From: an uncultured Planctomycetota bacterium | GTDB taxonomy: Bacteria; Planctomycetota; Planctomycetia; Gemmatales; Gemmataceae | Direction of reading: 5' to 3' | DNA: 64,000 nucleotides | Assembly: GCA_963849325.1 (NCBI GenBank) | Contig: CAWKHF010000012.1 | Location: 1,216,001-1,280,000 of the forward strand | In this document: one piece after another, positions 1-64,000 of the stretch | Layout of the letters: each line of letters opens with the position of its first letter | Position numbering within the stretch: position 1 is the first letter of the stretch | Position numbers and translations under genes: made by a program | The notes under the pieces: generated by a model | Seen by the model: only the letters and a program-made list of their open reading frames with translations | Told to the model about the DNA's origin: nothing | Database searches by the model: none

Positions 1-689
1 TCGATCTCAAACCCGGCGTGGGCGACCTGGCCGCCCTGCTCGACCTGAGACCGACGCACAACCTGGCCGACCTGTGCCTGAATGCCGCCCGCATGGACCA
101 GGCCATGTTCGAGAGCGCCCTGGTGGCCCACGCCTGCGGCGTCCACCTGCTGGCCCCACCGCAGATGTACGAGGACATTCGCCTGGTCACCGCCCCCGGC
201 GTCACCAAGACGCTCACCCTGGCCCGCGACGCCTTCCGCTTCACCGTGGTGGACCTGGAAGATTGCTATCACGAAGAGCAGGTGGTGGTGCTGCGGCAGG
301 CCGACTTCATCCTGTTGGTGTTCCGCCTGGATTTCACGTCCCTGCGGAGCACCCGGCGAATCCTCGATTACCTCGAACAGGCCGGCATCGGCGGCGAACG
401 CATCCGCCTGGTCATCAACCGCTATGGGCAGGCCAAGGAATTGCCTCTGTCACAGGCGGAGGAGGCGTTGGGTCGCAAGATCACCCACGTCATCCCCGAG
501 GATCCCAAGACCGTCAACGCCGCCAACAACGCCGGCGAGCCGGCCGTGCTCCGCTCGCCCTCGTCCAAGGTGGCCAACAGTCTCGTGCAGCTGGCCGGCA
601 GTCTGATTCGACCCGACGCCGCTAAACCGTCGAGCGTCTTGCAGGCCGTCAAAAGCGTCAATGGCTGGCTGGCCGTCTTTCATGGCTAA
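1..689 (+). CDS. cpaE: Flp/Tad pilus assembly protein CpaE/TadZ-like (MinD/ParA-type ATPase), 5'-truncated by the window edge
   Basis: GDLAALLDL..HNLADL, GVHLLAPP, VVDL, LVINRY and AANNAGEP motifs of CpaE/MinD C-terminal domains; lies directly upstream of cpaF. Confidence 0.8.
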   Translation, partial: DLKPGVGDLAALLDLRPTHNLADLCLNAARMDQAMFESALVAHACGVHLLAPPQMYEDIRLVTAPGVTKTLTLARDAFRFTVVDLEDCYHEEQVVVLRQADFILLVFRLDFTSLRSTRRILDYLEQAGIGGERIRLVINRYGQAKELPLSQAEEALGRKITHVIPEDPKTVNAANNAGEPAVLRSPSSKVANSLVQLAGSLIRPDAAKPSSVLQAVKSVNGWLAVFHG

Positions 690-697
690 CACCGAAG

Positions 698-806
698 TGA
701 AAACGGAAAAGTAAAAAGTGAAAAATGAAAAATGACCGAGACTCGAAGTCGGCGGAGAAGTGGCTTCTCCAATTTTCATTTTTTACTTTTCACTTTTCCG
801 TTTTCA
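698..806. repeat. Inverted repeat made of A-rich heptamers (34-bp arms, 2 mismatches)
   Basis: TGAAAACGGAAAAGTAAAAAGTGAAAAATGAAAA (698-731) versus TTTTCATTTTTTACTTTTCACTTTTCCGTTTTCA (773-806). Confidence 0.9.
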
Positions 807-838
807 ATGGATTTCGGATTTATTGAGGTAGAGATCCA

Positions 839-2212
<1,374 letters not shown>

Positions 2213-2265
2213 ATTGACGATGGAGGATCCCATCCTCGATCATCAATTGTGTTGGAGGATGAGTT

Positions 2266-3259
2266 GTGAGCCTGTCGGTCCTGCTTGTGTTTATGTTTCT
2301 GGCCGCCAGCCTGAGCATCGCGGCCGGCTACTCGATCTGGCGCAGACCTGCACCAGCGCGACGGCTTTCGCACTCGGCAGCGCGTGGAGAGCGAGTTCCA
2401 GAAGGCGGACGAGAAGGCGACGCGCGCCGCCCTGTTCAAGGGCGTCAGCCAACTCGACCTCGACGACATCGGTTCCGAGCGCCGGCCCGCCGCCGATGCG
2501 CCGCTGCCGGAAGGGGAACGCGGCGACTGGCACTCGCGCTTGCAAACGATGCTGGCGCAGTCGGGCCTGTCGCTGACGTTGACGCAGCTGGGCTGGATCT
2601 CGGTAGGAGGAGCGGCGACCGGCGCCGTGCTGGGTTTGATTATCCACGGCTTTTTGCTGTCGGCGTTCGGTCTAGTGAGCCTGGGTCTGGCGCCGCTGCT
2701 CTACGTCCGCCAGCGGCAAAACGCTCGCCGCGAGCGTTTCCTGGTGCAGCTGCCGGCCGCCTTCGACCTGATGGCCCGCGTGCTGCGTTCCGGTCATTCG
2801 GTGCCGCAGGCGTTTCAGTCGGTGGCCGACACCTTCGAGCCGCCCATCGCCGGCGAGTTCGCCCAGTGTCAGGAGCAGCAGAACCTCGGACTGCTGCCGG
2901 AGGTGACCTACCGCGACCTGGCCCGCCGCACCGGCGTGCTGGAGGTCAAAATCTTCGTCATGGCCATGATGATCCAGCGGCAAACCGGCGGCAACCTCTC
3001 GGAAGTGCTGGAGCGCCTGGCCGCCCTCGTCCGCGACCGCGTCCGTCTGCGCAACCACATCCGCACGCTGACCGCCGAGGGCCGCTTACAAGCCGTCGTG
3101 CTGCTGGTGCTGCCGCCCGTCATGTTTCTCGTCATGCGCTTCGTCAACCGGGTCTACGCCGACGTGCTGCTCGAGCATCCCGGCTTGCTGGCCAGTATGA
3201 TCGGCATGATGGGACTTGGGGCCTTGTGGATTCGGCGAATCATCCGCTTCGACTTCTAA
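2266..3259 (+). CDS. tadB: Tad pilus inner-membrane protein TadB (T2SS F family), one frameshift near 2340-2385
   Basis: GGAGG before GTG 2266; N-terminal TM in one frame, then QLPAAFDLMARVLRSGHS and QRQTGGNLSEVLERL..LTAEGRLQA in the 2384 frame. Confidence 0.88.
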
Positions 3260-3267
3260 AAATAATT

Positions 3268-3342
3268 AACCACGGATGAACACAGATGAACACGGATAAA
3301 AGAACAAAAAAAATCTGTGTTTATCTGTGTTCATCTGTGGTT
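3268..3342. repeat. ACCACGGA-family palindromic repeat with a 10-bp tandem unit (CACRGATRAA x3 per arm)
   Basis: AACCACGGATGAACACAGATGAACACGGAT ... ATCTGTGTTTATCTGTGTTCATCTGTGGTT between tadB and tadC. Confidence 0.9.
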
Positions 3343-3362
3343 CATTCTTGGAGGCGATACTC

Positions 3363-4283
3363 ATGCTCGATAAGGGTTGGATCAGCATGCTCGTGTTCCT
3401 GGCCACGAGCGGTGCCATCCTGGCCTTCTTCGTCTGGCGCAACCGCGACATCTGGATCAGCGACCGCATGCGCGATCTGGGCGTGGCCCCACGGGAACGG
3501 CCGGTCAAAAACGGGCTAGGACAGCTGCTCGTCGCTCGGTTGCCGGACCTGGGGACACCGCTTCTGCCGACCAACGAAGAACAGCGCGGCCGACTGCGAC
3601 AGCGGCTTGTCGAGGCCGGCTTCTACGACCGGCACGCCCTGTCGCTGTTGCTGGGCGTGAAGATGATCCTCATGGCGGCACCGCTGGCGCTGTCGGCGGC
3701 GCTGGCCCTGTCCGGCCTGCTGCCGCCGGTCAAGGCCGTCGCCGCCGGCATTTTCGGCATCGGCCTGGGCATGATCGCCCCCGGAATGTGGCTGGATCGC
3801 CTGAAAAGCAAGCGCCAGTCCAACCTGCGCCGCGCCCTGCCCGACGCCCTGGACATGCTCGTCCTCTGCCTCGAAGGCGGTGTCAGCCTGACGGGGGCCA
3901 TGCAGCGCATCACGTCGGAATTGCACTCGGCCCATCCGCTGCTGGGTTCCGAATTGGACCTGGTGCAGCGCGAGATGCTCCTGGGCGTGTCCGTCGGCGA
4001 CGGACTGCAAAAGCTGGCCGGCCGCACCGATCTGGAAGAGTTGCGCAACCTCGCTTCCGTGATCGTCCAGAGCGAACGCTTCGGCACCAGCGTTGTCAAG
4101 GCGTTGCGCATTCACGCCGACACGCTGCGGCAGCAGCGGCAGCAGCGCGCCGAGGAGATGGCCCAGAAGGCGGCGGTCAAGATCCTCTTCCCCACGCTGC
4201 TGTGCATCTTCCCGGCCATTTTTATCGTTATCCTCGGACCGGCCGCCTTCCAGATCCTGGCGATTTTACAGCGTATGAAGTAA
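3363..4283 (+). CDS. tadC: Tad pilus inner-membrane protein TadC
   Basis: LPDALDMLVLCLEGG, QSERFGTSVVKALR, AEEMAQKAAVKILFPTLLCIFPA; GGAGG upstream of ATG 3363. Confidence 0.92.
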   Translation: MLDKGWISMLVFLATSGAILAFFVWRNRDIWISDRMRDLGVAPRERPVKNGLGQLLVARLPDLGTPLLPTNEEQRGRLRQRLVEAGFYDRHALSLLLGVKMILMAAPLALSAALALSGLLPPVKAVAAGIFGIGLGMIAPGMWLDRLKSKRQSNLRRALPDALDMLVLCLEGGVSLTGAMQRITSELHSAHPLLGSELDLVQREMLLGVSVGDGLQKLAGRTDLEELRNLASVIVQSERFGTSVVKALRIHADTLRQQRQQRAEEMAQKAAVKILFPTLLCIFPAIFIVILGPAAFQILAILQRMK

Positions 4284-4335
4284 AAATCGGCCGAGACGAT
4301 GCTTTTTGCGTTCTATACTCGCTGTGGAGGGCGAT

Positions 4336-4399
4336 GGCGAGCGGGGGCGTCAGCCCCCTGTTGCTTCTTCCAACAGGGGGCTGACGCCCCCCGCTCGCC
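4336..4399. repeat. REP-like palindrome, GGCGAGCGG..TCAGCCCCCTGTT family (copy 1)
   Basis: GGCGAGCGGGGGCGTCAGCCCCCTGTTG-loop-CAACAGGGGGCTGACGCCCCCCGCTCGCC; second copy at 34597. Confidence 0.9.
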
Positions 4400-4435
4400 G
4401 TGTGCAGACTGCTCTCGGAAATCCGGGGACTACCT

Positions 4436-6430
4436 GTGGAACGTGCCACCTTCTTCGATCGCTTGCGACAAAATCGCCTCCTGACGGAAGCGGAGCTGGA
4501 CCAGGCGGCGAGCCGGTTCGGCGACACGGCCGCGACGCAAGCCATCGCCGACGGACTCGTCCGCGACGGCGTGCTGACCTCGTTCCAGGTGCGACAGGTC
4601 TACGCCGGCGACACGCAGCCGTTGACGCTGGGGCAGTATCGACTGCTGGACGAACTGGGCCGTGGCGGCATGGGCCGTGTCTACAAGGCCCTGCACACCA
4701 TCATGGGCCGAGTGGTCGCCATCAAGGTCATTTCCCCGGAGCTGGTGCAGAACCCGGTCGCCGTCGAGTGGTTCCGCCGCGAAGTGCGCGCCAGCACTCA
4801 CCTGGTCCATCCCAACATCGTGATGGCCTACGACGCCAACGAGGCGGATGGGCTGCACTTTTTGGTCATGGAGTATGTCCAGGGCGTGACGCTGGACGCC
4901 CTGGTGCGGCAGCACGGCCCGCTGCCGGTGGACAACGCCTGCGCCCTGATGCGTCAGGCGGCCCTGGGCTTGCAACATGCTCACGACAAGGGCATGGTTC
5001 ACCGCGACATCAAGCCGGGCAACCTGCTCATCCCCCGGCCGGACGGCGAACAGCCGCCGGACGTGCTGGTCAAGATCGTGGACTTCGGCCTGGCTCGGCT
5101 GCAAGGCAAGACCCAGGGCGAGACCATCGCCCTGCGCGGCGAGACCGGCGTGCTGGGCACGCCCGATTACATCTCGCCGGAACAGTCGCGCGACATCCAC
5201 TCCGCCGACATCCGCTCCGACCTCTACAGCCTCGGCTGCGCCTTCTATTTCGCCCTGGCCGGCCGGGTGCCGTTCCCGGGCGAGTCGGCGATGGAGAAGC
5301 TGGTCAAGCACCTGACCGAGGAGCCGCAGCCGTTGGAGCGACGTGGGCCCCGACGTGCCGCCGGCCCTGGCCGCCGTCGTGCGTCGCCTGATGGCCAAGG
5401 CCCCCGCCGACCGCTACCAGACGCCCGCCGAGTTGGTGCAGGCGCTGGACGCCTGGCTCGCGGACTGCCCCCGGGGCGTGCCCTCGACCAAGACGTCTTG
5501 CCGCCCCTTGTGGCTGTCACCGCCGACGCAAGCCGCCGTCGGTCCCATCGCTCCATCCGAACCGACGGCGCACACTCGGCTGCTCGATAATGTCGCGTTG
5601 TTCGGAGCGGCTCGGGAGCCGGAGCCGTCCGGCCCGAGCCTGCTCGAACCGCTGTGGAAGCACTCTCCGGACGAGGCGCGCCGCGCGAAACGCACGACAC
5701 GATGGCACTGTCGCGCCCGGAAGACACGGAAGTGGTCACGACCGAGGCGACTGCCCTGGGGAAAGGACCGCCGTCCGCTTCGGCGAGCGATGCCGACCCC
5801 ACCGCCCCGGAGGTGGACGCCTCAGCCAAGTCGCCCTCGGTCCTCGATCCCGCCGAGCAGAAGAAACTCGACCTGGTCCTGTGGCGCCTATGGCGGCGGT
5901 GGACGGGCCTCGTTGGGATCATCGTCAAGGGCTGCGGCCCCTCGGGCGTCAATGGCGACCGTTATCGGACCATCTACAATCTTCTGTTGCAAGCCTGCCG
6001 CACCGCCGTCGACACCGCCCCTACGCCGCAGGGCCGCGCCTTCTATCAAGAGCTGCTCTCGATCGTCCAGCCGTGGCTCAACCTCAAGACGTTCATTCAC
6101 ACCGAAGAGCACATGCTCGAAGCGCTGTGGAAGCGTTGCAAGCAGGCCGAGTTGGAGTTGAACAACGGCAAGGTGCCCTGGACGATCGGACAGGTCATCG
6201 GTCTGATCCTGTTGACCCTGAGTCCCGTTGGCCTGGTGGTGTGGTACGTTCATTATGGCCGCCTCGGCCTGGCGGCCCTAGCGCGGTCGTTCAACTGGGA
6301 TGGCTCCACGACCTCGCTGCGTTCTCTTTGGGCGTTCGTGACGGCACATCCCGCCCTGTTCATCGGGGTCCTCTTCCCCCTCGTCATCATCTTCTCCATC
6401 TACCTGCTGGCGCGCACGCCACGCACTTGA
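4436..6430 (+). CDS. Hanks-type Ser/Thr protein kinase with C-terminal TM segments (frameshifts near 5340 and about 5500-5690)
   Basis: LGRGGMGRVY, VAIKVI, HPNIV, HRDIKPGN, DFGLAR, GTPDYISPEQ, SDLYSLG; continues PDVPPALAAVVRRLMAKAPADRYQT; two hydrophobic helices before stop 6430. Confidence 0.88.
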
Positions 6431-6454
6431 GAGGCACGAACCCAATGTCCTTTT

Positions 6455-6482
6455 GACCACGGATAACACGGATAACACGGAT
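6455..6482 (+). repeat. ACCACGGA-family repeat, single arm (9-bp unit CACGGATAA)
   Basis: GACCACGGATAACACGGATAACACGGAT in the gap between convergent genes. Confidence 0.8.
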
Positions 6483-6521
6483 CAAACACCAGAAGCGTTC
6501 TAGCGGGAAGGGAATCGGACC

Positions 6522-7106
6522 TCAGTGATCGGAGCCGTGCTTCCGCGAGCGCTCGTCGGTATCGTCCAACTCACTGAGGAGATCGCTCAGGTCGCCGCCG
6601 TCGGGCAGACTGAATGTCCTCATCCTCTTCAAGGACGAACACGTCCTCCTCTTCCGCGGCGGGCTGGCCGCGGTTGTCTGCTTCTTTTTCTTGGACGGCG
6701 GAGGGGTCTCCTGCGTGGGCAGCTGCCTCGACGACTGGGACATTGTCGTCGTTCGCTTCCTCCAGGACATCTTCGATCTCGCCCTTCGCCCACTCCAACG
6801 TCTCCGGCGTCCGCTCGTACTCGACGAGGAACGTCACCGGCCCCAGGCTCAGGCGGTCGCCCGGCCGAACCGTCTCGACGGCGCGGATACGCCTGCCGTT
6901 GAGGAACGTCCCGTTGACGCTTTCCAGATCCTCGACGGTGACGACGCCCTTGTCCACGTTGCAGCCGGCAGTGCAGCCGGCTCACGTCGGAAGAGGGGAT
7001 GCGGATCGTGCTGCCGCGAGCGCGGCCCAGCGTCGCTTCCGGTCCGCGCAGTCGCCGCGGTCCAGACTCGTTTGCGTTTCTGCTCCAGGACGAGTCGCAC
7101 TTTCAT
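6522..7106 (-). CDS. FHA-domain protein with acidic C-terminal tail (frameshifted)
   Basis: Reconstructed GRARGSTIRIPSSDVSRLHC and VEDLESVNGTFLNG give the FHA GR/SxxH/NGT signature; ATG 7106 (MKVRLVLE). Confidence 0.82.
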
Positions 7107-7270
7107 TGCCGTGGAGGCTCTCGAGCAGAGGACGGAGGAATGTCCGTTGGTCCCACGGCTGTTCAGGATAGTCGTGTCCGGACGACTGGCCGCAAGTCGC
7201 AAAAAGCGAGGAGGCCCGCGACGCATGGCCGCGGGCCTCCGAAGGGACAGCACAACCCCGATCACTCCGG

Positions 7271-10200
7271 TTAACGGACGCCCGGAATGGTCGGGTTGAC
7301 CACGACAGGAATGTTCTGCACTCCCGTCACGGTGTTGAAGACCGGCGTCATCGACAGGCGGACGTAGCGGCGGTCGGCCGACAGGACGGCCTGCGCGGTC
7401 ACGTCGAGGCTGTTCTGCACGAACGGCTTGACGCGGGTTTGATACAGCATGCGGTCGTTGGGAGTCGGCTCCTCCTTGCCGAGCCGCGATCTGGCTGGGC
7501 AGGACCGGCCGGCCCGACGTGGACATGCCGCCGCTGAAGCCGCGCGACGACGCCGGTCACTTCCGGGTCGGCCAGGACGCGCAGCTGGTGCAACACCTTG
7601 TCGGGACTCTGCGGCGCCGAGGCCGGCGGCTCCGGCGTCTTGCTGCGACTCACGGCGGCGGCACGTAGGCCGTCTCCTTGCGCCGCCCGTCCTCCAGCTT
7701 CACCTTGATCCGCTCGGAGTGATTGCGACTTCACCTCGACCGTGAGCAGTTGCTCCGTCTCGTCCGGCGTGCCCTGGTGGCGGATGATCCGCAGCTGGGC
7801 CTTGTCGCCCAGCGGATGGCCCCAGACCTTTTCGATCTCGACCTGGTACTCGCCGGGGAACGCCTCGGCGGCCAGGTAGGTTTCGCTGGTCATGTCGGCC
7901 AGCGAATCGCCGATCAAGATGCCGCCGCCGATCGTCTGCCGGTTCAAGGGCCAGCAGACGCTGCCGGTCGGCTCGACGACCTTGAGATCGAGGTCGGCGT
8001 CGCCCTGCCAGTTGAGCTTGATGACCAGGTCGCGCTGCCGCTGGCCGGCGATGGCGTTGACCAGGCGCTCGGACTCGTCCTTGCGGCCGTCCTGGTCGAG
8101 GAGTTTGACCAGCGACTCGATCTTCTGCACGGCCCGGTCTTGCAGTTTCTTGTTGTTGACCGGCCAATCGTGGCGGAGCAGGTTGCCGGCCGCCCACTCC
8201 ATGGCCTTGCTGTCGCGGCGCCAGCTCGGCGTAGTTGAGGGCGTCGGCGTAGGCGTGCGGCGTGCCCGGTTCGAGCAGGGCGGCCTGCTGGCAGAAGGCC
8301 AGGGCGAGCGGATATTTCTCGTCCTGGGCCAGCGCCTGCGCCGCCTGCAAATAGCCCTGGGCGTCCTTGGGTTCCAGGTCGGCCGTGGACACCTCGGCGC
8401 GCTCGATGTCTTCGGTCGAGCCGCCGCTCATGCGCAGGGCCAATGGCCAGCGACTTGTACACCCACGGCTCGACCACGATGCCCTGCCGCAGGTTCGCCT
8501 TGAGGAACTCGGCGGCGTGATCGAACTTCTTGTGCAGCACCAGGAAGTCGGCCGTGGCGATGATGAGGCTGGGATTATCGACGCCTTTGACGAGGGCGTC
8601 CTGCCAGACCGTGCGCGGATCGGGCGGCGGTCCCTTCTTCTTGGGATCCTTGTCGTCGGGCCGTTCGTCGCCGCTGGCCGCCGACGCGGACCTTGCGGAT
8701 CGCGGTTGCCCGTCGGCAAGGGCGCCGCCATGCGCCCATGCACCGGGGGCGATGACGAGGTTGCTGGCGCGGTTGTGGATGGTCGAGGTGGCCTTGACCG
8801 CCAGCGCCTGCGCGGGCGGGTAGAAGCCGAGCTGGTTGTTCTCCTGGTTCAGCCCCTCCGCGCGCGTTCGTCGTCGAGCGGGTTGAGGGGCTGGCCGGTG
8901 ATCGGGTCGAACTGGATGGCCCAGTCCTTGGGCTTGCCGACCACCTGGCGGATGAGCGTGATAAGGATCTGGCTCTGGTTGCCGCCCTGGAGACCGAACT
9001 GGCCGCCCAGGTTGCCGAACTGGCCGAGCTGCTGGCCGCCGAAGCCGACGACGCCGCCGCCGACGCCCAGGTTGCCGCGGCCCTGGAAGTTGCCCTGGAA
9101 GCCGCCCTGCTGGCACCGACGCTGGTTGAAGCCCTGACCGCCCAGGCCGGCGATGCCGCCGACGCCGCCCAGGCCGCCGACGGCCGCCGCCGAGACCGCC
9201 AAGACCGCCGAGACCGCCAATGCCGCCCAGGCCGGCAGCGCCGAGGCCGCCGCAGGCCGCCGCCCAGCCCAAGCCGCGCCATGCCGCCGATGCCGGCGAA
9301 ACCGCCCAGGGCGCCGGCGCTCATGCCGAAGATGGTGGCCGACCCTTGCAGCATCTGAGAAGTTGACGGCGTTGGGGATGGGCGTCACCAGGTCGGCGAC
9401 CGGGTAGACGCGCACCGTCTTCTCCGCGCCGGCGAAGGTGCCGGTGGTGATCTCAATCACGTCGCGGCGGATGATGTAGGTCGCTCCCGAAGGCACCGGA
9501 ATGCGGCTCAGGATCCTTGCGCAGCACCGTCGAGAGCGTGGTGTGCATCTCCGGGATCGGGTTGGGCGTCGGCGATCTCCGTCTTGCCCACGTCCATGAT
9601 GTTCTCGAACTTGAACGCCTTCTCGTTGATGTCGAAGGACAGGTTGTAGCGCTTGGCCAGTCTGCTCGAGCGCTTCGTCAGCGTCGTCTTGGGATCGTCC
9701 AGGCCCGGATACTTGACGGGCTTGCGACGAGCAGTTGCTGCAGCTCGATGCCGCGCGCGCGGCATGTCGGAGCCGAAGCTGGTGGATTCGTACTTGGCCT
9801 TGCGCAGTTCGGCCAGCGCCTTCCAGGCGGCCGCCGGCGGGAACTCGACCGGCGGCTCATCCGGGAAGGGGACGTGCGATTTCTCCACCTGGAGCATGGT
9901 CGCCAGCCAGCGCTCTTCGCGGATGCGCCGCAGTTCCTGCATCTTCGCGCAGGTGGTAGCCGGCCAGGCCGATGGCGTAGCCGGCGGTGACCGCCGGCGG
10001 CACCGGCAGACCCTGGTCGATGAGATCCTTGCGGATGTTCTGGGCGTGGAGGTAGGCTTGCTGCTCGCGGGCCTGGTCCATCAGGGTGTGGAAGACGCGC
10101 ATCCGTTCGCGGACGCGGTTCTGTTCGAGCCGCTCCTGGGCGGTCAATGTCGTGCGGGCGTTGGCGGCGGCCAGCAGGTTGAGGGCCTCCGCCTGATCGC

Positions 10201-11916
10201 GCTTGACCACGGCGCCGCGGATGTCGATCGTCTGCACGGCCCGCTCCAGGCGATCGCTCAGGGCCGTCCTTCGCCTTGTTGGTGATGTCGGGATTGGTGC
10301 GGACGCCATCCAGCGTGCGCTTCAGGAACTCGTGGGCCGCGTCGGGATCGGTCTGCACCAGGCGATTGGCTGCTGGATGGCCTCGTTGACGATCGCGCGT
10401 CTGCTCCTGGTCGGCGATCTCCAGGCGAGCCTTGATTTCGTTCTGCCGATTCCGGTCGGCCTCATCGCGGGCCAGCGGGCGGATTGTCTTTGCGGTCCGG
10501 ATCGGCGAACAGCTGCTCGGCCGGCAGTTTGACGACGCGGCCGGTCCCATCGATGCGCGTCACCGTGTCGCCCTTGTGGACGGCGACCATCTTCTTGACG
10601 TCGTCGAGCGTCTTCTTGCCGCTGCGCAGGTCTTCGACCAGCTTCAAGCCCGCCTTGGCTCGCGTCGAGGTCGGGTCGGACTTGACGGCCTGCTCGGAAC
10701 AGGCGCTCGGCGACGTCGAACTTGTTCTTCTCCATCGCCCACTCAGCCTGGGCGACCAGGTCGGCGCGGGCGAACTGGTTGCGCTCGAAGGCGAAGGCCA
10801 GGGCGCGGTCGGCCTGGATCAGGGCCGGCCGATCCTTCTGACCCCTCCACTGCTCGACCATGTTGACGAGGAAGTAATTCTCGACCTCCGGCTGCGGCAC
10901 CTTCTCGGAGACCTGCACGCGACACTGCTTTGCCGGCCACCTTGCCGGTCAGGCTGTAATCGAAGCGTCGCGCCGGTCTTGCCGAGTTTACCGACGACCA
11001 GCGTCGGCACATCGGGACGCAGCGGCGGCAGCTTGGTCGGGAAGGCCTCCGCGACCTCGGCCGGCAGCTTGATTTTGCTGTCGTAGAGGATCGGCTTGAG
11101 CCACGGCGTCGAGGAGATCCTGGCCACCCACTGTTTTTCGTCGGCCAGGATGCCCAGGCGGACGACCTTGCCGCCGGTGCCGTTGGCGAAACCGTGCAGG
11201 TTGTACGGCTGCGGATGCGTGCCCAGCGGCACGCTGTAAAAGGCGATCTGGTTCTTGACCATCTCCTTGACAGCGACACCCGCAGGTCGGCGTCGACCGG
11301 GCCGGCAATGCTCTGGCCGCTGCCCATAAAGAGGATGACGCGCTGACGATCCGCCTTGCCGTTGAAGCTGTCGATGGCCTTCGGCAGCGCCTCCTTGAGG
11401 TTGACGGCCCCCGCCGGATACTCCTCGGCCAGCTTCTTGAAGGCGGCCGACACGTTTCTGGGCCGACTGGAAGCCCTTGGAGACATCCCGGAAGTGCGTG
11501 TTGACGGTCCACACGGCGCAAGCGATCGTCGGGCCCCAGTTTGTCCACGAGCTTCTTGGTGAGCGTCTGGGCCGTCGCCAGGGACCCTGGGCCATGTGCG
11601 CCGCGGTGTCGATGAGGACCAGGTAATCGCGCGGGCGGGCCGGGACCGGGTCCAGCCGGGGCTTGACTTGCAGGGCCATCAAGGTTTCACCCTGCTCGGT
11701 CCGATACAGGACAAGCGGACGATCGGCGAAGCGCGACAGGGACAGCTCCTCGGCGAAGCGCTTGGCGAGGGCGTCGTCGGACTTCTGAAGGCCGGAACTA
11801 TCGTTCAAGTTCTTGGGCCGCTCCCGTCCGGTTTCGCCCCAGAGACGGGTGGAGGCGAGCACGGCAATCAGCGACAGGACGGTCCCGACTGCGACTAGCC
11901 GGCGAACTGCGAACAT
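7271..11916 (-). CDS. Large exported planctomycete protein (~1550 aa): signal peptide, VWA-like, TPR-like, STN-like, Gly-rich region, DUF2135/YfaP-like domain, secretin-like C-terminal strand; many frameshifts
   Basis: MFAVRRLVAVGTVLSLIAVLAS signal; DYLVLIDT; VRVYPVADLVTPI; GGLGG repeats; RDLVIKLNWQGDADLDLKVVEPTG; ends AQAVLSADRRYVRLSMTPVF...PGVR-TAA at 7271. Confidence 0.65.
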
Positions 11917-12388
11917 TGTCCAAACCCCCTGATCTCTCGTTGAAGTGCGCCGCCGCCTCCGTGGGAGGAGACGGCGGATACAGAGCAGCCTCGGAGCGCC
12001 TACGTTTGTCTCGCAACAATGGAATTCTAAAAAGCCCGCGACTTGCGCCGCCAGCAAAAATTCTCGCCGCGCGGCTGGCCGGCAAAAAGCGCCCCGGCAT
12101 CGTCCGCAGAGACGTTCCGGCCCGCGAGACCGTCGCCGTCGCACCCCGCTCCCTTGGAGAGAGACTGTCGGAGCATCAAGAAATAACAAGACTTAGGACG
12201 AACAGAACCAGGGCGTTCGAGCCGTCGCCGACAGGCCGGGGCAGAAAAACCGGCGCGGATGGCGGCACCGGAACAACCGATACGTCTGATTGATTTTTCC
12301 CAACAGTCATGGTATCAGCCGGCCCGCCCGGCGGATAGGCTGCCTTTCGGGCCGAGACCGCCGGCATGGATTGCGGAGAGGAGAGGGC

Positions 12389-13197
12389 ATGAGCGCCTAC
12401 CTGGGGGCGATCTGGGACTGCCGCTTTTTTTGGCTGTCGCTGGTCAAGATGGACCTGCGTTCGCGCTACCGAGGCTCGATTCTCGGCATCGGCTGGTCGT
12501 TGCTGCAATCCCATCGCCATGACGACGATACTCTGTGTCGTCTTCCGTATTTGGCTGAAGATGGATTTGCACTGGTACGCCCCGTTCGTCTTCATCGGCA
12601 TGACCTTCTGGGGCTTCTTCAGCGCCATCACGCTGCAAGGTTGCGGCTGCTTCTTCCAGGGAGAATCGTACATCCGTCAGTTCCCGGCCCCGATGGCGAT
12701 CTACCCGTTGCGTACCGTCCTCGGCGCCGGGCTTTCATTTCTGCATCGGCCTGGTGCTGGCCCTTGTGTTGGCCCTGTGTGTGCGGCCGACCGTTTCGGC
12801 GTCCGTCGCAACCCAGCTGTTCGCCTTGCTGAGCTTCTGCCCAGTTTGGCGCTCCTGCTCCTGTTCGGCTGGAGCGTGGCCATCCTGTTCGGGCTGCTCA
12901 ACGTCCGTTTCCGCGACACGCGCCATCTGGCGGAGGTCGGTTTGCAGGGCTTTTTTACCTGACGCCGATCATGTTCGACTTCAATTCGGAGGACATCAAA
13001 GGGCGTCGCCTGGCTGATGGTGTTTCAGTGCAACCCGCTCGTTCCCTTCCTGGATTTGCTTGCGTCAGCCCATCCTCAACGGACAGGTGCCGAGCCTGAT
13101 GACGTACGCGACCGCCGCCGCGATCGTGCTCCTCCTCGCCGGCGCGGCGATCCTGACGCTGAAAATCGAAGAACGACGGTTGATCTTCTATCTGTGA
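12389..13197 (+). CDS. wzm: Polysaccharide ABC exporter permease Wzm (frameshifted)
   Basis: DLRSRYRGSILGIGWSLLQ, NVRFRDTRHL, LTPIM, NPLVPFLDL; ends ERRLIFYL-TGA. Confidence 0.88.
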
Positions 13198-13279
13198 CAC
13201 GGCGTTTAAGCTCGCGAGCCCGCAGCTTGCGGGGTAGCTTTCCCTCGCACGCTGCGGCTAGGACGGTGGGACATCGTCA

Positions 13280-14038
13280 ATGGCGCGAATCGAACTGGAG
13301 CACGTTCATCTGACCTTCCGGGTGCGGCAGGAGCGAGGAGTTCGCCTCAAGGACTTCATCCTCAAGCGTATGTTCCTGCCGTCGAAAAACCCGATCATGG
13401 AAGTGCGGGCGCTGCAAGACATCAACCTGCGCATCGAGAAGGGCGACCGCGTCGGCTTCATCGGCCACAACGGCGCCGGCAAGAGCACCATGCTCAAGCT
13501 GCTGGCCGGCATCTACACGCCAACCAGCGGCCGACGCAACGTCCAGGGCCGCATCTCGTCGCTGTTCGACATCGCCCTGGGCTTCGAGGGCGAGGCCAGC
13601 GGCTGGGAGAACATCGCCTACCGCAGTTTCCTGCAAGGCGAGACGCCGAGCAGCGTCCGCGCCAAGAAGCAGGCCATCGCCGACTTCAGCGAGCTGGGCG
13701 ATTTCCTCAACATGCCGGTGCGCTACTATTCGGCTGGTATGATGGTACGATTGGCCTTCTCGATCGCCACGGCCATCGATCCCGAGATCCTGCTGGTGGA
13801 CGAGGTGCTCAGCGTCGGCGATCTGGCGTTTCAGCACAAAGCGCGCGAGCGCATGCGCGAGATGATGGCCAAGGCGCACCTGATGGTCCTTGTCACGCAC
13901 GATCTGGAATCGCTGCATCAGATGTGCAACCGGGCCGTGTGGATGGATCACGGCCGCATGGTCATGACGGGACCGTGCAGTGAAGTGGTGGCCGCGTATC
14001 GCTCGTCGGTGCAGACGCAGCCGGCCACAGCCGCCTAG
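13280..14038 (+). CDS. wzt: Polysaccharide ABC exporter ATPase Wzt (no C-terminal carbohydrate-binding domain)
   Basis: GHNGAGKST, PVRYYSAGMMVRLAF, ILLVDEVLSVGD; 252 aa. Confidence 0.93.
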   Translation: MARIELEHVHLTFRVRQERGVRLKDFILKRMFLPSKNPIMEVRALQDINLRIEKGDRVGFIGHNGAGKSTMLKLLAGIYTPTSGRRNVQGRISSLFDIALGFEGEASGWENIAYRSFLQGETPSSVRAKKQAIADFSELGDFLNMPVRYYSAGMMVRLAFSIATAIDPEILLVDEVLSVGDLAFQHKARERMREMMAKAHLMVLVTHDLESLHQMCNRAVWMDHGRMVMTGPCSEVVAAYRSSVQTQPATAA

Positions 14039-14064
14039 CGGAAATCCGGATGTGAGGATTTCTC

Positions 14065-15072
14065 GTGAACGCTCCTCTTCGTTTCCAGTCGTACCTGCGT
14101 CCGATGGTCTGGGGCGGTCGGCAGCTCGGCGAGGTGCTGGGCAAAGCGCTGCCCAACGGCGGAACGTACGGCGAAGCCTGGGAGATCAGCGATCATCCTT
14201 CGCACGCCAGTGTCGTCGCCGACGGACCCCGCAAAGGGCAGACGCTCCGGCATCTGATGGAACACGAACCGGCCGCCTTGCTGGGCAAGGCCGCCGCGGA
14301 ACATTCGCGTTTTCCCTGGCTGGTCAAGCTGCTGGACGCCTGGGACTGGTTGTCGGTGCAGGTGCATCCGAACGAGGCCGATGTGCTGCGCTTGTGGCCG
14401 GGAGAAGGCAGCAAAACGGAAGCGTGGTTCGTTCTAGCGGCGGCGCCGACCAGCCGTGTGTACGCGGGTCTTTTGCCGGGCGTCGATGAGGCGCGGCTGC
14501 GTGCGGCCTTACGCGAGGGCACGGTCGGCGATTGTCTGCACCAGTTCCAGCCGCGCCCCGGCGATTGCGTCTTCCTGCCGGCCGGCACCGTTCACGCCGT
14601 CGGCGGCGGCGTCCTCATGGCCGAAGTGCAGCAGACCAGCGACGCCACTTTCCGCCTGTTCGACTGGGACCGCCGCGATGCGAGAGGCCAGACCCGACAA
14701 CTTCACATCGAGGAAGCCCTGGCCTGCATCGACTGGAGCAGCGGTCCTGTCCATCCGGTGCGTGCCGAGGGCTTTCCGGGCGTCGCCGACAGCCGCGGGG
14801 AGAGGGCCGGCAGCCGACGGCAGCGACTGGTCCGCTGCCGTTACTTCACCCTGGAGTATCTGCGCCAGAACGAGCCATTCACCTGTGGCGGCATCGGTCG
14901 CTTGCAGGTGTTGCTCGTGCTGCATGGACGCGGCCGGCTCTGGACTGGCGAGGGAGTATGGGAGTTGGCCCCCGGCGATACCCTGCTCTTGCCCGCCGCG
15001 CTCGACGCTTTGACCTGCCATCCCGAGGGCGACCTGGGGATGCTTCTGTCCACTTTGCCCGCCAATTCGTAG
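14065..15072 (+). CDS. manA: Mannose-6-phosphate isomerase, class I
   Basis: VWGGRQL, GEAWEIS, FPWLVKLLDA, LSVQVHP, KTEAW, AGTVHA, EVQQTSDATFRLFDWDR. Confidence 0.92.
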   Translation: MNAPLRFQSYLRPMVWGGRQLGEVLGKALPNGGTYGEAWEISDHPSHASVVADGPRKGQTLRHLMEHEPAALLGKAAAEHSRFPWLVKLLDAWDWLSVQVHPNEADVLRLWPGEGSKTEAWFVLAAAPTSRVYAGLLPGVDEARLRAALREGTVGDCLHQFQPRPGDCVFLPAGTVHAVGGGVLMAEVQQTSDATFRLFDWDRRDARGQTRQLHIEEALACIDWSSGPVHPVRAEGFPGVADSRGERAGSRRQRLVRCRYFTLEYLRQNEPFTCGGIGRLQVLLVLHGRGRLWTGEGVWELAPGDTLLLPAALDALTCHPEGDLGMLLSTLPANS

Positions 15073-15092
15073 GACTTATCCAGGAATCACTT

Positions 15093-15159
15093 CGTTTAGC
15101 CGCGACGCGCAGCGGAGCGCGGGTCTGTCCCGCGCTCCGCTGCGCGTCGCGGCTAAACG
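15093..15159. repeat. REP-like palindrome, GCAGCGGAGCGCG family (copy 1)
   Basis: 31-bp perfect arms CGTTTAGCCGCGACGCGCAGCGGAGCGCGGG with a 5-nt loop. Confidence 0.92.
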
Positions 15160-15203
15160 GGGAATGGGTTGTTGGACGCCTCCATAATAACGAAGACATC
15201 TCC

Positions 15204-15680
15204 ATGCAATTTCACGCGGGCCACATCGACGGCGTCATCTGGAAAGCGCTGACGAAGTATCACGATGCGCGCGGCTGGCTGTGCGAGCTGTTCCGCCACG
15301 ACGAACTGCCCGCCGAGTTTCATCCGGTCATGGCTTACATTTCGCTGACCGAGACCCGCGTGGTGCGCGGGCCACACGAACACGTCGAGCAGAGCGATTG
15401 TTTCGCTTTTCTGGGACCGTCGAACTTCAAGGTCTATCTCTGGGACAACCGCCAGGATTCGCCGACTTACCAGGTCCGACAGACGGAAGTCGTCGGCGCC
15501 GATCAGCCGATGCTGCTCATCGTCCCGCCGGGCGTCGTCCATGCTTACCAGAACGTCGGCGGCGAGCCGGGCCTGGTGTTCAACTGCCCCAATCGTCTCT
15601 ACAAGGGACCGGGACGCAAAGAGCCGATCGATGAGATCCGCCACGAGGACCAGGCGGACAGCCCCTATCGCCTCGATTGA
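15204..15680 (+). CDS. RmlC-like cupin (NDP-4-keto-6-deoxyhexose 3,5-epimerase family)
   Basis: DARGWLCELFR, VRGPHEH, LWDNRQDSPTY, IVPPGVVHAY. Confidence 0.85.
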   Translation: MQFHAGHIDGVIWKALTKYHDARGWLCELFRHDELPAEFHPVMAYISLTETRVVRGPHEHVEQSDCFAFLGPSNFKVYLWDNRQDSPTYQVRQTEVVGADQPMLLIVPPGVVHAYQNVGGEPGLVFNCPNRLYKGPGRKEPIDEIRHEDQADSPYRLD

Positions 15681-15728
15681 CATGCCCCTGTCAGCCCGCC
15701 ATGATGGCGTGGATCGACTCAATCCGCC

Positions 15729-16887
<1,159 letters not shown>

Positions 16888-16932
16888 GAAAGACCGGGGC
16901 CGGGACGACGAGAAGATGAGGGGAACGGGGCC

Positions 16933-17421
16933 ATGAGTGCGACGAACCATCCCGATTGGGATCTGGATGAGTTGAAGACGAAGATCCGCGAGCAGGCCGC
17001 CGAGATGCGCGAACGCGCGGCGGCGGCGGTCCCGCTGGCGGCGCGCGGCTCGTCGGCGTGGTCGTTCAACTGGCTGGAGGTCAAGAGTCGGCTCAAGATC
17101 GGGGCCGGACTCGCTCAGATGGGCGGCATGCCGCTGTTGCCGCGCTTCCGCGGCGTCAAGCGGCAGGTCGCCCTCTTTGCCTCCCGCGCGGTCCTGTACC
17201 TGACGCGCTTCCTCACCAGCCGGCAGACCGATTTCAATGTCTGCCTGCTCGACGCCCTGCGCGAAATGGGCGAAGCGCTGCACGGGGTCGAGACGCGCGT
17301 GGTGCAGCAGCAGGAGCAAATCCGCCTGCTGGAAGCGTGCGTCAACCAGTTGCAGCTGCGCGTCTCCTCCGGGAGCGTCCTTCCGGCCCGCCGTTGTGAA
17401 ATCGAGCGCAAGGCGTCCTGA
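16933..17421 (+). CDS. Hypothetical coiled-coil protein of the glycan cluster
   Basis: 162-aa ORF with RBS-like sequence; basic amphipathic segment, RQTDFN motif, heptad region LHGVETRVVQQQEQIRLLEACVNQL. Confidence 0.7.
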   Translation: MSATNHPDWDLDELKTKIREQAAEMRERAAAAVPLAARGSSAWSFNWLEVKSRLKIGAGLAQMGGMPLLPRFRGVKRQVALFASRAVLYLTRFLTSRQTDFNVCLLDALREMGEALHGVETRVVQQQEQIRLLEACVNQLQLRVSSGSVLPARRCEIERKAS

Positions 17422-17426
17422 CATCG

Positions 17427-17499
17427 AAGTTCTGAGTTCTGAGTTCTGAGTTCTGAGTGCCGTCTTCACTCAGAACTCAGAACTCAGAACTCAGAACTT
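17427..17499. repeat. Perfect 33-bp inverted repeat built from tandem AGTTCTG heptamers
   Basis: AAGTTCTG(AGTTCTG)3AGTG, 7-nt loop, exact reverse complement. Confidence 0.95.
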
Positions 17500-17516
17500 T
17501 TACCTGAGTGGAGCGC

Positions 17517-18612
17517 ATGAGCCGAATTGCCATCGTCAGCCTGAGCATTGCCCCCGGCGACGCCGTGGGCAACGACGCCCTGGAGATGCACCGTATCCTG
17601 TCCGCGCAGGGCCACACGGTAGGGCTGTTCAACTCCCATTGGGTCAAGAAGACTTCGCAGACGCGGGACGTGGCTGAGCTGCCGGATTTCCTCGGCGATG
17701 ATCCTCGCTCGATCCTGCTCTATCACCACGCCGTCGGCTGGGCGGCGGGTATCGAGCTGCTGCGGCGGACGACGTGTCGGCGCGTCGTGAAATATCACAA
17801 CGTCACGCCGGGCCGATTCTTCGCCGGCTTCCCCGGCGACCAGATGCGCGTCTGCCAGCTGGGCCGCGACCAGCTGCGCGAGCTGGCGCGGGCGAAGTGC
17901 GATCTTTACCTGTCCGATTCTCCGTACAATCAGGGCGAATTGCTCGACGCCGGCGCCGATCCCGAACGCTGCGCCGTGGTGCCGCCGTTCCATCACATCG
18001 ACCGCCTCGATGCCTTGCAGCCGGACCCCGAGATCCTGCGCCGTCTCGGCGATGGACAGACGAACCTGCTGTTCGTGGGACGACGGGCGCCGAACAAGGG
18101 CCATCGCTTCCTCATCGATGCCTTCGCCGCCTACCATGAACACTACAACTCCAACAGTCGTCTTCTCCTCGTCGGCAAGGAAGACCGTCATCTCGTCAGT
18201 TACTCGAACCAGCTGCGCGAGCAGGCGTCGCGCCTCGGCGTGCTCGACCGCGTTCTGTTCATCGACAGTGCGACGGAGTCGGAGCTGCGAGGTTACTACG
18301 AGACGGCGTCGGCGTTGGTGGTGGCCAGCGAGCACGAAGGTTTCTGCGTGCCGGTGGTGGAGGCGATGGCGTTGGGCGTGCCGGTGGTGGCCTATGGCAC
18401 GACGCGCCGTGCCGCACACCGTCGGCGACGCCGGCCTGGTCTGGGACGAACCGGACCCCTTCTTGCTGGCTCAATCCGTCGATGCCGTCGTCCGCGATGC
18501 CGACTTGCGTCGCCGTCTGGCCGAACGCGGCTGGCGCCGCTATCAGCAACTCTTTTGCAACGATCGCATCGAACACGCCTTCCTCCACGCCTTGCGGCCG
18601 TTGGCGGCTTAG
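17517..18612 (+). CDS. Glycosyltransferase family 4 (one frameshift near 18403)
   Basis: GDAVGND, YHNVTP, LFVGRRAPNKG, SEHEGFCVPVVEAMALGVPV; has 1 extra base relative to its paralog at 18652. Confidence 0.9.
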
Positions 18613-18651
18613 CGCCAAGTCGTCAACGACTCACGCGATCCGAGAGATCCC

Positions 18652-19782
18652 ATGACGCGAATCGCCATCGTCAGTCCGACCATCCTGCCGGGAGACGCGG
18701 TCGGGCACGACATCCTGCACTCGTGGCGCATCCTCCGTTCTCAGGGACACGAGGTCGAACTGTTCTCCACCAACTGGGGCACACCCGACCCGCGCAACCA
18801 GGATGAGCTTCACGTCCGCGATTATCTGCACGACGATCCGTCGGCCCTGCTCATCCTCCATCACGCCATCGGCTGGATACACGCCGTGCCGGTCGTCACC
18901 GCGGCGAAGTGCCGCCGCGTCGTGAAGTATCACAACGTCACTCCCGCGCGCTTCTACGATTCCTTGAACGAAGGTTACGCCGACCTGTGCCGCAAAGGCC
19001 GCACCCAGCTGCGCGAGCTGATTCAGTCTTCGTGCGACCTTTATCTCGCCGATTCGCCGTTCAATCTCGCCGACCTGATCGCAATGGGCGCCGACCCCGA
19101 CTGCTGCGCCGTGACGCCGCCCTTCAACGACATCCCGCATCTGCTGGAAATCGAGGCAGACCCGGACGTGCGGCGCGATTACGGCGATGGCCGGACGAAC
19201 CTGTTATTCGTGGGCCGACGGGCGCCGAACAAGGGCCATCGCTTCCTCATCGATGCCTTCGCCGCCTACCACGAACACTACAACCCCAACAGCCGATTGC
19301 TGCTTGTCGGCAAGGGCGATCCGTCGCTGGCGGAGTACACGGCCGCGCTGCGCGAGCAGGTGCGGCGGTTGGACCTGACCGGGCACGTCATTTTTCTGGA
19401 CGGGGCGACGGAGTCGGAGCTGCGGGGTTACTACGAGACGGCGTCGGCGTTGGTGGTGGCCAGCGAGCACGAGGGTTTCTGCGTGCCGGTGGTGGAGGCG
19501 ATGGCCCTGGGCGTGCCGGTGGTGGCCTACGGCACCAGCGCCGTGCCGCACACCGTCGGCGATGCCGGACTAGTCTGGGACGAACCCGATCCCTTCTTGC
19601 TGGCTCAGTCCGTCGATGCCGTCGTCCGCGATGCCGATTTGCGTCGCTGTCTGGCCGAGCGCGGCTGGCGTCGCTATCAGCAGCTCTTTTGCAACGACCG
19701 CATCGAACAGACCTTCCTCCACGCCCTGCGGCCGTTGCTGGATGCAAGCGGGGCGCTGGTCGGCGACACCTGCCTGGTTTGA
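18652..19782 (+). CDS. Glycosyltransferase family 4 (tandem paralog)
   Basis: Same GT4 motifs; intact 376-aa ORF. Confidence 0.92.
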   Translation: MTRIAIVSPTILPGDAVGHDILHSWRILRSQGHEVELFSTNWGTPDPRNQDELHVRDYLHDDPSALLILHHAIGWIHAVPVVTAAKCRRVVKYHNVTPARFYDSLNEGYADLCRKGRTQLRELIQSSCDLYLADSPFNLADLIAMGADPDCCAVTPPFNDIPHLLEIEADPDVRRDYGDGRTNLLFVGRRAPNKGHRFLIDAFAAYHEHYNPNSRLLLVGKGDPSLAEYTAALREQVRRLDLTGHVIFLDGATESELRGYYETASALVVASEHEGFCVPVVEAMALGVPVVAYGTSAVPHTVGDAGLVWDEPDPFLLAQSVDAVVRDADLRRCLAERGWRRYQQLFCNDRIEQTFLHALRPLLDASGALVGDTCLV

Positions 19783-19789
19783 ACGCGGC

Positions 19790-19818
19790 TTGAACGATTC
19801 CGCGAGGTCTGGTATAAG
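19790..19818 (+). promoter_or_regulatory. Putative sigma70 promoter for the CDP-sugar sub-operon
   Basis: TTGAAC-17 bp-TATAAG with TG extended -10. Confidence 0.5.
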
Positions 19819-19884
19819 CCGCTGACGCGCGAAGACTCACCTCGAAGCTTGTCCCTCTCTCCCACGGAAGGCGCGGGACCGGAC

Positions 19885-20687
19885 ATGAAAGTGATTATTC
19901 TCGCGGGCGGCATGGGCACCCGCCTGGCCGAAGAGACGCAGGTGAAGCCCAAGCCGATGGTCGAGATCGGCGGCAAGCCCATCCTGTGGCACATCCTGAA
20001 ACATTTCGCCCACCACGGCTTCACCGAGTTCGCTATCGCTCTCGGCTACAAGGGCGATGTCATCAAACGCTATTTCCTGGATTACACCCTCATCAGCGGC
20101 AACCTCACCGTCGATCTGGGTTCCGGCGAGATTACCCGCCAGCGTAACGTCGTGGAGAAATGGACAGTCCATCTGGTTGATACGGGACTGCACACGGTCA
20201 CGGGAGGGCGCGTCAAGCGGCTGGCGCCGCTGATCGGCGCGAGACGTTCCTGATGACCTACGGCGACGGCGTCGCCAACGTGGACCTGAAGCGCCTGCTG
20301 CAATTTCACCGCTCGCACGGCAAGCTGGCGACGGTGACGGCGGTGCGTCCGCCGGCGCGGTTCGGCGGTCTGTGCTTCGAGCAGGACCAGGTGGTGCAGT
20401 TCACCGAGAAGCCGCAGATCGGCGAGGGCTGGATCAATGGCGGCTATTTCGTGCTGGAACCGGAAGTATTCGACTACATCGCCGGCGACGACATTCATTT
20501 CGAGCAAGAGCCGCTGGAGACCCTGGCCGCGGACGGACAGCTGATGGCGTATCGGCATCCCGATTTCTGGCAGTGCATGGACACGATGCGCGACCACCGC
20601 TTGCTGGAGACACTGTGGAACTCCGGCAAGGCTCCCTGGTGCGTGTGGGCCGAGTCCGAGACGGAACTATCCCGCAAGGCCGCCTGA
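19885..20687 (+). CDS. rfbF: Glucose-1-phosphate cytidylyltransferase (frameshift near 20240)
   Basis: VIILAGGMGTRLAEET, KPMVEIGGKPILWHI, DTGLHTVTGGR, TYGDGV, WINGGYFV, FWQCMDT, GKAPW. Confidence 0.93.
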
Positions 20688-20697
20688 GAGGACGACA

Positions 20698-21702
20698 ATG
20701 CCGGAGCATGACACGGACTGGTCGGGACGGCGCATCCTGGTGACGGGGGCGAGCGGCTTCGTCGGCTCCTGGCTCGTCAAGACGCTGATACAACGGCGGG
20801 CCGATGTGGTCGTCCTGCTGCGCGACGCCGATCCGCAGAGCGAATTGCTCCGCGGCGGCATGCTCCGCCATACCACCGTCGTCAGCGGCGAGCTGGAGAA
20901 CTACGAGACGGTACGGCGGGCGATCAACGAGCACGAGGTGGACACGATCTTCCACCTGGCTGCCCAGGCCATCGTCGGCGCGGCCCTGCGCGATCCACTG
21001 CCGACTTTCGAGTCCAACATTCGCGGCACCTATCACGTGCTGGAGGCGGCGCGCGTCCATGCGGGGCTGGTCAAGGCCGTGGTCATCGCCTCCAGTGACA
21101 AGGCCTACGGCGACAGCGACGACCTGCCCTATCAGGAGACGCATCCGCTCGCCGGCCAGCACCCTTACGATGTGTCCAAAAGCTGTACCGACCTGCTGGC
21201 GAGTTCGTATTTCCACACCTACGGCTCGCCGATCGCCATCGCCCGCTGTGGCAACATCTACGGCGGCGGCGATCTCAACTGGACGCGCATCGTACCGGGG
21301 ACCATCCGTTCGCTTCTGCGGCGCGAGAGGCCGATCCTGCGCAGCGACGGCAACATGGTGCGCGATTACCTCTTCGTCGAGGACGCGGTGGACGCTTACC
21401 TGGCGCTGGCGGCCCGGATCGACAGGCCGGAGGTGACGGGACAAGCGTTTAACTTCAGCACCGAGTCCTACGTCACCGTCCGCGAGATCGTCCAGACGAT
21501 TCAGCAAGTGATGGATGCGCGCGACCTGGAGCCAATCATCCAAAATCGGGCCGGCGGCGAGATCCGAGCGCAATCGCTGTGTTCGGCGAAGGCGCGGGCG
21601 GTGCTGGGCTGGTCGGCGCCTCACGACCTGATGGCGGGACTGCGGAAGACGGTGGCGTGGTATCGAGCGTACCTGGCTTCGGCTCAGCCGCTTGCGGCTT
21701 AG
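20698..21702 (+). CDS. rfbG: CDP-glucose 4,6-dehydratase-like SDR
   Basis: VTGASGFVGSWL, FHLAAQAIV, SSDKAYG, PYDVSKS, RCGNIYGGGDLNWTRIVP; follows rfbF. Confidence 0.75.
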   Translation: MPEHDTDWSGRRILVTGASGFVGSWLVKTLIQRRADVVVLLRDADPQSELLRGGMLRHTTVVSGELENYETVRRAINEHEVDTIFHLAAQAIVGAALRDPLPTFESNIRGTYHVLEAARVHAGLVKAVVIASSDKAYGDSDDLPYQETHPLAGQHPYDVSKSCTDLLASSYFHTYGSPIAIARCGNIYGGGDLNWTRIVPGTIRSLLRRERPILRSDGNMVRDYLFVEDAVDAYLALAARIDRPEVTGQAFNFSTESYVTVREIVQTIQQVMDARDLEPIIQNRAGGEIRAQSLCSAKARAVLGWSAPHDLMAGLRKTVAWYRAYLASAQPLAA

Positions 21703-21708
21703 GGCTTG

Positions 21709-21775
21709 TCTTCGTTTCGCCGCGAGGCAGCGGAGCGCGGCAGACGCGCTCCGCTGCCTCGCGGCGAAACGAAGA
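21709..21775. repeat. REP-like palindrome, GCAGCGGAGCGCG family (copy 2)
   Basis: TCTTCGTTTCGCCGCGAGGCAGCGGAGCGCG-GCAGA-reverse complement. Confidence 0.92.
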
Positions 21776-21797
21776 ATGGAGATGACGAAGGAAACGC

Positions 21798-23032
21798 ATG
21801 AGTCGGTTGACTTCCTGCCGGATTTGTGGGGCCAGCGCATCGAGTCTGCAATCGGTGCTCGACCTGGGCGAAACGCCGCTCGCTAACCGCCTGCTGCGGG
21901 CCGAGCACCTCGGCGAGGACGAGCCGCGCTATCCGCTGGAGCTGGTCCTGTGTCCGCACTGCTCGCTCTTGCAAATCACCGAGACGGTGCCGCCCGAGGT
22001 CTTGTTTCGCCAATATCTCTACTGCTCCAGCTTCTCCGATACGATGCTCCACCACTCCGAGAAGTTAGCCGAGCGTCTCATCGCCGAGCGCGGCCTGGGT
22101 CCGTCGAACCTGGTGATGGAAGCCGCCAGCAATGACGGCTATCTGCTGCAATACTTCACGCGCGAAAACGTCCGTGTCTGCGGCATCGAGCCGGCTCGCA
22201 ACATCGCGCGGGCGGCGCGGCGCGGGGCATTCCCACCATCGACGAATTTTTCGGGACCGAGTTGGCCGGACGTCTCCGTGGCGACGGCGAACGGGCCGAC
22301 GTTTTCCTGGCCAACAACGTGCTGGCGCACGTCGCCGACACCAACGATTTCGTCCGCGCCGTGCAGCTTGTGCTGGCGCCGAAAGGCGTGGCCGTCATCG
22401 AGGCGCCCTACGCCAGGGACATGATCGACCATTGCGAGTTTGACACCATTTATCACGAGCACCTGTGTTACTTCTCGCTGACGGCGCTGGATCGCTTGTT
22501 TGGTCAGAACGGTCTGCGCATCTTTGCCGTCGAGCGTGTGCCGATCCACGGCGGCTCGCTGCGCCTGTTCATCGGCCATGCCGACGCGGTTGTGCAAGGC
22601 GCAACGGTGCGAGCGCTGCTGGACGAGGAGCGTTCCTGGGGCGTCAACGACGTGGCCGCCTACGCCGATTTTCGCCGCCGCGTGGAGGCGCTGAAGACTG
22701 AGTTGTGCGAGCGTCTGCACGCGCTGAAACGACAGGGGGCGCGACTGGCCGCTTACGGCGCCTCCGCCAAGGGCAGCACGCTGCTGAACTATTTCGGCAT
22801 CGGCCGGGACATGCTCGAGTTCGTCGTCGATCGCAGCACGGTCAAGCAGGGACATTACACGCCCGGCTCACATCTGCCCATTCACGCCCCGGAGAGACTG
22901 TTGGAAGAAATGCCCGACCAGGTATTGCTGCTGACGTGGAACTTCGCCGACGAGATCGTTCGCCAGCAGCAGGAATACCGCAGACGCGGCGGGTGCTTTC
23001 TCATCCCCATTCCCGAATTGCGCGTGGCCTGA
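21798..23032 (+). CDS. NDP-hexose 3-C-methyltransferase family (frameshift near 22215)
   Basis: Zn-binding CRIC...CPHC, DLGETPLAN, ASNDGYLL, ANNVLAHV, FDTIYHEHLCYFS, HGGSLR, YGASAKG, LTWNFADEI. Confidence 0.9.
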
Positions 23033-23053
23033 AACGCCCCGGAGCTTCGCACC

Positions 23054-23584
23054 ATGCGGCTGACGGAGACGATCATTCCCGGAGCCTACATCGTCGAGCC
23101 GGAACGGCGCACGGACGAGCGCGGCTTCTTCGCCCGTACCTGGTGCCGGCGCGAGTTCGAGATACACGGGCTGGAATCGCGGCTTTCCCAGTGCAGCATC
23201 TCGTACAACCGCAAGGCCGGCACTCTTCGCGGCATGCACTTCCAGGTCGAACCGCACGCCGAGGTGAAGCTGGTCCGCTGCACGGCCGGGTCCATTCACG
23301 ACGTCCTCCTCGACCTGCGCCCTTCTTCTCCTACCTACATGCGCTGGGTCGCCGTGGAGCTGACGGCGGACAATCGTCGCGCCGTCTACATCCCGGCCGG
23401 CGTCGCTCACGGCTTCCAGACGCTAGTAGATGATGCCGAGGTTCTCTACCAGATCTCCGAGTTTTATCATCCGGAATGTGCGTCCGGTGTGCGCTGGGAC
23501 GATCCGGCGTTCGCCATCCGCTGGCCGCTGTCGTCGCCCATTCTTTCGCCAAAAGATAAACAATACCTGGATTATCGCCCATGA
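23054..23584 (+). CDS. rfbC: NDP-4-dehydro-6-deoxyhexose 3,5-epimerase
   Basis: DERGFFAR, GTLRGMHFQ, KLVRC, DLRPSSPTY, AHGFQTL, WDDP. Confidence 0.92.
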   Translation: MRLTETIIPGAYIVEPERRTDERGFFARTWCRREFEIHGLESRLSQCSISYNRKAGTLRGMHFQVEPHAEVKLVRCTAGSIHDVLLDLRPSSPTYMRWVAVELTADNRRAVYIPAGVAHGFQTLVDDAEVLYQISEFYHPECASGVRWDDPAFAIRWPLSSPILSPKDKQYLDYRP

Positions 23585-24498
23585 AACGAGTGTTGCTGAC
23601 CGGCGCCGGCGGGTTCGTCGGCCGCCATTGTCTGCCGGAATTGATGGCGCGCGGCTACGAAGTCCACGCCGCCTCCCGGCAACCGCCCGCCGACCACGAC
23701 GGCGACGTCACCTGGCACCGGATCGATCTGTTCGACGGCCGGCAGGTCGAAGACTTGATGGCGCGGCTGCGTCCTTCGCATTTGCTCCATCTTGCCTGGG
23801 ACACCCGGCCGCGCCTGTACTGGACCTCGGCCGACAATCTCCGCTGGGTGCAGGCCAGCCTCTCCCTCATCCAGTCGTTCATCCATCACGGCGGCCGGCG
23901 CATCGTCGGGGTAGGCACCTGCGCGGAATACGACTGGTCGCACGGTTACTGCTGCGAGCGCGTGACGCCCCTGGCCCCGGCCACCCTTTACGGCCGCTGC
24001 AAACATGCGTTGCGGCTGATGGCCGAAGCCTACGCCGTCCAGCAGAACGTCTCCTGGGCCTGGGGCCGACTGTTTTTCCTCTACGGCCCACACGAACAAC
24101 CGCAGCGTTTCGTGCCTTCGGTGATCCGCGCCTTGCTCCAGGGCGAGCCGGCCCTCTGCACCCACGGCCGGCAACTGCGCGATTTCCTCTTTGTCGCCGA
24201 TGCGGCCTCGGCCCTGGCGGCCCTGCTCGACAGCGACCTGCGCGGCCCCATCAACGTCGCCTCGGGACAGGCCATCGCCTTGAAGGATCTCGCTCGCACC
24301 GTCGCCAACCTGCTGGGACGGCCCGAATTGCTCCGACTGGGGAGTTTAACGCCGCCGGCCGGCGATCCGCCGGTATTGCTGGCGAACGTGTCCCGCTTGG
24401 CCGATGAATTATCCTGGTCGCCACGCATTTCCCTTTCCGAAGGGCTGGACCAGACGATCGCGTGGTGGCACAACGCCGGGAGGCTAAAGGCGGCATGA
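23581..24498 (+). CDS. NAD-dependent epimerase/4-ketoreductase
   Basis: LTGAGGFVG, LHLAW, GTCAEY, YGRCK, RLFFLYGP, RDFLFV; ATGA overlap with rfbC. Confidence 0.88.
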   Translation: MKRVLLTGAGGFVGRHCLPELMARGYEVHAASRQPPADHDGDVTWHRIDLFDGRQVEDLMARLRPSHLLHLAWDTRPRLYWTSADNLRWVQASLSLIQSFIHHGGRRIVGVGTCAEYDWSHGYCCERVTPLAPATLYGRCKHALRLMAEAYAVQQNVSWAWGRLFFLYGPHEQPQRFVPSVIRALLQGEPALCTHGRQLRDFLFVADAASALAALLDSDLRGPINVASGQAIALKDLARTVANLLGRPELLRLGSLTPPAGDPPVLLANVSRLADELSWSPRISLSEGLDQTIAWWHNAGRLKAA

Positions 24499-25691
24499 AG
24501 ACAAACGACCCCGTTTGCCCCGTTTGCACCTCGGCCGACGCCCGGCCATTCCTGTTGCGCCCGTCGGTCGTGGTCCATCAAAACTTGTTGGTGGACCAGC
24601 CCGAACGAGCGCGCGAGCTAAAACGCGGCGATCTCCGTTTGTACTGCTGTCCCGCCTGCGGCTTCGTGTTCAATGCCGCCTTCGACCCCAGTCGCATCGA
24701 CTACGGCGGCAGCTACGACAATTGTCAGACCTTTTCACCCTTATTCGCCGCATACACCGAGCAGCTGGCGGGTGAATTGCTGCGAGACAAGGGGGTCCGC
24801 AATTGCCGTATTATTGAGATCGGTTGTGGGGAAGGAGCTTTCCTGCGGCGTCTGGTCGAGGGGGAGGGGGCGAACAATCGCGGCTGGGGTTTTGATCCCA
24901 GTTACGCCGGCTCGGACGTGGCCGCTGGCGGTCGGCTCCGCTTCGCACGTCGCTACTACGACGAGCAGTGTACCGACATCGCGGCCGACGTCGTTGTGTG
25001 CCGTCACGTCATCGAACACGTACACGATCCCGTCGGCCTGCTGCGAACCGTGTACCGTGCCCTGGCCGGCTCGCCGTGCCCACGGCTCTTTTTCGAGACC
25101 CCGTGCGTCGATTGGATCCTCGCCAACCAGGTGATCTGGGATTTCTTCTACGAACACTGCTCCTACTTCACCGCCGGCTCGTTGCGGACGGCCTTCGAGC
25201 GCGCCGGCTTCTCGGTCGTCGAAGTCCGCCACGTTTTCGGCGGTCAGTACCTGTGGCTGGAGGCGGTCAAGGGAGACGGTCTGAACACGGCCACGCGCCG
25301 GCCGGGAGAAACGGCCCGGCACGCCGCCGCCTTCGGCGAGATCGAACGAGGTCGGGTCACCGCCTGGACCGAGCGCGTCGAAGGATTGGTGAAGCGCGGC
25401 AAGGTCGCCATCTGGGGCGCCGGCGCCAAGGGCGTCACTTTCGCCAACCTCGTGGACCCCGGACAGCGTCTTCTCGATTGTGTCGTGGACGTCAATCCGC
25501 GCAAGAGCGGACGATACTTGCCCGGAACGGGGCACCCCATTGTCGGCCCGTCGATGCTGGATCGCCGCGACGTCTCGACCGCCCTGGTCCTCAATCCGAA
25601 TTACCGGGCGGAAATCGCCGCGTTGATGGCCAAACAGAAGAGTGATGCGTGCGTCCTCGATCTGATGCAAATGCAAGGGGGTTTGTCATGA
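24495..25691 (+). CDS. Second C-methyltransferase-like class I SAM methyltransferase
   Basis: CPVC...CPAC, EIGCGEG, CRHVIEH, DFFYEHCSYF, WGAGAKGVTF. Confidence 0.85.
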   Translation: MKTNDPVCPVCTSADARPFLLRPSVVVHQNLLVDQPERARELKRGDLRLYCCPACGFVFNAAFDPSRIDYGGSYDNCQTFSPLFAAYTEQLAGELLRDKGVRNCRIIEIGCGEGAFLRRLVEGEGANNRGWGFDPSYAGSDVAAGGRLRFARRYYDEQCTDIAADVVVCRHVIEHVHDPVGLLRTVYRALAGSPCPRLFFETPCVDWILANQVIWDFFYEHCSYFTAGSLRTAFERAGFSVVEVRHVFGGQYLWLEAVKGDGLNTATRRPGETARHAAAFGEIERGRVTAWTERVEGLVKRGKVAIWGAGAKGVTFANLVDPGQRLLDCVVDVNPRKSGRYLPGTGHPIVGPSMLDRRDVSTALVLNPNYRAEIAALMAKQKSDACVLDLMQMQGGLS

Positions 25692-26473
25692 AAATGGTCC
25701 TGGATACGGACGCTCGGACGCTGACGCTCGAAGACGGCGAACGGCGACAGACCGCTCCGCTGTACGGCTGCGAGGCGTTCGCCTGGCTGTCGCGCGAATG
25801 GCTGCGTCTCGGCTGGGAGCTGAAGTACAGTTACCAGTTCTCCTGGCTGGGCCGGCCCATCATCCAGCTGCCGGAAGACCTGATGCGCGTCCAGCACGCC
25901 ATCCACCATCTCCGCCCCGACGTGATCGTGGAAACCGGCATCGCCCATGGCGGTTCGCTGATCTTTTACGCCAGCCTGTGCCAGCTCCTCGGCAAGGGGC
26001 GCGTGATCGGAGTGGACCTGACCATCCATCCCCACAACCGACAAGCCATCGAGGGCCACGAGCTGGCCCCGCGCATCACGCTGGTGGAGGGCGATGCCGT
26101 GCATCCGGCCGTGGTCGCCAAGGTCCGCGCCCTCATTCACCCCGGTGAGACGGTGCTGGTGCTGCTCGATTCCAATCACTGCCGCGAGCACGTCCGGAAG
26201 GAACTGGAAGCGTACAGCCCGATGGTGACGCCCGGTTCGTACATCGTGGCGACCGACGGCGTCATGAAGGACCTGGCGGACCTGCCGCGTGGGCAGGCCG
26301 ACTGGACCTGGAACAATCCCAACGCCGCCGCCGCGGAGTTCCTGCAGGGCCATCCCGACTTCGTCCACGAAGATCCGATCGGTCCTTTCGTGGAGACGCC
26401 GATCCGCGCGCCGATCACCTACTGGCCCGGCGGTTGGCTGCGTCGTGTGGTGCCGGCGGCTGCGGCGGCCTGA
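25688..26473 (+). CDS. CmcI-family (cephalosporin hydroxylase-like / sugar O-methyltransferase) protein
   Basis: YSYQFSWLGRPIIQLPED, IVETGIAHGGSL, VLLDSNH, GSYIVATDG, NNP. Confidence 0.88.
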   Translation: MKMVLDTDARTLTLEDGERRQTAPLYGCEAFAWLSREWLRLGWELKYSYQFSWLGRPIIQLPEDLMRVQHAIHHLRPDVIVETGIAHGGSLIFYASLCQLLGKGRVIGVDLTIHPHNRQAIEGHELAPRITLVEGDAVHPAVVAKVRALIHPGETVLVLLDSNHCREHVRKELEAYSPMVTPGSYIVATDGVMKDLADLPRGQADWTWNNPNAAAAEFLQGHPDFVHEDPIGPFVETPIRAPITYWPGGWLRRVVPAAAAA

Positions 26474-26608
26474 GCGCTGCGTGCGGCCAGGGCCGCTCTT
26501 GCCGCTGGCGCGATCATTGTGTTATGGGATGGTCCGGTCAGGGAGGCGCCGCATCCGATGGCAGGATAGTTCCGCGGCCCCCAGTCAACGCCCTGGAGGG
26601 ACTCAGCC

Positions 26609-28030
26609 ATGTCCGCTCCCCGCTTCAGCATCGTCATCCCCACGCGGAACCGGGCCGCAACGCTGGCTTTCACGCTGCAAACCTGCCGGTCCCAGGCGTT
26701 CGAGGACTTTGAGGTTATCGTCAGCGATAACGACAGTCCGCCACAGACGCGCGCGGTCGTGGAAGCTTGCGCCGACAAGCGCGTCAAGTACGTGCGGACG
26801 CCGGCGCCTCTGGCAATGACCGATAGCTGGGAGTTCGCCTGCGAGCAGGCCAGCGGCGAGTTCGTCACCGTCATCGGCGACGACGACGGTTATCTCCTTC
26901 ACGCCCTGACGGAGATCGATCGCCTGTTGCGCCTGGTGGACGCGCGGGTGTTGCGCTGGGACTCGGTCCTCTACAACTGGCCGGACCTCGCCCGGCAGCA
27001 GTACGCCCAGCCCAATGGCCTGCTCATCCCGCTGCGAATGGAGAAGGCCCACCATGCCATTCGCGCGGTCGATGCCGCTGAGGTGGTCCCATTGGCCGCC
27101 AATTCGCAGCTCAATTATGCCGAATTGCCGATGATTTATTGTTCGGCGGTCCATCAAGACATTCTTCGGCAGCTCCGCCAGAAGACCGGCCGAGTCTTCA
27201 AGGGCCGGACCCCCGACATTTACAGTGCGTTCGCCATCGCCTGGATGGCGGGCACTTACCACACGGTCAATGCCCCCCTCAACATCGCCGGCCTTTCGGG
27301 GAAAAGCACCGGGGTCGCTCACCTGTTCGTCAAGGACCGCAATGCGGTGGACGAGGACTTTCGCACGCTCAACGATCGGGCGGGGCACTCCGTGCATCCC
27401 ATCGTTCCCGACCTGCCGCGGCTCCCCGCACTCGTCGCCGATGCCTTCCTGCATGCCCAAGACGCGCTCGGTTCGGCCGATCCCGCGTCCGTCCTCGATC
27501 GCAAACAACTGATCGCCAACTGTCTGCGCGAAACGGAAGCGGAAGGGGAATGGAAGCAGGTACTCGCGGTCTGCCGGCTCTCCCTGGCCGATGACGCCGA
27601 GCTGCTGACCTGGTTCGACTCCACCTACGGCGACCAGCCCTTTGACGCGCTCCCTCGGACGACGCGACGGCAGGTCGAGAAGCGTTACGGCGGCACCTAT
27701 CTCAACCTCGACGCCTCGGAATTCGGTGTCAGCGACGTTGCCAGCGCCGCCGTGCTGTGCGAGAAGCTGCTCGGTTACCAGCGCGACGGCGTGAACGCCA
27801 GCCTGCGGACGACGGCCGAAGCCGTGTCGCCGCTGTCGGAATTGCAAGAAAAAGAGGCGATGATTCAGCTTCTTGACCGGACGTGCCGGGAGCGGCTCGC
27901 CGTCATCGAACAGCTTACGGCTCAGGTGGAGGCACTGGAGTCCCAACGAGCCGTTCCGCCCCCAACGCCGACTCGGTTCCGCGATGTGCTGCGCCGCATC
28001 CTTCGTCGCGGGGCGCGGAAGGCGGCCTGA
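26609..28030 (+). CDS. Glycosyltransferase family 2 with C-terminal coiled coil
   Basis: SIVIPTRNR, IVSDN, IGDDDG; coiled coil and basic helix at the C-terminus. Confidence 0.88.
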   Translation: MSAPRFSIVIPTRNRAATLAFTLQTCRSQAFEDFEVIVSDNDSPPQTRAVVEACADKRVKYVRTPAPLAMTDSWEFACEQASGEFVTVIGDDDGYLLHALTEIDRLLRLVDARVLRWDSVLYNWPDLARQQYAQPNGLLIPLRMEKAHHAIRAVDAAEVVPLAANSQLNYAELPMIYCSAVHQDILRQLRQKTGRVFKGRTPDIYSAFAIAWMAGTYHTVNAPLNIAGLSGKSTGVAHLFVKDRNAVDEDFRTLNDRAGHSVHPIVPDLPRLPALVADAFLHAQDALGSADPASVLDRKQLIANCLRETEAEGEWKQVLAVCRLSLADDAELLTWFDSTYGDQPFDALPRTTRRQVEKRYGGTYLNLDASEFGVSDVASAAVLCEKLLGYQRDGVNASLRTTAEAVSPLSELQEKEAMIQLLDRTCRERLAVIEQLTAQVEALESQRAVPPPTPTRFRDVLRRILRRGARKAA

Positions 28031-28081
28031 AGTTGTTCGGAGCGTGAGAGGTTGTCCCGAGATCCTCTGTTGCGGTCTGTC

Positions 28082-28111
28082 TTGACCCCTTTGTTCGCAT
28101 CTTGCTATAGT
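28082..28111 (+). promoter_or_regulatory. Putative sigma70 promoter
   Basis: TTGACC-18 bp-TATAGT with TG extended -10. Confidence 0.5.
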
Positions 28112-28258
28112 CCCGCCGACGGACGCACCTCGCCGCGACGCACACCTCCTCGAACGAACGGAACGGGACGACCTTGTGATGACACGCCGATCGCCGTGCG
28201 CGAGTGAAGTATTCGCCTCCTTCGAGGGAGGACTGGTCCCTGGAGGCACGAGAGAATC

Positions 28259-30268
28259 ATGACGAACGCCTTGCCGCCTCGCCAGGATAACTCCTCGGTC
28301 CTCCAACCGCGCCGCGCCTCCGGTGCGCTGCGAATCGGGGTGAACCTCGTCGCGCTGAACAGCAACGGCGGCGGCATGCGCCAGTACGTCCTCCAGCTGT
28401 TGCCGTGGATGCTCCGCCAATCGGAACATCATCTCGTCCTCTTCTATCACTGGCGTAGCCAACCGACGATCGCTATTCTCTTGCGCCGCCTGCGACCGTC
28501 CGAACGCAACCGCGTTCGCTGCGTATTCATCGTCGATCAGGACGAAATCTTCGGCCACGCGGACGACTTCGACGTCTATTTCTGTCCGCTCAACTGCCTG
28601 GCGCCGGACCTGCTCGACCGGCCGACGCTGGCCATGCTCCCCGACATCCAAGACCACTTTTTCCCGCACTACTTCAGCGAGGAGCAGCGGTCGTTGCGCG
28701 ACTATTTCTACCCGCAGCGCTGCCGGGCCGTGACCACGTTGCTGACCATCTCGCAGTTTTCGCGGCAGACGATTTGCGACGCCTTCGAGCTGCCGCCGGA
28801 GAAGGTCCGCGCCATCCACCTCGCCGCCAACGACGAAGTCCGCGAGGCCCGGCCGGAGTGGCCCGACGCCCTGGGCGATCTGCCGGGGCGATTCCTCTTC
28901 TACCCGGCCAACCTGTATCCGCACAAGAACCACAAAGCCCTGCTCGACGCCGTGCGTCTGCTCAAGGAGCGCGGCCTCGACTGTGCTTGCCTGATGACGG
29001 GCCAGCCCTCCCAGCCGGGCATCGATATCGACGCGGAGATCCGCGCTCGCGGCTTGCAAGAGCAGGCCCGCTGGCTCGGCCACGTCAGCGCCGGCGCCTT
29101 GCGCCATCTCTACGAGAATGCCGTGGCCCTGTGTTTCCCCAGCGAGTTCGAGGGGTTCGGCATGCCGCTGGTCGAGGCGATGGAGTGCGGCTGTCCGGTC
29201 ATCGCCACGCCGGCGGCCTGCATCCCGGAGATCGTCGGCGACGCGGCGATGCTGATCGACGGCACGCCGGAGGCGCTGGCCGACGCCGTCGCCCGGCTGC
29301 TGCGCGACCGCGAAGCGCGGCGCGATCTGATCGCACGGGGGCGGGCTCGCGCTCGCCGTTTCCATCCGAGCCGTCTCGCTCAGGAAACGCTGGAAGCCAT
29401 CGAGGAAGCCGTGGTCCGCTTCTGGGAGCCGCCCTCCTCGTCCCGCGAGGCGCAGGCGATCACCTACGTCGTCCATCCCCGCGCGGGAGGCCGGGACCTG
29501 ATCGAGACGCTGAGCAGCCTGGCCTTCGAGGTGCGCGATCACGACGAGATCCTGGTCCTGGCGGAGCGCGACTCCCTGATGATGGACGCTCGAATCCTGT
29601 GCGAGAACTTGCGGATCGTCCGCTTCCTTCCACCGGACGCCTGGCTCGATGAAGTACACCATGACTACCTCTTTTATCTGCAAGAGGGCGGCCGGATCAG
29701 CGAAGGAGCGACGCAAGCGGCCCTGGCCGAGTTCGCCGAGGACTCCGACTGCCAGGCGGTGGTCGGTGAAGTGCTGGGACGCGACGACGGCGAGAAACTC
29801 GCACGAGTCGCCTATATGCCCCCACAGATGGATCGGCCTGGCCGGGTGGCGGCCACTGCCGGGAGAGACGCGGTCTCGTGGCGTGTCGAGGTTCGAGGCC
29901 AAATGCAGGAACCGCCTGCCGCGGCCGTCTTCTGGCGCACGGCTCATCTGCGGCGGCAGCGCCGCCTGCTGGCCGAAATGTCGTGGCCGATCCGGGCGCT
30001 GGAGATGGCCGAGGCGCAGGTGCGGGTGTGTTCGCGCACCTTCGCCAGCATCGCCGCTCCGTACACGATGCTCCGTCTCCGTGGACGGATACGCCCGATG
30101 ATGCGGCGTGTCGCCTTGGCGGTGCGTTGGTTGCCGCATCGGCTGCGTTCCCATCTGGGCCAATGGACCCGGAAACTGGGGTTGCGTCCGGAACGTCCCG
30201 TGCTGCCGACGACCGTTCGCCTGGCCGCCAGTTGGCGGACGGCCGACTCAACCGCGAAAGGGAGATGA
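28259..30268 (+). CDS. GT4 glycosyltransferase with a degenerate C-terminal GT-A-like extension
   Basis: TISQFSR, YPANLYPHKNH, FPSEFEGFGMPLVEAMECGCPV. Confidence 0.88.
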   Translation: MTNALPPRQDNSSVLQPRRASGALRIGVNLVALNSNGGGMRQYVLQLLPWMLRQSEHHLVLFYHWRSQPTIAILLRRLRPSERNRVRCVFIVDQDEIFGHADDFDVYFCPLNCLAPDLLDRPTLAMLPDIQDHFFPHYFSEEQRSLRDYFYPQRCRAVTTLLTISQFSRQTICDAFELPPEKVRAIHLAANDEVREARPEWPDALGDLPGRFLFYPANLYPHKNHKALLDAVRLLKERGLDCACLMTGQPSQPGIDIDAEIRARGLQEQARWLGHVSAGALRHLYENAVALCFPSEFEGFGMPLVEAMECGCPVIATPAACIPEIVGDAAMLIDGTPEALADAVARLLRDREARRDLIARGRARARRFHPSRLAQETLEAIEEAVVRFWEPPSSSREAQAITYVVHPRAGGRDLIETLSSLAFEVRDHDEILVLAERDSLMMDARILCENLRIVRFLPPDAWLDEVHHDYLFYLQEGGRISEGATQAALAEFAEDSDCQAVVGEVLGRDDGEKLARVAYMPPQMDRPGRVAATAGRDAVSWRVEVRGQMQEPPAAAVFWRTAHLRRQRRLLAEMSWPIRALEMAEAQVRVCSRTFASIAAPYTMLRLRGRIRPMMRRVALAVRWLPHRLRSHLGQWTRKLGLRPERPVLPTTVRLAASWRTADSTAKGR

Positions 30269-31192
30269 TGTCCTCGGCGGACCCGAAAGTCGCGGTCGTC
30301 GTTCCGGTGCATGGGCGGCTGCCCCTGACGATACGGTTCCTCGAATCGTTTCGGCAGGTCGCGTACCGCAACGCCGTGGTGGTCCTCATCGACGACCGCT
30401 CGCCGGACGACACGGCCGACCACCTGGCCCGCCATTTCCCCGAGGTGAAAGTCCTGCAAGGCGATGGCAAACTGTGGTGGGCGGGCGGCACTAACAAGGG
30501 CGTGCGCTACGCGCTGGCTCGCCGCTTCCCCTACGTCCTGACCATCAACAACGACGCGATCGTCCATCCCGACTTCCTGGGCCGACTGGTCGAGACGGCG
30601 GAGGCGCACCCCGGCAGCATCGTCGGCAGCCGCATCAATTTCCTCGATGATCCCGGCAAAGTCTGGGCGATCGGCGGCTACACCAACTGGGAGGTCCATT
30701 TCATCCTCAACCTGTTCGACAACGACGTTGCCGAGGAGGACGTGCTGGAGCGGCGAAGCCACCCGTGGCCGGCGGAGTTTCTGACCGGCTGCGGCACCCT
30801 CGTTCCCACCGGCTGTTATCGCAAGATCGGACTCTATGACGAGCGCATGTGTCCGCAATATCATGCCGACTCGGAATTCACGCTGCGGGCCGGCAGCAAC
30901 GGCTATCGCATCCTGGTCGATCTGCGCGGTGGTTTACAACGACGTGCCGCACACCTGCCGCTTGCGACACCTGCTGGTGCGGCGCTCGCCCTTCTTCTGG
31001 AAGCCGATGCTCGCCCTGCACCTGCGCTACTGCCCGACGCGGCACCGGCTCAAGTCGCTGTGCCGGCAGTACGGCGAGACCGTGGTGGATCAGTTGTATC
31101 CGGCGCTGCCCGGCGACGGCGATCCGCCGTTCATCCGACTGCGAAAGGTGATGCAGCGCCTCAAGCGCCGCCTCCTGCGGCGCACGGCGTAA
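30265..31192 (+). CDS. Glycosyltransferase family 2 (WbbL-like; frameshift near 30925)
   Basis: VVVPVHGR, IDDRSPDDT, LWWAGGTN, TINNDA, GCGTLV, YHADSEF. Confidence 0.85.
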
Positions 31193-31250
31193 ATGCTTTT
31201 ATTCCAAGAAACGACCTGTCCCATCGAAAGTGAGATTGGAGAAGAGAAAG

Positions 31251-32208
<958 letters not shown>

Positions 32209-32289
32209 GCGAAGTCCGCCGTGATTTCGCCGGAGTGGAGAGGGATCGTCAACGGCTGGCGAAGCCGAGCCTGGACGTGGAGAAAGCGA

Positions 32290-34578
32290 ATGAGCCGACC
32301 GGATGGTGTCGAGGAACGAGAAGTGTCCGAGCCGCAACAGGACGAAACGCCGCGCTTGCGTCGGCGGAACGCATTCGCCTGGGCGGCGATCGCCGCCACG
32401 ATCGTGCTTCAGTACGGTCTGTTCCGCGAGTTCGCCCTGCGGGAGGTCGTCTGGGCCTATCCCGCCGCGCACGATCAGACGCAGTTCCTCACCGACAGCT
32501 ATGACATCTATGAGCAGATCCTGGATAAAGGTCTCGTCCACGGCCTGGGATACGCCCTGCATCTACCGGTGCCCCAGGGAATCATCCTGCACGTCCAGGC
32601 CAGTTTGTTCTACCTGGTGATGGGTCCGGGCCGTCTGAGCGCGCTGACGTTGAACTTCTTGTATTTCGCCTTGCTGCAAGCGGTACTGGTGTGGACACTT
32701 CGCTGGCTGTCCGGGCGATGGTCGATGGCCCTGGCCGGGCTGGGGCTACTCTTGTGCGCCTTGACGCCGTTCTTCTGGGCCGGCGGGTTGATGGACTTCC
32801 GCGCCGACTTCGCGGCCATGTGCCTGTTCGGCGTGCTCTTGTGTCTGGCGATCCGTTCCGGTCTGTTTGTCTCCCGGCCCTGGTCCGCCGTCGTCGCCGC
32901 CGCTGCCGCTTACCTCATCCTTTTCCGCATCATCACCGTCGTCTTCCTCGGCGGCATCCTGGGCCTGTTCGTCGCTTTCCTCGTGGTCCGGCTGTGCTGG
33001 CTCCGACGCGACGCCGGTCTGCGGCGAACGGAATGGCGGCGGCTCGCCAACATCGTCCTGGCCAGCGCGATCGTGGGCCTCCTGACGGTGCCTGTCCTCT
33101 GGCAGCAGCGACACCTCCTCAAAAGTTATTACATCAAGGGCCACGGCGCCAGTGAGGAGTCGAGGATCCGCATGCTGGAGACCGGACGCGCCCTGGGGTA
33201 CTATCCTCCGGTCTTGTTGCGCGAGCAGGCGGGACCAGTGTTCGTGAAGCTCGCCGTGCTGGCCCTTCTGTCGGCGGCCCTGCTCAGCTGGCTCCGGCGT
33301 AGCGCTCCGACACGGGCCGGAGAGGAGGGCGGAGGACCGATCCGGCGGTACCGATGGGCCTGGATAGCGGTCCTCGCGGCCGGGATACTGGCCTATCTCG
33401 CCGTCAACGCCACCGAAGACGATACGCCGAGGATGTGGTGGAGCAGCGCGTCGCTGGTCCTGGTCGCCCTGGGACTGGGCCTGTCCCGGCGCTGGGGCCG
33501 CGGCCGAACCGCCACCGTCGGATCGCTGCCGGCAGGGCCGGTCTTTGTATTCCTGGCGCTGTCTTTCGTTCTTCCGGTGGTGGTCCTGACCATTGACCTG
33601 CATCGTTCGCCGGTGGTCGTCAGCGTGGCGATCCCGCCTTTGCTCTTGTTGGTGTTCGCCGCGGTCGCCTGGTTCGCCGGGATCGGCCCGCGAGAGGAAA
33701 GACCACTGCCGGAGGCCGGTCTGCGGGCCTTGGCGGCGGTCGCGGTTATGACCGCCGGCTGGCTGCAACTATCGCAATACTCCCAGCGCTGGAAGATGAC
33801 GCGGAATCGGCAGGACGTGGAGGAAGTGATCCGGCTGCACGATGCCATTGGCACGGCCTGCCAGGAGTACGATATCCGCGCCCCGATGGTGGCGCTGACG
33901 ACCAATCCCGATTACCTGCCGGGACGCATCACTTCCGTGCTCAATTACGAGCGTCAGGGAGTATTTCGCCATATCTCCTCGATCCTCGGAGGGCATTACA
34001 ACGTCACCGAAGCGGAGGCGATGCTGGCGGTACAGCGCTGTAACTTCGCCATCATCACTCGTCCCGACACGGTGACGACGCCCTTCGGTCAGAGCATGTT
34101 GAAATGGATGCCTCAGCTGCGCCAGTACTGCGATCAGCACCTGGTGCGACTCGGCCGCTTCCACATCTTCGGCGACGACGTCCTGCTGTACGTGCGCAAG
34201 CTGTGGACGGAGGGAGACAATGGCGGCTGGATCACCAGTGCCGGCTTCAAGATCAAGGCTCCCGGCTGCGAGCTGCGCTCCGGCAAGGTGCAGCTGTGGG
34301 GAAAGATGATGGGACCCTGGCAGGATGGACTTCCGCTGCCCCGAGCTATGCTCTCGATCTCCGGTCAGTCGCCGCGGATGCTGCCGGCGAAGATCGCCTT
34401 GGAAGGCTCGCTTTACGTACTCACCGTCGATTGCACCAACGCGGTCGTTTCCTCTGATGCCGACGCCGAGCTGCACCTGACCTTCGACCGGCATTTTGTG
34501 CCCAAGGAGCGCGGGATCAACGAGGACACCCGCAAACTGGTGCTGCCAACGCCAATGGAGGTCTTGATTGTACCTTAG
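32290..34578 (+). CDS. Polytopic membrane protein, probable GT-C-fold glycosyltransferase
   Basis: More than 10 hydrophobic segments; YPAAHDQT after TM1; DFRADF motif; soluble C-terminal domain. Confidence 0.6.
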   Translation: MSRPDGVEEREVSEPQQDETPRLRRRNAFAWAAIAATIVLQYGLFREFALREVVWAYPAAHDQTQFLTDSYDIYEQILDKGLVHGLGYALHLPVPQGIILHVQASLFYLVMGPGRLSALTLNFLYFALLQAVLVWTLRWLSGRWSMALAGLGLLLCALTPFFWAGGLMDFRADFAAMCLFGVLLCLAIRSGLFVSRPWSAVVAAAAAYLILFRIITVVFLGGILGLFVAFLVVRLCWLRRDAGLRRTEWRRLANIVLASAIVGLLTVPVLWQQRHLLKSYYIKGHGASEESRIRMLETGRALGYYPPVLLREQAGPVFVKLAVLALLSAALLSWLRRSAPTRAGEEGGGPIRRYRWAWIAVLAAGILAYLAVNATEDDTPRMWWSSASLVLVALGLGLSRRWGRGRTATVGSLPAGPVFVFLALSFVLPVVVLTIDLHRSPVVVSVAIPPLLLLVFAAVAWFAGIGPREERPLPEAGLRALAAVAVMTAGWLQLSQYSQRWKMTRNRQDVEEVIRLHDAIGTACQEYDIRAPMVALTTNPDYLPGRITSVLNYERQGVFRHISSILGGHYNVTEAEAMLAVQRCNFAIITRPDTVTTPFGQSMLKWMPQLRQYCDQHLVRLGRFHIFGDDVLLYVRKLWTEGDNGGWITSAGFKIKAPGCELRSGKVQLWGKMMGPWQDGLPLPRAMLSISGQSPRMLPAKIALEGSLYVLTVDCTNAVVSSDADAELHLTFDRHFVPKERGINEDTRKLVLPTPMEVLIVP

Positions 34579-36403
34579 AGCGCGTGAACAATACCTGGCG
34601 AGCGGAGAGTGTCAGCCCCCTGTTGCCTGCGAGAACAGGGGGCTGACGCCCCCCGCTCGCCGGGCTACCGCCTTTTGGGCCTGGGGCGCGATCGTCCTGG
34701 CCCTTGTGCTCCAATATGCTCTCTTCCGCCAGTACGCGCTCCGCGAGGTCGTCTGGTCCTACCCGGCCTCCCACGATCAGACGTTCTATTTGAGCATCAG
34801 CTACGACACCTACGAGCACATTCTCAACGACGGTCTGTTCGAGGGATTGAAGTACGGCTTCAGCCGGCGCGCTCCGGCCGGGATGGTCCTGCACGTGCAA
34901 GCGTCCCTGCTGTACCTGATTCTGGGTCCGGGCCGTCTGAGCGCCTTGACGGTGAATTTCCTGTACTTCGCGTTGTTGCAGGGAGTGCTGGCCTGGACGC
35001 TGCGTTGGCTGTCCGGGCGGTGGTCGGTGGCGCTGGTGGGGCTGGGATTGCTGTTGTGTAGCTTGACGCCGTTTTTCTGGGCCGGCAGCCTGATCGATTT
35101 CCGCATCGACTTCGCGGCCATGTGCCTGTTCGGCGTGCTCCTGTCTTTGACCGTCCGCTCCAGCCTGTTCGCCTCGCGCGGCTGGTCCGTCGTCGTCGGC
35201 GTCACGGCTGCCGGCCTCATCCTTGTGCGTTTCATCACGGTGGTGTACCTGACCGGAGTCATGGGCCTTTTCGTGGCCTTGCTCGTGCTCCGGTTGGGAT
35301 GGCCGTGGCGCGATCCGGTCTCGCGGCGGAAGGAATGGCGGCGGTTGGGCCACATCGGACTGGCGGTCGTGGTCGTGGCGGTGGTGGCGGGGCCGGTCCT
35401 GTGGTGGCGCGCGGACTTGCTGCGCTCCTATTACGTAATTGGCCACCTTACCGGAGAGGAAAAGTACATTCGCGTGCTCATGTACGGCTACGATCGGCTC
35501 TACTATCCGCGCTCTTTACTTCGAGACCACGCCGGCCCGACGTTCGTAGTTGTGACGGTGGTCTCCGTGCTGATCGCGGGCGCGCTCGCCGTGGTCCGGC
35601 GGTGGACCGCCCTCCCGGCCAGCGCGACGCCATCCCAACGACACCTACTCCCACCCGTCGGCCTGACGATCGCCTTCACCTCGTTGACGCTGCTGGTGCC
35701 AATGATCGTCCTCACCATCGACATGCACCGCTCTCCCGTGACCGGGGAAATCATGCTGGTCCCGTTGGTCTGGCTGGTGATGCTCGTCGTGGCCGCCCTC
35801 GCCGGCTCGTCGGATACGGGGGGCCGGCCACGGGTCGAATACAGCCTGGCGGCGCTGGTCGGCGTTGCTTTCGTGATGGCGGGGCTTACCCGCGTCGCAC
35901 AAGTCGGTCAGCACTGGAAAATGACCCGCGAACGTCCCAACATGGAGAAACTACTCGCTCTTCACGACCTGATCGGCCAGGCGATGCGCGATCGCGGCAT
36001 GCAGCACGCCTTCGCCCTCAGCACGTCCAACGCCGACTACTTGACGTTCGAGGCTACCGAGGCGCTGGTCTACGAGCGCCAAGGGTTCTACTGTTCGTTC
36101 GAGTCCTACCTGCGGCAGCTCTCCGCCGTCTCCGAAGACCAGGCCCTCGCCGCCCTGGGGCGCAGCCAAGTCGTTGTTCTGGCTCCCCCCGAGCGCGTGC
36201 AGACGCCGTTCGACCAGTCGATGGTGCAGCTGTTGCCTCGACTGCGCGATTACTGCGAGACCCATTTGGAACATTTGCAGACCTTCCAAGTCTTCGGCAG
36301 GGACATCGCCGTCTACATCCGAAACAACTCCGCCGGCCGACCGGGACCGAAGCCCGGACCCGGTCGGCCGGCGGCCGGGACGTCCGTGTCCCGCGCCGAC
36401 TGA
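34568..36403 (+). CDS. Paralogous polytopic membrane protein (probable GT-C); start uncertain
   Basis: LQYALFRQYALREVVWSYPASHDQT and DFRIDFAAMCLFGVLL match the upstream gene. Confidence 0.6.
   Translation: MYLRAREQYLASGECQPPVACENRGLTPPARRATAFWAWGAIVLALVLQYALFRQYALREVVWSYPASHDQTFYLSISYDTYEHILNDGLFEGLKYGFSRRAPAGMVLHVQASLLYLILGPGRLSALTVNFLYFALLQGVLAWTLRWLSGRWSVALVGLGLLLCSLTPFFWAGSLIDFRIDFAAMCLFGVLLSLTVRSSLFASRGWSVVVGVTAAGLILVRFITVVYLTGVMGLFVALLVLRLGWPWRDPVSRRKEWRRLGHIGLAVVVVAVVAGPVLWWRADLLRSYYVIGHLTGEEKYIRVLMYGYDRLYYPRSLLRDHAGPTFVVVTVVSVLIAGALAVVRRWTALPASATPSQRHLLPPVGLTIAFTSLTLLVPMIVLTIDMHRSPVTGEIMLVPLVWLVMLVVAALAGSSDTGGRPRVEYSLAALVGVAFVMAGLTRVAQVGQHWKMTRERPNMEKLLALHDLIGQAMRDRGMQHAFALSTSNADYLTFEATEALVYERQGFYCSFESYLRQLSAVSEDQALAALGRSQVVVLAPPERVQTPFDQSMVQLLPRLRDYCETHLEHLQTFQVFGRDIAVYIRNNSAGRPGPKPGPGRPAAGTSVSRAD
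34597..34661. repeat. REP-like palindrome, GGCGAGCGG..TCAGCCCCCTGTT family (copy 2)
   Basis: Near-identical to 4336-4399. Confidence 0.9.
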
Positions 36404-36446
36404 TCCGCCATCCTATTTCTTTCCGGAATCGAGAGGGGACAACGCC

Positions 36447-39400
36447 ATGCCCGCGCCAGACCGCCGAGACGACGCCCTTTCCCCGGCCGACTCCCCCGTC
36501 TTGCCGCGAATCAGTGTCGTGGTGCCGTCGTACAACCAGGGTCATTTTCTGCCCGAGTGTCTGGAGAGCATCTTCCGGCAGAATTATCCCGACCTGGAAG
36601 TGGTGGTGATGGATGGTGGCTCCCGCGATGACAGCGTGGACGTGATCCGCTCGTATGCGCCGCGCCTGAAGCACTGGCAGAGCGAACGCGACGACGGCCA
36701 ATCGGCGGCCATCAACGGCGGCGTCAAGCACTGCACCGGCGAACTGGTGGCCTGGCTCAACTCCGACGACTTCTATTGGGGCGACGCCCTGTGGACGGCC
36801 GGCCGCGCCTGGGCCGCCTACCCTCGCCGCGGCCTGTACATCGGCAACGGCCTGCGCTATGACCAGCGCACGCGACAATACACTCCGTTCCTACCTCGAC
36901 ACGTCGCCCTGGATCGCGCCGCCCTCCGCGACGGGCCGGATTACATTTTGCAGCCCTCGACCTTTTTCGGACGACAAGCATGGCAGGAGGTTGGCGGACT
37001 CGATCCGGATCTCCGTTTTTGCATGGACTGGGACCTCTTTCTCCGCATCGGCCAGCGCTATCCCGCCGTGCTCATCAACGAGTTCCTGGGCGTCAGCCGC
37101 GAATACGAGGAGACCAAAACGCGCAGCGGCAAGACGACGCGGGCCATCGAAATCATTCGGATGGTTCAGCGCCATACGCAGGTCGAACTCACGTTCGGCG
37201 CCCTGTCCTACCTGCTGGAGACGCTGCTGGGCGGCGCTGCCGGAACAACTACCCGGCGTCTGCGCGGACACTTGATGCATAGCTTGTACGCGACCACGGG
37301 GTCGTTCTATCACCGCTTCGGCGATGGCCACTGGTCGGCCTGTTACGGCGATGGCCAGGACGACACGTATCTGCCCATCGCCGGCCCCGGCCAACTCCAT
37401 CCGCCGCGCCCGGCCTCCGCGCCGCCATTGCCGTCCTTCAGTATCGTCATTCCGTCCGGCGACGATGGCGTCGCCCTCGAACAGACGCTGGCGAGCGTCT
37501 TGAACCAGGATTACCCGCGTCTGGAAGTGCTGGTCGTCGAACGAGGGTCCGCGGACGGCCTGCCGGATCTGCGCGACCGATACGCGGATCGCCTTACCTG
37601 GCTCCGGTGCCCCGCCGAGGGAAGGGACGTCCAGGCCATCAACCAGGGTTTGGCCGCTGCTGGCGGCGACATCCTGGCCTGGCTGCACCCCGGCGACCTG
37701 CTGGCCGTCGGCGCCTTGCGCGCGGCGGGGGAGGCGTTCGCCTCCGACGGCAAGGTGGGATTGCTTTACGGCAATGCCGTCTTTCTCGATCCCCACGGCC
37801 GGCCCGCGCTGGCCGATCTACACTCCTGCCGCACCGCCTTCTGGATCGGGCGATTGGAAGCGAACGGCCGGGCGCCGGTTTACGACACGGAAGAGTATCA
37901 CGTCCCTCAGCCGACCCTTTGCTTCCGTCGCGGCCTCCTCGAAAAGTACGGTGGACTGGACGAATCGTATTCGCACATCTTCGCCTATGAATGGGTCAAG
38001 CGTCTGGCGGAGCGAACGCGCGTTCGCAAGCTGGAACGTACGCAAGCTTTCATCCGCCTCGGGACCAAGGAAGCCCCTGGTGAGTGGGACGCGATTCTGG
38101 CCGAGCTGTACCGTTTCAGCCGGCCGCGTTGGCCGGGACTCTTTTCCCGTGAGTTCTTCGCGGTCCTGACGCGCTACGTAGGCGGCTACATGCACCGGAA
38201 GTTCAATGGGCGGCCGCGCGATCTGTCTTCCTGGGCCGCCTGCGCAATGGTGACGCTGTCCACCTTGACGCGGCTAGGCAATCCCGAGCGTTGGTGGCGC
38301 GGCCGATTCTGGACGCCGCCCTGGGGCGCGCCGCCGCTGCATCTACCGCTGCCGTCGGTTCAAATCCGACCCTCGCTGCCCCTGGTGCGCAGGGAGGAGT
38401 TACCGCTCCGCGAGGGCACGAACTTTCGGGCTGCTGTGTGCATGTCGCGGCTGCCCCTCTATCCCGGTCGATCCGGCAGTGAGGCCCGTGCCTATCAGAT
38501 CGTGCGCCATCTGCTGCGCTTCACCACGTTGACGTTTTTCACCCAGCACGGCGCGCCGTCCGAACCGCCTGCCGGCGTGAGCGTCCCGGACGTGGACGTC
38601 CTGCACACGCCCGAGACCCTCTGGAAACAGCGACCCGACCTCGTCCGGCCCGCCCTGCTCAAGAAACGGTTGCATGGCCGCATCGCCTCCGGTTTGCGCC
38701 GCCTGAAAATCCCGGTCCCTGGACCGCGCAATCCCCTCGCCGTCACCAAGCAATTCCACATCGTCCGCGCCCACTGCACCCTGGCCGTCCAGGCCGCTCT
38801 CGACCGCGAGTCGTCCCGACCCGATTTCCTCTTTGTCGCCGATCAGACCAACCCCCTGGCCCTGACGCTCAACACGCGCGAGCGGCCGGCGCGACTGGTC
38901 CTCATCTCGCACAACGTCGAAGCGCAGCGCGTCCGCCGTGAGGCGAAGAGTCAGCGCGGCTTCCTTCATCTGGGCATGCGCTGGGAGGCGGCGCGAGCGC
39001 GGCGGTACGAGAGGAAGAACCTCTCTCGCTATGACGGCCTGATCGTCGCCGGCGAGGAGGACCGCCGCCGTTACGTCGCCGACTACGGCGTCCCCGACGA
39101 ACGCATCCTCGTTGTCGGCCGAGGCGTGGACCTCGACTACTGGAGCGCCTTGCCGCGCCAGCCGGAGCCTGGCGTCGTCGTCTTCGTGGGCGACCTGGGC
39201 GTGGCGGACAATCGACTGGCCGTCCGCCGCCTGCTGCGCGAGATCCTGCCGCGCGTCCGCCGGCGCCTTCCCGAGACACGCTGCTGGGTCGTCAATCCGG
39301 GTTCTCCCGCTGTGCTGGGCATCGGCGAGGACACCCGCACACAAATCCTCCACCGCGTCGAGGACGCGCGGCCCTACCTGGCACGGGCGACCGTCGCCTG

Positions 39401-39761
39401 CCTGCCGCTCCTTTCCGCCGTGGATGGGACGGTCCTGGAGACGATGGCGGCTGGGACTCCCGTGGTATGTACGCCCGAGGGAGTCGATGGTCTCTCTCTC
39501 CAGGCCGGCGAGCATTTTCTGTGTGGCCGACATCGGCATGAGCTGGCCGCTGCCGTCGAACGCTTGCTGACCGATGTCGCTTTCGCCGAAAAAATGGCGA
39601 CCCGAGCGCGTCAGCGGGTCGCGCGCGTTCACTCCGGGGAGGCTCACCTTGCCGGCCTGCGCGCCTGGCTCGAACGGATCGCCGACATGCCGCGCCGCCG
39701 TGGGGCGAAGCCCGGTCGCACGGAGACAGACGACAACTTGGCCGCGCCGAAGGCGGCGTGA
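36447..39761 (+). CDS. Three-domain glycosyltransferase GT2-GT2-GT4 (~1100 aa)
   Basis: SVVVPSYNQ/DGGSRD/WLNSDD; second domain SIVIPS/ERGSAD/WLHPGD; C-terminal GT-B VLETMAAGTPVV. Confidence 0.88.
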   Translation: MPAPDRRDDALSPADSPVLPRISVVVPSYNQGHFLPECLESIFRQNYPDLEVVVMDGGSRDDSVDVIRSYAPRLKHWQSERDDGQSAAINGGVKHCTGELVAWLNSDDFYWGDALWTAGRAWAAYPRRGLYIGNGLRYDQRTRQYTPFLPRHVALDRAALRDGPDYILQPSTFFGRQAWQEVGGLDPDLRFCMDWDLFLRIGQRYPAVLINEFLGVSREYEETKTRSGKTTRAIEIIRMVQRHTQVELTFGALSYLLETLLGGAAGTTTRRLRGHLMHSLYATTGSFYHRFGDGHWSACYGDGQDDTYLPIAGPGQLHPPRPASAPPLPSFSIVIPSGDDGVALEQTLASVLNQDYPRLEVLVVERGSADGLPDLRDRYADRLTWLRCPAEGRDVQAINQGLAAAGGDILAWLHPGDLLAVGALRAAGEAFASDGKVGLLYGNAVFLDPHGRPALADLHSCRTAFWIGRLEANGRAPVYDTEEYHVPQPTLCFRRGLLEKYGGLDESYSHIFAYEWVKRLAERTRVRKLERTQAFIRLGTKEAPGEWDAILAELYRFSRPRWPGLFSREFFAVLTRYVGGYMHRKFNGRPRDLSSWAACAMVTLSTLTRLGNPERWWRGRFWTPPWGAPPLHLPLPSVQIRPSLPLVRREELPLREGTNFRAAVCMSRLPLYPGRSGSEARAYQIVRHLLRFTTLTFFTQHGAPSEPPAGVSVPDVDVLHTPETLWKQRPDLVRPALLKKRLHGRIASGLRRLKIPVPGPRNPLAVTKQFHIVRAHCTLAVQAALDRESSRPDFLFVADQTNPLALTLNTRERPARLVLISHNVEAQRVRREAKSQRGFLHLGMRWEAARARRYERKNLSRYDGLIVAGEEDRRRYVADYGVPDERILVVGRGVDLDYWSALPRQPEPGVVVFVGDLGVADNRLAVRRLLREILPRVRRRLPETRCWVVNPGSPAVLGIGEDTRTQILHRVEDARPYLARATVACLPLLSAVDGTVLETMAAGTPVVCTPEGVDGLSLQAGEHFLCGRHRHELAAAVERLLTDVAFAEKMATRARQRVARVHSGEAHLAGLRAWLERIADMPRRRGAKPGRTETDDNLAAPKAA

Positions 39762-39796
39762 TCCGGCAATCCAAGTCCCCAACCCGCGAGGCGGCG

Positions 39797-40687
39797 ATGG
39801 AACTCGTCTCGATCGTCACGCCCTCTTACAATCAGGGACGGTTCTTGCGGCGCACCATTGACAGCGTTCTCCATCAGACCTATCCGCACATCGAATACGT
39901 CGTGATTGATGGTGGTTCGCGGGACGAATCGGTGGCGATCCTTCAGTCGTATGGCGATCGCTTCGCGTGGGTCTCGGAGCAGGACCGGGGGCAGACAGAC
40001 GCCATCAACAAGGGCTTCGCTCGCACGCATGGCGACATCCGGGCCTATCTCAATTCCGACGACGTGCTCTTGCCGCACGCGGTCGAACAGGCCGTCGCCC
40101 ACTTCCGCCGGCATCCGGATTGGGACATGGTCTATGGCCGCGCCGACTACATTGACGAGCGGGACCGCGTCATCGGCGACTATGCGACGGCGGACTATTC
40201 CTTCCCGCGTCTAATGAGGGACTGCTGCGTCTGCCAGCCGGCGGCGTTCTGGCGCAGCCGTATCGCCCAGCGAGTCGGGCCTTTCGACGACCGGCTGCAC
40301 TACGCCATGGATTACGATTACTGGCTGCGCATCGATCGCGCGGGCGGGCGGATTGAGCACGTGCCGGAAACGCTGGCCTGCTCCCGGCTCTACCCGGAGA
40401 CGAAAACACTGTCGGCGCGGCGAGAAATATACCGCGAGATCTTTGCGGTATGTCAGCGGCACGGCGGCTACGTGGATCGGCACTTTTTTTACGGACTCTG
40501 GCATCACCTCTGTGAGGAGCGCGATCGGGGACTGGCTCGCCATCTGGCCGGGTGTCCGCGGCTGCGCGAGGCGGCCGTATCCCTGCACTACCGCTGGTGG
40601 CACCGGCGGCAGTATTCGTTTCGACGGATCTTATTGGGTGCCGGACGGCGACTCCGACAGTATTGCGCCGGCAAGAAAGATTCTTAA
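39797..40687 (+). CDS. Glycosyltransferase family 2 (WcaE-like)
   Basis: SIVTPSYNQ, DGGSRD, GQTDAINKG, YLNSDD, QPAAFWR, MDYDYWLR. Confidence 0.92.
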   Translation: MELVSIVTPSYNQGRFLRRTIDSVLHQTYPHIEYVVIDGGSRDESVAILQSYGDRFAWVSEQDRGQTDAINKGFARTHGDIRAYLNSDDVLLPHAVEQAVAHFRRHPDWDMVYGRADYIDERDRVIGDYATADYSFPRLMRDCCVCQPAAFWRSRIAQRVGPFDDRLHYAMDYDYWLRIDRAGGRIEHVPETLACSRLYPETKTLSARREIYREIFAVCQRHGGYVDRHFFYGLWHHLCEERDRGLARHLAGCPRLREAAVSLHYRWWHRRQYSFRRILLGAGRRLRQYCAGKKDS

Positions 40688-40745
40688 CCACGGATAACAC
40701 GGATAAGAAAGACAGCGAGGCTGTCTTATCCGTGTTATCCGTGGT
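40687..40745. repeat. ACCACGGA-family palindrome between convergent genes (possible bidirectional terminator)
   Basis: ACCACGGATAACACGGATAAGA ... TCTTATCCGTGTTATCCGTGGT. Confidence 0.9.
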
Positions 40746-40786
40746 CCATTTTTTGTGCGCTGATTTTCGTGCAATGGAAGCGCTCG

Positions 40787-42226
40787 TCAGGCAAGAATTT
40801 GTTTCACCACCTCGCCGGACACGTCGGTCAAGCGAAAGTCACGACCTTGTGATCGGTACGTCAGCCTTTCGTGATCGATCCCCATCAAGTGGAGGATGGT
40901 GGCGTGAAGGTCGTGGACATGGACCGGGTCAGTGACGACGTTGAAACCAAACTCATCGGTCTCTCCGTGTGTGTGTCCTCCCTTGACGCCGCCGCCCGCC
41001 AGCCACATGGTAAAGCATTTATTGTGATGGTCCCGGCCGGGATCGTCCTTCAGATCCTGGGCCACCGGAGACCGCCCAAACTCTCCGCCCCAGACGACCA
41101 GGGTATCTTCCAGCAGTCCGCGGCGTTTCAAGTCGATCAATAAGGCGGCCGTCCCCTGATCGACCTGGGCGGCCGTTTGGGGAATCGTTTTTTTGATCTG
41201 GTAGTGATGGTCCCAATCGAGGTGGATGAGTTGCACGATCCGGACACCGGCCTCGGATAGACGCCGAGCCAGCAAACAATTGGCCGCATAGGAACCATCG
41301 TAGCCTCCGATCCCATACAGTTTGAGCGTGTCGGCCGTCTCGTTGGAAAGATCGGCGATACTCGGGACGCTCATCTGCATCCGAAACGCGGTTTCATATT
41401 GCATGATGTGCGTCGCCACTTCCGGGTCGTTGGCGGCGTAAGGGGAAAGCCGATCGAGATCTTGGACCGCCCGCACGGCGTCCTGCTGATCGTCGCGAGT
41501 CACTCCTTTCAAATTACCCAGGTAATGCACGGTGTCGCCTTTCGAGCGGAAATGAACTCCCTGGAGGCGTGTAGGAAGGAAACCGTTGCTCCACAGTTCC
41601 TTGTTCAGGGGATGTCCTCCCTGGACGGCACGCAGCACCACGAATCCAGGCAAGTTATCACTCTCGCTGCCCAATCCGTACCACAACCAGGAACCCAGGC
41701 ACGGCCGTCCGGCAACCACCGATCCCGTACTCATCATCGTGTGGGCTAGGTCGTGAACGAAACTGTCCGTCTTGAGGGAGCGGACGATACAGAGATCGTC
41801 CGCGACGCCGGCCAGGTGTGGAAAGAGGTTTGTCATGTACAGACCGGATTTGCCGCAACGCCGGAAGGGGAAGAGAGGGCCCACACAGCGATTGGTGCTC
41901 CGGCCATTGGGCGAAAGGGGCTGTCCATTCAGGATCGAGGTCGGGAGAGGCTTTCCGTGCATCTGTGCCAAGGTCGGCTTGGGATCGAAGGTCTCCAGGT
42001 GAGAGGGGCCGCCCGCCATGTACAGGTAAATAATTCGCTTGGCCCTCGGTCGATGGTGTGGTGGATTGACATTCTCCGACATCTGGCCGACCGTCGATTC
42101 GGTAGTCGTGGCGAAGAGATCCCGGTTCAGCAAGGCGGACAGTGCCAAGTATCCCATGCCGCTCGCCGCACGAGCGAGAAACATGCGACGGGCCTGCCTC
42201 CAGGCGATCGTGTTGGCGGCGTTCAT
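40787..42226 (-). CDS. DUF1501 domain protein with Tat signal
   Basis: RRMFL twin-arginine signal; YMAGGPSHLETFDPKP, WDHH, VVWGGEFGR, GRDHH, VHVHDLHATILHLMGIDH, RDFRLTDV. Confidence 0.93.
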   Translation of the reverse strand: MNAANTIAWRQARRMFLARAASGMGYLALSALLNRDLFATTTESTVGQMSENVNPPHHRPRAKRIIYLYMAGGPSHLETFDPKPTLAQMHGKPLPTSILNGQPLSPNGRSTNRCVGPLFPFRRCGKSGLYMTNLFPHLAGVADDLCIVRSLKTDSFVHDLAHTMMSTGSVVAGRPCLGSWLWYGLGSESDNLPGFVVLRAVQGGHPLNKELWSNGFLPTRLQGVHFRSKGDTVHYLGNLKGVTRDDQQDAVRAVQDLDRLSPYAANDPEVATHIMQYETAFRMQMSVPSIADLSNETADTLKLYGIGGYDGSYAANCLLARRLSEAGVRIVQLIHLDWDHHYQIKKTIPQTAAQVDQGTAALLIDLKRRGLLEDTLVVWGGEFGRSPVAQDLKDDPGRDHHNKCFTMWLAGGGVKGGHTHGETDEFGFNVVTDPVHVHDLHATILHLMGIDHERLTYRSQGRDFRLTDVSGEVVKQILA

Positions 42227-42230
42227 GCTT

Positions 42231-44792
42231 CTAGTACCTCGTTATGGTCTCGCGCAGATTCAGGATGACGCGCATCACGGCGGTCGTGGCCGCCAATTCC
42301 GCCACGTCCACGTCGGAGGGAACGGGAGACTCGCCAATGTTCAGGAATGCGGAAGCAGCAGCGGAGTCTTTCCGGTAACGTTGAAGTTCCTTGGCGTAAA
42401 GCGTTTGAAGGACCGTTTCTTCCGGGGAAGTGATGTCGCGGAGAAGGGCCTGTTGATAGGCATAATGGAAGCGCTCGGCGGGCGGAGCTTCTTTGACCAC
42501 ACGATAAGCGAAGACACGGGCCGCCTCGGCGTAGGACGGATCGTTCAGCAGAGCGAGGGCTTGAAGCGGAGTGGCCGAACGCGGCCGGTCTCCAATGCAC
42601 GATTGCCGGGGCGGGGCGTCGAACAGGTAGAGACTGGGATGGGGATAGTTGCGACACCAAAAAGTGTAGAGACCTCGACGATGTTGGTTTGCTCCCGTGT
42701 CGGGTTTATAGATTTTGTTCTCCTGCGTGAAACGGTCGGCCCAATATCCATCGGGTTGGTAGGGTTTGACGCTCGGGCCGCCGACATCGCGGGCCAGAAG
42801 TCCGCTGATCGTCAGGGCGTTGTCGCGAATAAACTCGGCGTCGATGCGGAATCGGTTCTGTCGCGTCAGCCAGGTGTTGGCGGGATCGCGCTCTTCCATG
42901 ACGAGGTCTGCCTGGGAGTCCTGCCGATACGTGTTCGACATGAGGAGCAATTTCAGCGTGGATTTGATGTCCCACGAGCGTTCCTGAATTTCGACGGCGA
43001 GCCAATCGAGCAATTGCGGATGAGTCGGTAAGGCGCCTTGAGCGCCGAAATCATCGACGGAGGCCACGAGTCCCTTGCCGAAAGCCAGCTTCCAGAGGCG
43101 ATTGGCGAGGACGCGCGACGGGAGTGGGTTCGAGTCGGAGAAGAGCCACACGGCCAAGTACAATCGATTTAGTCCGACCTCCGGGGGAAGGCGATGAGGA
43201 AACAAGGCGGCGGGTAGGCCGGGCTTCACTTCTTCTCCCGACTTGTCCTGCCAATCGCCGCGCGGAAGGATGCGCACCGGACGCGGCGGCTCCGATGTGG
43301 AAACCAGGGTTGCCAGTGTCTCGTTCTCCACGACACTGCGCCGCGCGACGGTCTCCTCAAGCTGTTTGGAGATTTCCGCCAGACCGGGAGCCACCTTGGC
43401 GTAATAACGCTCGATATTGATGTTTTGATCGGACGTCCGCTGGCTCTTGTCCAGGCGAAGGAACGCCCGGATGTCCTCGGGGACCCCCTTGTAATCTTCC
43501 TGTTTGAGTTTCGCTTCCCATTTTTCCCGTGCCGCTCCCGACTCGGAAACTTTTTTTTGCAACTCGGCGTCGAGCCGTCCGGCCCTGTCCTGGACTTCGT
43601 GCAGCTTCCGCTTCTGCTCCTCGGTTTGCGGGAAGAAGGTCAGGCTTTGTTGCCCGACCGCTGTTTCCTGGATGTCGGCAAAGAAAGCTGCAAGCTGATA
43701 AAATTCCTTTGTGGTAATTGGATCGAATTTATGATCGTGACACTCGGCACATCCCATCGTCAAACCGAGCCAGACCGAGGACACATTTCTCACGCGATCG
43801 GCCGCATATCGCGCTCGCCGCTCTTCCGGCTCGGCGCAGCCTTCTGCCGAATTCATCAAGATGCGATTGTATCCTGAACCGATTCGGTCCTCCTGTTTGG
43901 GCTCCGGCAAGAGGTCGCCGGCGAGTTGCTGGATTGTGAACCAATTGAATCTTTTATTTCGGTTAAAGGAATCGATGACGAAATCGCGGTACAACCACAC
44001 CCGGCGGTCACTATCCACGGAATAACCTTCCGTGTCGGCATAACGCACCAGGTCGAGCCAGGCCACCGCCATCCGTTCCCCGTAATGCGGCGAAGCCAGC
44101 AGTCGGTCCACGAGAAATTCGTATGCGTCAGGGGAAGGGTCGTTGACGAAACTTTCTACCTCTTCGGGAGTAGGCGGGAGGCCGGTTACGTCCAGGGTCA
44201 GACGGCGAATCAACGTCCGGCGATCCGCCTCGGGGGCCGGGTGCAGACCGTGTGCTTCCTGTGCCGAGAGGATGAAAGTATCGACGGGGTTGCGAACCCA
44301 GACCAAGTTGCGAACCGCCGGCAGCGGAGGCTTCACGGGACGGACGAACGACCAGTGCGCATCGAACGACGCACCCTCGTCGATCCAACGGCGGATAAGA
44401 TCGATTTGATGGGGTGTCAGTTGCGGTTTTTTCGACGACGGAGGGGGCATCCGCTTACGGGGATTGGCACTGGTGATCTTCGCCACCAACCGACTTGCGT
44501 CCGAATGGTTCGGCACGATGGCCGATGCCACGGCTTCCTCCCGAACATCCAGGCGGAGACCCGCTTCGCGTGATCCCTCGTCAGGGCCGTGACAGGAATA
44601 ACAATAATTGGACAGGATGGGCCTGATGTCTCGATTATAGTCGGCCCTCTCGTTCTCGCCCAATCCCGACAGCGATACGCTGCTCTCCTGCTGATCCGCG
44701 GCACTTTTCTTGGATACCCGGTGCCACAATCCCCAGACCGAAAGCAGGCTCGCAACTGCCAGGATAGCGACGATACTCCGAAGATGTTTCAT
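42231..44792 (-). CDS. Planctomycete cytochrome c / DUF1549 / DUF1553 (PSD1) protein
   Basis: Heme motifs CYSCH and CAECHDHKFDP; HYGERMA..WLDLVRYADT; PTHPQLLDWLA; TPLQALALLND. Confidence 0.93.
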   Translation of the reverse strand: MKHLRSIVAILAVASLLSVWGLWHRVSKKSAADQQESSVSLSGLGENERADYNRDIRPILSNYCYSCHGPDEGSREAGLRLDVREEAVASAIVPNHSDASRLVAKITSANPRKRMPPPSSKKPQLTPHQIDLIRRWIDEGASFDAHWSFVRPVKPPLPAVRNLVWVRNPVDTFILSAQEAHGLHPAPEADRRTLIRRLTLDVTGLPPTPEEVESFVNDPSPDAYEFLVDRLLASPHYGERMAVAWLDLVRYADTEGYSVDSDRRVWLYRDFVIDSFNRNKRFNWFTIQQLAGDLLPEPKQEDRIGSGYNRILMNSAEGCAEPEERRARYAADRVRNVSSVWLGLTMGCAECHDHKFDPITTKEFYQLAAFFADIQETAVGQQSLTFFPQTEEQKRKLHEVQDRAGRLDAELQKKVSESGAAREKWEAKLKQEDYKGVPEDIRAFLRLDKSQRTSDQNINIERYYAKVAPGLAEISKQLEETVARRSVVENETLATLVSTSEPPRPVRILPRGDWQDKSGEEVKPGLPAALFPHRLPPEVGLNRLYLAVWLFSDSNPLPSRVLANRLWKLAFGKGLVASVDDFGAQGALPTHPQLLDWLAVEIQERSWDIKSTLKLLLMSNTYRQDSQADLVMEERDPANTWLTRQNRFRIDAEFIRDNALTISGLLARDVGGPSVKPYQPDGYWADRFTQENKIYKPDTGANQHRRGLYTFWCRNYPHPSLYLFDAPPRQSCIGDRPRSATPLQALALLNDPSYAEAARVFAYRVVKEAPPAERFHYAYQQALLRDITSPEETVLQTLYAKELQRYRKDSAAASAFLNIGESPVPSDVDVAELAATTAVMRVILNLRETITRY

Positions 44793-45324
44793 TGCCAGCC
44801 TCTATCACTTCCCTGAGATGGCAGGACCGACGAGTAACATGAGGAGACCCTTGTCCTTCTTGACTTTGTGCCTCTTGTACGCGATGCTCGCATCCATCGT
44901 CCAGGTCAAATATTCCGCCCTCCCCAAACACAAACGTCGGAACCCACCGTATTGTTAATGGTCTGGTGCCATTCCGGGGTTTCAGGAGCACCAAGCCTTC
45001 ACCTCTATAACTTTCCTCCCCCTCTTTCCACTTCGCTACAAGTCCCCCTTGCCCGCGCCGCCTACTTCGCTTGGCGCTTCTCCCAGGCGTAAGCTGCTCT
45101 GCACAGTTTGCCATGCCACAGGAATGAATCGGCCATCGAAAGTTGACATCCCCTATTCCTTCATCGTCAATCCCATTCTGGATTATTAGTTACTTCCCTT
45201 TCCCGCGATCCCTTCTGACGTTGACCCCATCGGCGGAGAATGGGTATGAGCGTAGAGGGAACGAAGCGCCTCCGCCCGGGTCGATACTTCGTCCTCTCTT
45301 TCGCCTGTGCAGGAGGTTACGAGC

Positions 45325-45885
45325 ATGATTCGTTCACGAAGCGTTCTGGGGTCTCTGGCCGTCGCGTTGCTGACGAGCGGCGTCGCCCTGGCCGGCTCGG
45401 TCACGTCGGGGCCCCAGCTAGAGGAGAAGGTTCCGGGTCCGTTCGCCCCGCTCAACGTCACCGGGCCGAATGCCGGCGAGAAGTTCTGCCAGTATTGCAA
45501 GAACAAATCGCGCCCGGTCGCCGTCGTCTTCGCCAAACAACTCACCCCCGAAGTGGTGCGGCTGCTCCAGAAGATCGATTACGCCACGGCGAAGAATGCG
45601 GAGCGGAGCCTGGGCAGCTATGCGGTCTTTTGCAGCGATTCCGAGGGACTGGGCAAGCAGCTCCAGGACGTCGCCCGGCAGGCGCAGATCCAGCAGACCA
45701 TCCTGACCCTGTACAAGGCCGGCGGACCGGAACGCTACCACCTGTCTGCGGAAGCGGACGTCACCGTCCTGCTCTACACCAACTTTACCGTCAAGGCCAA
45801 CCACGCCTTCAAGGCCGGCGAACTGACGGAGGCCGCGACCGACGCCATCCTCGCCGATCTCGCCAAGATGCTGTCAGACAACTAA
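45325..45885 (+). CDS. Exported thioredoxin-like-fold protein with a CxxC motif
   Basis: AGGAGG RBS; signal peptide ending ALA; CQYC followed by RPVAVVFAK. Confidence 0.7.
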   Translation: MIRSRSVLGSLAVALLTSGVALAGSVTSGPQLEEKVPGPFAPLNVTGPNAGEKFCQYCKNKSRPVAVVFAKQLTPEVVRLLQKIDYATAKNAERSLGSYAVFCSDSEGLGKQLQDVARQAQIQQTILTLYKAGGPERYHLSAEADVTVLLYTNFTVKANHAFKAGELTEAATDAILADLAKMLSDN

Positions 45886-45912
45886 CGGGCCGTCTGACAA
45901 CGGATATCTTGT

Positions 45913-45973
45913 TTCGCCGCGACGCGCAGCGGAGCGCGGGAGAGTCCCGCGCTCCGCTGCGCGTCGCGGCGAA
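45913..45973. repeat. REP-like palindrome, GCAGCGGAGCGCG family (copy 3)
   Basis: TTCGCCGCGACGCGCAGCGGAGCGCGGGA-GAG-TCCCGCGCTCCGCTGCGCGTCGCGGCGAA. Confidence 0.92.
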
Positions 45974-46008
45974 TCGAAATGATTCCCGAACCAGTCAGGG
46001 AGAAGGAC

Positions 46009-47540
46009 ATGGTCGCCGCGCGCGGCATCCTGCTGACCGGGGCGACGGGCTTGCTCGGCCGCTACCTTCTGCGCGACCTGCTGGCCCGTGGCCGCCGAGT
46101 CGGCGTCCTGGTCCGCGATAGCGGCGACAAGAGTGCGGCGGATCGCCTCGCGGAACTCGTCGCCTTCGGCAGCGAAACGCTCGGCCGTACCCTGCCGCGG
46201 CCGGTGCTGCTCCACGGCGACCTGACGGCGCCGGGTCTGGGCCTGGGAACGGCGGAGCGGCGCTGGCTGGCACGACAGGCGGAGTCCGTGGTGCATTCGG
46301 CCGCCTACGTCTGCTATCAGCCGAGACCGGACGGCGAGCCGTGGCAGACGAATGTCCACGGCACGCGCCGCTTGCTGGAGCTATGCCGATCCCTGGGATT
46401 GAACGAGGTCCATCATCTGTCCACGGCCTTCGTCTGCGGCGATCGTCGCGGGGTCGTCCAGGAGGACGAGTTGGATTGTGGCGGAGGCGGCGGCAACGCC
46501 TACGAGCAGAGCAAGTTCGCCGCCGAGCAGATGATTCGCGGCTTCGACGGCATTCGCGCGACGATCTACCGCCCCTCGGTCGTCGTCGGCGACAGCCGCA
46601 CCGGCTACACAAGCACTTACCACCACTTCTATCGCTTTCTGGAGTTGGCGGTTCGCCTCTCGTCCGGCCCGGCCGGCGAGAGAGGCTCCCGGCCGCGCCG
46701 GCATCGTCTGCCGCTGCGTCTGCCCTTGACCGGCGAGGAAACACAAAACCTCGTGCCCGTGGACTGGGTCTCGCAGGCGCTGGTCGAGTTACTGCACCGT
46801 CCACGCTGGCACGGCCGCACGTATCATCTCACGGCCCGCCAGTCGGTGCGCCTGCAGGAGATCAAGGCCATCATCGAGGACCTGTTGCACCTCGAAGGCC
46901 TTCAATGGGTCGGCCGCACGGGGCTGACCAGCCCCACCTCCCTCGAACATCTCGTCCAGGAGCAATTTCGGGATTACTGGTCGTATCTGCACAGAGGCCT
47001 CGTCTTCGACTGCCGCAACACGCGCGAGGCGCTGCCGGACCTGCCGCCGCCGCCGTTCGACCGCGACCTGGTGGTTCGGCTGCTACGCTTCGCGCGGGAG
47101 GACGGCTGGGGGCGCGAGCGAAGCCGTAGCGGGCTGACGCGGACTCCAGACCTCGGGCGTTATCTGGAGGAGATCTTGCCCGGACAGATCCAGCAGTCGA
47201 CGATCGCATCGGCCCTGCCGCGCGGGCTGCAATTTGCTCTCGACATCCGCGGCCCCGGCGGAGGACAATGGGCCTGCCACTGCGGTGATCGAACGCTCGC
47301 GGTGCGGCAAGGACCTGACCCCGGCGCCGCCCTGACCTTCCGCATGGATGTGCCTACCTTCGACAGCCTCCTCAGCGGCCGGCAAACGGCGCAGAAAGCC
47401 TTCTTCGACGGACGGATCGAGATGGATGGCGACATGGAGAAAGCCCTCAAACTGGCCATGCTCATCGAGCAATTCCTCGCCCAACGACCGGAGCACCCCT
47501 ACAGCAAACAGAGAGGCTACATGCCGTTGGCGGACGCTAG
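46009..47540 (+). CDS. Extended SDR thioester/acyl-CoA reductase fused to an SCP2 lipid-binding domain (reads in-frame into the hydrolase as assembled)
   Basis: LTGATGLLG, NVHGT, LSTAFVCG, YEQSK, YRPSVVVGDSRTG; C-terminal FDSLLSGRQTAQKAFFDGRIEMDGDMEKALKL is SCP2-like. Confidence 0.8.
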
Positions 47541-48228
47541 AAGCACGGTGATCGAAGGGGTCCAGTTCCCCGCCGGTGCGCACCTGCTGGAAGGCGAACT
47601 GGCCTACCCCGAAGAGACGGACGGTCTTCTCGGCGGCGTCGTCCTCGCCGGCTCGCATCCGCTGCTGGGCGGCAACATGCACAACAATGTTGTGCGCGGC
47701 CTCGGCGACGGCCTGGCCGAGCGCGGCCTGGCGACGCTGCGCTTCAATTACCGAGGCGTCGGCCGCAGTGAGGGACCGTCGGTCGATGTGGCCCGGCACA
47801 TGGCCGAGTTCTGGGAGACGTCCCATGTCGCCGGTGAGATGGACCTGTGGCGGGACGTGCAGGGGGCCGTCGATTTCCTCTGTCCCCTCACCGGGGCGGG
47901 GCGGCCGCTGGTCCTGATCGGCTACAGCTTCGGCTGCGCCTTGCTGCCGTCGGTTCGCCCGTCCGAGCCGCCCGCTGCCCTGGTGCTCATCGCCCCTCCC
48001 CTGGGCAAGCACGATTATTCGGAGTTTGAAAAGGTTAAAAGTCCATTGTTGGTGATCGTGTCGGAGGGGGATTTCACTCTGGAGCCGGCACGCCTGCGGC
48101 GGTGGTTCGACCGGCTCGCGGCGGAAAAGGAACTGGTGCAGGCGCCACGGGACAATCACTTTTTCCGCGGCCATGAGCCGTGGCTGGTGGACACCGTGTC
48201 CGCCTTCCTGAAGGAACACCTGCCATGA
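47521..48228 (+). CDS. Alpha/beta hydrolase
   Basis: HPLLGGNMHNNVV, RFNYRGVGRSEG, nucleophile GYSFG, EGDF, NHFF; AGAGG RBS before ATG 47521. Confidence 0.82.
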   Translation: MPLADARSTVIEGVQFPAGAHLLEGELAYPEETDGLLGGVVLAGSHPLLGGNMHNNVVRGLGDGLAERGLATLRFNYRGVGRSEGPSVDVARHMAEFWETSHVAGEMDLWRDVQGAVDFLCPLTGAGRPLVLIGYSFGCALLPSVRPSEPPAALVLIAPPLGKHDYSEFEKVKSPLLVIVSEGDFTLEPARLRRWFDRLAAEKELVQAPRDNHFFRGHEPWLVDTVSAFLKEHLP

Positions 48229-49359
48229 CCTCCCGCACGCTGTCCCGAGAAAAGACCCCTTGTCCTCCGGCGATCTCCGGCCGCGACGGGCGGCTGCGCG
48301 AAGTGCTGGCGCTGCACTTCCATCCCGAATACGGCAGCGAATACTGGCTGCAACGTCAGGAACGGCTGGGCTGGGATGTGTGCGACCGAGTGCGCACGCT
48401 CGACGACCTGTGGCTGCTCGGCCCCACCCCGGCGGCCGACCTGCGGCGATCCCCTTTGCGGGCGTTCATTCCGCGTGCCTTTCATCGGCAGCTGCCGCGC
48501 TTCGTGATCGGCGAGACCGCCGGCACCAGCGGCGCGCCGCTGGCCACGGCCTACCGTGAGGATGAGTTCCAGGCCGCCTTCGTCACGCCGTTCCTGCGCG
48601 TGGCCGAGGCGACGGGATTCCCGCGCGGCGAGCCTTGGCTGTGGGTTGGTCCTTCCGGCCCGCACATCATCGGCAAGGTGGTCCGCGAGCTGGCCCGGCA
48701 GAGCGGCAGCATGGACCCCTTCAGCGTCGATTTCGACCCGCGCTGGGCGAAGAAACTGGCCGACGGATCGCTGGCCCGCCGGCGCTATCTCGATCACGTC
48801 ACGAGCCAGGCGCTGGACGTGCTGCGACGCGAGGACGTCGGTGTGCTGTTCACCACGCCGCCGGCCTTGGCGGCGCTGGCGGAGCAACTGACGGATCACG
48901 CAGCGCGAGGCGATTCACGGCATCCATTACGGCGGCATGAGCCTGACGCCGGAGACGGTCAACGACTTCCGGGCCGCCTTTCCCCAGGCGGTGCATCTGG
49001 CCGGCTACGGCAATACGCTCTTCGGCGTCGTCATGGAAGTGGCTGACGCGCCACGGCAGGACATCGATTACTTCCCGCTGGACGAGCGTGTCCGGTTCCA
49101 CGTCGTGGAATGGTCCGACGATGAGGAGGAGACGCTTCGCGCATGGCCGCCGCGCCGGCGCGAGCGGGGCCAGAGCGGGCGCGTGCTGTTCCATCGCCTC
49201 GACGAGAGCTGCCTGCTGGTGGGCGTGGTGGAGCGCGACGAGGCGGAGCGCATCGCTCCGAGCGCGGCGGCGCGGCCGCTGGGTTGTACCGCCGACGGCT
49301 TACGCAATCCACGGCCGCCGGCCCCACTGGCCGGCCGACTGCAACTGGGGCTGTATTGA
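48225..49359 (+). CDS. EhpF-like (PaaK/ANL-related) adenylate-forming enzyme (frameshift near 48900)
   Basis: HFHPEYGSEYW, P-loop ETAGTSGAP, GPSGPH, VDFDPRWAKKL, LFTTPP, GYGNTLFG, ERDEA resemble the EhpF phenazine-modifying family; ATGA overlap with the hydrolase. Confidence 0.7.
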
Positions 49360-49360
49360 C

Positions 49361-49422
49361 AATCGATTGCCCAATCCGCTTGCGGCTTAGCGCTAAGCCG
49401 CAAGCGGATTGGGCAATCGATT
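49361..49422. repeat. Perfect 62-bp palindrome with no spacer
   Basis: AATCGATTGCCCAATCCGCTTGCGGCTTAGC followed immediately by its exact reverse complement. Confidence 0.97.
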
Positions 49423-49439
49423 CGGTCAAGGAGGACCGC

Positions 49440-50312
49440 ATGGAAGCGCTGAAGCGGCTGCGCATCGCCTACACGCCCGACAGCGACGACGCCTTCTACT
49501 ACGACGCCCTGGAGACCGGCCGTGTGACGCTGCCCGGCTACGATCCGGCATTCGATCGTCAACCGATGAGCGTCCTCAACCGCTCGGCCCTGCACGGTCT
49601 GTACGAAGTGACCGCCATTTCCTCTGTTGTTTATCCGCAAATTGCTCGCCGCTATGCGATCCTGAGCGTGGGCACCAGCGTCGGCCGCGGTTACGGGCCG
49701 GTGCTGGTCAGCCGTGAGCCGCGCACCCTGGGCGAGCTGGCCGGGCGACCCGTCGGCGTCGGCGGCATCCCGACGACCGGCTGGTTTTTGCTTCGCTGTC
49801 TCTGCCCCGAGGCGGTGCCGATCGAGATGCCGTTCGACCGCATCGCCGACGCCGTCGCCGCCGGCGAGCTGGACGCCGGCGTGATGATCCACGAGGAGCT
49901 GCTGTACTATCCCCGGCTCGGTTTGCACCGCGTCCTGGACCTCGGAGCGGAGTGGTGCCGGCGCCACGGTTTGCCGCTGCCGGTCGGACTCAACGTCATC
50001 CGCCGCGACCTCGGCCTGCCGGCCATGCAGCGCATCTGCGCCGCGATCCGCCGCAGCCTGCGTCACGGCCTCGAACATCGCCGCGAGGCGCTCGCGCGCG
50101 TCCGCCGCTTTGGCCGCGGCGCGGAAGGCGGATGCACCGAGCGTTTCGTGGCGATGTTCGCCAACGAGGACTCGGTGCACATGCCCGACGATGTGCGCAT
50201 GGGTCTGCGGGTGCTGCTGGCCCAGGTCGCCGACCTGGGCGTCAGCGCCGGAGTGCCGGACCTCGACATCATCGAAGGCGCATCGCCGGTCCTGACGCCG
50301 CAGGCCGCCTGA
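49440..50312 (+). CDS. MqnA/MqnD-family protein (MqnD-like)
   Basis: IAYTPDSDDAF, LNRSAL..YEVTAIS, SVGRGYGPVLV, MPFDRI, AGVMIHE, DLGAEW, LPLPVGLNVIRRDL. Confidence 0.82.
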   Translation: MEALKRLRIAYTPDSDDAFYYDALETGRVTLPGYDPAFDRQPMSVLNRSALHGLYEVTAISSVVYPQIARRYAILSVGTSVGRGYGPVLVSREPRTLGELAGRPVGVGGIPTTGWFLLRCLCPEAVPIEMPFDRIADAVAAGELDAGVMIHEELLYYPRLGLHRVLDLGAEWCRRHGLPLPVGLNVIRRDLGLPAMQRICAAIRRSLRHGLEHRREALARVRRFGRGAEGGCTERFVAMFANEDSVHMPDDVRMGLRVLLAQVADLGVSAGVPDLDIIEGASPVLTPQAA

Positions 50313-50334
50313 CTCAACCCCGGAGAGGACAAGC

Positions 50335-51576
50335 ATGGACCGTGCGCAACAATTGCTCGCCGCCAAGCGGGACTTCCTGGTTCCCTGCGTCTATCACTTC
50401 TACCAGCGGCCGCCCGTGCTGGTGCGCGGCGAGGGCGTCTACCTGTTCGACGCCGAGGGGCGGCGCTACCTCGACTGCTACTGCGGCGTCACCGTCGTCA
50501 GCGCCGGCCACTCCAATCCCGAGATCCTGGAAGCGGCCATCGAGCAACTCCGCCGGTTGCAGCACACGACGACCATCTACCTGACCGAGCCGATGCTCGA
50601 GCTGGCCCGCGCCATCGCGGAACTGGCCCCGGCCGCCGCTGCGGCGCAGCTTCTTCTGCGCCAGCGGCAGCGAGGCCAACGAGGGCGCCCTGCTGCTGGC
50701 CGCGCTGGCCACCGGCCGGCGCGAGTGCGTCTACCTGCGCGAGGGGCTGCACGGCCGGACCAAGTGGGCGATGAGCGTCACCGGCCTGGACCTGTGGCGC
50801 ACCGACCCCGATCCGCTGCTGACGGCCCACGCCGTGCCGGGGCCGCGCCATCCCGATAGCCTGCTCCGCCGTCGAGCGCCTGCTGCGGCGAGAGACGATC
50901 GCCGCCGTCATCGCCGAGCCGATCCAGGGCAACGGCGGCATCGTCGTGCCGCCGGACCACTACTGGCCGGAGCTGCGCCGACTGTGCAGCCAGTACGGGA
51001 CACTGCTGATCGCCGACGAGGTTCAGACGGCGTGGAACCGCACCGGCCGTTGGTTCGCCACCGAGCACTGGCAGCGTCGTGCCCGACATCGTGACGGTGG
51101 CCAAGGCGCTGGGCAACGGCTTCCCCATCGCCGCCTACCTGACCAGCGACGCCATCGCCGCCCACTACACGCGGCCGGGCGCGGCGACGTTCGGCGGCAA
51201 CCTGGTGTCCTGCCGCGCCGCCCTGGCCACGCTGCGCTTCCACCAGCGCCACCAGCTGGGCCGCCGCAGCGAGACGCTCGGCGCGCACCTGGCGGAGACG
51301 GCTGCGGCGAGTTGCAGCAGCGTCACCCGGCCATCGCCGAGGTGCGCGGCCGCGGGCTGATGATCGGCGTCGAGCTGCACGGCGCCCGATGGCAGCCCGG
51401 CGGCCGCGCTGACCGATACCGTCCTGGAAGGCATGAAGGACGCCGGCTACCTGATCGGCAAGACCGGACCCGGCCGCAACGTGCTGACGTTCTTGCCGCC
51501 GTTGATCGTCGAGGCGAGCGAGCTGGACGGATTGGTCGATGCGCTCGATCGCGTGCTGACGAGCGAAAAAGCCTGA
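50335..51576 (+). CDS. Class III PLP aminotransferase (AGXT2/GabT-like; several frameshifts)
   Basis: [70 protein letters not shown]. Confidence 0.9.
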
Positions 51577-51594
51577 ACGGGGAGGAGTCGTGCC

Positions 51595-52710
51595 ATGTCC
51601 TGCGCCGCGTCCGCTCCTGGTGCTGGTTCGCCCTCGCTCTGCCCCTGGCCGTGGGCCTGACCGCGGTCGGCTGCAAGGCCATCTCCAACCGCCTGACCCA
51701 CTGGAAGATGCTCGGCCAGGAAGCCCTCGAAGACCCCATCAAGGCCGTCGGCGGCGACGGCATCGTCTTCGCCCCGCGCCGCGAAGGACCGGCCGCTGAG
51801 CCGCCAGCAACTCGCCGCCGCCACGCCGGAGATGCTGGCCGATTACTACGCCCCCATCTTCGTGCAGCAGCGCGTCAACTCGCAGGCGCTGAAGCACCCC
51901 TATCCGCCCGAGTACGACATGATCGGCCAGGCCCACCTGCGCCACGACGACAAGGGCAAGCTCAAAGCCTATGTCGCCGGCAGCCCAAGGTCTACGCCAT
52001 CTTCAAGCAGCAGGCCATCGACGGGCCATCCGCACGTGCAGATCACCTACACGGCCTGGTATCCCGCCCACCCGCGCATGAAGAACTTCGACGTGGAAGA
52101 GGCGGACATCGATAGCTGCGTGGTCCGCGTCACGCTCGACGCCGACAACGCTCCGCTGTTCTACGAGACCATCGCCGCCTGCGGCTGCTTCCACAAGGTC
52201 TTCGTCGAGAAGCACATCGAGGACGCGGCCCGGCAGACGCTTCGGCGCGCCGGAGAAGGGCAAGAAATTCTGCGTGGCCAGGACGCTCAAGGACGACATC
52301 GACTGGGAGGTGGCCGGCATCGTGGACGAGCCGCGCGACGCAGCCGCGCCGGCCGGTGGTGTTCCTCAAGGCCGGCGAACACAAGGTCTTCGGCCTGGGC
52401 AGCGCCGCCCGCCTGCGCGTGCCGCCGCAGGCGAAGACGCACCCCTACGACATGGTTCCCTACTCGGACCTGTACCGCGTGGCCGTGGACGGCGGCGGGC
52501 AGCCGGCGCCGTTCTTCGACCTGGGCAACGGCGGCAAGGTCTACGGCGCCGAGCGCAAGAAGGAGCGTTTCCTGATGTCGTTCGCCGGCGTGGACAGCGC
52601 CGGCCAGCCGCGCGCCGACGACCAGATCAAGATGCACTTCGATCAGAGCACCTGGGGCGATCCGACGATTTACAGGCAAATACCTGCGTCTGCCGCCCGG
52701 AACGCTGTGA
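51595..52710 (+). CDS. Hypothetical lipoprotein (frameshifted; start approximate)
   Basis: GGAGG RBS; signal RRVRSWCWFALALPLAVGLTAVG-C; YYAPIFVQ, TYTAWYP, RVTLD..PLFYETIAACGCFH; ends YLRLPPGTL-TGA. Confidence 0.6.
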
Positions 52711-52740
52711 GGACAGACGGCCTGCGGAAGAGGAGTGGTC

Positions 52741-53612
<872 letters not shown>

Positions 53613-53616
<4 letters not shown>

Positions 53617-56127
53617 ACCTCTGGACCTACAACGTCCGCGAGATCCAGCGCCGGCCCGGCCGAATGCTGCTGACGCTTCTCGGCATCTCGCTGGGGCTGG
53701 CCACCGTCGTCGCCACGCGGCTGACCATCCGCACGGTCGATCGGGCCTATCGCGAACTTGTTCGAGGGCGTCGCCGGGCGGGCCTCGCTGGAGGTGACGG
53801 CGAAGGGACAAGGCGGCTTCGACGCCGCCTTCGCGTCGGGCCTGGAATCGGTGCCCGGCGTCAAGGCCGTGGTGCCGCGCATTCAGAGCGCGGCCGCCCT
53901 GGTGGGCGCCTCCGGCAGCGTGGCCGTTCCGGTACTGGGGATCGACCCGCGCGGCGCGGCCGTCGCCGACTGGCCGCTGCGCGACGGCCGTCCGCTCGCC
54001 GGAGACGACGACGCCCTGCTCGATCCGGGCCTGGCGGAATCCCTGCGTTTGACGCCCGGCCAAACGATGGAGCTGTGGGCGCCGGCGGGGCCGGCACACC
54101 TCCATCTGTCGGGCATTCTTCAGCCGCGCGGGGCCAGCGCGGTCACGGGCGGCCAGATGATCGTCTCCCTCGCCTGCGCCAGCGATCTGTTTGAGCTGCC
54201 TCGGCGTGTCAACGGCATCCAGGTGCTTCTCGCGGACGATGCCGATGCCGCTGTCGTGCAAGCGGAGATCGCAACGCCGTTTGCCGGCGGGTCTGGTCGT
54301 GCAGCCGCCGGGGATGCGCGGCGAGATGGCCCGCGCCACCCTGCTTGCCGCCGAGCAGGGGCTGTCGTCGCTCAGCCTCGTCGCCCTCATCGCCGCCACC
54401 TTCGTCATCCTCAACACCTTCCTGCTCAACCTCGGCGAGCGTCGCAAGCAGGTGGCCATCCTGCGATCGCTCGGCGCCAGTCGAGTGCAGGTGCTGCATC
54501 TGCTACTGCGCGAGACGCTCGCGCTCGGTTTGGTCGGCACGCGTGGCGGGCTGCGGCGCCGGTGTGGCCCTGGCCGTGGGCCTGAACTATGCGATGCAGC
54601 AGTTCCTCGGCATCGCCCTGCCCGCGCCTGCGACTGAGTGCGGGGCCGTTCCTCCTCGCCGCCCTGTTGGGGCCGGGTACGTCGCTGGCCGCCGCCGGCC
54701 TGCCCGCCTGGCGCGCCAGTCGCCGGCCGCCGCTGGCGGAACTGCTGCCCGGACAGGCCCACAGCGAGGAGATGCTGCCGCGATCGCTCTGGCAGCTCGG
54801 CGTGCTCCTGCTCGCCGTGGGACTGGGATTACAAATCGGCCTGTGGACACGGCTGGATTCTCCGAGGCGGCCGGACGGGTACTCCTGGCCCCCGCCCTCG
54901 CGCTTCTCCTGGTCGGAGGCGTCCTGGCGCTGCCGCTGGTGGTCGATCCGCTGGTGAGCCTGGCTGGCGTCTTGCCGCTGGGCCTGGAGGGAAAGCTGGC
55001 CGCGCAGCAGCTGGCGCGGCATCGCGGCCGGACGAGCCTGACCAGCGGCGTTCTCTTCCTCGCCCTGGTCGTGGCCATCGCCTTCGGCCAATCGCTGCGG
55101 ACGACGCTCGCGCGATCTGCGGCACTGGTACGGACAGACCATCGTCGCCGATTTCCTGGTCCGCGGCGCCATGCCGGACACGTCGTTTCTGCTGGCGCCG
55201 GCGTTACCCGAGGCGCTCGGCGAGGAGATTCGCCCGCTGCGGCGATGGGGTCGCGGTGGATCGCATCGCCTTCGTGCCGGCGGAGATCGAGGACCGGCCG
55301 GTCCTCGTCCTGGCCCGGACCTTCGCGGCCGACCGCTCCCTGCCGCTCGATCTGCAGGAGGGAGACGAAGCGAGTGTTCGGCGCGGACTGCTGGCCGGCG
55401 AGGCCGTCCTGGGGACCGGACTGGCGCAACGACTGGGGCTGCACCAGGGAGGTGTCCTGAAGCTGACGACGGTGCAGGGCGTCCGCGAGGTGCGCATCGC
55501 GGGGACCGCCGTGGAATATGCCAGCGGCGGCCTGGCCCTGTACCTGGAGTGGGAGACGGCCCGCCGTCTCCTCGACGTGCCCGGCGTCCACGTCTTCCTG
55601 GTCAGTGGCAAGACGGGCGGAGTGCCCGCGCTGGCCCCCGCCCTGCATGGCTTCTGCGAACGGCATCACTTGCTGCTGCAATCCAACGCCGACCTTCGCG
55701 CCTTGATCGATGCCATGCTGGGCCGCGTCACCGGCGTCCTCTGGGGACTGATGGCGCTGGCTTTCGCCGTGGCGTCGTTGGGGATCATCAACACGTTGAC
55801 CATGAACGTCCACGATCAGACGCGCGCGTTCGGCGTGCTGCGCGCCTGGGCCTGAAGCGCGGCCAGGTGGGCAAGATCGTCGTGACGCAAGCCGTGCTGC
55901 TGGCCGGCATCAGCCTCTTGCCTGGCGCGCTGGCCGGCATCGCCCTGGCCTATGCGATCCATCGCGCGGGTGCCGCCTGGGCGGGACCGCAGGCGGCCTT
56001 CCGGGTCGACGGCGTGCTGGTCGTCGGAGCGTGTGGGCTGTCGGTGGTCATGGCGGTGCTGGCTTCCCTGGCGCCGGCGCGGCGGGCTGTCAGGCATTCG
56101 GTGGCGCAGTCGCTGCACCACGGTTGA
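53613..56127 (+). CDS. FtsX/MacB-type ABC permease with duplicated architecture (frameshifted)
   Basis: RRPGRMLLTLLGISLG, FVILNTFLLNLGERRKQVAILRSLGA, RHRGRTSLT, LGIINTLTMNVHDQTRAFGVLRA. Confidence 0.85.
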
Positions 56128-56248
56128 AGAGAAAAGGGATCAGTGTTCTATTTGGACACAAAATATCCTTTATACCTTTCCTTTTCCAGCTTGACGTGCC
56201 GCAAGGTTTGTGGAGACTCGCCGAATGGGCCAAACGCTTCCGCGAGCG

Positions 56249-59200
56249 TCACGGTTCGACGACGGTTCGTCCAGCGAGACGTTGCAACGATGCTTTCGCC
56301 TCACGAGTCAGACCGTCTTCCAGCGCTCCCGCAGCCAGCGAACGGAGCACGGTTCGCGCCTCGCCGCTGCCGATGTGTTCCAGGACTTCCACGGCCCGCA
56401 AAGCGCGTAGTTGTTCGGTCGAGAGCGTTCGGATCTCCACCTGTTCGAGCAAGGCCCGCAGCCGTCGCGCCATCTCCAGCGAGGGCTTGGCCGCCAGTGC
56501 CTTGCGTAAAGCCGGTTCAGCCCGTTCGCCCAACCGGCGCAACTCCTGCGAAGCGCGATTGCGCGGCTCGAATTGATCGCTGTCCAGATCGGCAAGGAGA
56601 CGAGTCAAGCGTTCTTCCTCCACGCGCGGCACCGGCCGAAGATGTTGGGCCAGAAAAGCGACCACGGAAGGGCCGGCGGCAACGAGTCGCCATAAGGCGC
56701 GATAGGCTCGCATACCATCCTTGTCGCCGAGTTCGGCCCACAAGCGTTCGATCTCGCCGGACTTCACACGGCGGGAAGACCATTTGCCGTTCGGGCAGAT
56801 GCCCGTCACGTCCCACACGCAAGCCGTGTAGTCGAGGCTGCCCGAAGCCAGCAGTCGGCCGTCCGGCGAGAACGCCAGCGACCAGATCCATTCGCGGTGG
56901 CCGGTGAAGCGGCCGCGCTCCTTCCCGCTGGCCTGCTCGAACAGCAAGATGGTAGCGACGTCCGCAGCCGCCAACGTCTTGCCGTCTGGGGAAATCGCCA
57001 TCGCTGGGATGTTGCCCGTCCGCACGGGGATGCGGCGCAATTCTCGTTTGCTGGCCACGTCCCACAGGCGCAAGGAATTCCCCGGATGTCCCTCCGTCAA
57101 AGGCCTCTCTTCGTGAGCCGCGAGGAGGTACTGGCCGTCGGGAGAGAACGTCAGGCAAGTGGGCATCGTAGGATCGTGCCAGGTGAATCGGTCTGCTTCC
57201 TTTGCCGTCCTCGTCTCGTACAGGTAGATAATCCGGTTATCGAGAGACGGCGGAGCAACCGCCAAGATCCGGCCATCGGGCGAGAAGACGTGGGGGTGGC
57301 GGTAGCGTTGGTCGCCCGTCTTCTGGAGGGAACGCAACAGTTTGCCGGTCGTCGCGTCCCAGAGGCGAAGCCGGTCATCCTGGTGCCCGACCGCCACCAT
57401 TTTTCCATCCGGAGAAAAATCCGCCTGATCCTTGTCAATAGGCGGTTCGCCGATGCGACAGCACGCCTTGCCGGTCGCCGGCTCCCAGACGTGGAGCACG
57501 CCCTGGAGATTCGCCAGGGCGGCCCTTTCGCCGTGGGCCGTCAAGGCGGTGCCGAGAAGCACGTCGGTTCGCCGGCCAAAACCTTCCGGGAGATCGTGCA
57601 AGGGCGTCAGCGGCTCGCCGGTGAGGGGATTCCACGAGCCGATTCGGCCCCCACAACAGCTGGCGATCAGCACTTTTGCGTCCCGGCTAAAGCGTACGGC
57701 CGTGACGTAATCCGGCAGTCCCAAAACAGGCATAAGCGGCTTGCCTGTCTGGGCGTTTCGCAGCCGGATGACACCGGATTGCACTTGGGCCAACACCTTG
57801 CCATCGGGAGAGAATGCCAGCTGGACGGTGAAGTTGTTGCCCTCATCCCAGCGGCGTAGCTTTTCTCCCGTGGCCGCCGCGAAGAACTGGGTTTGATTGC
57901 CCCAGCCGGCGCGCCGGTCTCCACAAACGAGAACCTGGCTATCCGGGGAGAAGCACAGGCAAGAAGCGTAGAATTCCGGATTCCAATCGACCTGGTTGGT
58001 TTCCAAAACGACTCGATTGATTTCTTTCCCCGTGACGGCATCCCACAGGAAGAGCACGTTGTGCGAACGGTTGGCGGCGAGCCTTTTGCCGTCCGGGGAG
58101 GCGGCGAGATGACAAAAGCCGTCTTCCGGGCGGTTCCTCTTCTGGTAGATTCTCCGAACTTCCTTGCCTGTGGTCATGTCCCACCAGCGGATGCTCGCTC
58201 CATCTCCCGAGACCAAAGTCTTGCCGTCCGCCAAGAAGACGAGGCTATCGCTGTTGGCCATGCTCTCCGCCGTGAAGCGACGTATCTCTTTCCAGGCGGC
58301 CGTATCCCACAACCGAATAGTCGTATCCTCCATCCCCGCAGCGAAGTGCTTACCGTCTGGGCTAAAGGCGAGGACTCCCGTACCGTCCGGATCGCCCTCG
58401 ATTTGGCGAAGCTCCTTGCCGGTACGTACGTCCCAGATCCGGATCACGGAGCTACGCAAGCGAGCCGTCGCCACCATCTTGCCGTTCGACGCGAGGGCAA
58501 AGCAAGACCATCCACCGCCATCTGGGATCGCTATTCGCTGCAATTCCTTTCCCGTCGTCGTATCCAGAAAGCGGACAACGCCCCTGTTCTCGCACAGAGC
58601 CAAGCTTTTGCCGTCGGGTGCAAACGCCAGAGGTCCATGACTCTTACCGCACCACCAGCGCACCGTGCCGATGCGGGCCACGGCTCGCGGCGGCAGTGGA
58701 TCGCCGAAACGATCCGTGCGTGCGCGCACGTCGCGCTCCGCTCTGGGCAGGTCTGCTTCTCGCGCCGCCCCTTCCGTGACTGACTCCAGTTTGTCCTCGG
58801 GTCTCTGCCAGGCAAACCCGGCGACAGCCGTGGTAATCACGGAAGCCGCCAGCGTGAAGACCACGAGGCGGAGTTTCGTCACGGCGAACATTTGCGTCGC
58901 CTGGCGCAGCAGGGACGCGACCGAGGCGGAGATGACCCCGGCCGTCGGCCCTCCTGAGGCGAGGGCAAGCGCGGCGTGCAAGGTTCCCTCCACCAGCGCG
59001 GCCGAAACCGCGGATGCCGGCGCGGTGGCGAGGGCCAGTCCGGCGAGGACGGCCGACAACTCCACGCCGCGACGCGCCAATCGCCGCCGCAATTGCTCGC
59101 GCGCCCGGCTGAGCGTGCCGGATACCGTACCCTCCTTCCAGCCAAGCTGCCCGGCTACCTCGGCCAAGCGCTTGCCCTCTAATGCACACAGCACGAACAC

Positions 59201-59662
59201 GGCGCGTTGCCGCGCAGACAACTTCTGGATTTCCTCATCGAGAATGGCCTGCACTTCCCGCCAGGACGACTCGGCGGCGACTTCCGCTCGCGGCATGTTG
59301 GCTCCCTTGCGTTCGTGCTTCCGCCGGGTGATCGAATCGCGCCGCGCACGCCAAGCGATGTGATAGGCCGTCCCGTGAAGCCAGCTCGCCAACGCCGTGC
59401 CTTTGCGGATGGAGGCGGCCTTGCGAGCCAGCACGAGAAACGTCGCTTGAAACGCATCCTCGGCGTCCTGCTCCTGGCCCAGCACATTGCGGCAGACGCT
59501 CCAGACCATGCGGCCGTGTCGCTGCATCAGCGCCGCGAAGGCGTCGCTGGCCCGCTCGGTGACAAAGCGTGCCAGCAGTTCCGCATCGGAGAGTGAGGCC
59601 GCCTCGGGCGCGGCCCACCGGCGAAGATGTTCGAGGATGGCCGGCCATTGTCCGCCGCTCAT
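56249..59662 (-). CDS. ECF sigma factor with TM segment and C-terminal WD40 repeats (planctomycete type)
   Basis: SDAELLARF, DAEDAFQATFLVLARKA, GTVSGTLSRARE; RTDRFGDPLP..AVARIGT; many AFSPDG..W repeats; start ATG 59662. Confidence 0.92.
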   Translation of the reverse strand: MSGGQWPAILEHLRRWAAPEAASLSDAELLARFVTERASDAFAALMQRHGRMVWSVCRNVLGQEQDAEDAFQATFLVLARKAASIRKGTALASWLHGTAYHIAWRARRDSITRRKHERKGANMPRAEVAAESSWREVQAILDEEIQKLSARQRAVFVLCALEGKRLAEVAGQLGWKEGTVSGTLSRAREQLRRRLARRGVELSAVLAGLALATAPASAVSAALVEGTLHAALALASGGPTAGVISASVASLLRQATQMFAVTKLRLVVFTLAASVITTAVAGFAWQRPEDKLESVTEGAAREADLPRAERDVRARTDRFGDPLPPRAVARIGTVRWWCGKSHGPLAFAPDGKSLALCENRGVVRFLDTTTGKELQRIAIPDGGGWSCFALASNGKMVATARLRSSVIRIWDVRTGKELRQIEGDPDGTGVLAFSPDGKHFAAGMEDTTIRLWDTAAWKEIRRFTAESMANSDSLVFLADGKTLVSGDGASIRWWDMTTGKEVRRIYQKRNRPEDGFCHLAASPDGKRLAANRSHNVLFLWDAVTGKEINRVVLETNQVDWNPEFYASCLCFSPDSQVLVCGDRRAGWGNQTQFFAAATGEKLRRWDEGNNFTVQLAFSPDGKVLAQVQSGVIRLRNAQTGKPLMPVLGLPDYVTAVRFSRDAKVLIASCCGGRIGSWNPLTGEPLTPLHDLPEGFGRRTDVLLGTALTAHGERAALANLQGVLHVWEPATGKACCRIGEPPIDKDQADFSPDGKMVAVGHQDDRLRLWDATTGKLLRSLQKTGDQRYRHPHVFSPDGRILAVAPPSLDNRIIYLYETRTAKEADRFTWHDPTMPTCLTFSPDGQYLLAAHEERPLTEGHPGNSLRLWDVASKRELRRIPVRTGNIPAMAISPDGKTLAAADVATILLFEQASGKERGRFTGHREWIWSLAFSPDGRLLASGSLDYTACVWDVTGICPNGKWSSRRVKSGEIERLWAELGDKDGMRAYRALWRLVAAGPSVVAFLAQHLRPVPRVEEERLTRLLADLDSDQFEPRNRASQELRRLGERAEPALRKALAAKPSLEMARRLRALLEQVEIRTLSTEQLRALRAVEVLEHIGSGEARTVLRSLAAGALEDGLTREAKASLQRLAGRTVVEP

Positions 59663-59893
59663 GGTATCGATCTCATTTCGGGCCGTAGGTGTATCTACCC
59701 TTATAGTCCCCTGCCAGTGGCAAACCCTACACCATCTTCCCAAAATGCGTCGGCCGAATTTGCGGATCGTGCCGGTTGCGATGCCTCCTCGGCCTGTTTT
59801 CCGACCACGTGAAGTCGAGAATCGCTTGCATCGCAACCTGAACTGTTGTACCCTCTCTGGGTTGTGTACCCAGTTCGAGCATGGACGTGCCTC

Positions 59894-61136
59894 ATGCCAC
59901 CTCCCTTTCCACCCGCCGGCGTCAAGATCCTCAGCATCGGCGAACTGACGCGCGCCATCAAGGGGCTGCTCGAAGAAGCGCACCCTATCGTGTGGGTGGA
60001 GGGCGAGGTGTCGAACCTTTCGCGGCCCAGCTCCTACGGTCATCAATACCTGACGCTCAAGGACGACGAAGCGCCGCTGAAGGCTGTCCTGTATCGAGCC
60101 ATCGCCCTGCGCATGAAGTTCGACCTGCGCGACGGCATGCGCGTGATCGTCCGCGGCCGGCTCACGCTGTACATGCCGCGCGGCGAATATCAGCTGCTCA
60201 TCGAGGAGATCCAGCCCAAGGGCATCGGTCCGCTGGAGCTGGCGTTCCGACAGCTCAAGGAAAAACTGTCGCTCAAAGGCTATTTCGATCCCAAAAGGAA
60301 GCGAAAGCCGCCGCGTATTCCGCGCCGCATTGTACTCGTCACCAGTCCGAGCGGCTCGGCGGTGCGCGACATGCTCGAAATCCTGTCGCGGCGCTGGCCG
60401 GCCGCCGAGGTGTGGGTCTGTCCGGTCCACGTCCAGGGTGAAGGCGCCGCCGCCGAGGTCGCCGAGGCCATCGCCGCGCTGAATCGCCTGGCCGACGACG
60501 GCACCGCTATCGACGTGCTGATCGTCGGCCGCGGGGGCGGCAGCCTCGAAGACCTGTGGACGTTCAACGAGGAGTGCGTCGCCCGCGCCCTGTTTCAGTC
60601 GCGCATCCCGGTTGTCACCGGCATCGGCCATGAGGACGACCTGACCATCGCCGACATGGTGGCCGACCTGCGCGCCCTGACGCCCAGTGAGGCGGCCGAG
60701 AAGGTCGTGCCCGATCGTGTCGCCGTGCTCGACTGGCTGGAAGGCCTCGAAACGCGCTTCCGTTCGGACCTACGCCGACGCCTGGACGCGGCCCGGTCGC
60801 GCCTGGACGAGCTGGCCGGCCGGCCCTGTTTCCGCCGGCCGCTCGAACGGGTCCACGAAGAGCGACGCCGGATCGACGACTGGAACGAACGTTTGCAGCG
60901 GGCCGCGCAGCGCCGCGTCGAACAGCTGCGCGAGCGGCTCAAGGCGGAGGCGGCACGGCTGGAGAACCTCAGCCCTCTGAACGTCCTCGCTCGGGGCTAC
61001 AGTTTGACGCGGAAGGAAGACGAGGACGACGCTGCTGCACCGTGCCGCACAGGTTCAGCCCGGCGAACGCATCGTGACGCGGCTGCACGAGGGACAGATC
61101 ATCAGTCGGGTCGAAGAGACGAGAGGAGGCGAATGA
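59894..61136 (+). CDS. xseA: Exodeoxyribonuclease VII large subunit (frameshift near 61025)
   Basis: VWVEGEVSN, VTSPSGSAVRD, VQGEGA, GRGGGSLEDLW, GIGHEDD, RALTPSEAAE, SPLNVLARGYS. Confidence 0.95.
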
Positions 61137-61140
61137 AGCG

Positions 61141-61410
61141 ATGAACGAACCAGTGGCCGACCGGCGGACCTTCGAGGAATCGCTGCTGGAACTGGAGCGC
61201 ATGGTGCGCGAGCTGGAAGACGGCCGGCTCGGCCTGGAGGATGCCCTGGCCCGCTACGAGCAGGGCGTCGGACTGATCAAGGGCTGTTACCAGCAGTTAC
61301 GCCAAGCGGAGCAGCGCATCCTGCTGCTGACCGGGGTTGATGAGGAACGGCAGCCGATCCTGCAACCGTTCAAGCACGAGGCGACGGCAGTAGCGAAGAA
61401 ACGCCCGTGA
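61141..61410 (+). CDS. xseB: Exodeoxyribonuclease VII small subunit
   Basis: FEESLLELERMVRELEDG.LGLEDALARYEQG...AEQRI; directly after xseA. Confidence 0.95.
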   Translation: MNEPVADRRTFEESLLELERMVRELEDGRLGLEDALARYEQGVGLIKGCYQQLRQAEQRILLLTGVDEERQPILQPFKHEATAVAKKRP

Positions 61411-61423
61411 CCCCGAAAAAACT

Positions 61424-61519
61424 TCGACCACGGAAAACACGGAAGACACGGAAAAAAGACAGATAGGGTGCATTGTTTTGATTATTTTTTTCCGTGTTTT
61501 CCGTGTTATCCGTGGTCGA
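61424..61519. repeat. ACCACGGA-family palindrome between convergent genes; contains the stop codon of the arginase-family gene
   Basis: TCGACCACGGAAAACACGGAAGACACGGAAAA ... TTTTCCGTGTTTTCCGTGTTATCCGTGGTCGA. Confidence 0.9.
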
Positions 61520-62342
61520 TATTTTCGTGGCGGCGCAGCAGTAGGTATTCGAGCAGCCATACCAGCGTCGCGAGGCTTTGGTCATTGCGGTCGCGTCCGG
61601 GGTCGAACTCGGAGACGATCACGCCGGCCACCCGCGGCGACCAGATCGCATCGAGCAAGCGCAGAAGCAGAGACGGACTGAGGCCGAACGGCACCGGCTG
61701 CGTCACGGCCGGGAAGTGGACCGGATCGAACACGTCACAATCCACGTCCAGGAAAACACGGCGGGCACTCTGAGCGGCCTGGCGGAGGTGCGCGAGGGCC
61801 GGCTGCGGATCGATGGCCAGCTCGGCCGCGGCGAAGGTACGGCGATAGTAGCGATCGATGTAATCCGGCGGCAGCAGCAGGTCGCGGTGGCCGACGTTGA
61901 TCAGCGGCGGCAGCGGACCCTCGCAGTGCAGCAGGAAGTTGCCGTGCGATAGCTCGCGGGTGCAATCGTGGAAATGATGAATGTCCAGGTGAGCGTCGAG
62001 TTGCACGACGAGCGTGCTCTCGTCGGCGCCGGCCAGTTCGTCGTAGACCGGCAGCGCCCCGAGATGGTTGCCGGTGATCCAGAACAGGAAATCGCCTTGA
62101 CGTAGCACCGGACGCACGGCCTGCCGGCCGCGTCGCCGCCAGTCGGCGTAGGCTTCCAGGTTCTCGAAGTGAAACTCACGCAGGCGGACCCGATCGGTGT
62201 AGGCTTGCGCCCGTGTTGGTACGCGCTCGCGGCGGTTGTCGGCGAGAATTTCGCGCAGCTCATCGGCCAGCAGCGCGACGCCCGGCGCCGCGCCGGCGCT
62301 GCCGAACAGGTCGAACGGAAAAAAGATGAAGCAACTCTTCAT
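61506..62342 (-). CDS. Arginase/ureohydrolase family protein
   Basis: TGNH, QLDAHLD, HGNF, LDVDCDVFDP, P.GL, SEFDP. Confidence 0.85.
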   Translation of the reverse strand: MKSCFIFFPFDLFGSAGAAPGVALLADELREILADNRRERVPTRAQAYTDRVRLREFHFENLEAYADWRRRGRQAVRPVLRQGDFLFWITGNHLGALPVYDELAGADESTLVVQLDAHLDIHHFHDCTRELSHGNFLLHCEGPLPPLINVGHRDLLLPPDYIDRYYRRTFAAAELAIDPQPALAHLRQAAQSARRVFLDVDCDVFDPVHFPAVTQPVPFGLSPSLLLRLLDAIWSPRVAGVIVSEFDPGRDRNDQSLATLVWLLEYLLLRRHENIDHG

Positions 62343-62536
62343 AGTGTCCCCCTCACGATCGCGGCCCCGATGGGAGCTTCGCTCGACGCAACCTCATAAT
62401 ATCGTTGCCTGTCCACCTGTTGTCGGCTACCGTAGACGAAGGAAACGCGCTTAACGGCCGACGCCACCGATAGCAATCCCAACCCGATTAACTTTGACAA
62501 CGGCGAAAGTAACCGTAATTATCCTCTACATCTGAC

Positions 62537-64000
62537 ATGAAGCGCTCTCGACTCCTCGCCGCAACGGTCCTGGCCCTGCTCCTGGGAGGGGGACCGCTTT
62601 TCGCCGCGCCTGTGGATTACCTGCGCGAAGTCAAGCCGCTGCTGGCGGCACGCTGCTCCGCCTGTCACGGCGCGTTGCAGCAGAAGGGCGACCTGCGCCT
62701 CGACACGGTCGCGTCTCTCCGCGAGGGCGGCGACAGCGGGCCGGCCATCGTTCCCGGTCGCGGCAGCGAGAGTCTGCTGATCGCCGCGTATCACCGGCGC
62801 GGGGCAAGCGCCGCATGCCGCCGGCCAGCGAGGGAGAGGGACTCAGCGGCAAAGAGATCGCCCTGCTACGCGACTGGATCGACCAGGGCGCTGCCGGGCC
62901 GGCCGACGAAAAGCCCGAGCCCGATCCGAAAGACCACTGGGCCTTTCGCGCCCCCGTCCGCCCCGAGTTGCCTCGTCTCGGCGGCGACGCCCGACCCCGC
63001 AATCCCATCGACGCCTTCCTCGCCGCCGCGCGGCGAAACGCAGGCCTGACGCCGCAGCCGCCGGCCGACCGGCCGACCCTGCTGCGCCGCGTCTATCTCG
63101 ACCTGGTCGGCCTGCCGCCCAGCCGGGAACAGCTGCAAGCCTTCCTCGCCGATACCGCCCCCGATGCTTACGAGAGGGTGGTCGACCGGCTGCTGGCATC
63201 CCCGCAGTACGGCGAGCGCTGGGGCCGGCACTGGATGGACATCTGGCGCTACAGCGACTGGTGGGGGCTGGGCGACGAGGTGCGCAACAGCCAGAAGCAC
63301 ATCTGGCACTGGCGCGACTGGATCGTCGAGTCGCTCAACGCCGACAAGGGCTACGACCAGATGCTCCGCGAGATGCTCGCCGCCGACGAGCTGTACCCCG
63401 ACGACCTCGACCGCCTCCGCGCCACCGGCTTCCTGGCCCGGCACTACTTCAAGTTCAACCGCAACACCTGGCTGGACGAGACGGTCGAGCACACCTCCAA
63501 GGCGTTCCTCGGCCTGACGATGAACTGCGCCAAGTGCCACGACCACAAGTACGACCCGATCGCGCAGGCCGACTATTACCGCTTCCGGGCGTTCTTCGAG
63601 CCGTACCAGGTCCGCACCGACGAGGTGCCCGGCGAGGCCGACCCCGAGAAGGACGGCATCCCGCGGGCCTTCGACTGCAACCTCGACGCGCCGACCTACC
63701 TGCTTCGTCCGCGGCGACGAGCAACGGCCGATGAAGGACCGGCCTTTGACGCCGGGCCTTGCCGCGTTTGCTGTCCTTCGGCGAGCTGGACATCCGCCCG
63801 GTGGTGCTGCCGCCGGAGGCGCACACGCCGGGGCTGCGGCCCTTCGTCCTCGAAGCACCATCTGCGGCAGGCCGAGAAGCAGATGCCAAGCCGCCCGCGC
63901 GAACCTCGCTAGGGCGAAGCAAGACAGCTCGTCGAGGCTGGCCGTCGTCGATGGCGGAAAAGTCGCTGGCCGCTGCCGAAGCCCAGTCGGCGGCGCTGCA
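62537..64000 (+). CDS. Planctomycete cytochrome c / DUF1549 (PSD1) protein, runs off the window; frameshifted
   Basis: Signal peptide; [43 protein letters not shown]. Confidence 0.9.

Follow-up and report, generated by a model that had tools for sequence, protein, structure and literature searches.

Genome-encoded Ala-Ala C-termini on enzymes of a Gemmataceae glycan cluster and their likeness to ssrA-type signals

Introduction

Most known C-terminal Ala-Ala signals belong either to the tmRNA tag or to a small number of regulators. In the closest described systems, the ssrA tag and the native ClpX signals, the key determinant is an Ala-Ala left free at the C-terminus of an appended tail, and Val-Ala is tolerated in its place (PMC10862746). 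A random-tag screen in Escherichia coli selected only ClpXP-dependent, ssrA-like tags; among the top 100, 91% ended in Ala-Ala, and ClpXP degraded an FKLVA tag as it did YALAA. That study describes Ala-Ala as necessary but, alone, insufficient, with a preference at position -3 for Leu or another hydrophobic residue and not for Pro, His, Gly or a short polar residue (PMC10862746). Related native signals are tabulated in a review (PMC8138137), which places the end of Caulobacter CtrA (VNAA) among ClpX signals and gives LAFKAPSAVLA as the tail through which FtsH recognises LpxC and which sets the stability of that enzyme. The review also describes the C-terminal alanines of RqcH Ala-tails as a ClpXP signal in Bacillus subtilis.

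The tails described below lie in a 64-kb stretch of Gemmataceae DNA, referred to as the window. They share with the ssrA tag and native ClpX signals the free Ala-Ala end, the appended tail and the tolerance of Val-Ala, but they are encoded by in-frame codons ahead of a TGA or TAG stop, whereas ssrA is added by tmRNA. They also differ from those signals in the residue at -3, which is mostly Arg, Lys, Gln, His or Ala and rarely Leu. The CtrA-type signal is borne by a regulator, whereas here about a dozen biosynthetic enzymes of one locus are involved. LpxC is similar in carrying a C-terminal tail on a cytoplasmic envelope-glycolipid enzyme, but only one enzyme is concerned there, and its element is longer, is non-polar and ends in LA; here, a two-residue end is common to unrelated enzymes, with basic residues in the tails. 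The AAAAA end of a CmcI-like methyltransferase recalls the RqcH Ala-tails, which, unlike the ordinary GCN codons found before the stop here, are attached to stalled chains in a template-free manner. Addition by tmRNA or RqcH is ruled out as the source of the tails by their in-frame coding. In this single locus, about a dozen unrelated enzymes are encoded with one and the same end, which has been kept across a bacterial family while its surroundings drift; a literature search found nothing in print on these tails.

Results

The glycan cluster extends from position 13280 to 40687 of the window and comprises 22 genes by present gene models, where a first-pass annotation of this DNA had counted 23. 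It encodes ManA, Gmd and Fcl for the path from GDP-mannose to GDP-fucose, a CDP-sugar branch (RfbF, RfbG, a C-methyltransferase, an epimerase and a reductase), an O-methyltransferase and many glycosyltransferases. A Wzt-like protein and putative fragments of Wzm accompany the nucleotide-sugar genes and glycosyltransferases, an arrangement that resembles Wzm/Wzt ABC-transporter-dependent clusters. Profile scores exceed the cut-off for Gmd (454.9 versus 415), the RmlC-like epimerase (180.3 versus 155.75) and ManA (133.9 versus 116.2). With NCBIfam profiles, Wzt reaches 248.3 bits where the cut-off is 400, and a fragment of Wzm, which is broken across frames, 60.8 where it is 380. The locus is probably an ABC-transporter-type glycan cluster encoding cytoplasmic enzymes, with Wzm and Wzt matches below cut-off.

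Single-base frame changes split five cluster genes in this assembly (GT4a, RfbF, the C-methyltransferase, GT2b and Fcl), and three of the ten Ala-Ala ends are consequently the 3' parts of split genes (GT4a, RfbF and Fcl). Third-position GC supports the coding frame at each of the Ala-Ala ends; GT2a is ambiguous by that measure, and its frame is backed by homologues aligning to within 5 residues of its end.

The ten Ala-Ala genes of the cluster, the C-methyltransferase, GT2b and the MqnD-like gene all lie on the + strand. A Wzt-like ABC export ATPase (13280–14038) ends in PATAA before TAG, about 10 residues past the end of its NCBIfam galactan_ABC_ATP match, which covers residues 37–242 of 252 and falls below the curated cut-off. 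GDP-mannose 4,6-dehydratase (Gmd; TIGR01472; 15898–16887) has a tail (12 protein letters not shown) closing in AARAA and TGA. The GT4 glycosyltransferase GT4a (17508–18612) ends in RPLAA before TAG; a one-base change near 18400 leaves its Pfam Glycos_transf_1 match in the upstream frame and its C-terminal part at 18409–18612, where third-position GC confirms the terminal frame. Glucose-1-phosphate cytidylyltransferase (RfbF; 19849–20687), split at about 20250, ends in SRKAA before TGA; residues 1–132 of its 144-residue C-terminal part match positions 124–255 of the 255 in TIGR02623, leaving 12 residues past the profile. The Pfam-matched CDP-glucose 4,6-dehydratase-like SDR (RfbG; 20698–21702), with a below-cut-off TIGR02622 match over residues 8–327 of 334, ends in QPLAA before TAG. 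An SDR sugar reductase/epimerase (Pfam Epimerase; 23590–24498) ends in RLKAA before TGA, its NCBIfam matches stopping at residue 295 of 302.

Further downstream, the CmcI-family O-methyltransferase (PF04989; 25688–26473) carries a 7-residue extension, VPAAAAA, between a conserved GWLRRV and TGA, and the 473-residue GT2 glycosyltransferase GT2a (PF00535; 26609–28030) ends in ARKAA before TGA. GDP-L-fucose synthase (Fcl; 31230–32208) is split before 31400; residues 3–224 of its 231-residue C-terminal part match positions 86–306 of the 308 in NF047922, and RPAAA and TGA follow 7 residues past the profile. A Pfam-matched triple glycosyltransferase (GT2, GT2, GT4; 36447–39761) ends in APKAA before TGA, 27 residues past its last profile, a TIGR03087 match ending at residue 1077 of 1104. 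Three cluster ends are near misses: RKAS (17421), LRVA (23032) and RRTA (31192). The second belongs to the sugar C-methyltransferase (21798–23032), split near 22220 and with Methyltransf_13, Methyltransf_23 and Methyltransf_14 matches spread over two frames; its ELRVA is a Val-Ala variant with a basic residue at -3. The third closes, before TAA, the GT2 glycosyltransferase GT2b (30232–31192), in which third-position GC moves between frames at a change near 30850–30900, so marking RRTA as the true end. Outside the cluster, an MqnD-like menaquinone enzyme (PF02621; 49440–50312) has a variable tail after LDIIEG and ends in PQAA before TGA.

The ten Ala-Ala-stop ends listed in the first-pass annotation are thus all found in the sequence, in 10 of the 22 cluster genes, as are its three near misses and the MqnD-like PQAA. 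Its view that they are not a DNA repeat is borne out by the Ala codon pairs, which differ (GCC GCC, GCG GCT, GCG GCA, GCG GCC, GCG GCG), and nothing common follows the stops of the Ala-Ala genes. Its estimate that well under one such end would arise by chance also holds: composition (Ala 10.5% overall, 13.6% at positions -12 to -3) predicts 0.24–0.41 among 22, with a binomial P of 2.6e-12. Outside the cluster in the same window, Ala-Ala closes 1 of 18 reliable genes (Fisher p = 0.011) and 1 of 34 raw gene calls. Six-frame open reading frames of at least 100 codons end this way in 18 of 354 cases; 11 of the 18 are real genes, leaving 7 of 343 (about 2%).

All tail-bearing proteins are predicted to be cytoplasmic. 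As had been noted, the polytopic membrane proteins, encoded at 32323–34578 and 34568–36403 (11 hydrophobic segments each) and by the fragmented Wzm, lack the tail. Unrelated ends occur in 9 of the 22 cluster proteins, 7 of these 9 predicted to be soluble.

The tails are short, low-complexity extensions of 6–27 residues past the catalytic domain, with 7–27 residues lying between the last family-profile match and the stop. A comparison with orthologues, proposed with the original observation, revealed that relatives keep the last two residues while the sequence and length of the tail vary. Among 120 Gmd homologues, 106 end in Ala-Ala and 9 in Val-Ala, and 4 have no tail, ending in ALRPR; the corresponding 120 MqnD-like homologues comprise 75 Ala-Ala, 23 Val-Ala, 2 Thr-Ala and 20 other ends. 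In all 11 of the closest CmcI-like homologues, an extension of 6–9 residues ends in Ala-Ala; distant ones, including relatives from other phyla, stop at WLRR, the end of the domain. For GT2a, 13 of 150 cluster representatives share the Ala-Ala end; of the 5 that are at least 50% identical, 4 do so. The 102 distinct Gmd tails have entropies of 0.30 bits at -1 and 0.73 at -2 versus 2.1–3.65 at -3 to -12, and the 115 distinct MqnD-like tails 1.14 and 1.53 bits versus 2.9–3.5 upstream. Tail length after the last motif ranges from 11 to 19 residues in tailed Gmd and from 6 to 28 in MqnD. Of the tails that end in Val-Ala, 6 of the 7 from Gmd and 20 of the 23 from MqnD have Lys or Arg at -3. Position -3 in the ten window tails reads T, R, L, K, L, K, A, K, A, K, with Leu in two of the ten, and in relatives it is mostly Arg, Gln, His, Lys or Ala and rarely Leu; HAA closes 13 of the 115 distinct MqnD tails. 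Database proteins at 63–93% identity have the same ends, independently of this assembly.

The Ala-Ala ends are real, above chance and appended, and they are conserved even as the remaining tail residues change. Selection acts on the last two residues only, and the sole constrained feature of the extension is its free end, [A/V]-Ala-COOH, usually after Arg, Lys, Gln, His, Leu or Ala. CmcI-containing loci of other phyla (56–67% GC) differ in this respect, with Ala-Ala ending just 1 of 79 open reading frames; judged from these comparisons, the tails are a lineage-specific addition to such glycan loci.

An ssrA-like C-terminal ClpX signal (C-motif 1) calls for an exposed, unstructured tail of about 5 residues or more, and predicted structures bear on two of the tails. 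The AlphaFold2 model of the CmcI-like protein has a mean pLDDT of 89.9 and values below 50 for only the last 3 residues; since it places a short helix at residues 256–260, the tail may not be fully disordered. In the Gmd model, which is poor overall, the final helix stops at residue 322, with pLDDT below 50 for residues 327–329.

Discussion

The reading that best accounts for these ends, to which we assign a probability of roughly 45%, is that Gemmataceae genes themselves encode an ssrA-like C-terminal tag on cytoplasmic biosynthetic enzymes, and that an AAA+ unfoldase-protease, most likely ClpXP, reads it. An ABC ATPase, SDRs, a nucleotidyltransferase, a methyltransferase, GT2 and GT4 are among the ten unrelated folds with this end, which argues for one shared, trans-acting reader. 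LpxC offers a precedent for a C-terminal tail that governs an enzyme of envelope glycolipids (PMC8138137). The [A/V]A-COOH end would reproduce in the gene what the ssrA tag carries as its terminal determinant. The tail would then be a recognition tag for an AAA+ unfoldase-protease (ClpXP most likely, with ClpAP and membrane-bound FtsH as further candidates), and it may give the enzymes that bear it a shared post-translational turnover route. We infer a protease as the reader; the same applies to its identity and to whether degradation would be constitutive or conditional, acting for example only on unassembled or idle enzyme. The window contains no tmRNA gene, and domain profiles revealed no Clp or FtsH gene among its scanned and annotated open reading frames.

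The first-pass annotation had proposed a ClpXP degron shared across the glycan pathway and suggested that its cytoplasmic enzymes may be degraded together, for example between swimming and sessile stages, matters on which the content of the window has no bearing. The degron part of that proposal stands insofar as the ends are not due to chance, are appended and under selection, and vary between Ala-Ala and Val-Ala; this variation fits ClpX because E. coli ClpXP degrades FKLVA like YALAA (PMC10862746). The tail is neither pathway-specific nor pathway-wide: the MqnD-like enzyme outside the cluster keeps Ala-Ala or Val-Ala in 98 of 120 relatives, and the termini of 9 of 22 cluster proteins are unrelated to it. 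Its presence on a menaquinone enzyme as well means that the tag would belong to the lineage and not to a single pathway, and because nine cluster proteins lack it, any co-regulation would be only partial. Against the degron, the -3 residues in the window miss the E. coli upstream preference, a rule that may not hold for planctomycete ClpX, and the 13 distinct MqnD tails with His at -3 have a residue that is disfavoured in the E. coli screen (PMC10862746). It would also be costly for Gmd and other housekeeping enzymes to bear a strong constitutive degron. If Ala-Ala and Val-Ala ends proved very common across the Gemmataceae proteome, the degron reading would be harder to sustain.

The trans-acting reader could instead be a docking partner, an unlikely explanation that draws on the same evidence for a common reader. 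The [A/V]A-COOH end would then bind a partner such as a C-terminal peptide binder of the PDZ or TPR kind, or a scaffold at the membrane, which would gather the soluble nucleotide-sugar enzymes, glycosyltransferases and Wzt ATPase, and separately the menaquinone enzymes, at membrane polyprenyl-linked steps. Wzm/Wzt glycan assembly and menaquinone prenylation are both membrane, polyprenyl-linked chemistry, so that both tail-bearing pathways end in such steps. We know of no cytoplasmic Ala-Ala-binding scaffold of this kind in bacteria, and the cluster offers no candidate: its sole unassigned soluble protein (16933–17421) has no family match by profile search and gave no lead in an Atlas search. 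In favour of docking, a basic residue is often found at -3 or -4, which is not the E. coli ClpX optimum (PMC10862746).

Reading by membrane-bound FtsH in place of ClpXP, as for LpxC in lipid A synthesis, would couple turnover to the state of envelope synthesis, and the tail-bearing enzymes do act at or near the membrane. Signals of the LpxC type require a non-polar C-terminal tail for degradation by FtsH. We consider this reading distinctly improbable: the E. coli screen reports no strong ClpXP-independent C-terminal tags (PMC10862746), and the tails are rich in basic residues and not uniformly non-polar, though their AA and VA ends are.

A very improbable explanation places the effect in translation, with Ala-Ala before the stop favouring release or preventing read-through and the finished protein not being the target. 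C-terminal residue identity does affect bacterial expression and termination (PMC7246954), and 8 of the 11 Ala-Ala genes (ten in the cluster and the MqnD-like one) use TGA and none TAA. Such an effect should hold for all genes, yet the end occurs in only 1 of 18 neighbours, and a general bias against hydrophobic last residues is described across 1,582 genomes (PMC7246954). The appended extension, and the swap of Val for Ala only at -2 with Lys or Arg at -3, would be left unexplained.

Chance, GC-driven composition or a frameshift-prone assembly carries next to no weight and is already contradicted by the orthologues: single-base frame breaks are many and Ala is common at 65% GC, but the enrichment persists even with tail composition, non-gene and other-phyla reading frames seldom end in Ala-Ala, independent proteins share the ends and third-position GC supports the frames.

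If the tails are degradation tags, as in the preferred reading, they would be an unusually clear case of post-translational control of an entire biosynthetic pathway and would suggest a general proteome-reset strategy in slow-growing planctomycetes. A broader and more doubtful extension is that Gemmataceae, and possibly other Planctomycetes as well, build an ssrA-like [R/K/Q/H/L]-[A/V]-A-COOH tail into the genes of a large set of cytoplasmic biosynthetic enzymes, a 'C-terminal regulon' spanning envelope glycan and menaquinone synthesis and probably more. One reader, perhaps a ClpX of altered specificity or an as yet undescribed recognition system, could clear or reposition many pathways at once, serving slow-growing, budding cells in which dilution by growth is too slow. 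The tail end provides a simple sequence rule for finding further members of the set. Within the window, the glycan cluster is very rich in the tag relative to the rest.

Ala-Ala termini in the polysaccharide cluster

Ten of the 22 genes modeled from 13280 to 40687 end in Ala-Ala (AA) immediately before the stop codon: those for Wzt, Gmd, a GT4 glycosyltransferase (GT4a), RfbF, RfbG, a reductase, a CmcI-like protein, a GT2 glycosyltransferase (GT2a), Fcl, and a GT2-GT2-GT4 fusion (the triple GT). The others comprise one VA end (the C-methyltransferase, LRVA), one TA end (the glycosyltransferase GT2b, RRTA), one AS end (a 162-aa protein, RKAS), and nine further ends. Gene calls came from a codon model that had been trained on the window itself, 3' ends were checked by third-position GC, and the codons preceding each stop were read; this reading bore out all ten AA ends listed in the first-pass annotation, with the gene total corrected from 23 to 22. 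The Ala pairs are encoded as GCC GCC, GCG GCT, GCG GCA, GCG GCC, or GCG GCG, and no common sequence lies 3' of the stops, so the AA end is a protein-level feature and, as had been proposed, not a DNA repeat. A DNA-level cause was rejected on these grounds and because spacing to the next gene varies from overlap to >200 bases.

Alanine accounts for 10.5% of cluster residues and 13.6% of those at positions -12 to -3 from the C-terminus, a composition that predicts 0.24-0.41 AA ends among 22 proteins versus the ten observed (binomial P = 2.6e-12), in line with the earlier estimate of well under one by chance. Across all six frames, 18 of the 354 ORFs with 100 or more codons end in AA, and removal of the 11 that are real genes leaves 7/343. 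Outside the cluster, the end occurs in 1/18 reliable genes (Fisher p = 0.011), a count that leaves out calls with low scores or visible frameshifts at ~6.8-13.2 kb and 50.3-56.1 kb, and in 1/34 raw gene calls with none left out. Eight CmcI-containing loci from other phyla (52-59% identity to the CmcI-like protein, 56-67% GC) served as a negative control, and a single AA end was found among their 79 ORFs. Hydrophobic last residues are generally disfavored across 1,582 genomes (PMC7246954), and the density of AA ends in the cluster therefore stands out.

Single-base frame changes interrupt five cluster genes, those for GT4a, RfbF, the C-methyltransferase, GT2b, and Fcl (17508-18612, 19849-20687, 21798-23032, 30232-31192, and 31230-32208), and three of the ten AA ends therefore belong to 3' parts of split genes. 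Each of these lies in the frame supported by composition. Other split genes are the Wzm fragments (12290-13197), a class-III aminotransferase (50335-52115), and an ABC/FtsX pair (52982-56127). The breaks are either assembly indel errors or true pseudogenes.

Conservation of the terminal dipeptide

Relatives of Gmd and of an MqnD-like menaquinone enzyme (49440-50312, ending PQAA) were drawn from a protein collection clustered at 90% identity, so that the rows compared are not near-duplicates. The 120 Gmd relatives (80-100% identity, query included) end in AA (106), VA (9), or TA (1), and the tail is absent from four, which end directly after ...ALRPR. The corresponding figures for 120 MqnD-like relatives (72-100% identity) are 75 AA, 23 VA, 2 TA, and 20 other. 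When the 102 distinct Gmd tails are aligned at their C-termini, entropy is 0.30 bits at -1 and 0.73 bits at -2, versus 2.1-3.65 bits from -3 to -12; for 115 distinct MqnD-like tails, the values are 1.14 and 1.53 bits, versus 2.9-3.5 bits further upstream. Tail length is not constant in either set. VA-ended tails carry K or R at -3 in 6/7 Gmd and 20/23 MqnD cases, a basic pattern with which the LRVA end of the C-methyltransferase agrees. For GT2a, 150 representatives of clusters formed at 50% identity were compared; AA is their commonest end dipeptide (13/150), and it is present in 4/5 representatives with at least 50% identity.

The tails are, moreover, appended to the family domains. Curated profiles stop 7-27 residues short of the C-terminus in Wzt, Gmd, RfbF, the reductase, CmcI, Fcl, and the triple GT. 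The 11 closest of the best 120 homologues of the CmcI-like protein (63-100% identity, query included) extend 6-9 residues past GWLRRV, with sequences such as VPAAAAA, TPESVAA, AAAVAAA, PQTTAAAA, TQATVAA, and PGATAGAA, and all 11 end in AA; more distant homologues (~254 aa) end at WLRR, without the extension, and AA ends number 12 among the best 120. Comparison with orthologues finds AA or VA kept in Gmd and in the MqnD-like protein, and AA in the closest CmcI relatives, a pattern indicating that the terminal dipeptide is under selection.

Distribution across pathways and lineages

The tail is not restricted to enzymes of glycan synthesis, because the menaquinone enzyme, encoded outside the cluster, retains it equally well. 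Nor is its use pathway-wide: ManA, the cupin protein, the glycosyltransferases GT4b, GT4c, and GT2c, the RmlC-like epimerase, and one methyltransferase all lack it. The observation that the polytopic membrane proteins are without the tail holds, and none of the tail-bearers has hydrophobic segments. The tail is a device of this lineage that some of its cytoplasmic enzymes bear, and its density in the cluster is very high.

Named relatives of the window proteins are few (80-88% identity) and are labeled Gemmataceae or Gemmatales. Planctomycete hallmark families are encoded at 40787-44792 (PSCyt1, PSD1, and DUF1501) and 62815-63912 (PSCyt2). When plasmid records were queried by tblastn, neither DUF1501 nor the kinase led to a Gemmataceae plasmid, and the only planctomycete plasmid record recovered was pSINAC01 of Singulisphaera acidiphila. 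In a stretch of this plasmid, a sample too small and distant to serve as a Gemmataceae baseline, 2/28 CDS end in AA; at 7292-9003, ParA ends RRVA and ParB ends GQAA, end types that match those of the window. This hints that the AA/VA habit may be wider in planctomycetes, reaching Isosphaeraceae.

The C-terminal Ala-Ala signal is already known as a kind. Literature searches on ClpXP, degrons, ssrA, and Ala-Ala in Planctomycetes or Gemmata, and on di-alanine and ClpXP in Caulobacter, turned up no account of AA tails in Planctomycetes. What is new, as far as these searches reach, is an encoded, conserved AA on about a dozen biosynthetic enzymes of one locus and on one from a second pathway.

Candidate readers of the tail

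The ten proteins have unrelated folds and have in common only a free [A/V]A terminus at the end of a linker that drifts, which argues for one trans-acting reader of the C-terminus. ClpX, the best-known reader of free C-terminal ends of this kind, would be the leading candidate. In a screen of random C-terminal pentamers in E. coli (PMC10862746), the selected tags are exclusively ClpXP-dependent and ssrA-like, an Ala-Ala end occurs in 91% of the top 100, AA is necessary but not sufficient, and an FKLVA tag is degraded like YALAA. Several observations speak against ClpX as a straightforward reader: Leu seldom occupies position -3, where R, K, Q, or H often stands, and the window contains no protease gene and yielded no tmRNA gene when searched. 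A serious alternative is that FtsH, rather than ClpX, reads the tails; the C-terminal tail of LpxC is read by this protease, and ClpAP, Lon, and FtsH are further possible destinations of ssrA-tagged proteins (review PMC8138137). AlphaFold2 models of the CmcI-like protein and Gmd have low confidence at the last three residues and are otherwise weak evidence of disorder; the Gmd model, built on a shallow alignment, is poor (mean pLDDT 71.2) and lends weak support. The link to the life cycle drawn in the first-pass annotation is speculation.

A reader encoded in the cluster itself was sought in the 162-aa protein (16933-17421) and set aside: neither Pfam nor NCBIfam matches it, and the Atlas search gave no lead. 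This protein is soluble, with a heptad-like C-terminal half, and its RKAS end is one residue off the KAA ends of four neighbors.

Gene content and other features of the locus

The window (GC ~65%) carries an ABC-transporter-type polysaccharide cluster at 12290-40687. It encodes Wzm fragments and Wzt; ManA, a cupin/epimerase-like protein, and Gmd, directly followed by the 162-aa protein without a family match; two GT4 glycosyltransferases; RfbF, RfbG, a sugar C-methyltransferase, an RmlC-like epimerase, an SDR reductase, and a methyltransferase; a CmcI-family O-methyltransferase; a GT2, a 669-aa GT4-containing protein, a further GT2, and Fcl; and the GT2-GT2-GT4 fusion and, last, a separate GT2. 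Also inside the cluster are two neighboring proteins (32323-36403), of 751 and 611 aa and each with 11 hydrophobic segments; they have no match in Pfam or NCBIfam and are candidates for a polymerase, a ligase, or a lipid-linked glycosyltransferase.

A Tad- or type-IV-pilus-like set at 3-5590 consists of a MinD/CpaE-like ATPase, a T2SSE ATPase, and a T2SSF-type membrane protein; a Ser/Thr kinase comes next, and the other strand carries an FHA fragment. The minus strand of 6500-12200 has a weak, fragmented coding signal, with an FHA fragment as its only Pfam match, and may represent one large gene broken by frame changes; AT skew is marked within this stretch (-0.14 at 8-12 kb). Behind the 162-aa gene, at 17428-17497, lies a long perfect hairpin of tandem heptamers (four GTTCTGA, a short loop, and four TCAGAAC) that looks like a terminator. 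The 9-mer CACGGAWAA occurs 12 times versus 0.47 expected, intergenic in every case (3291-3299, 6458-6475, 40689-40743, and 61429-61514), often as two tandem copies opposite two inverted ones, forming repeat-unit hairpins at gene ends.
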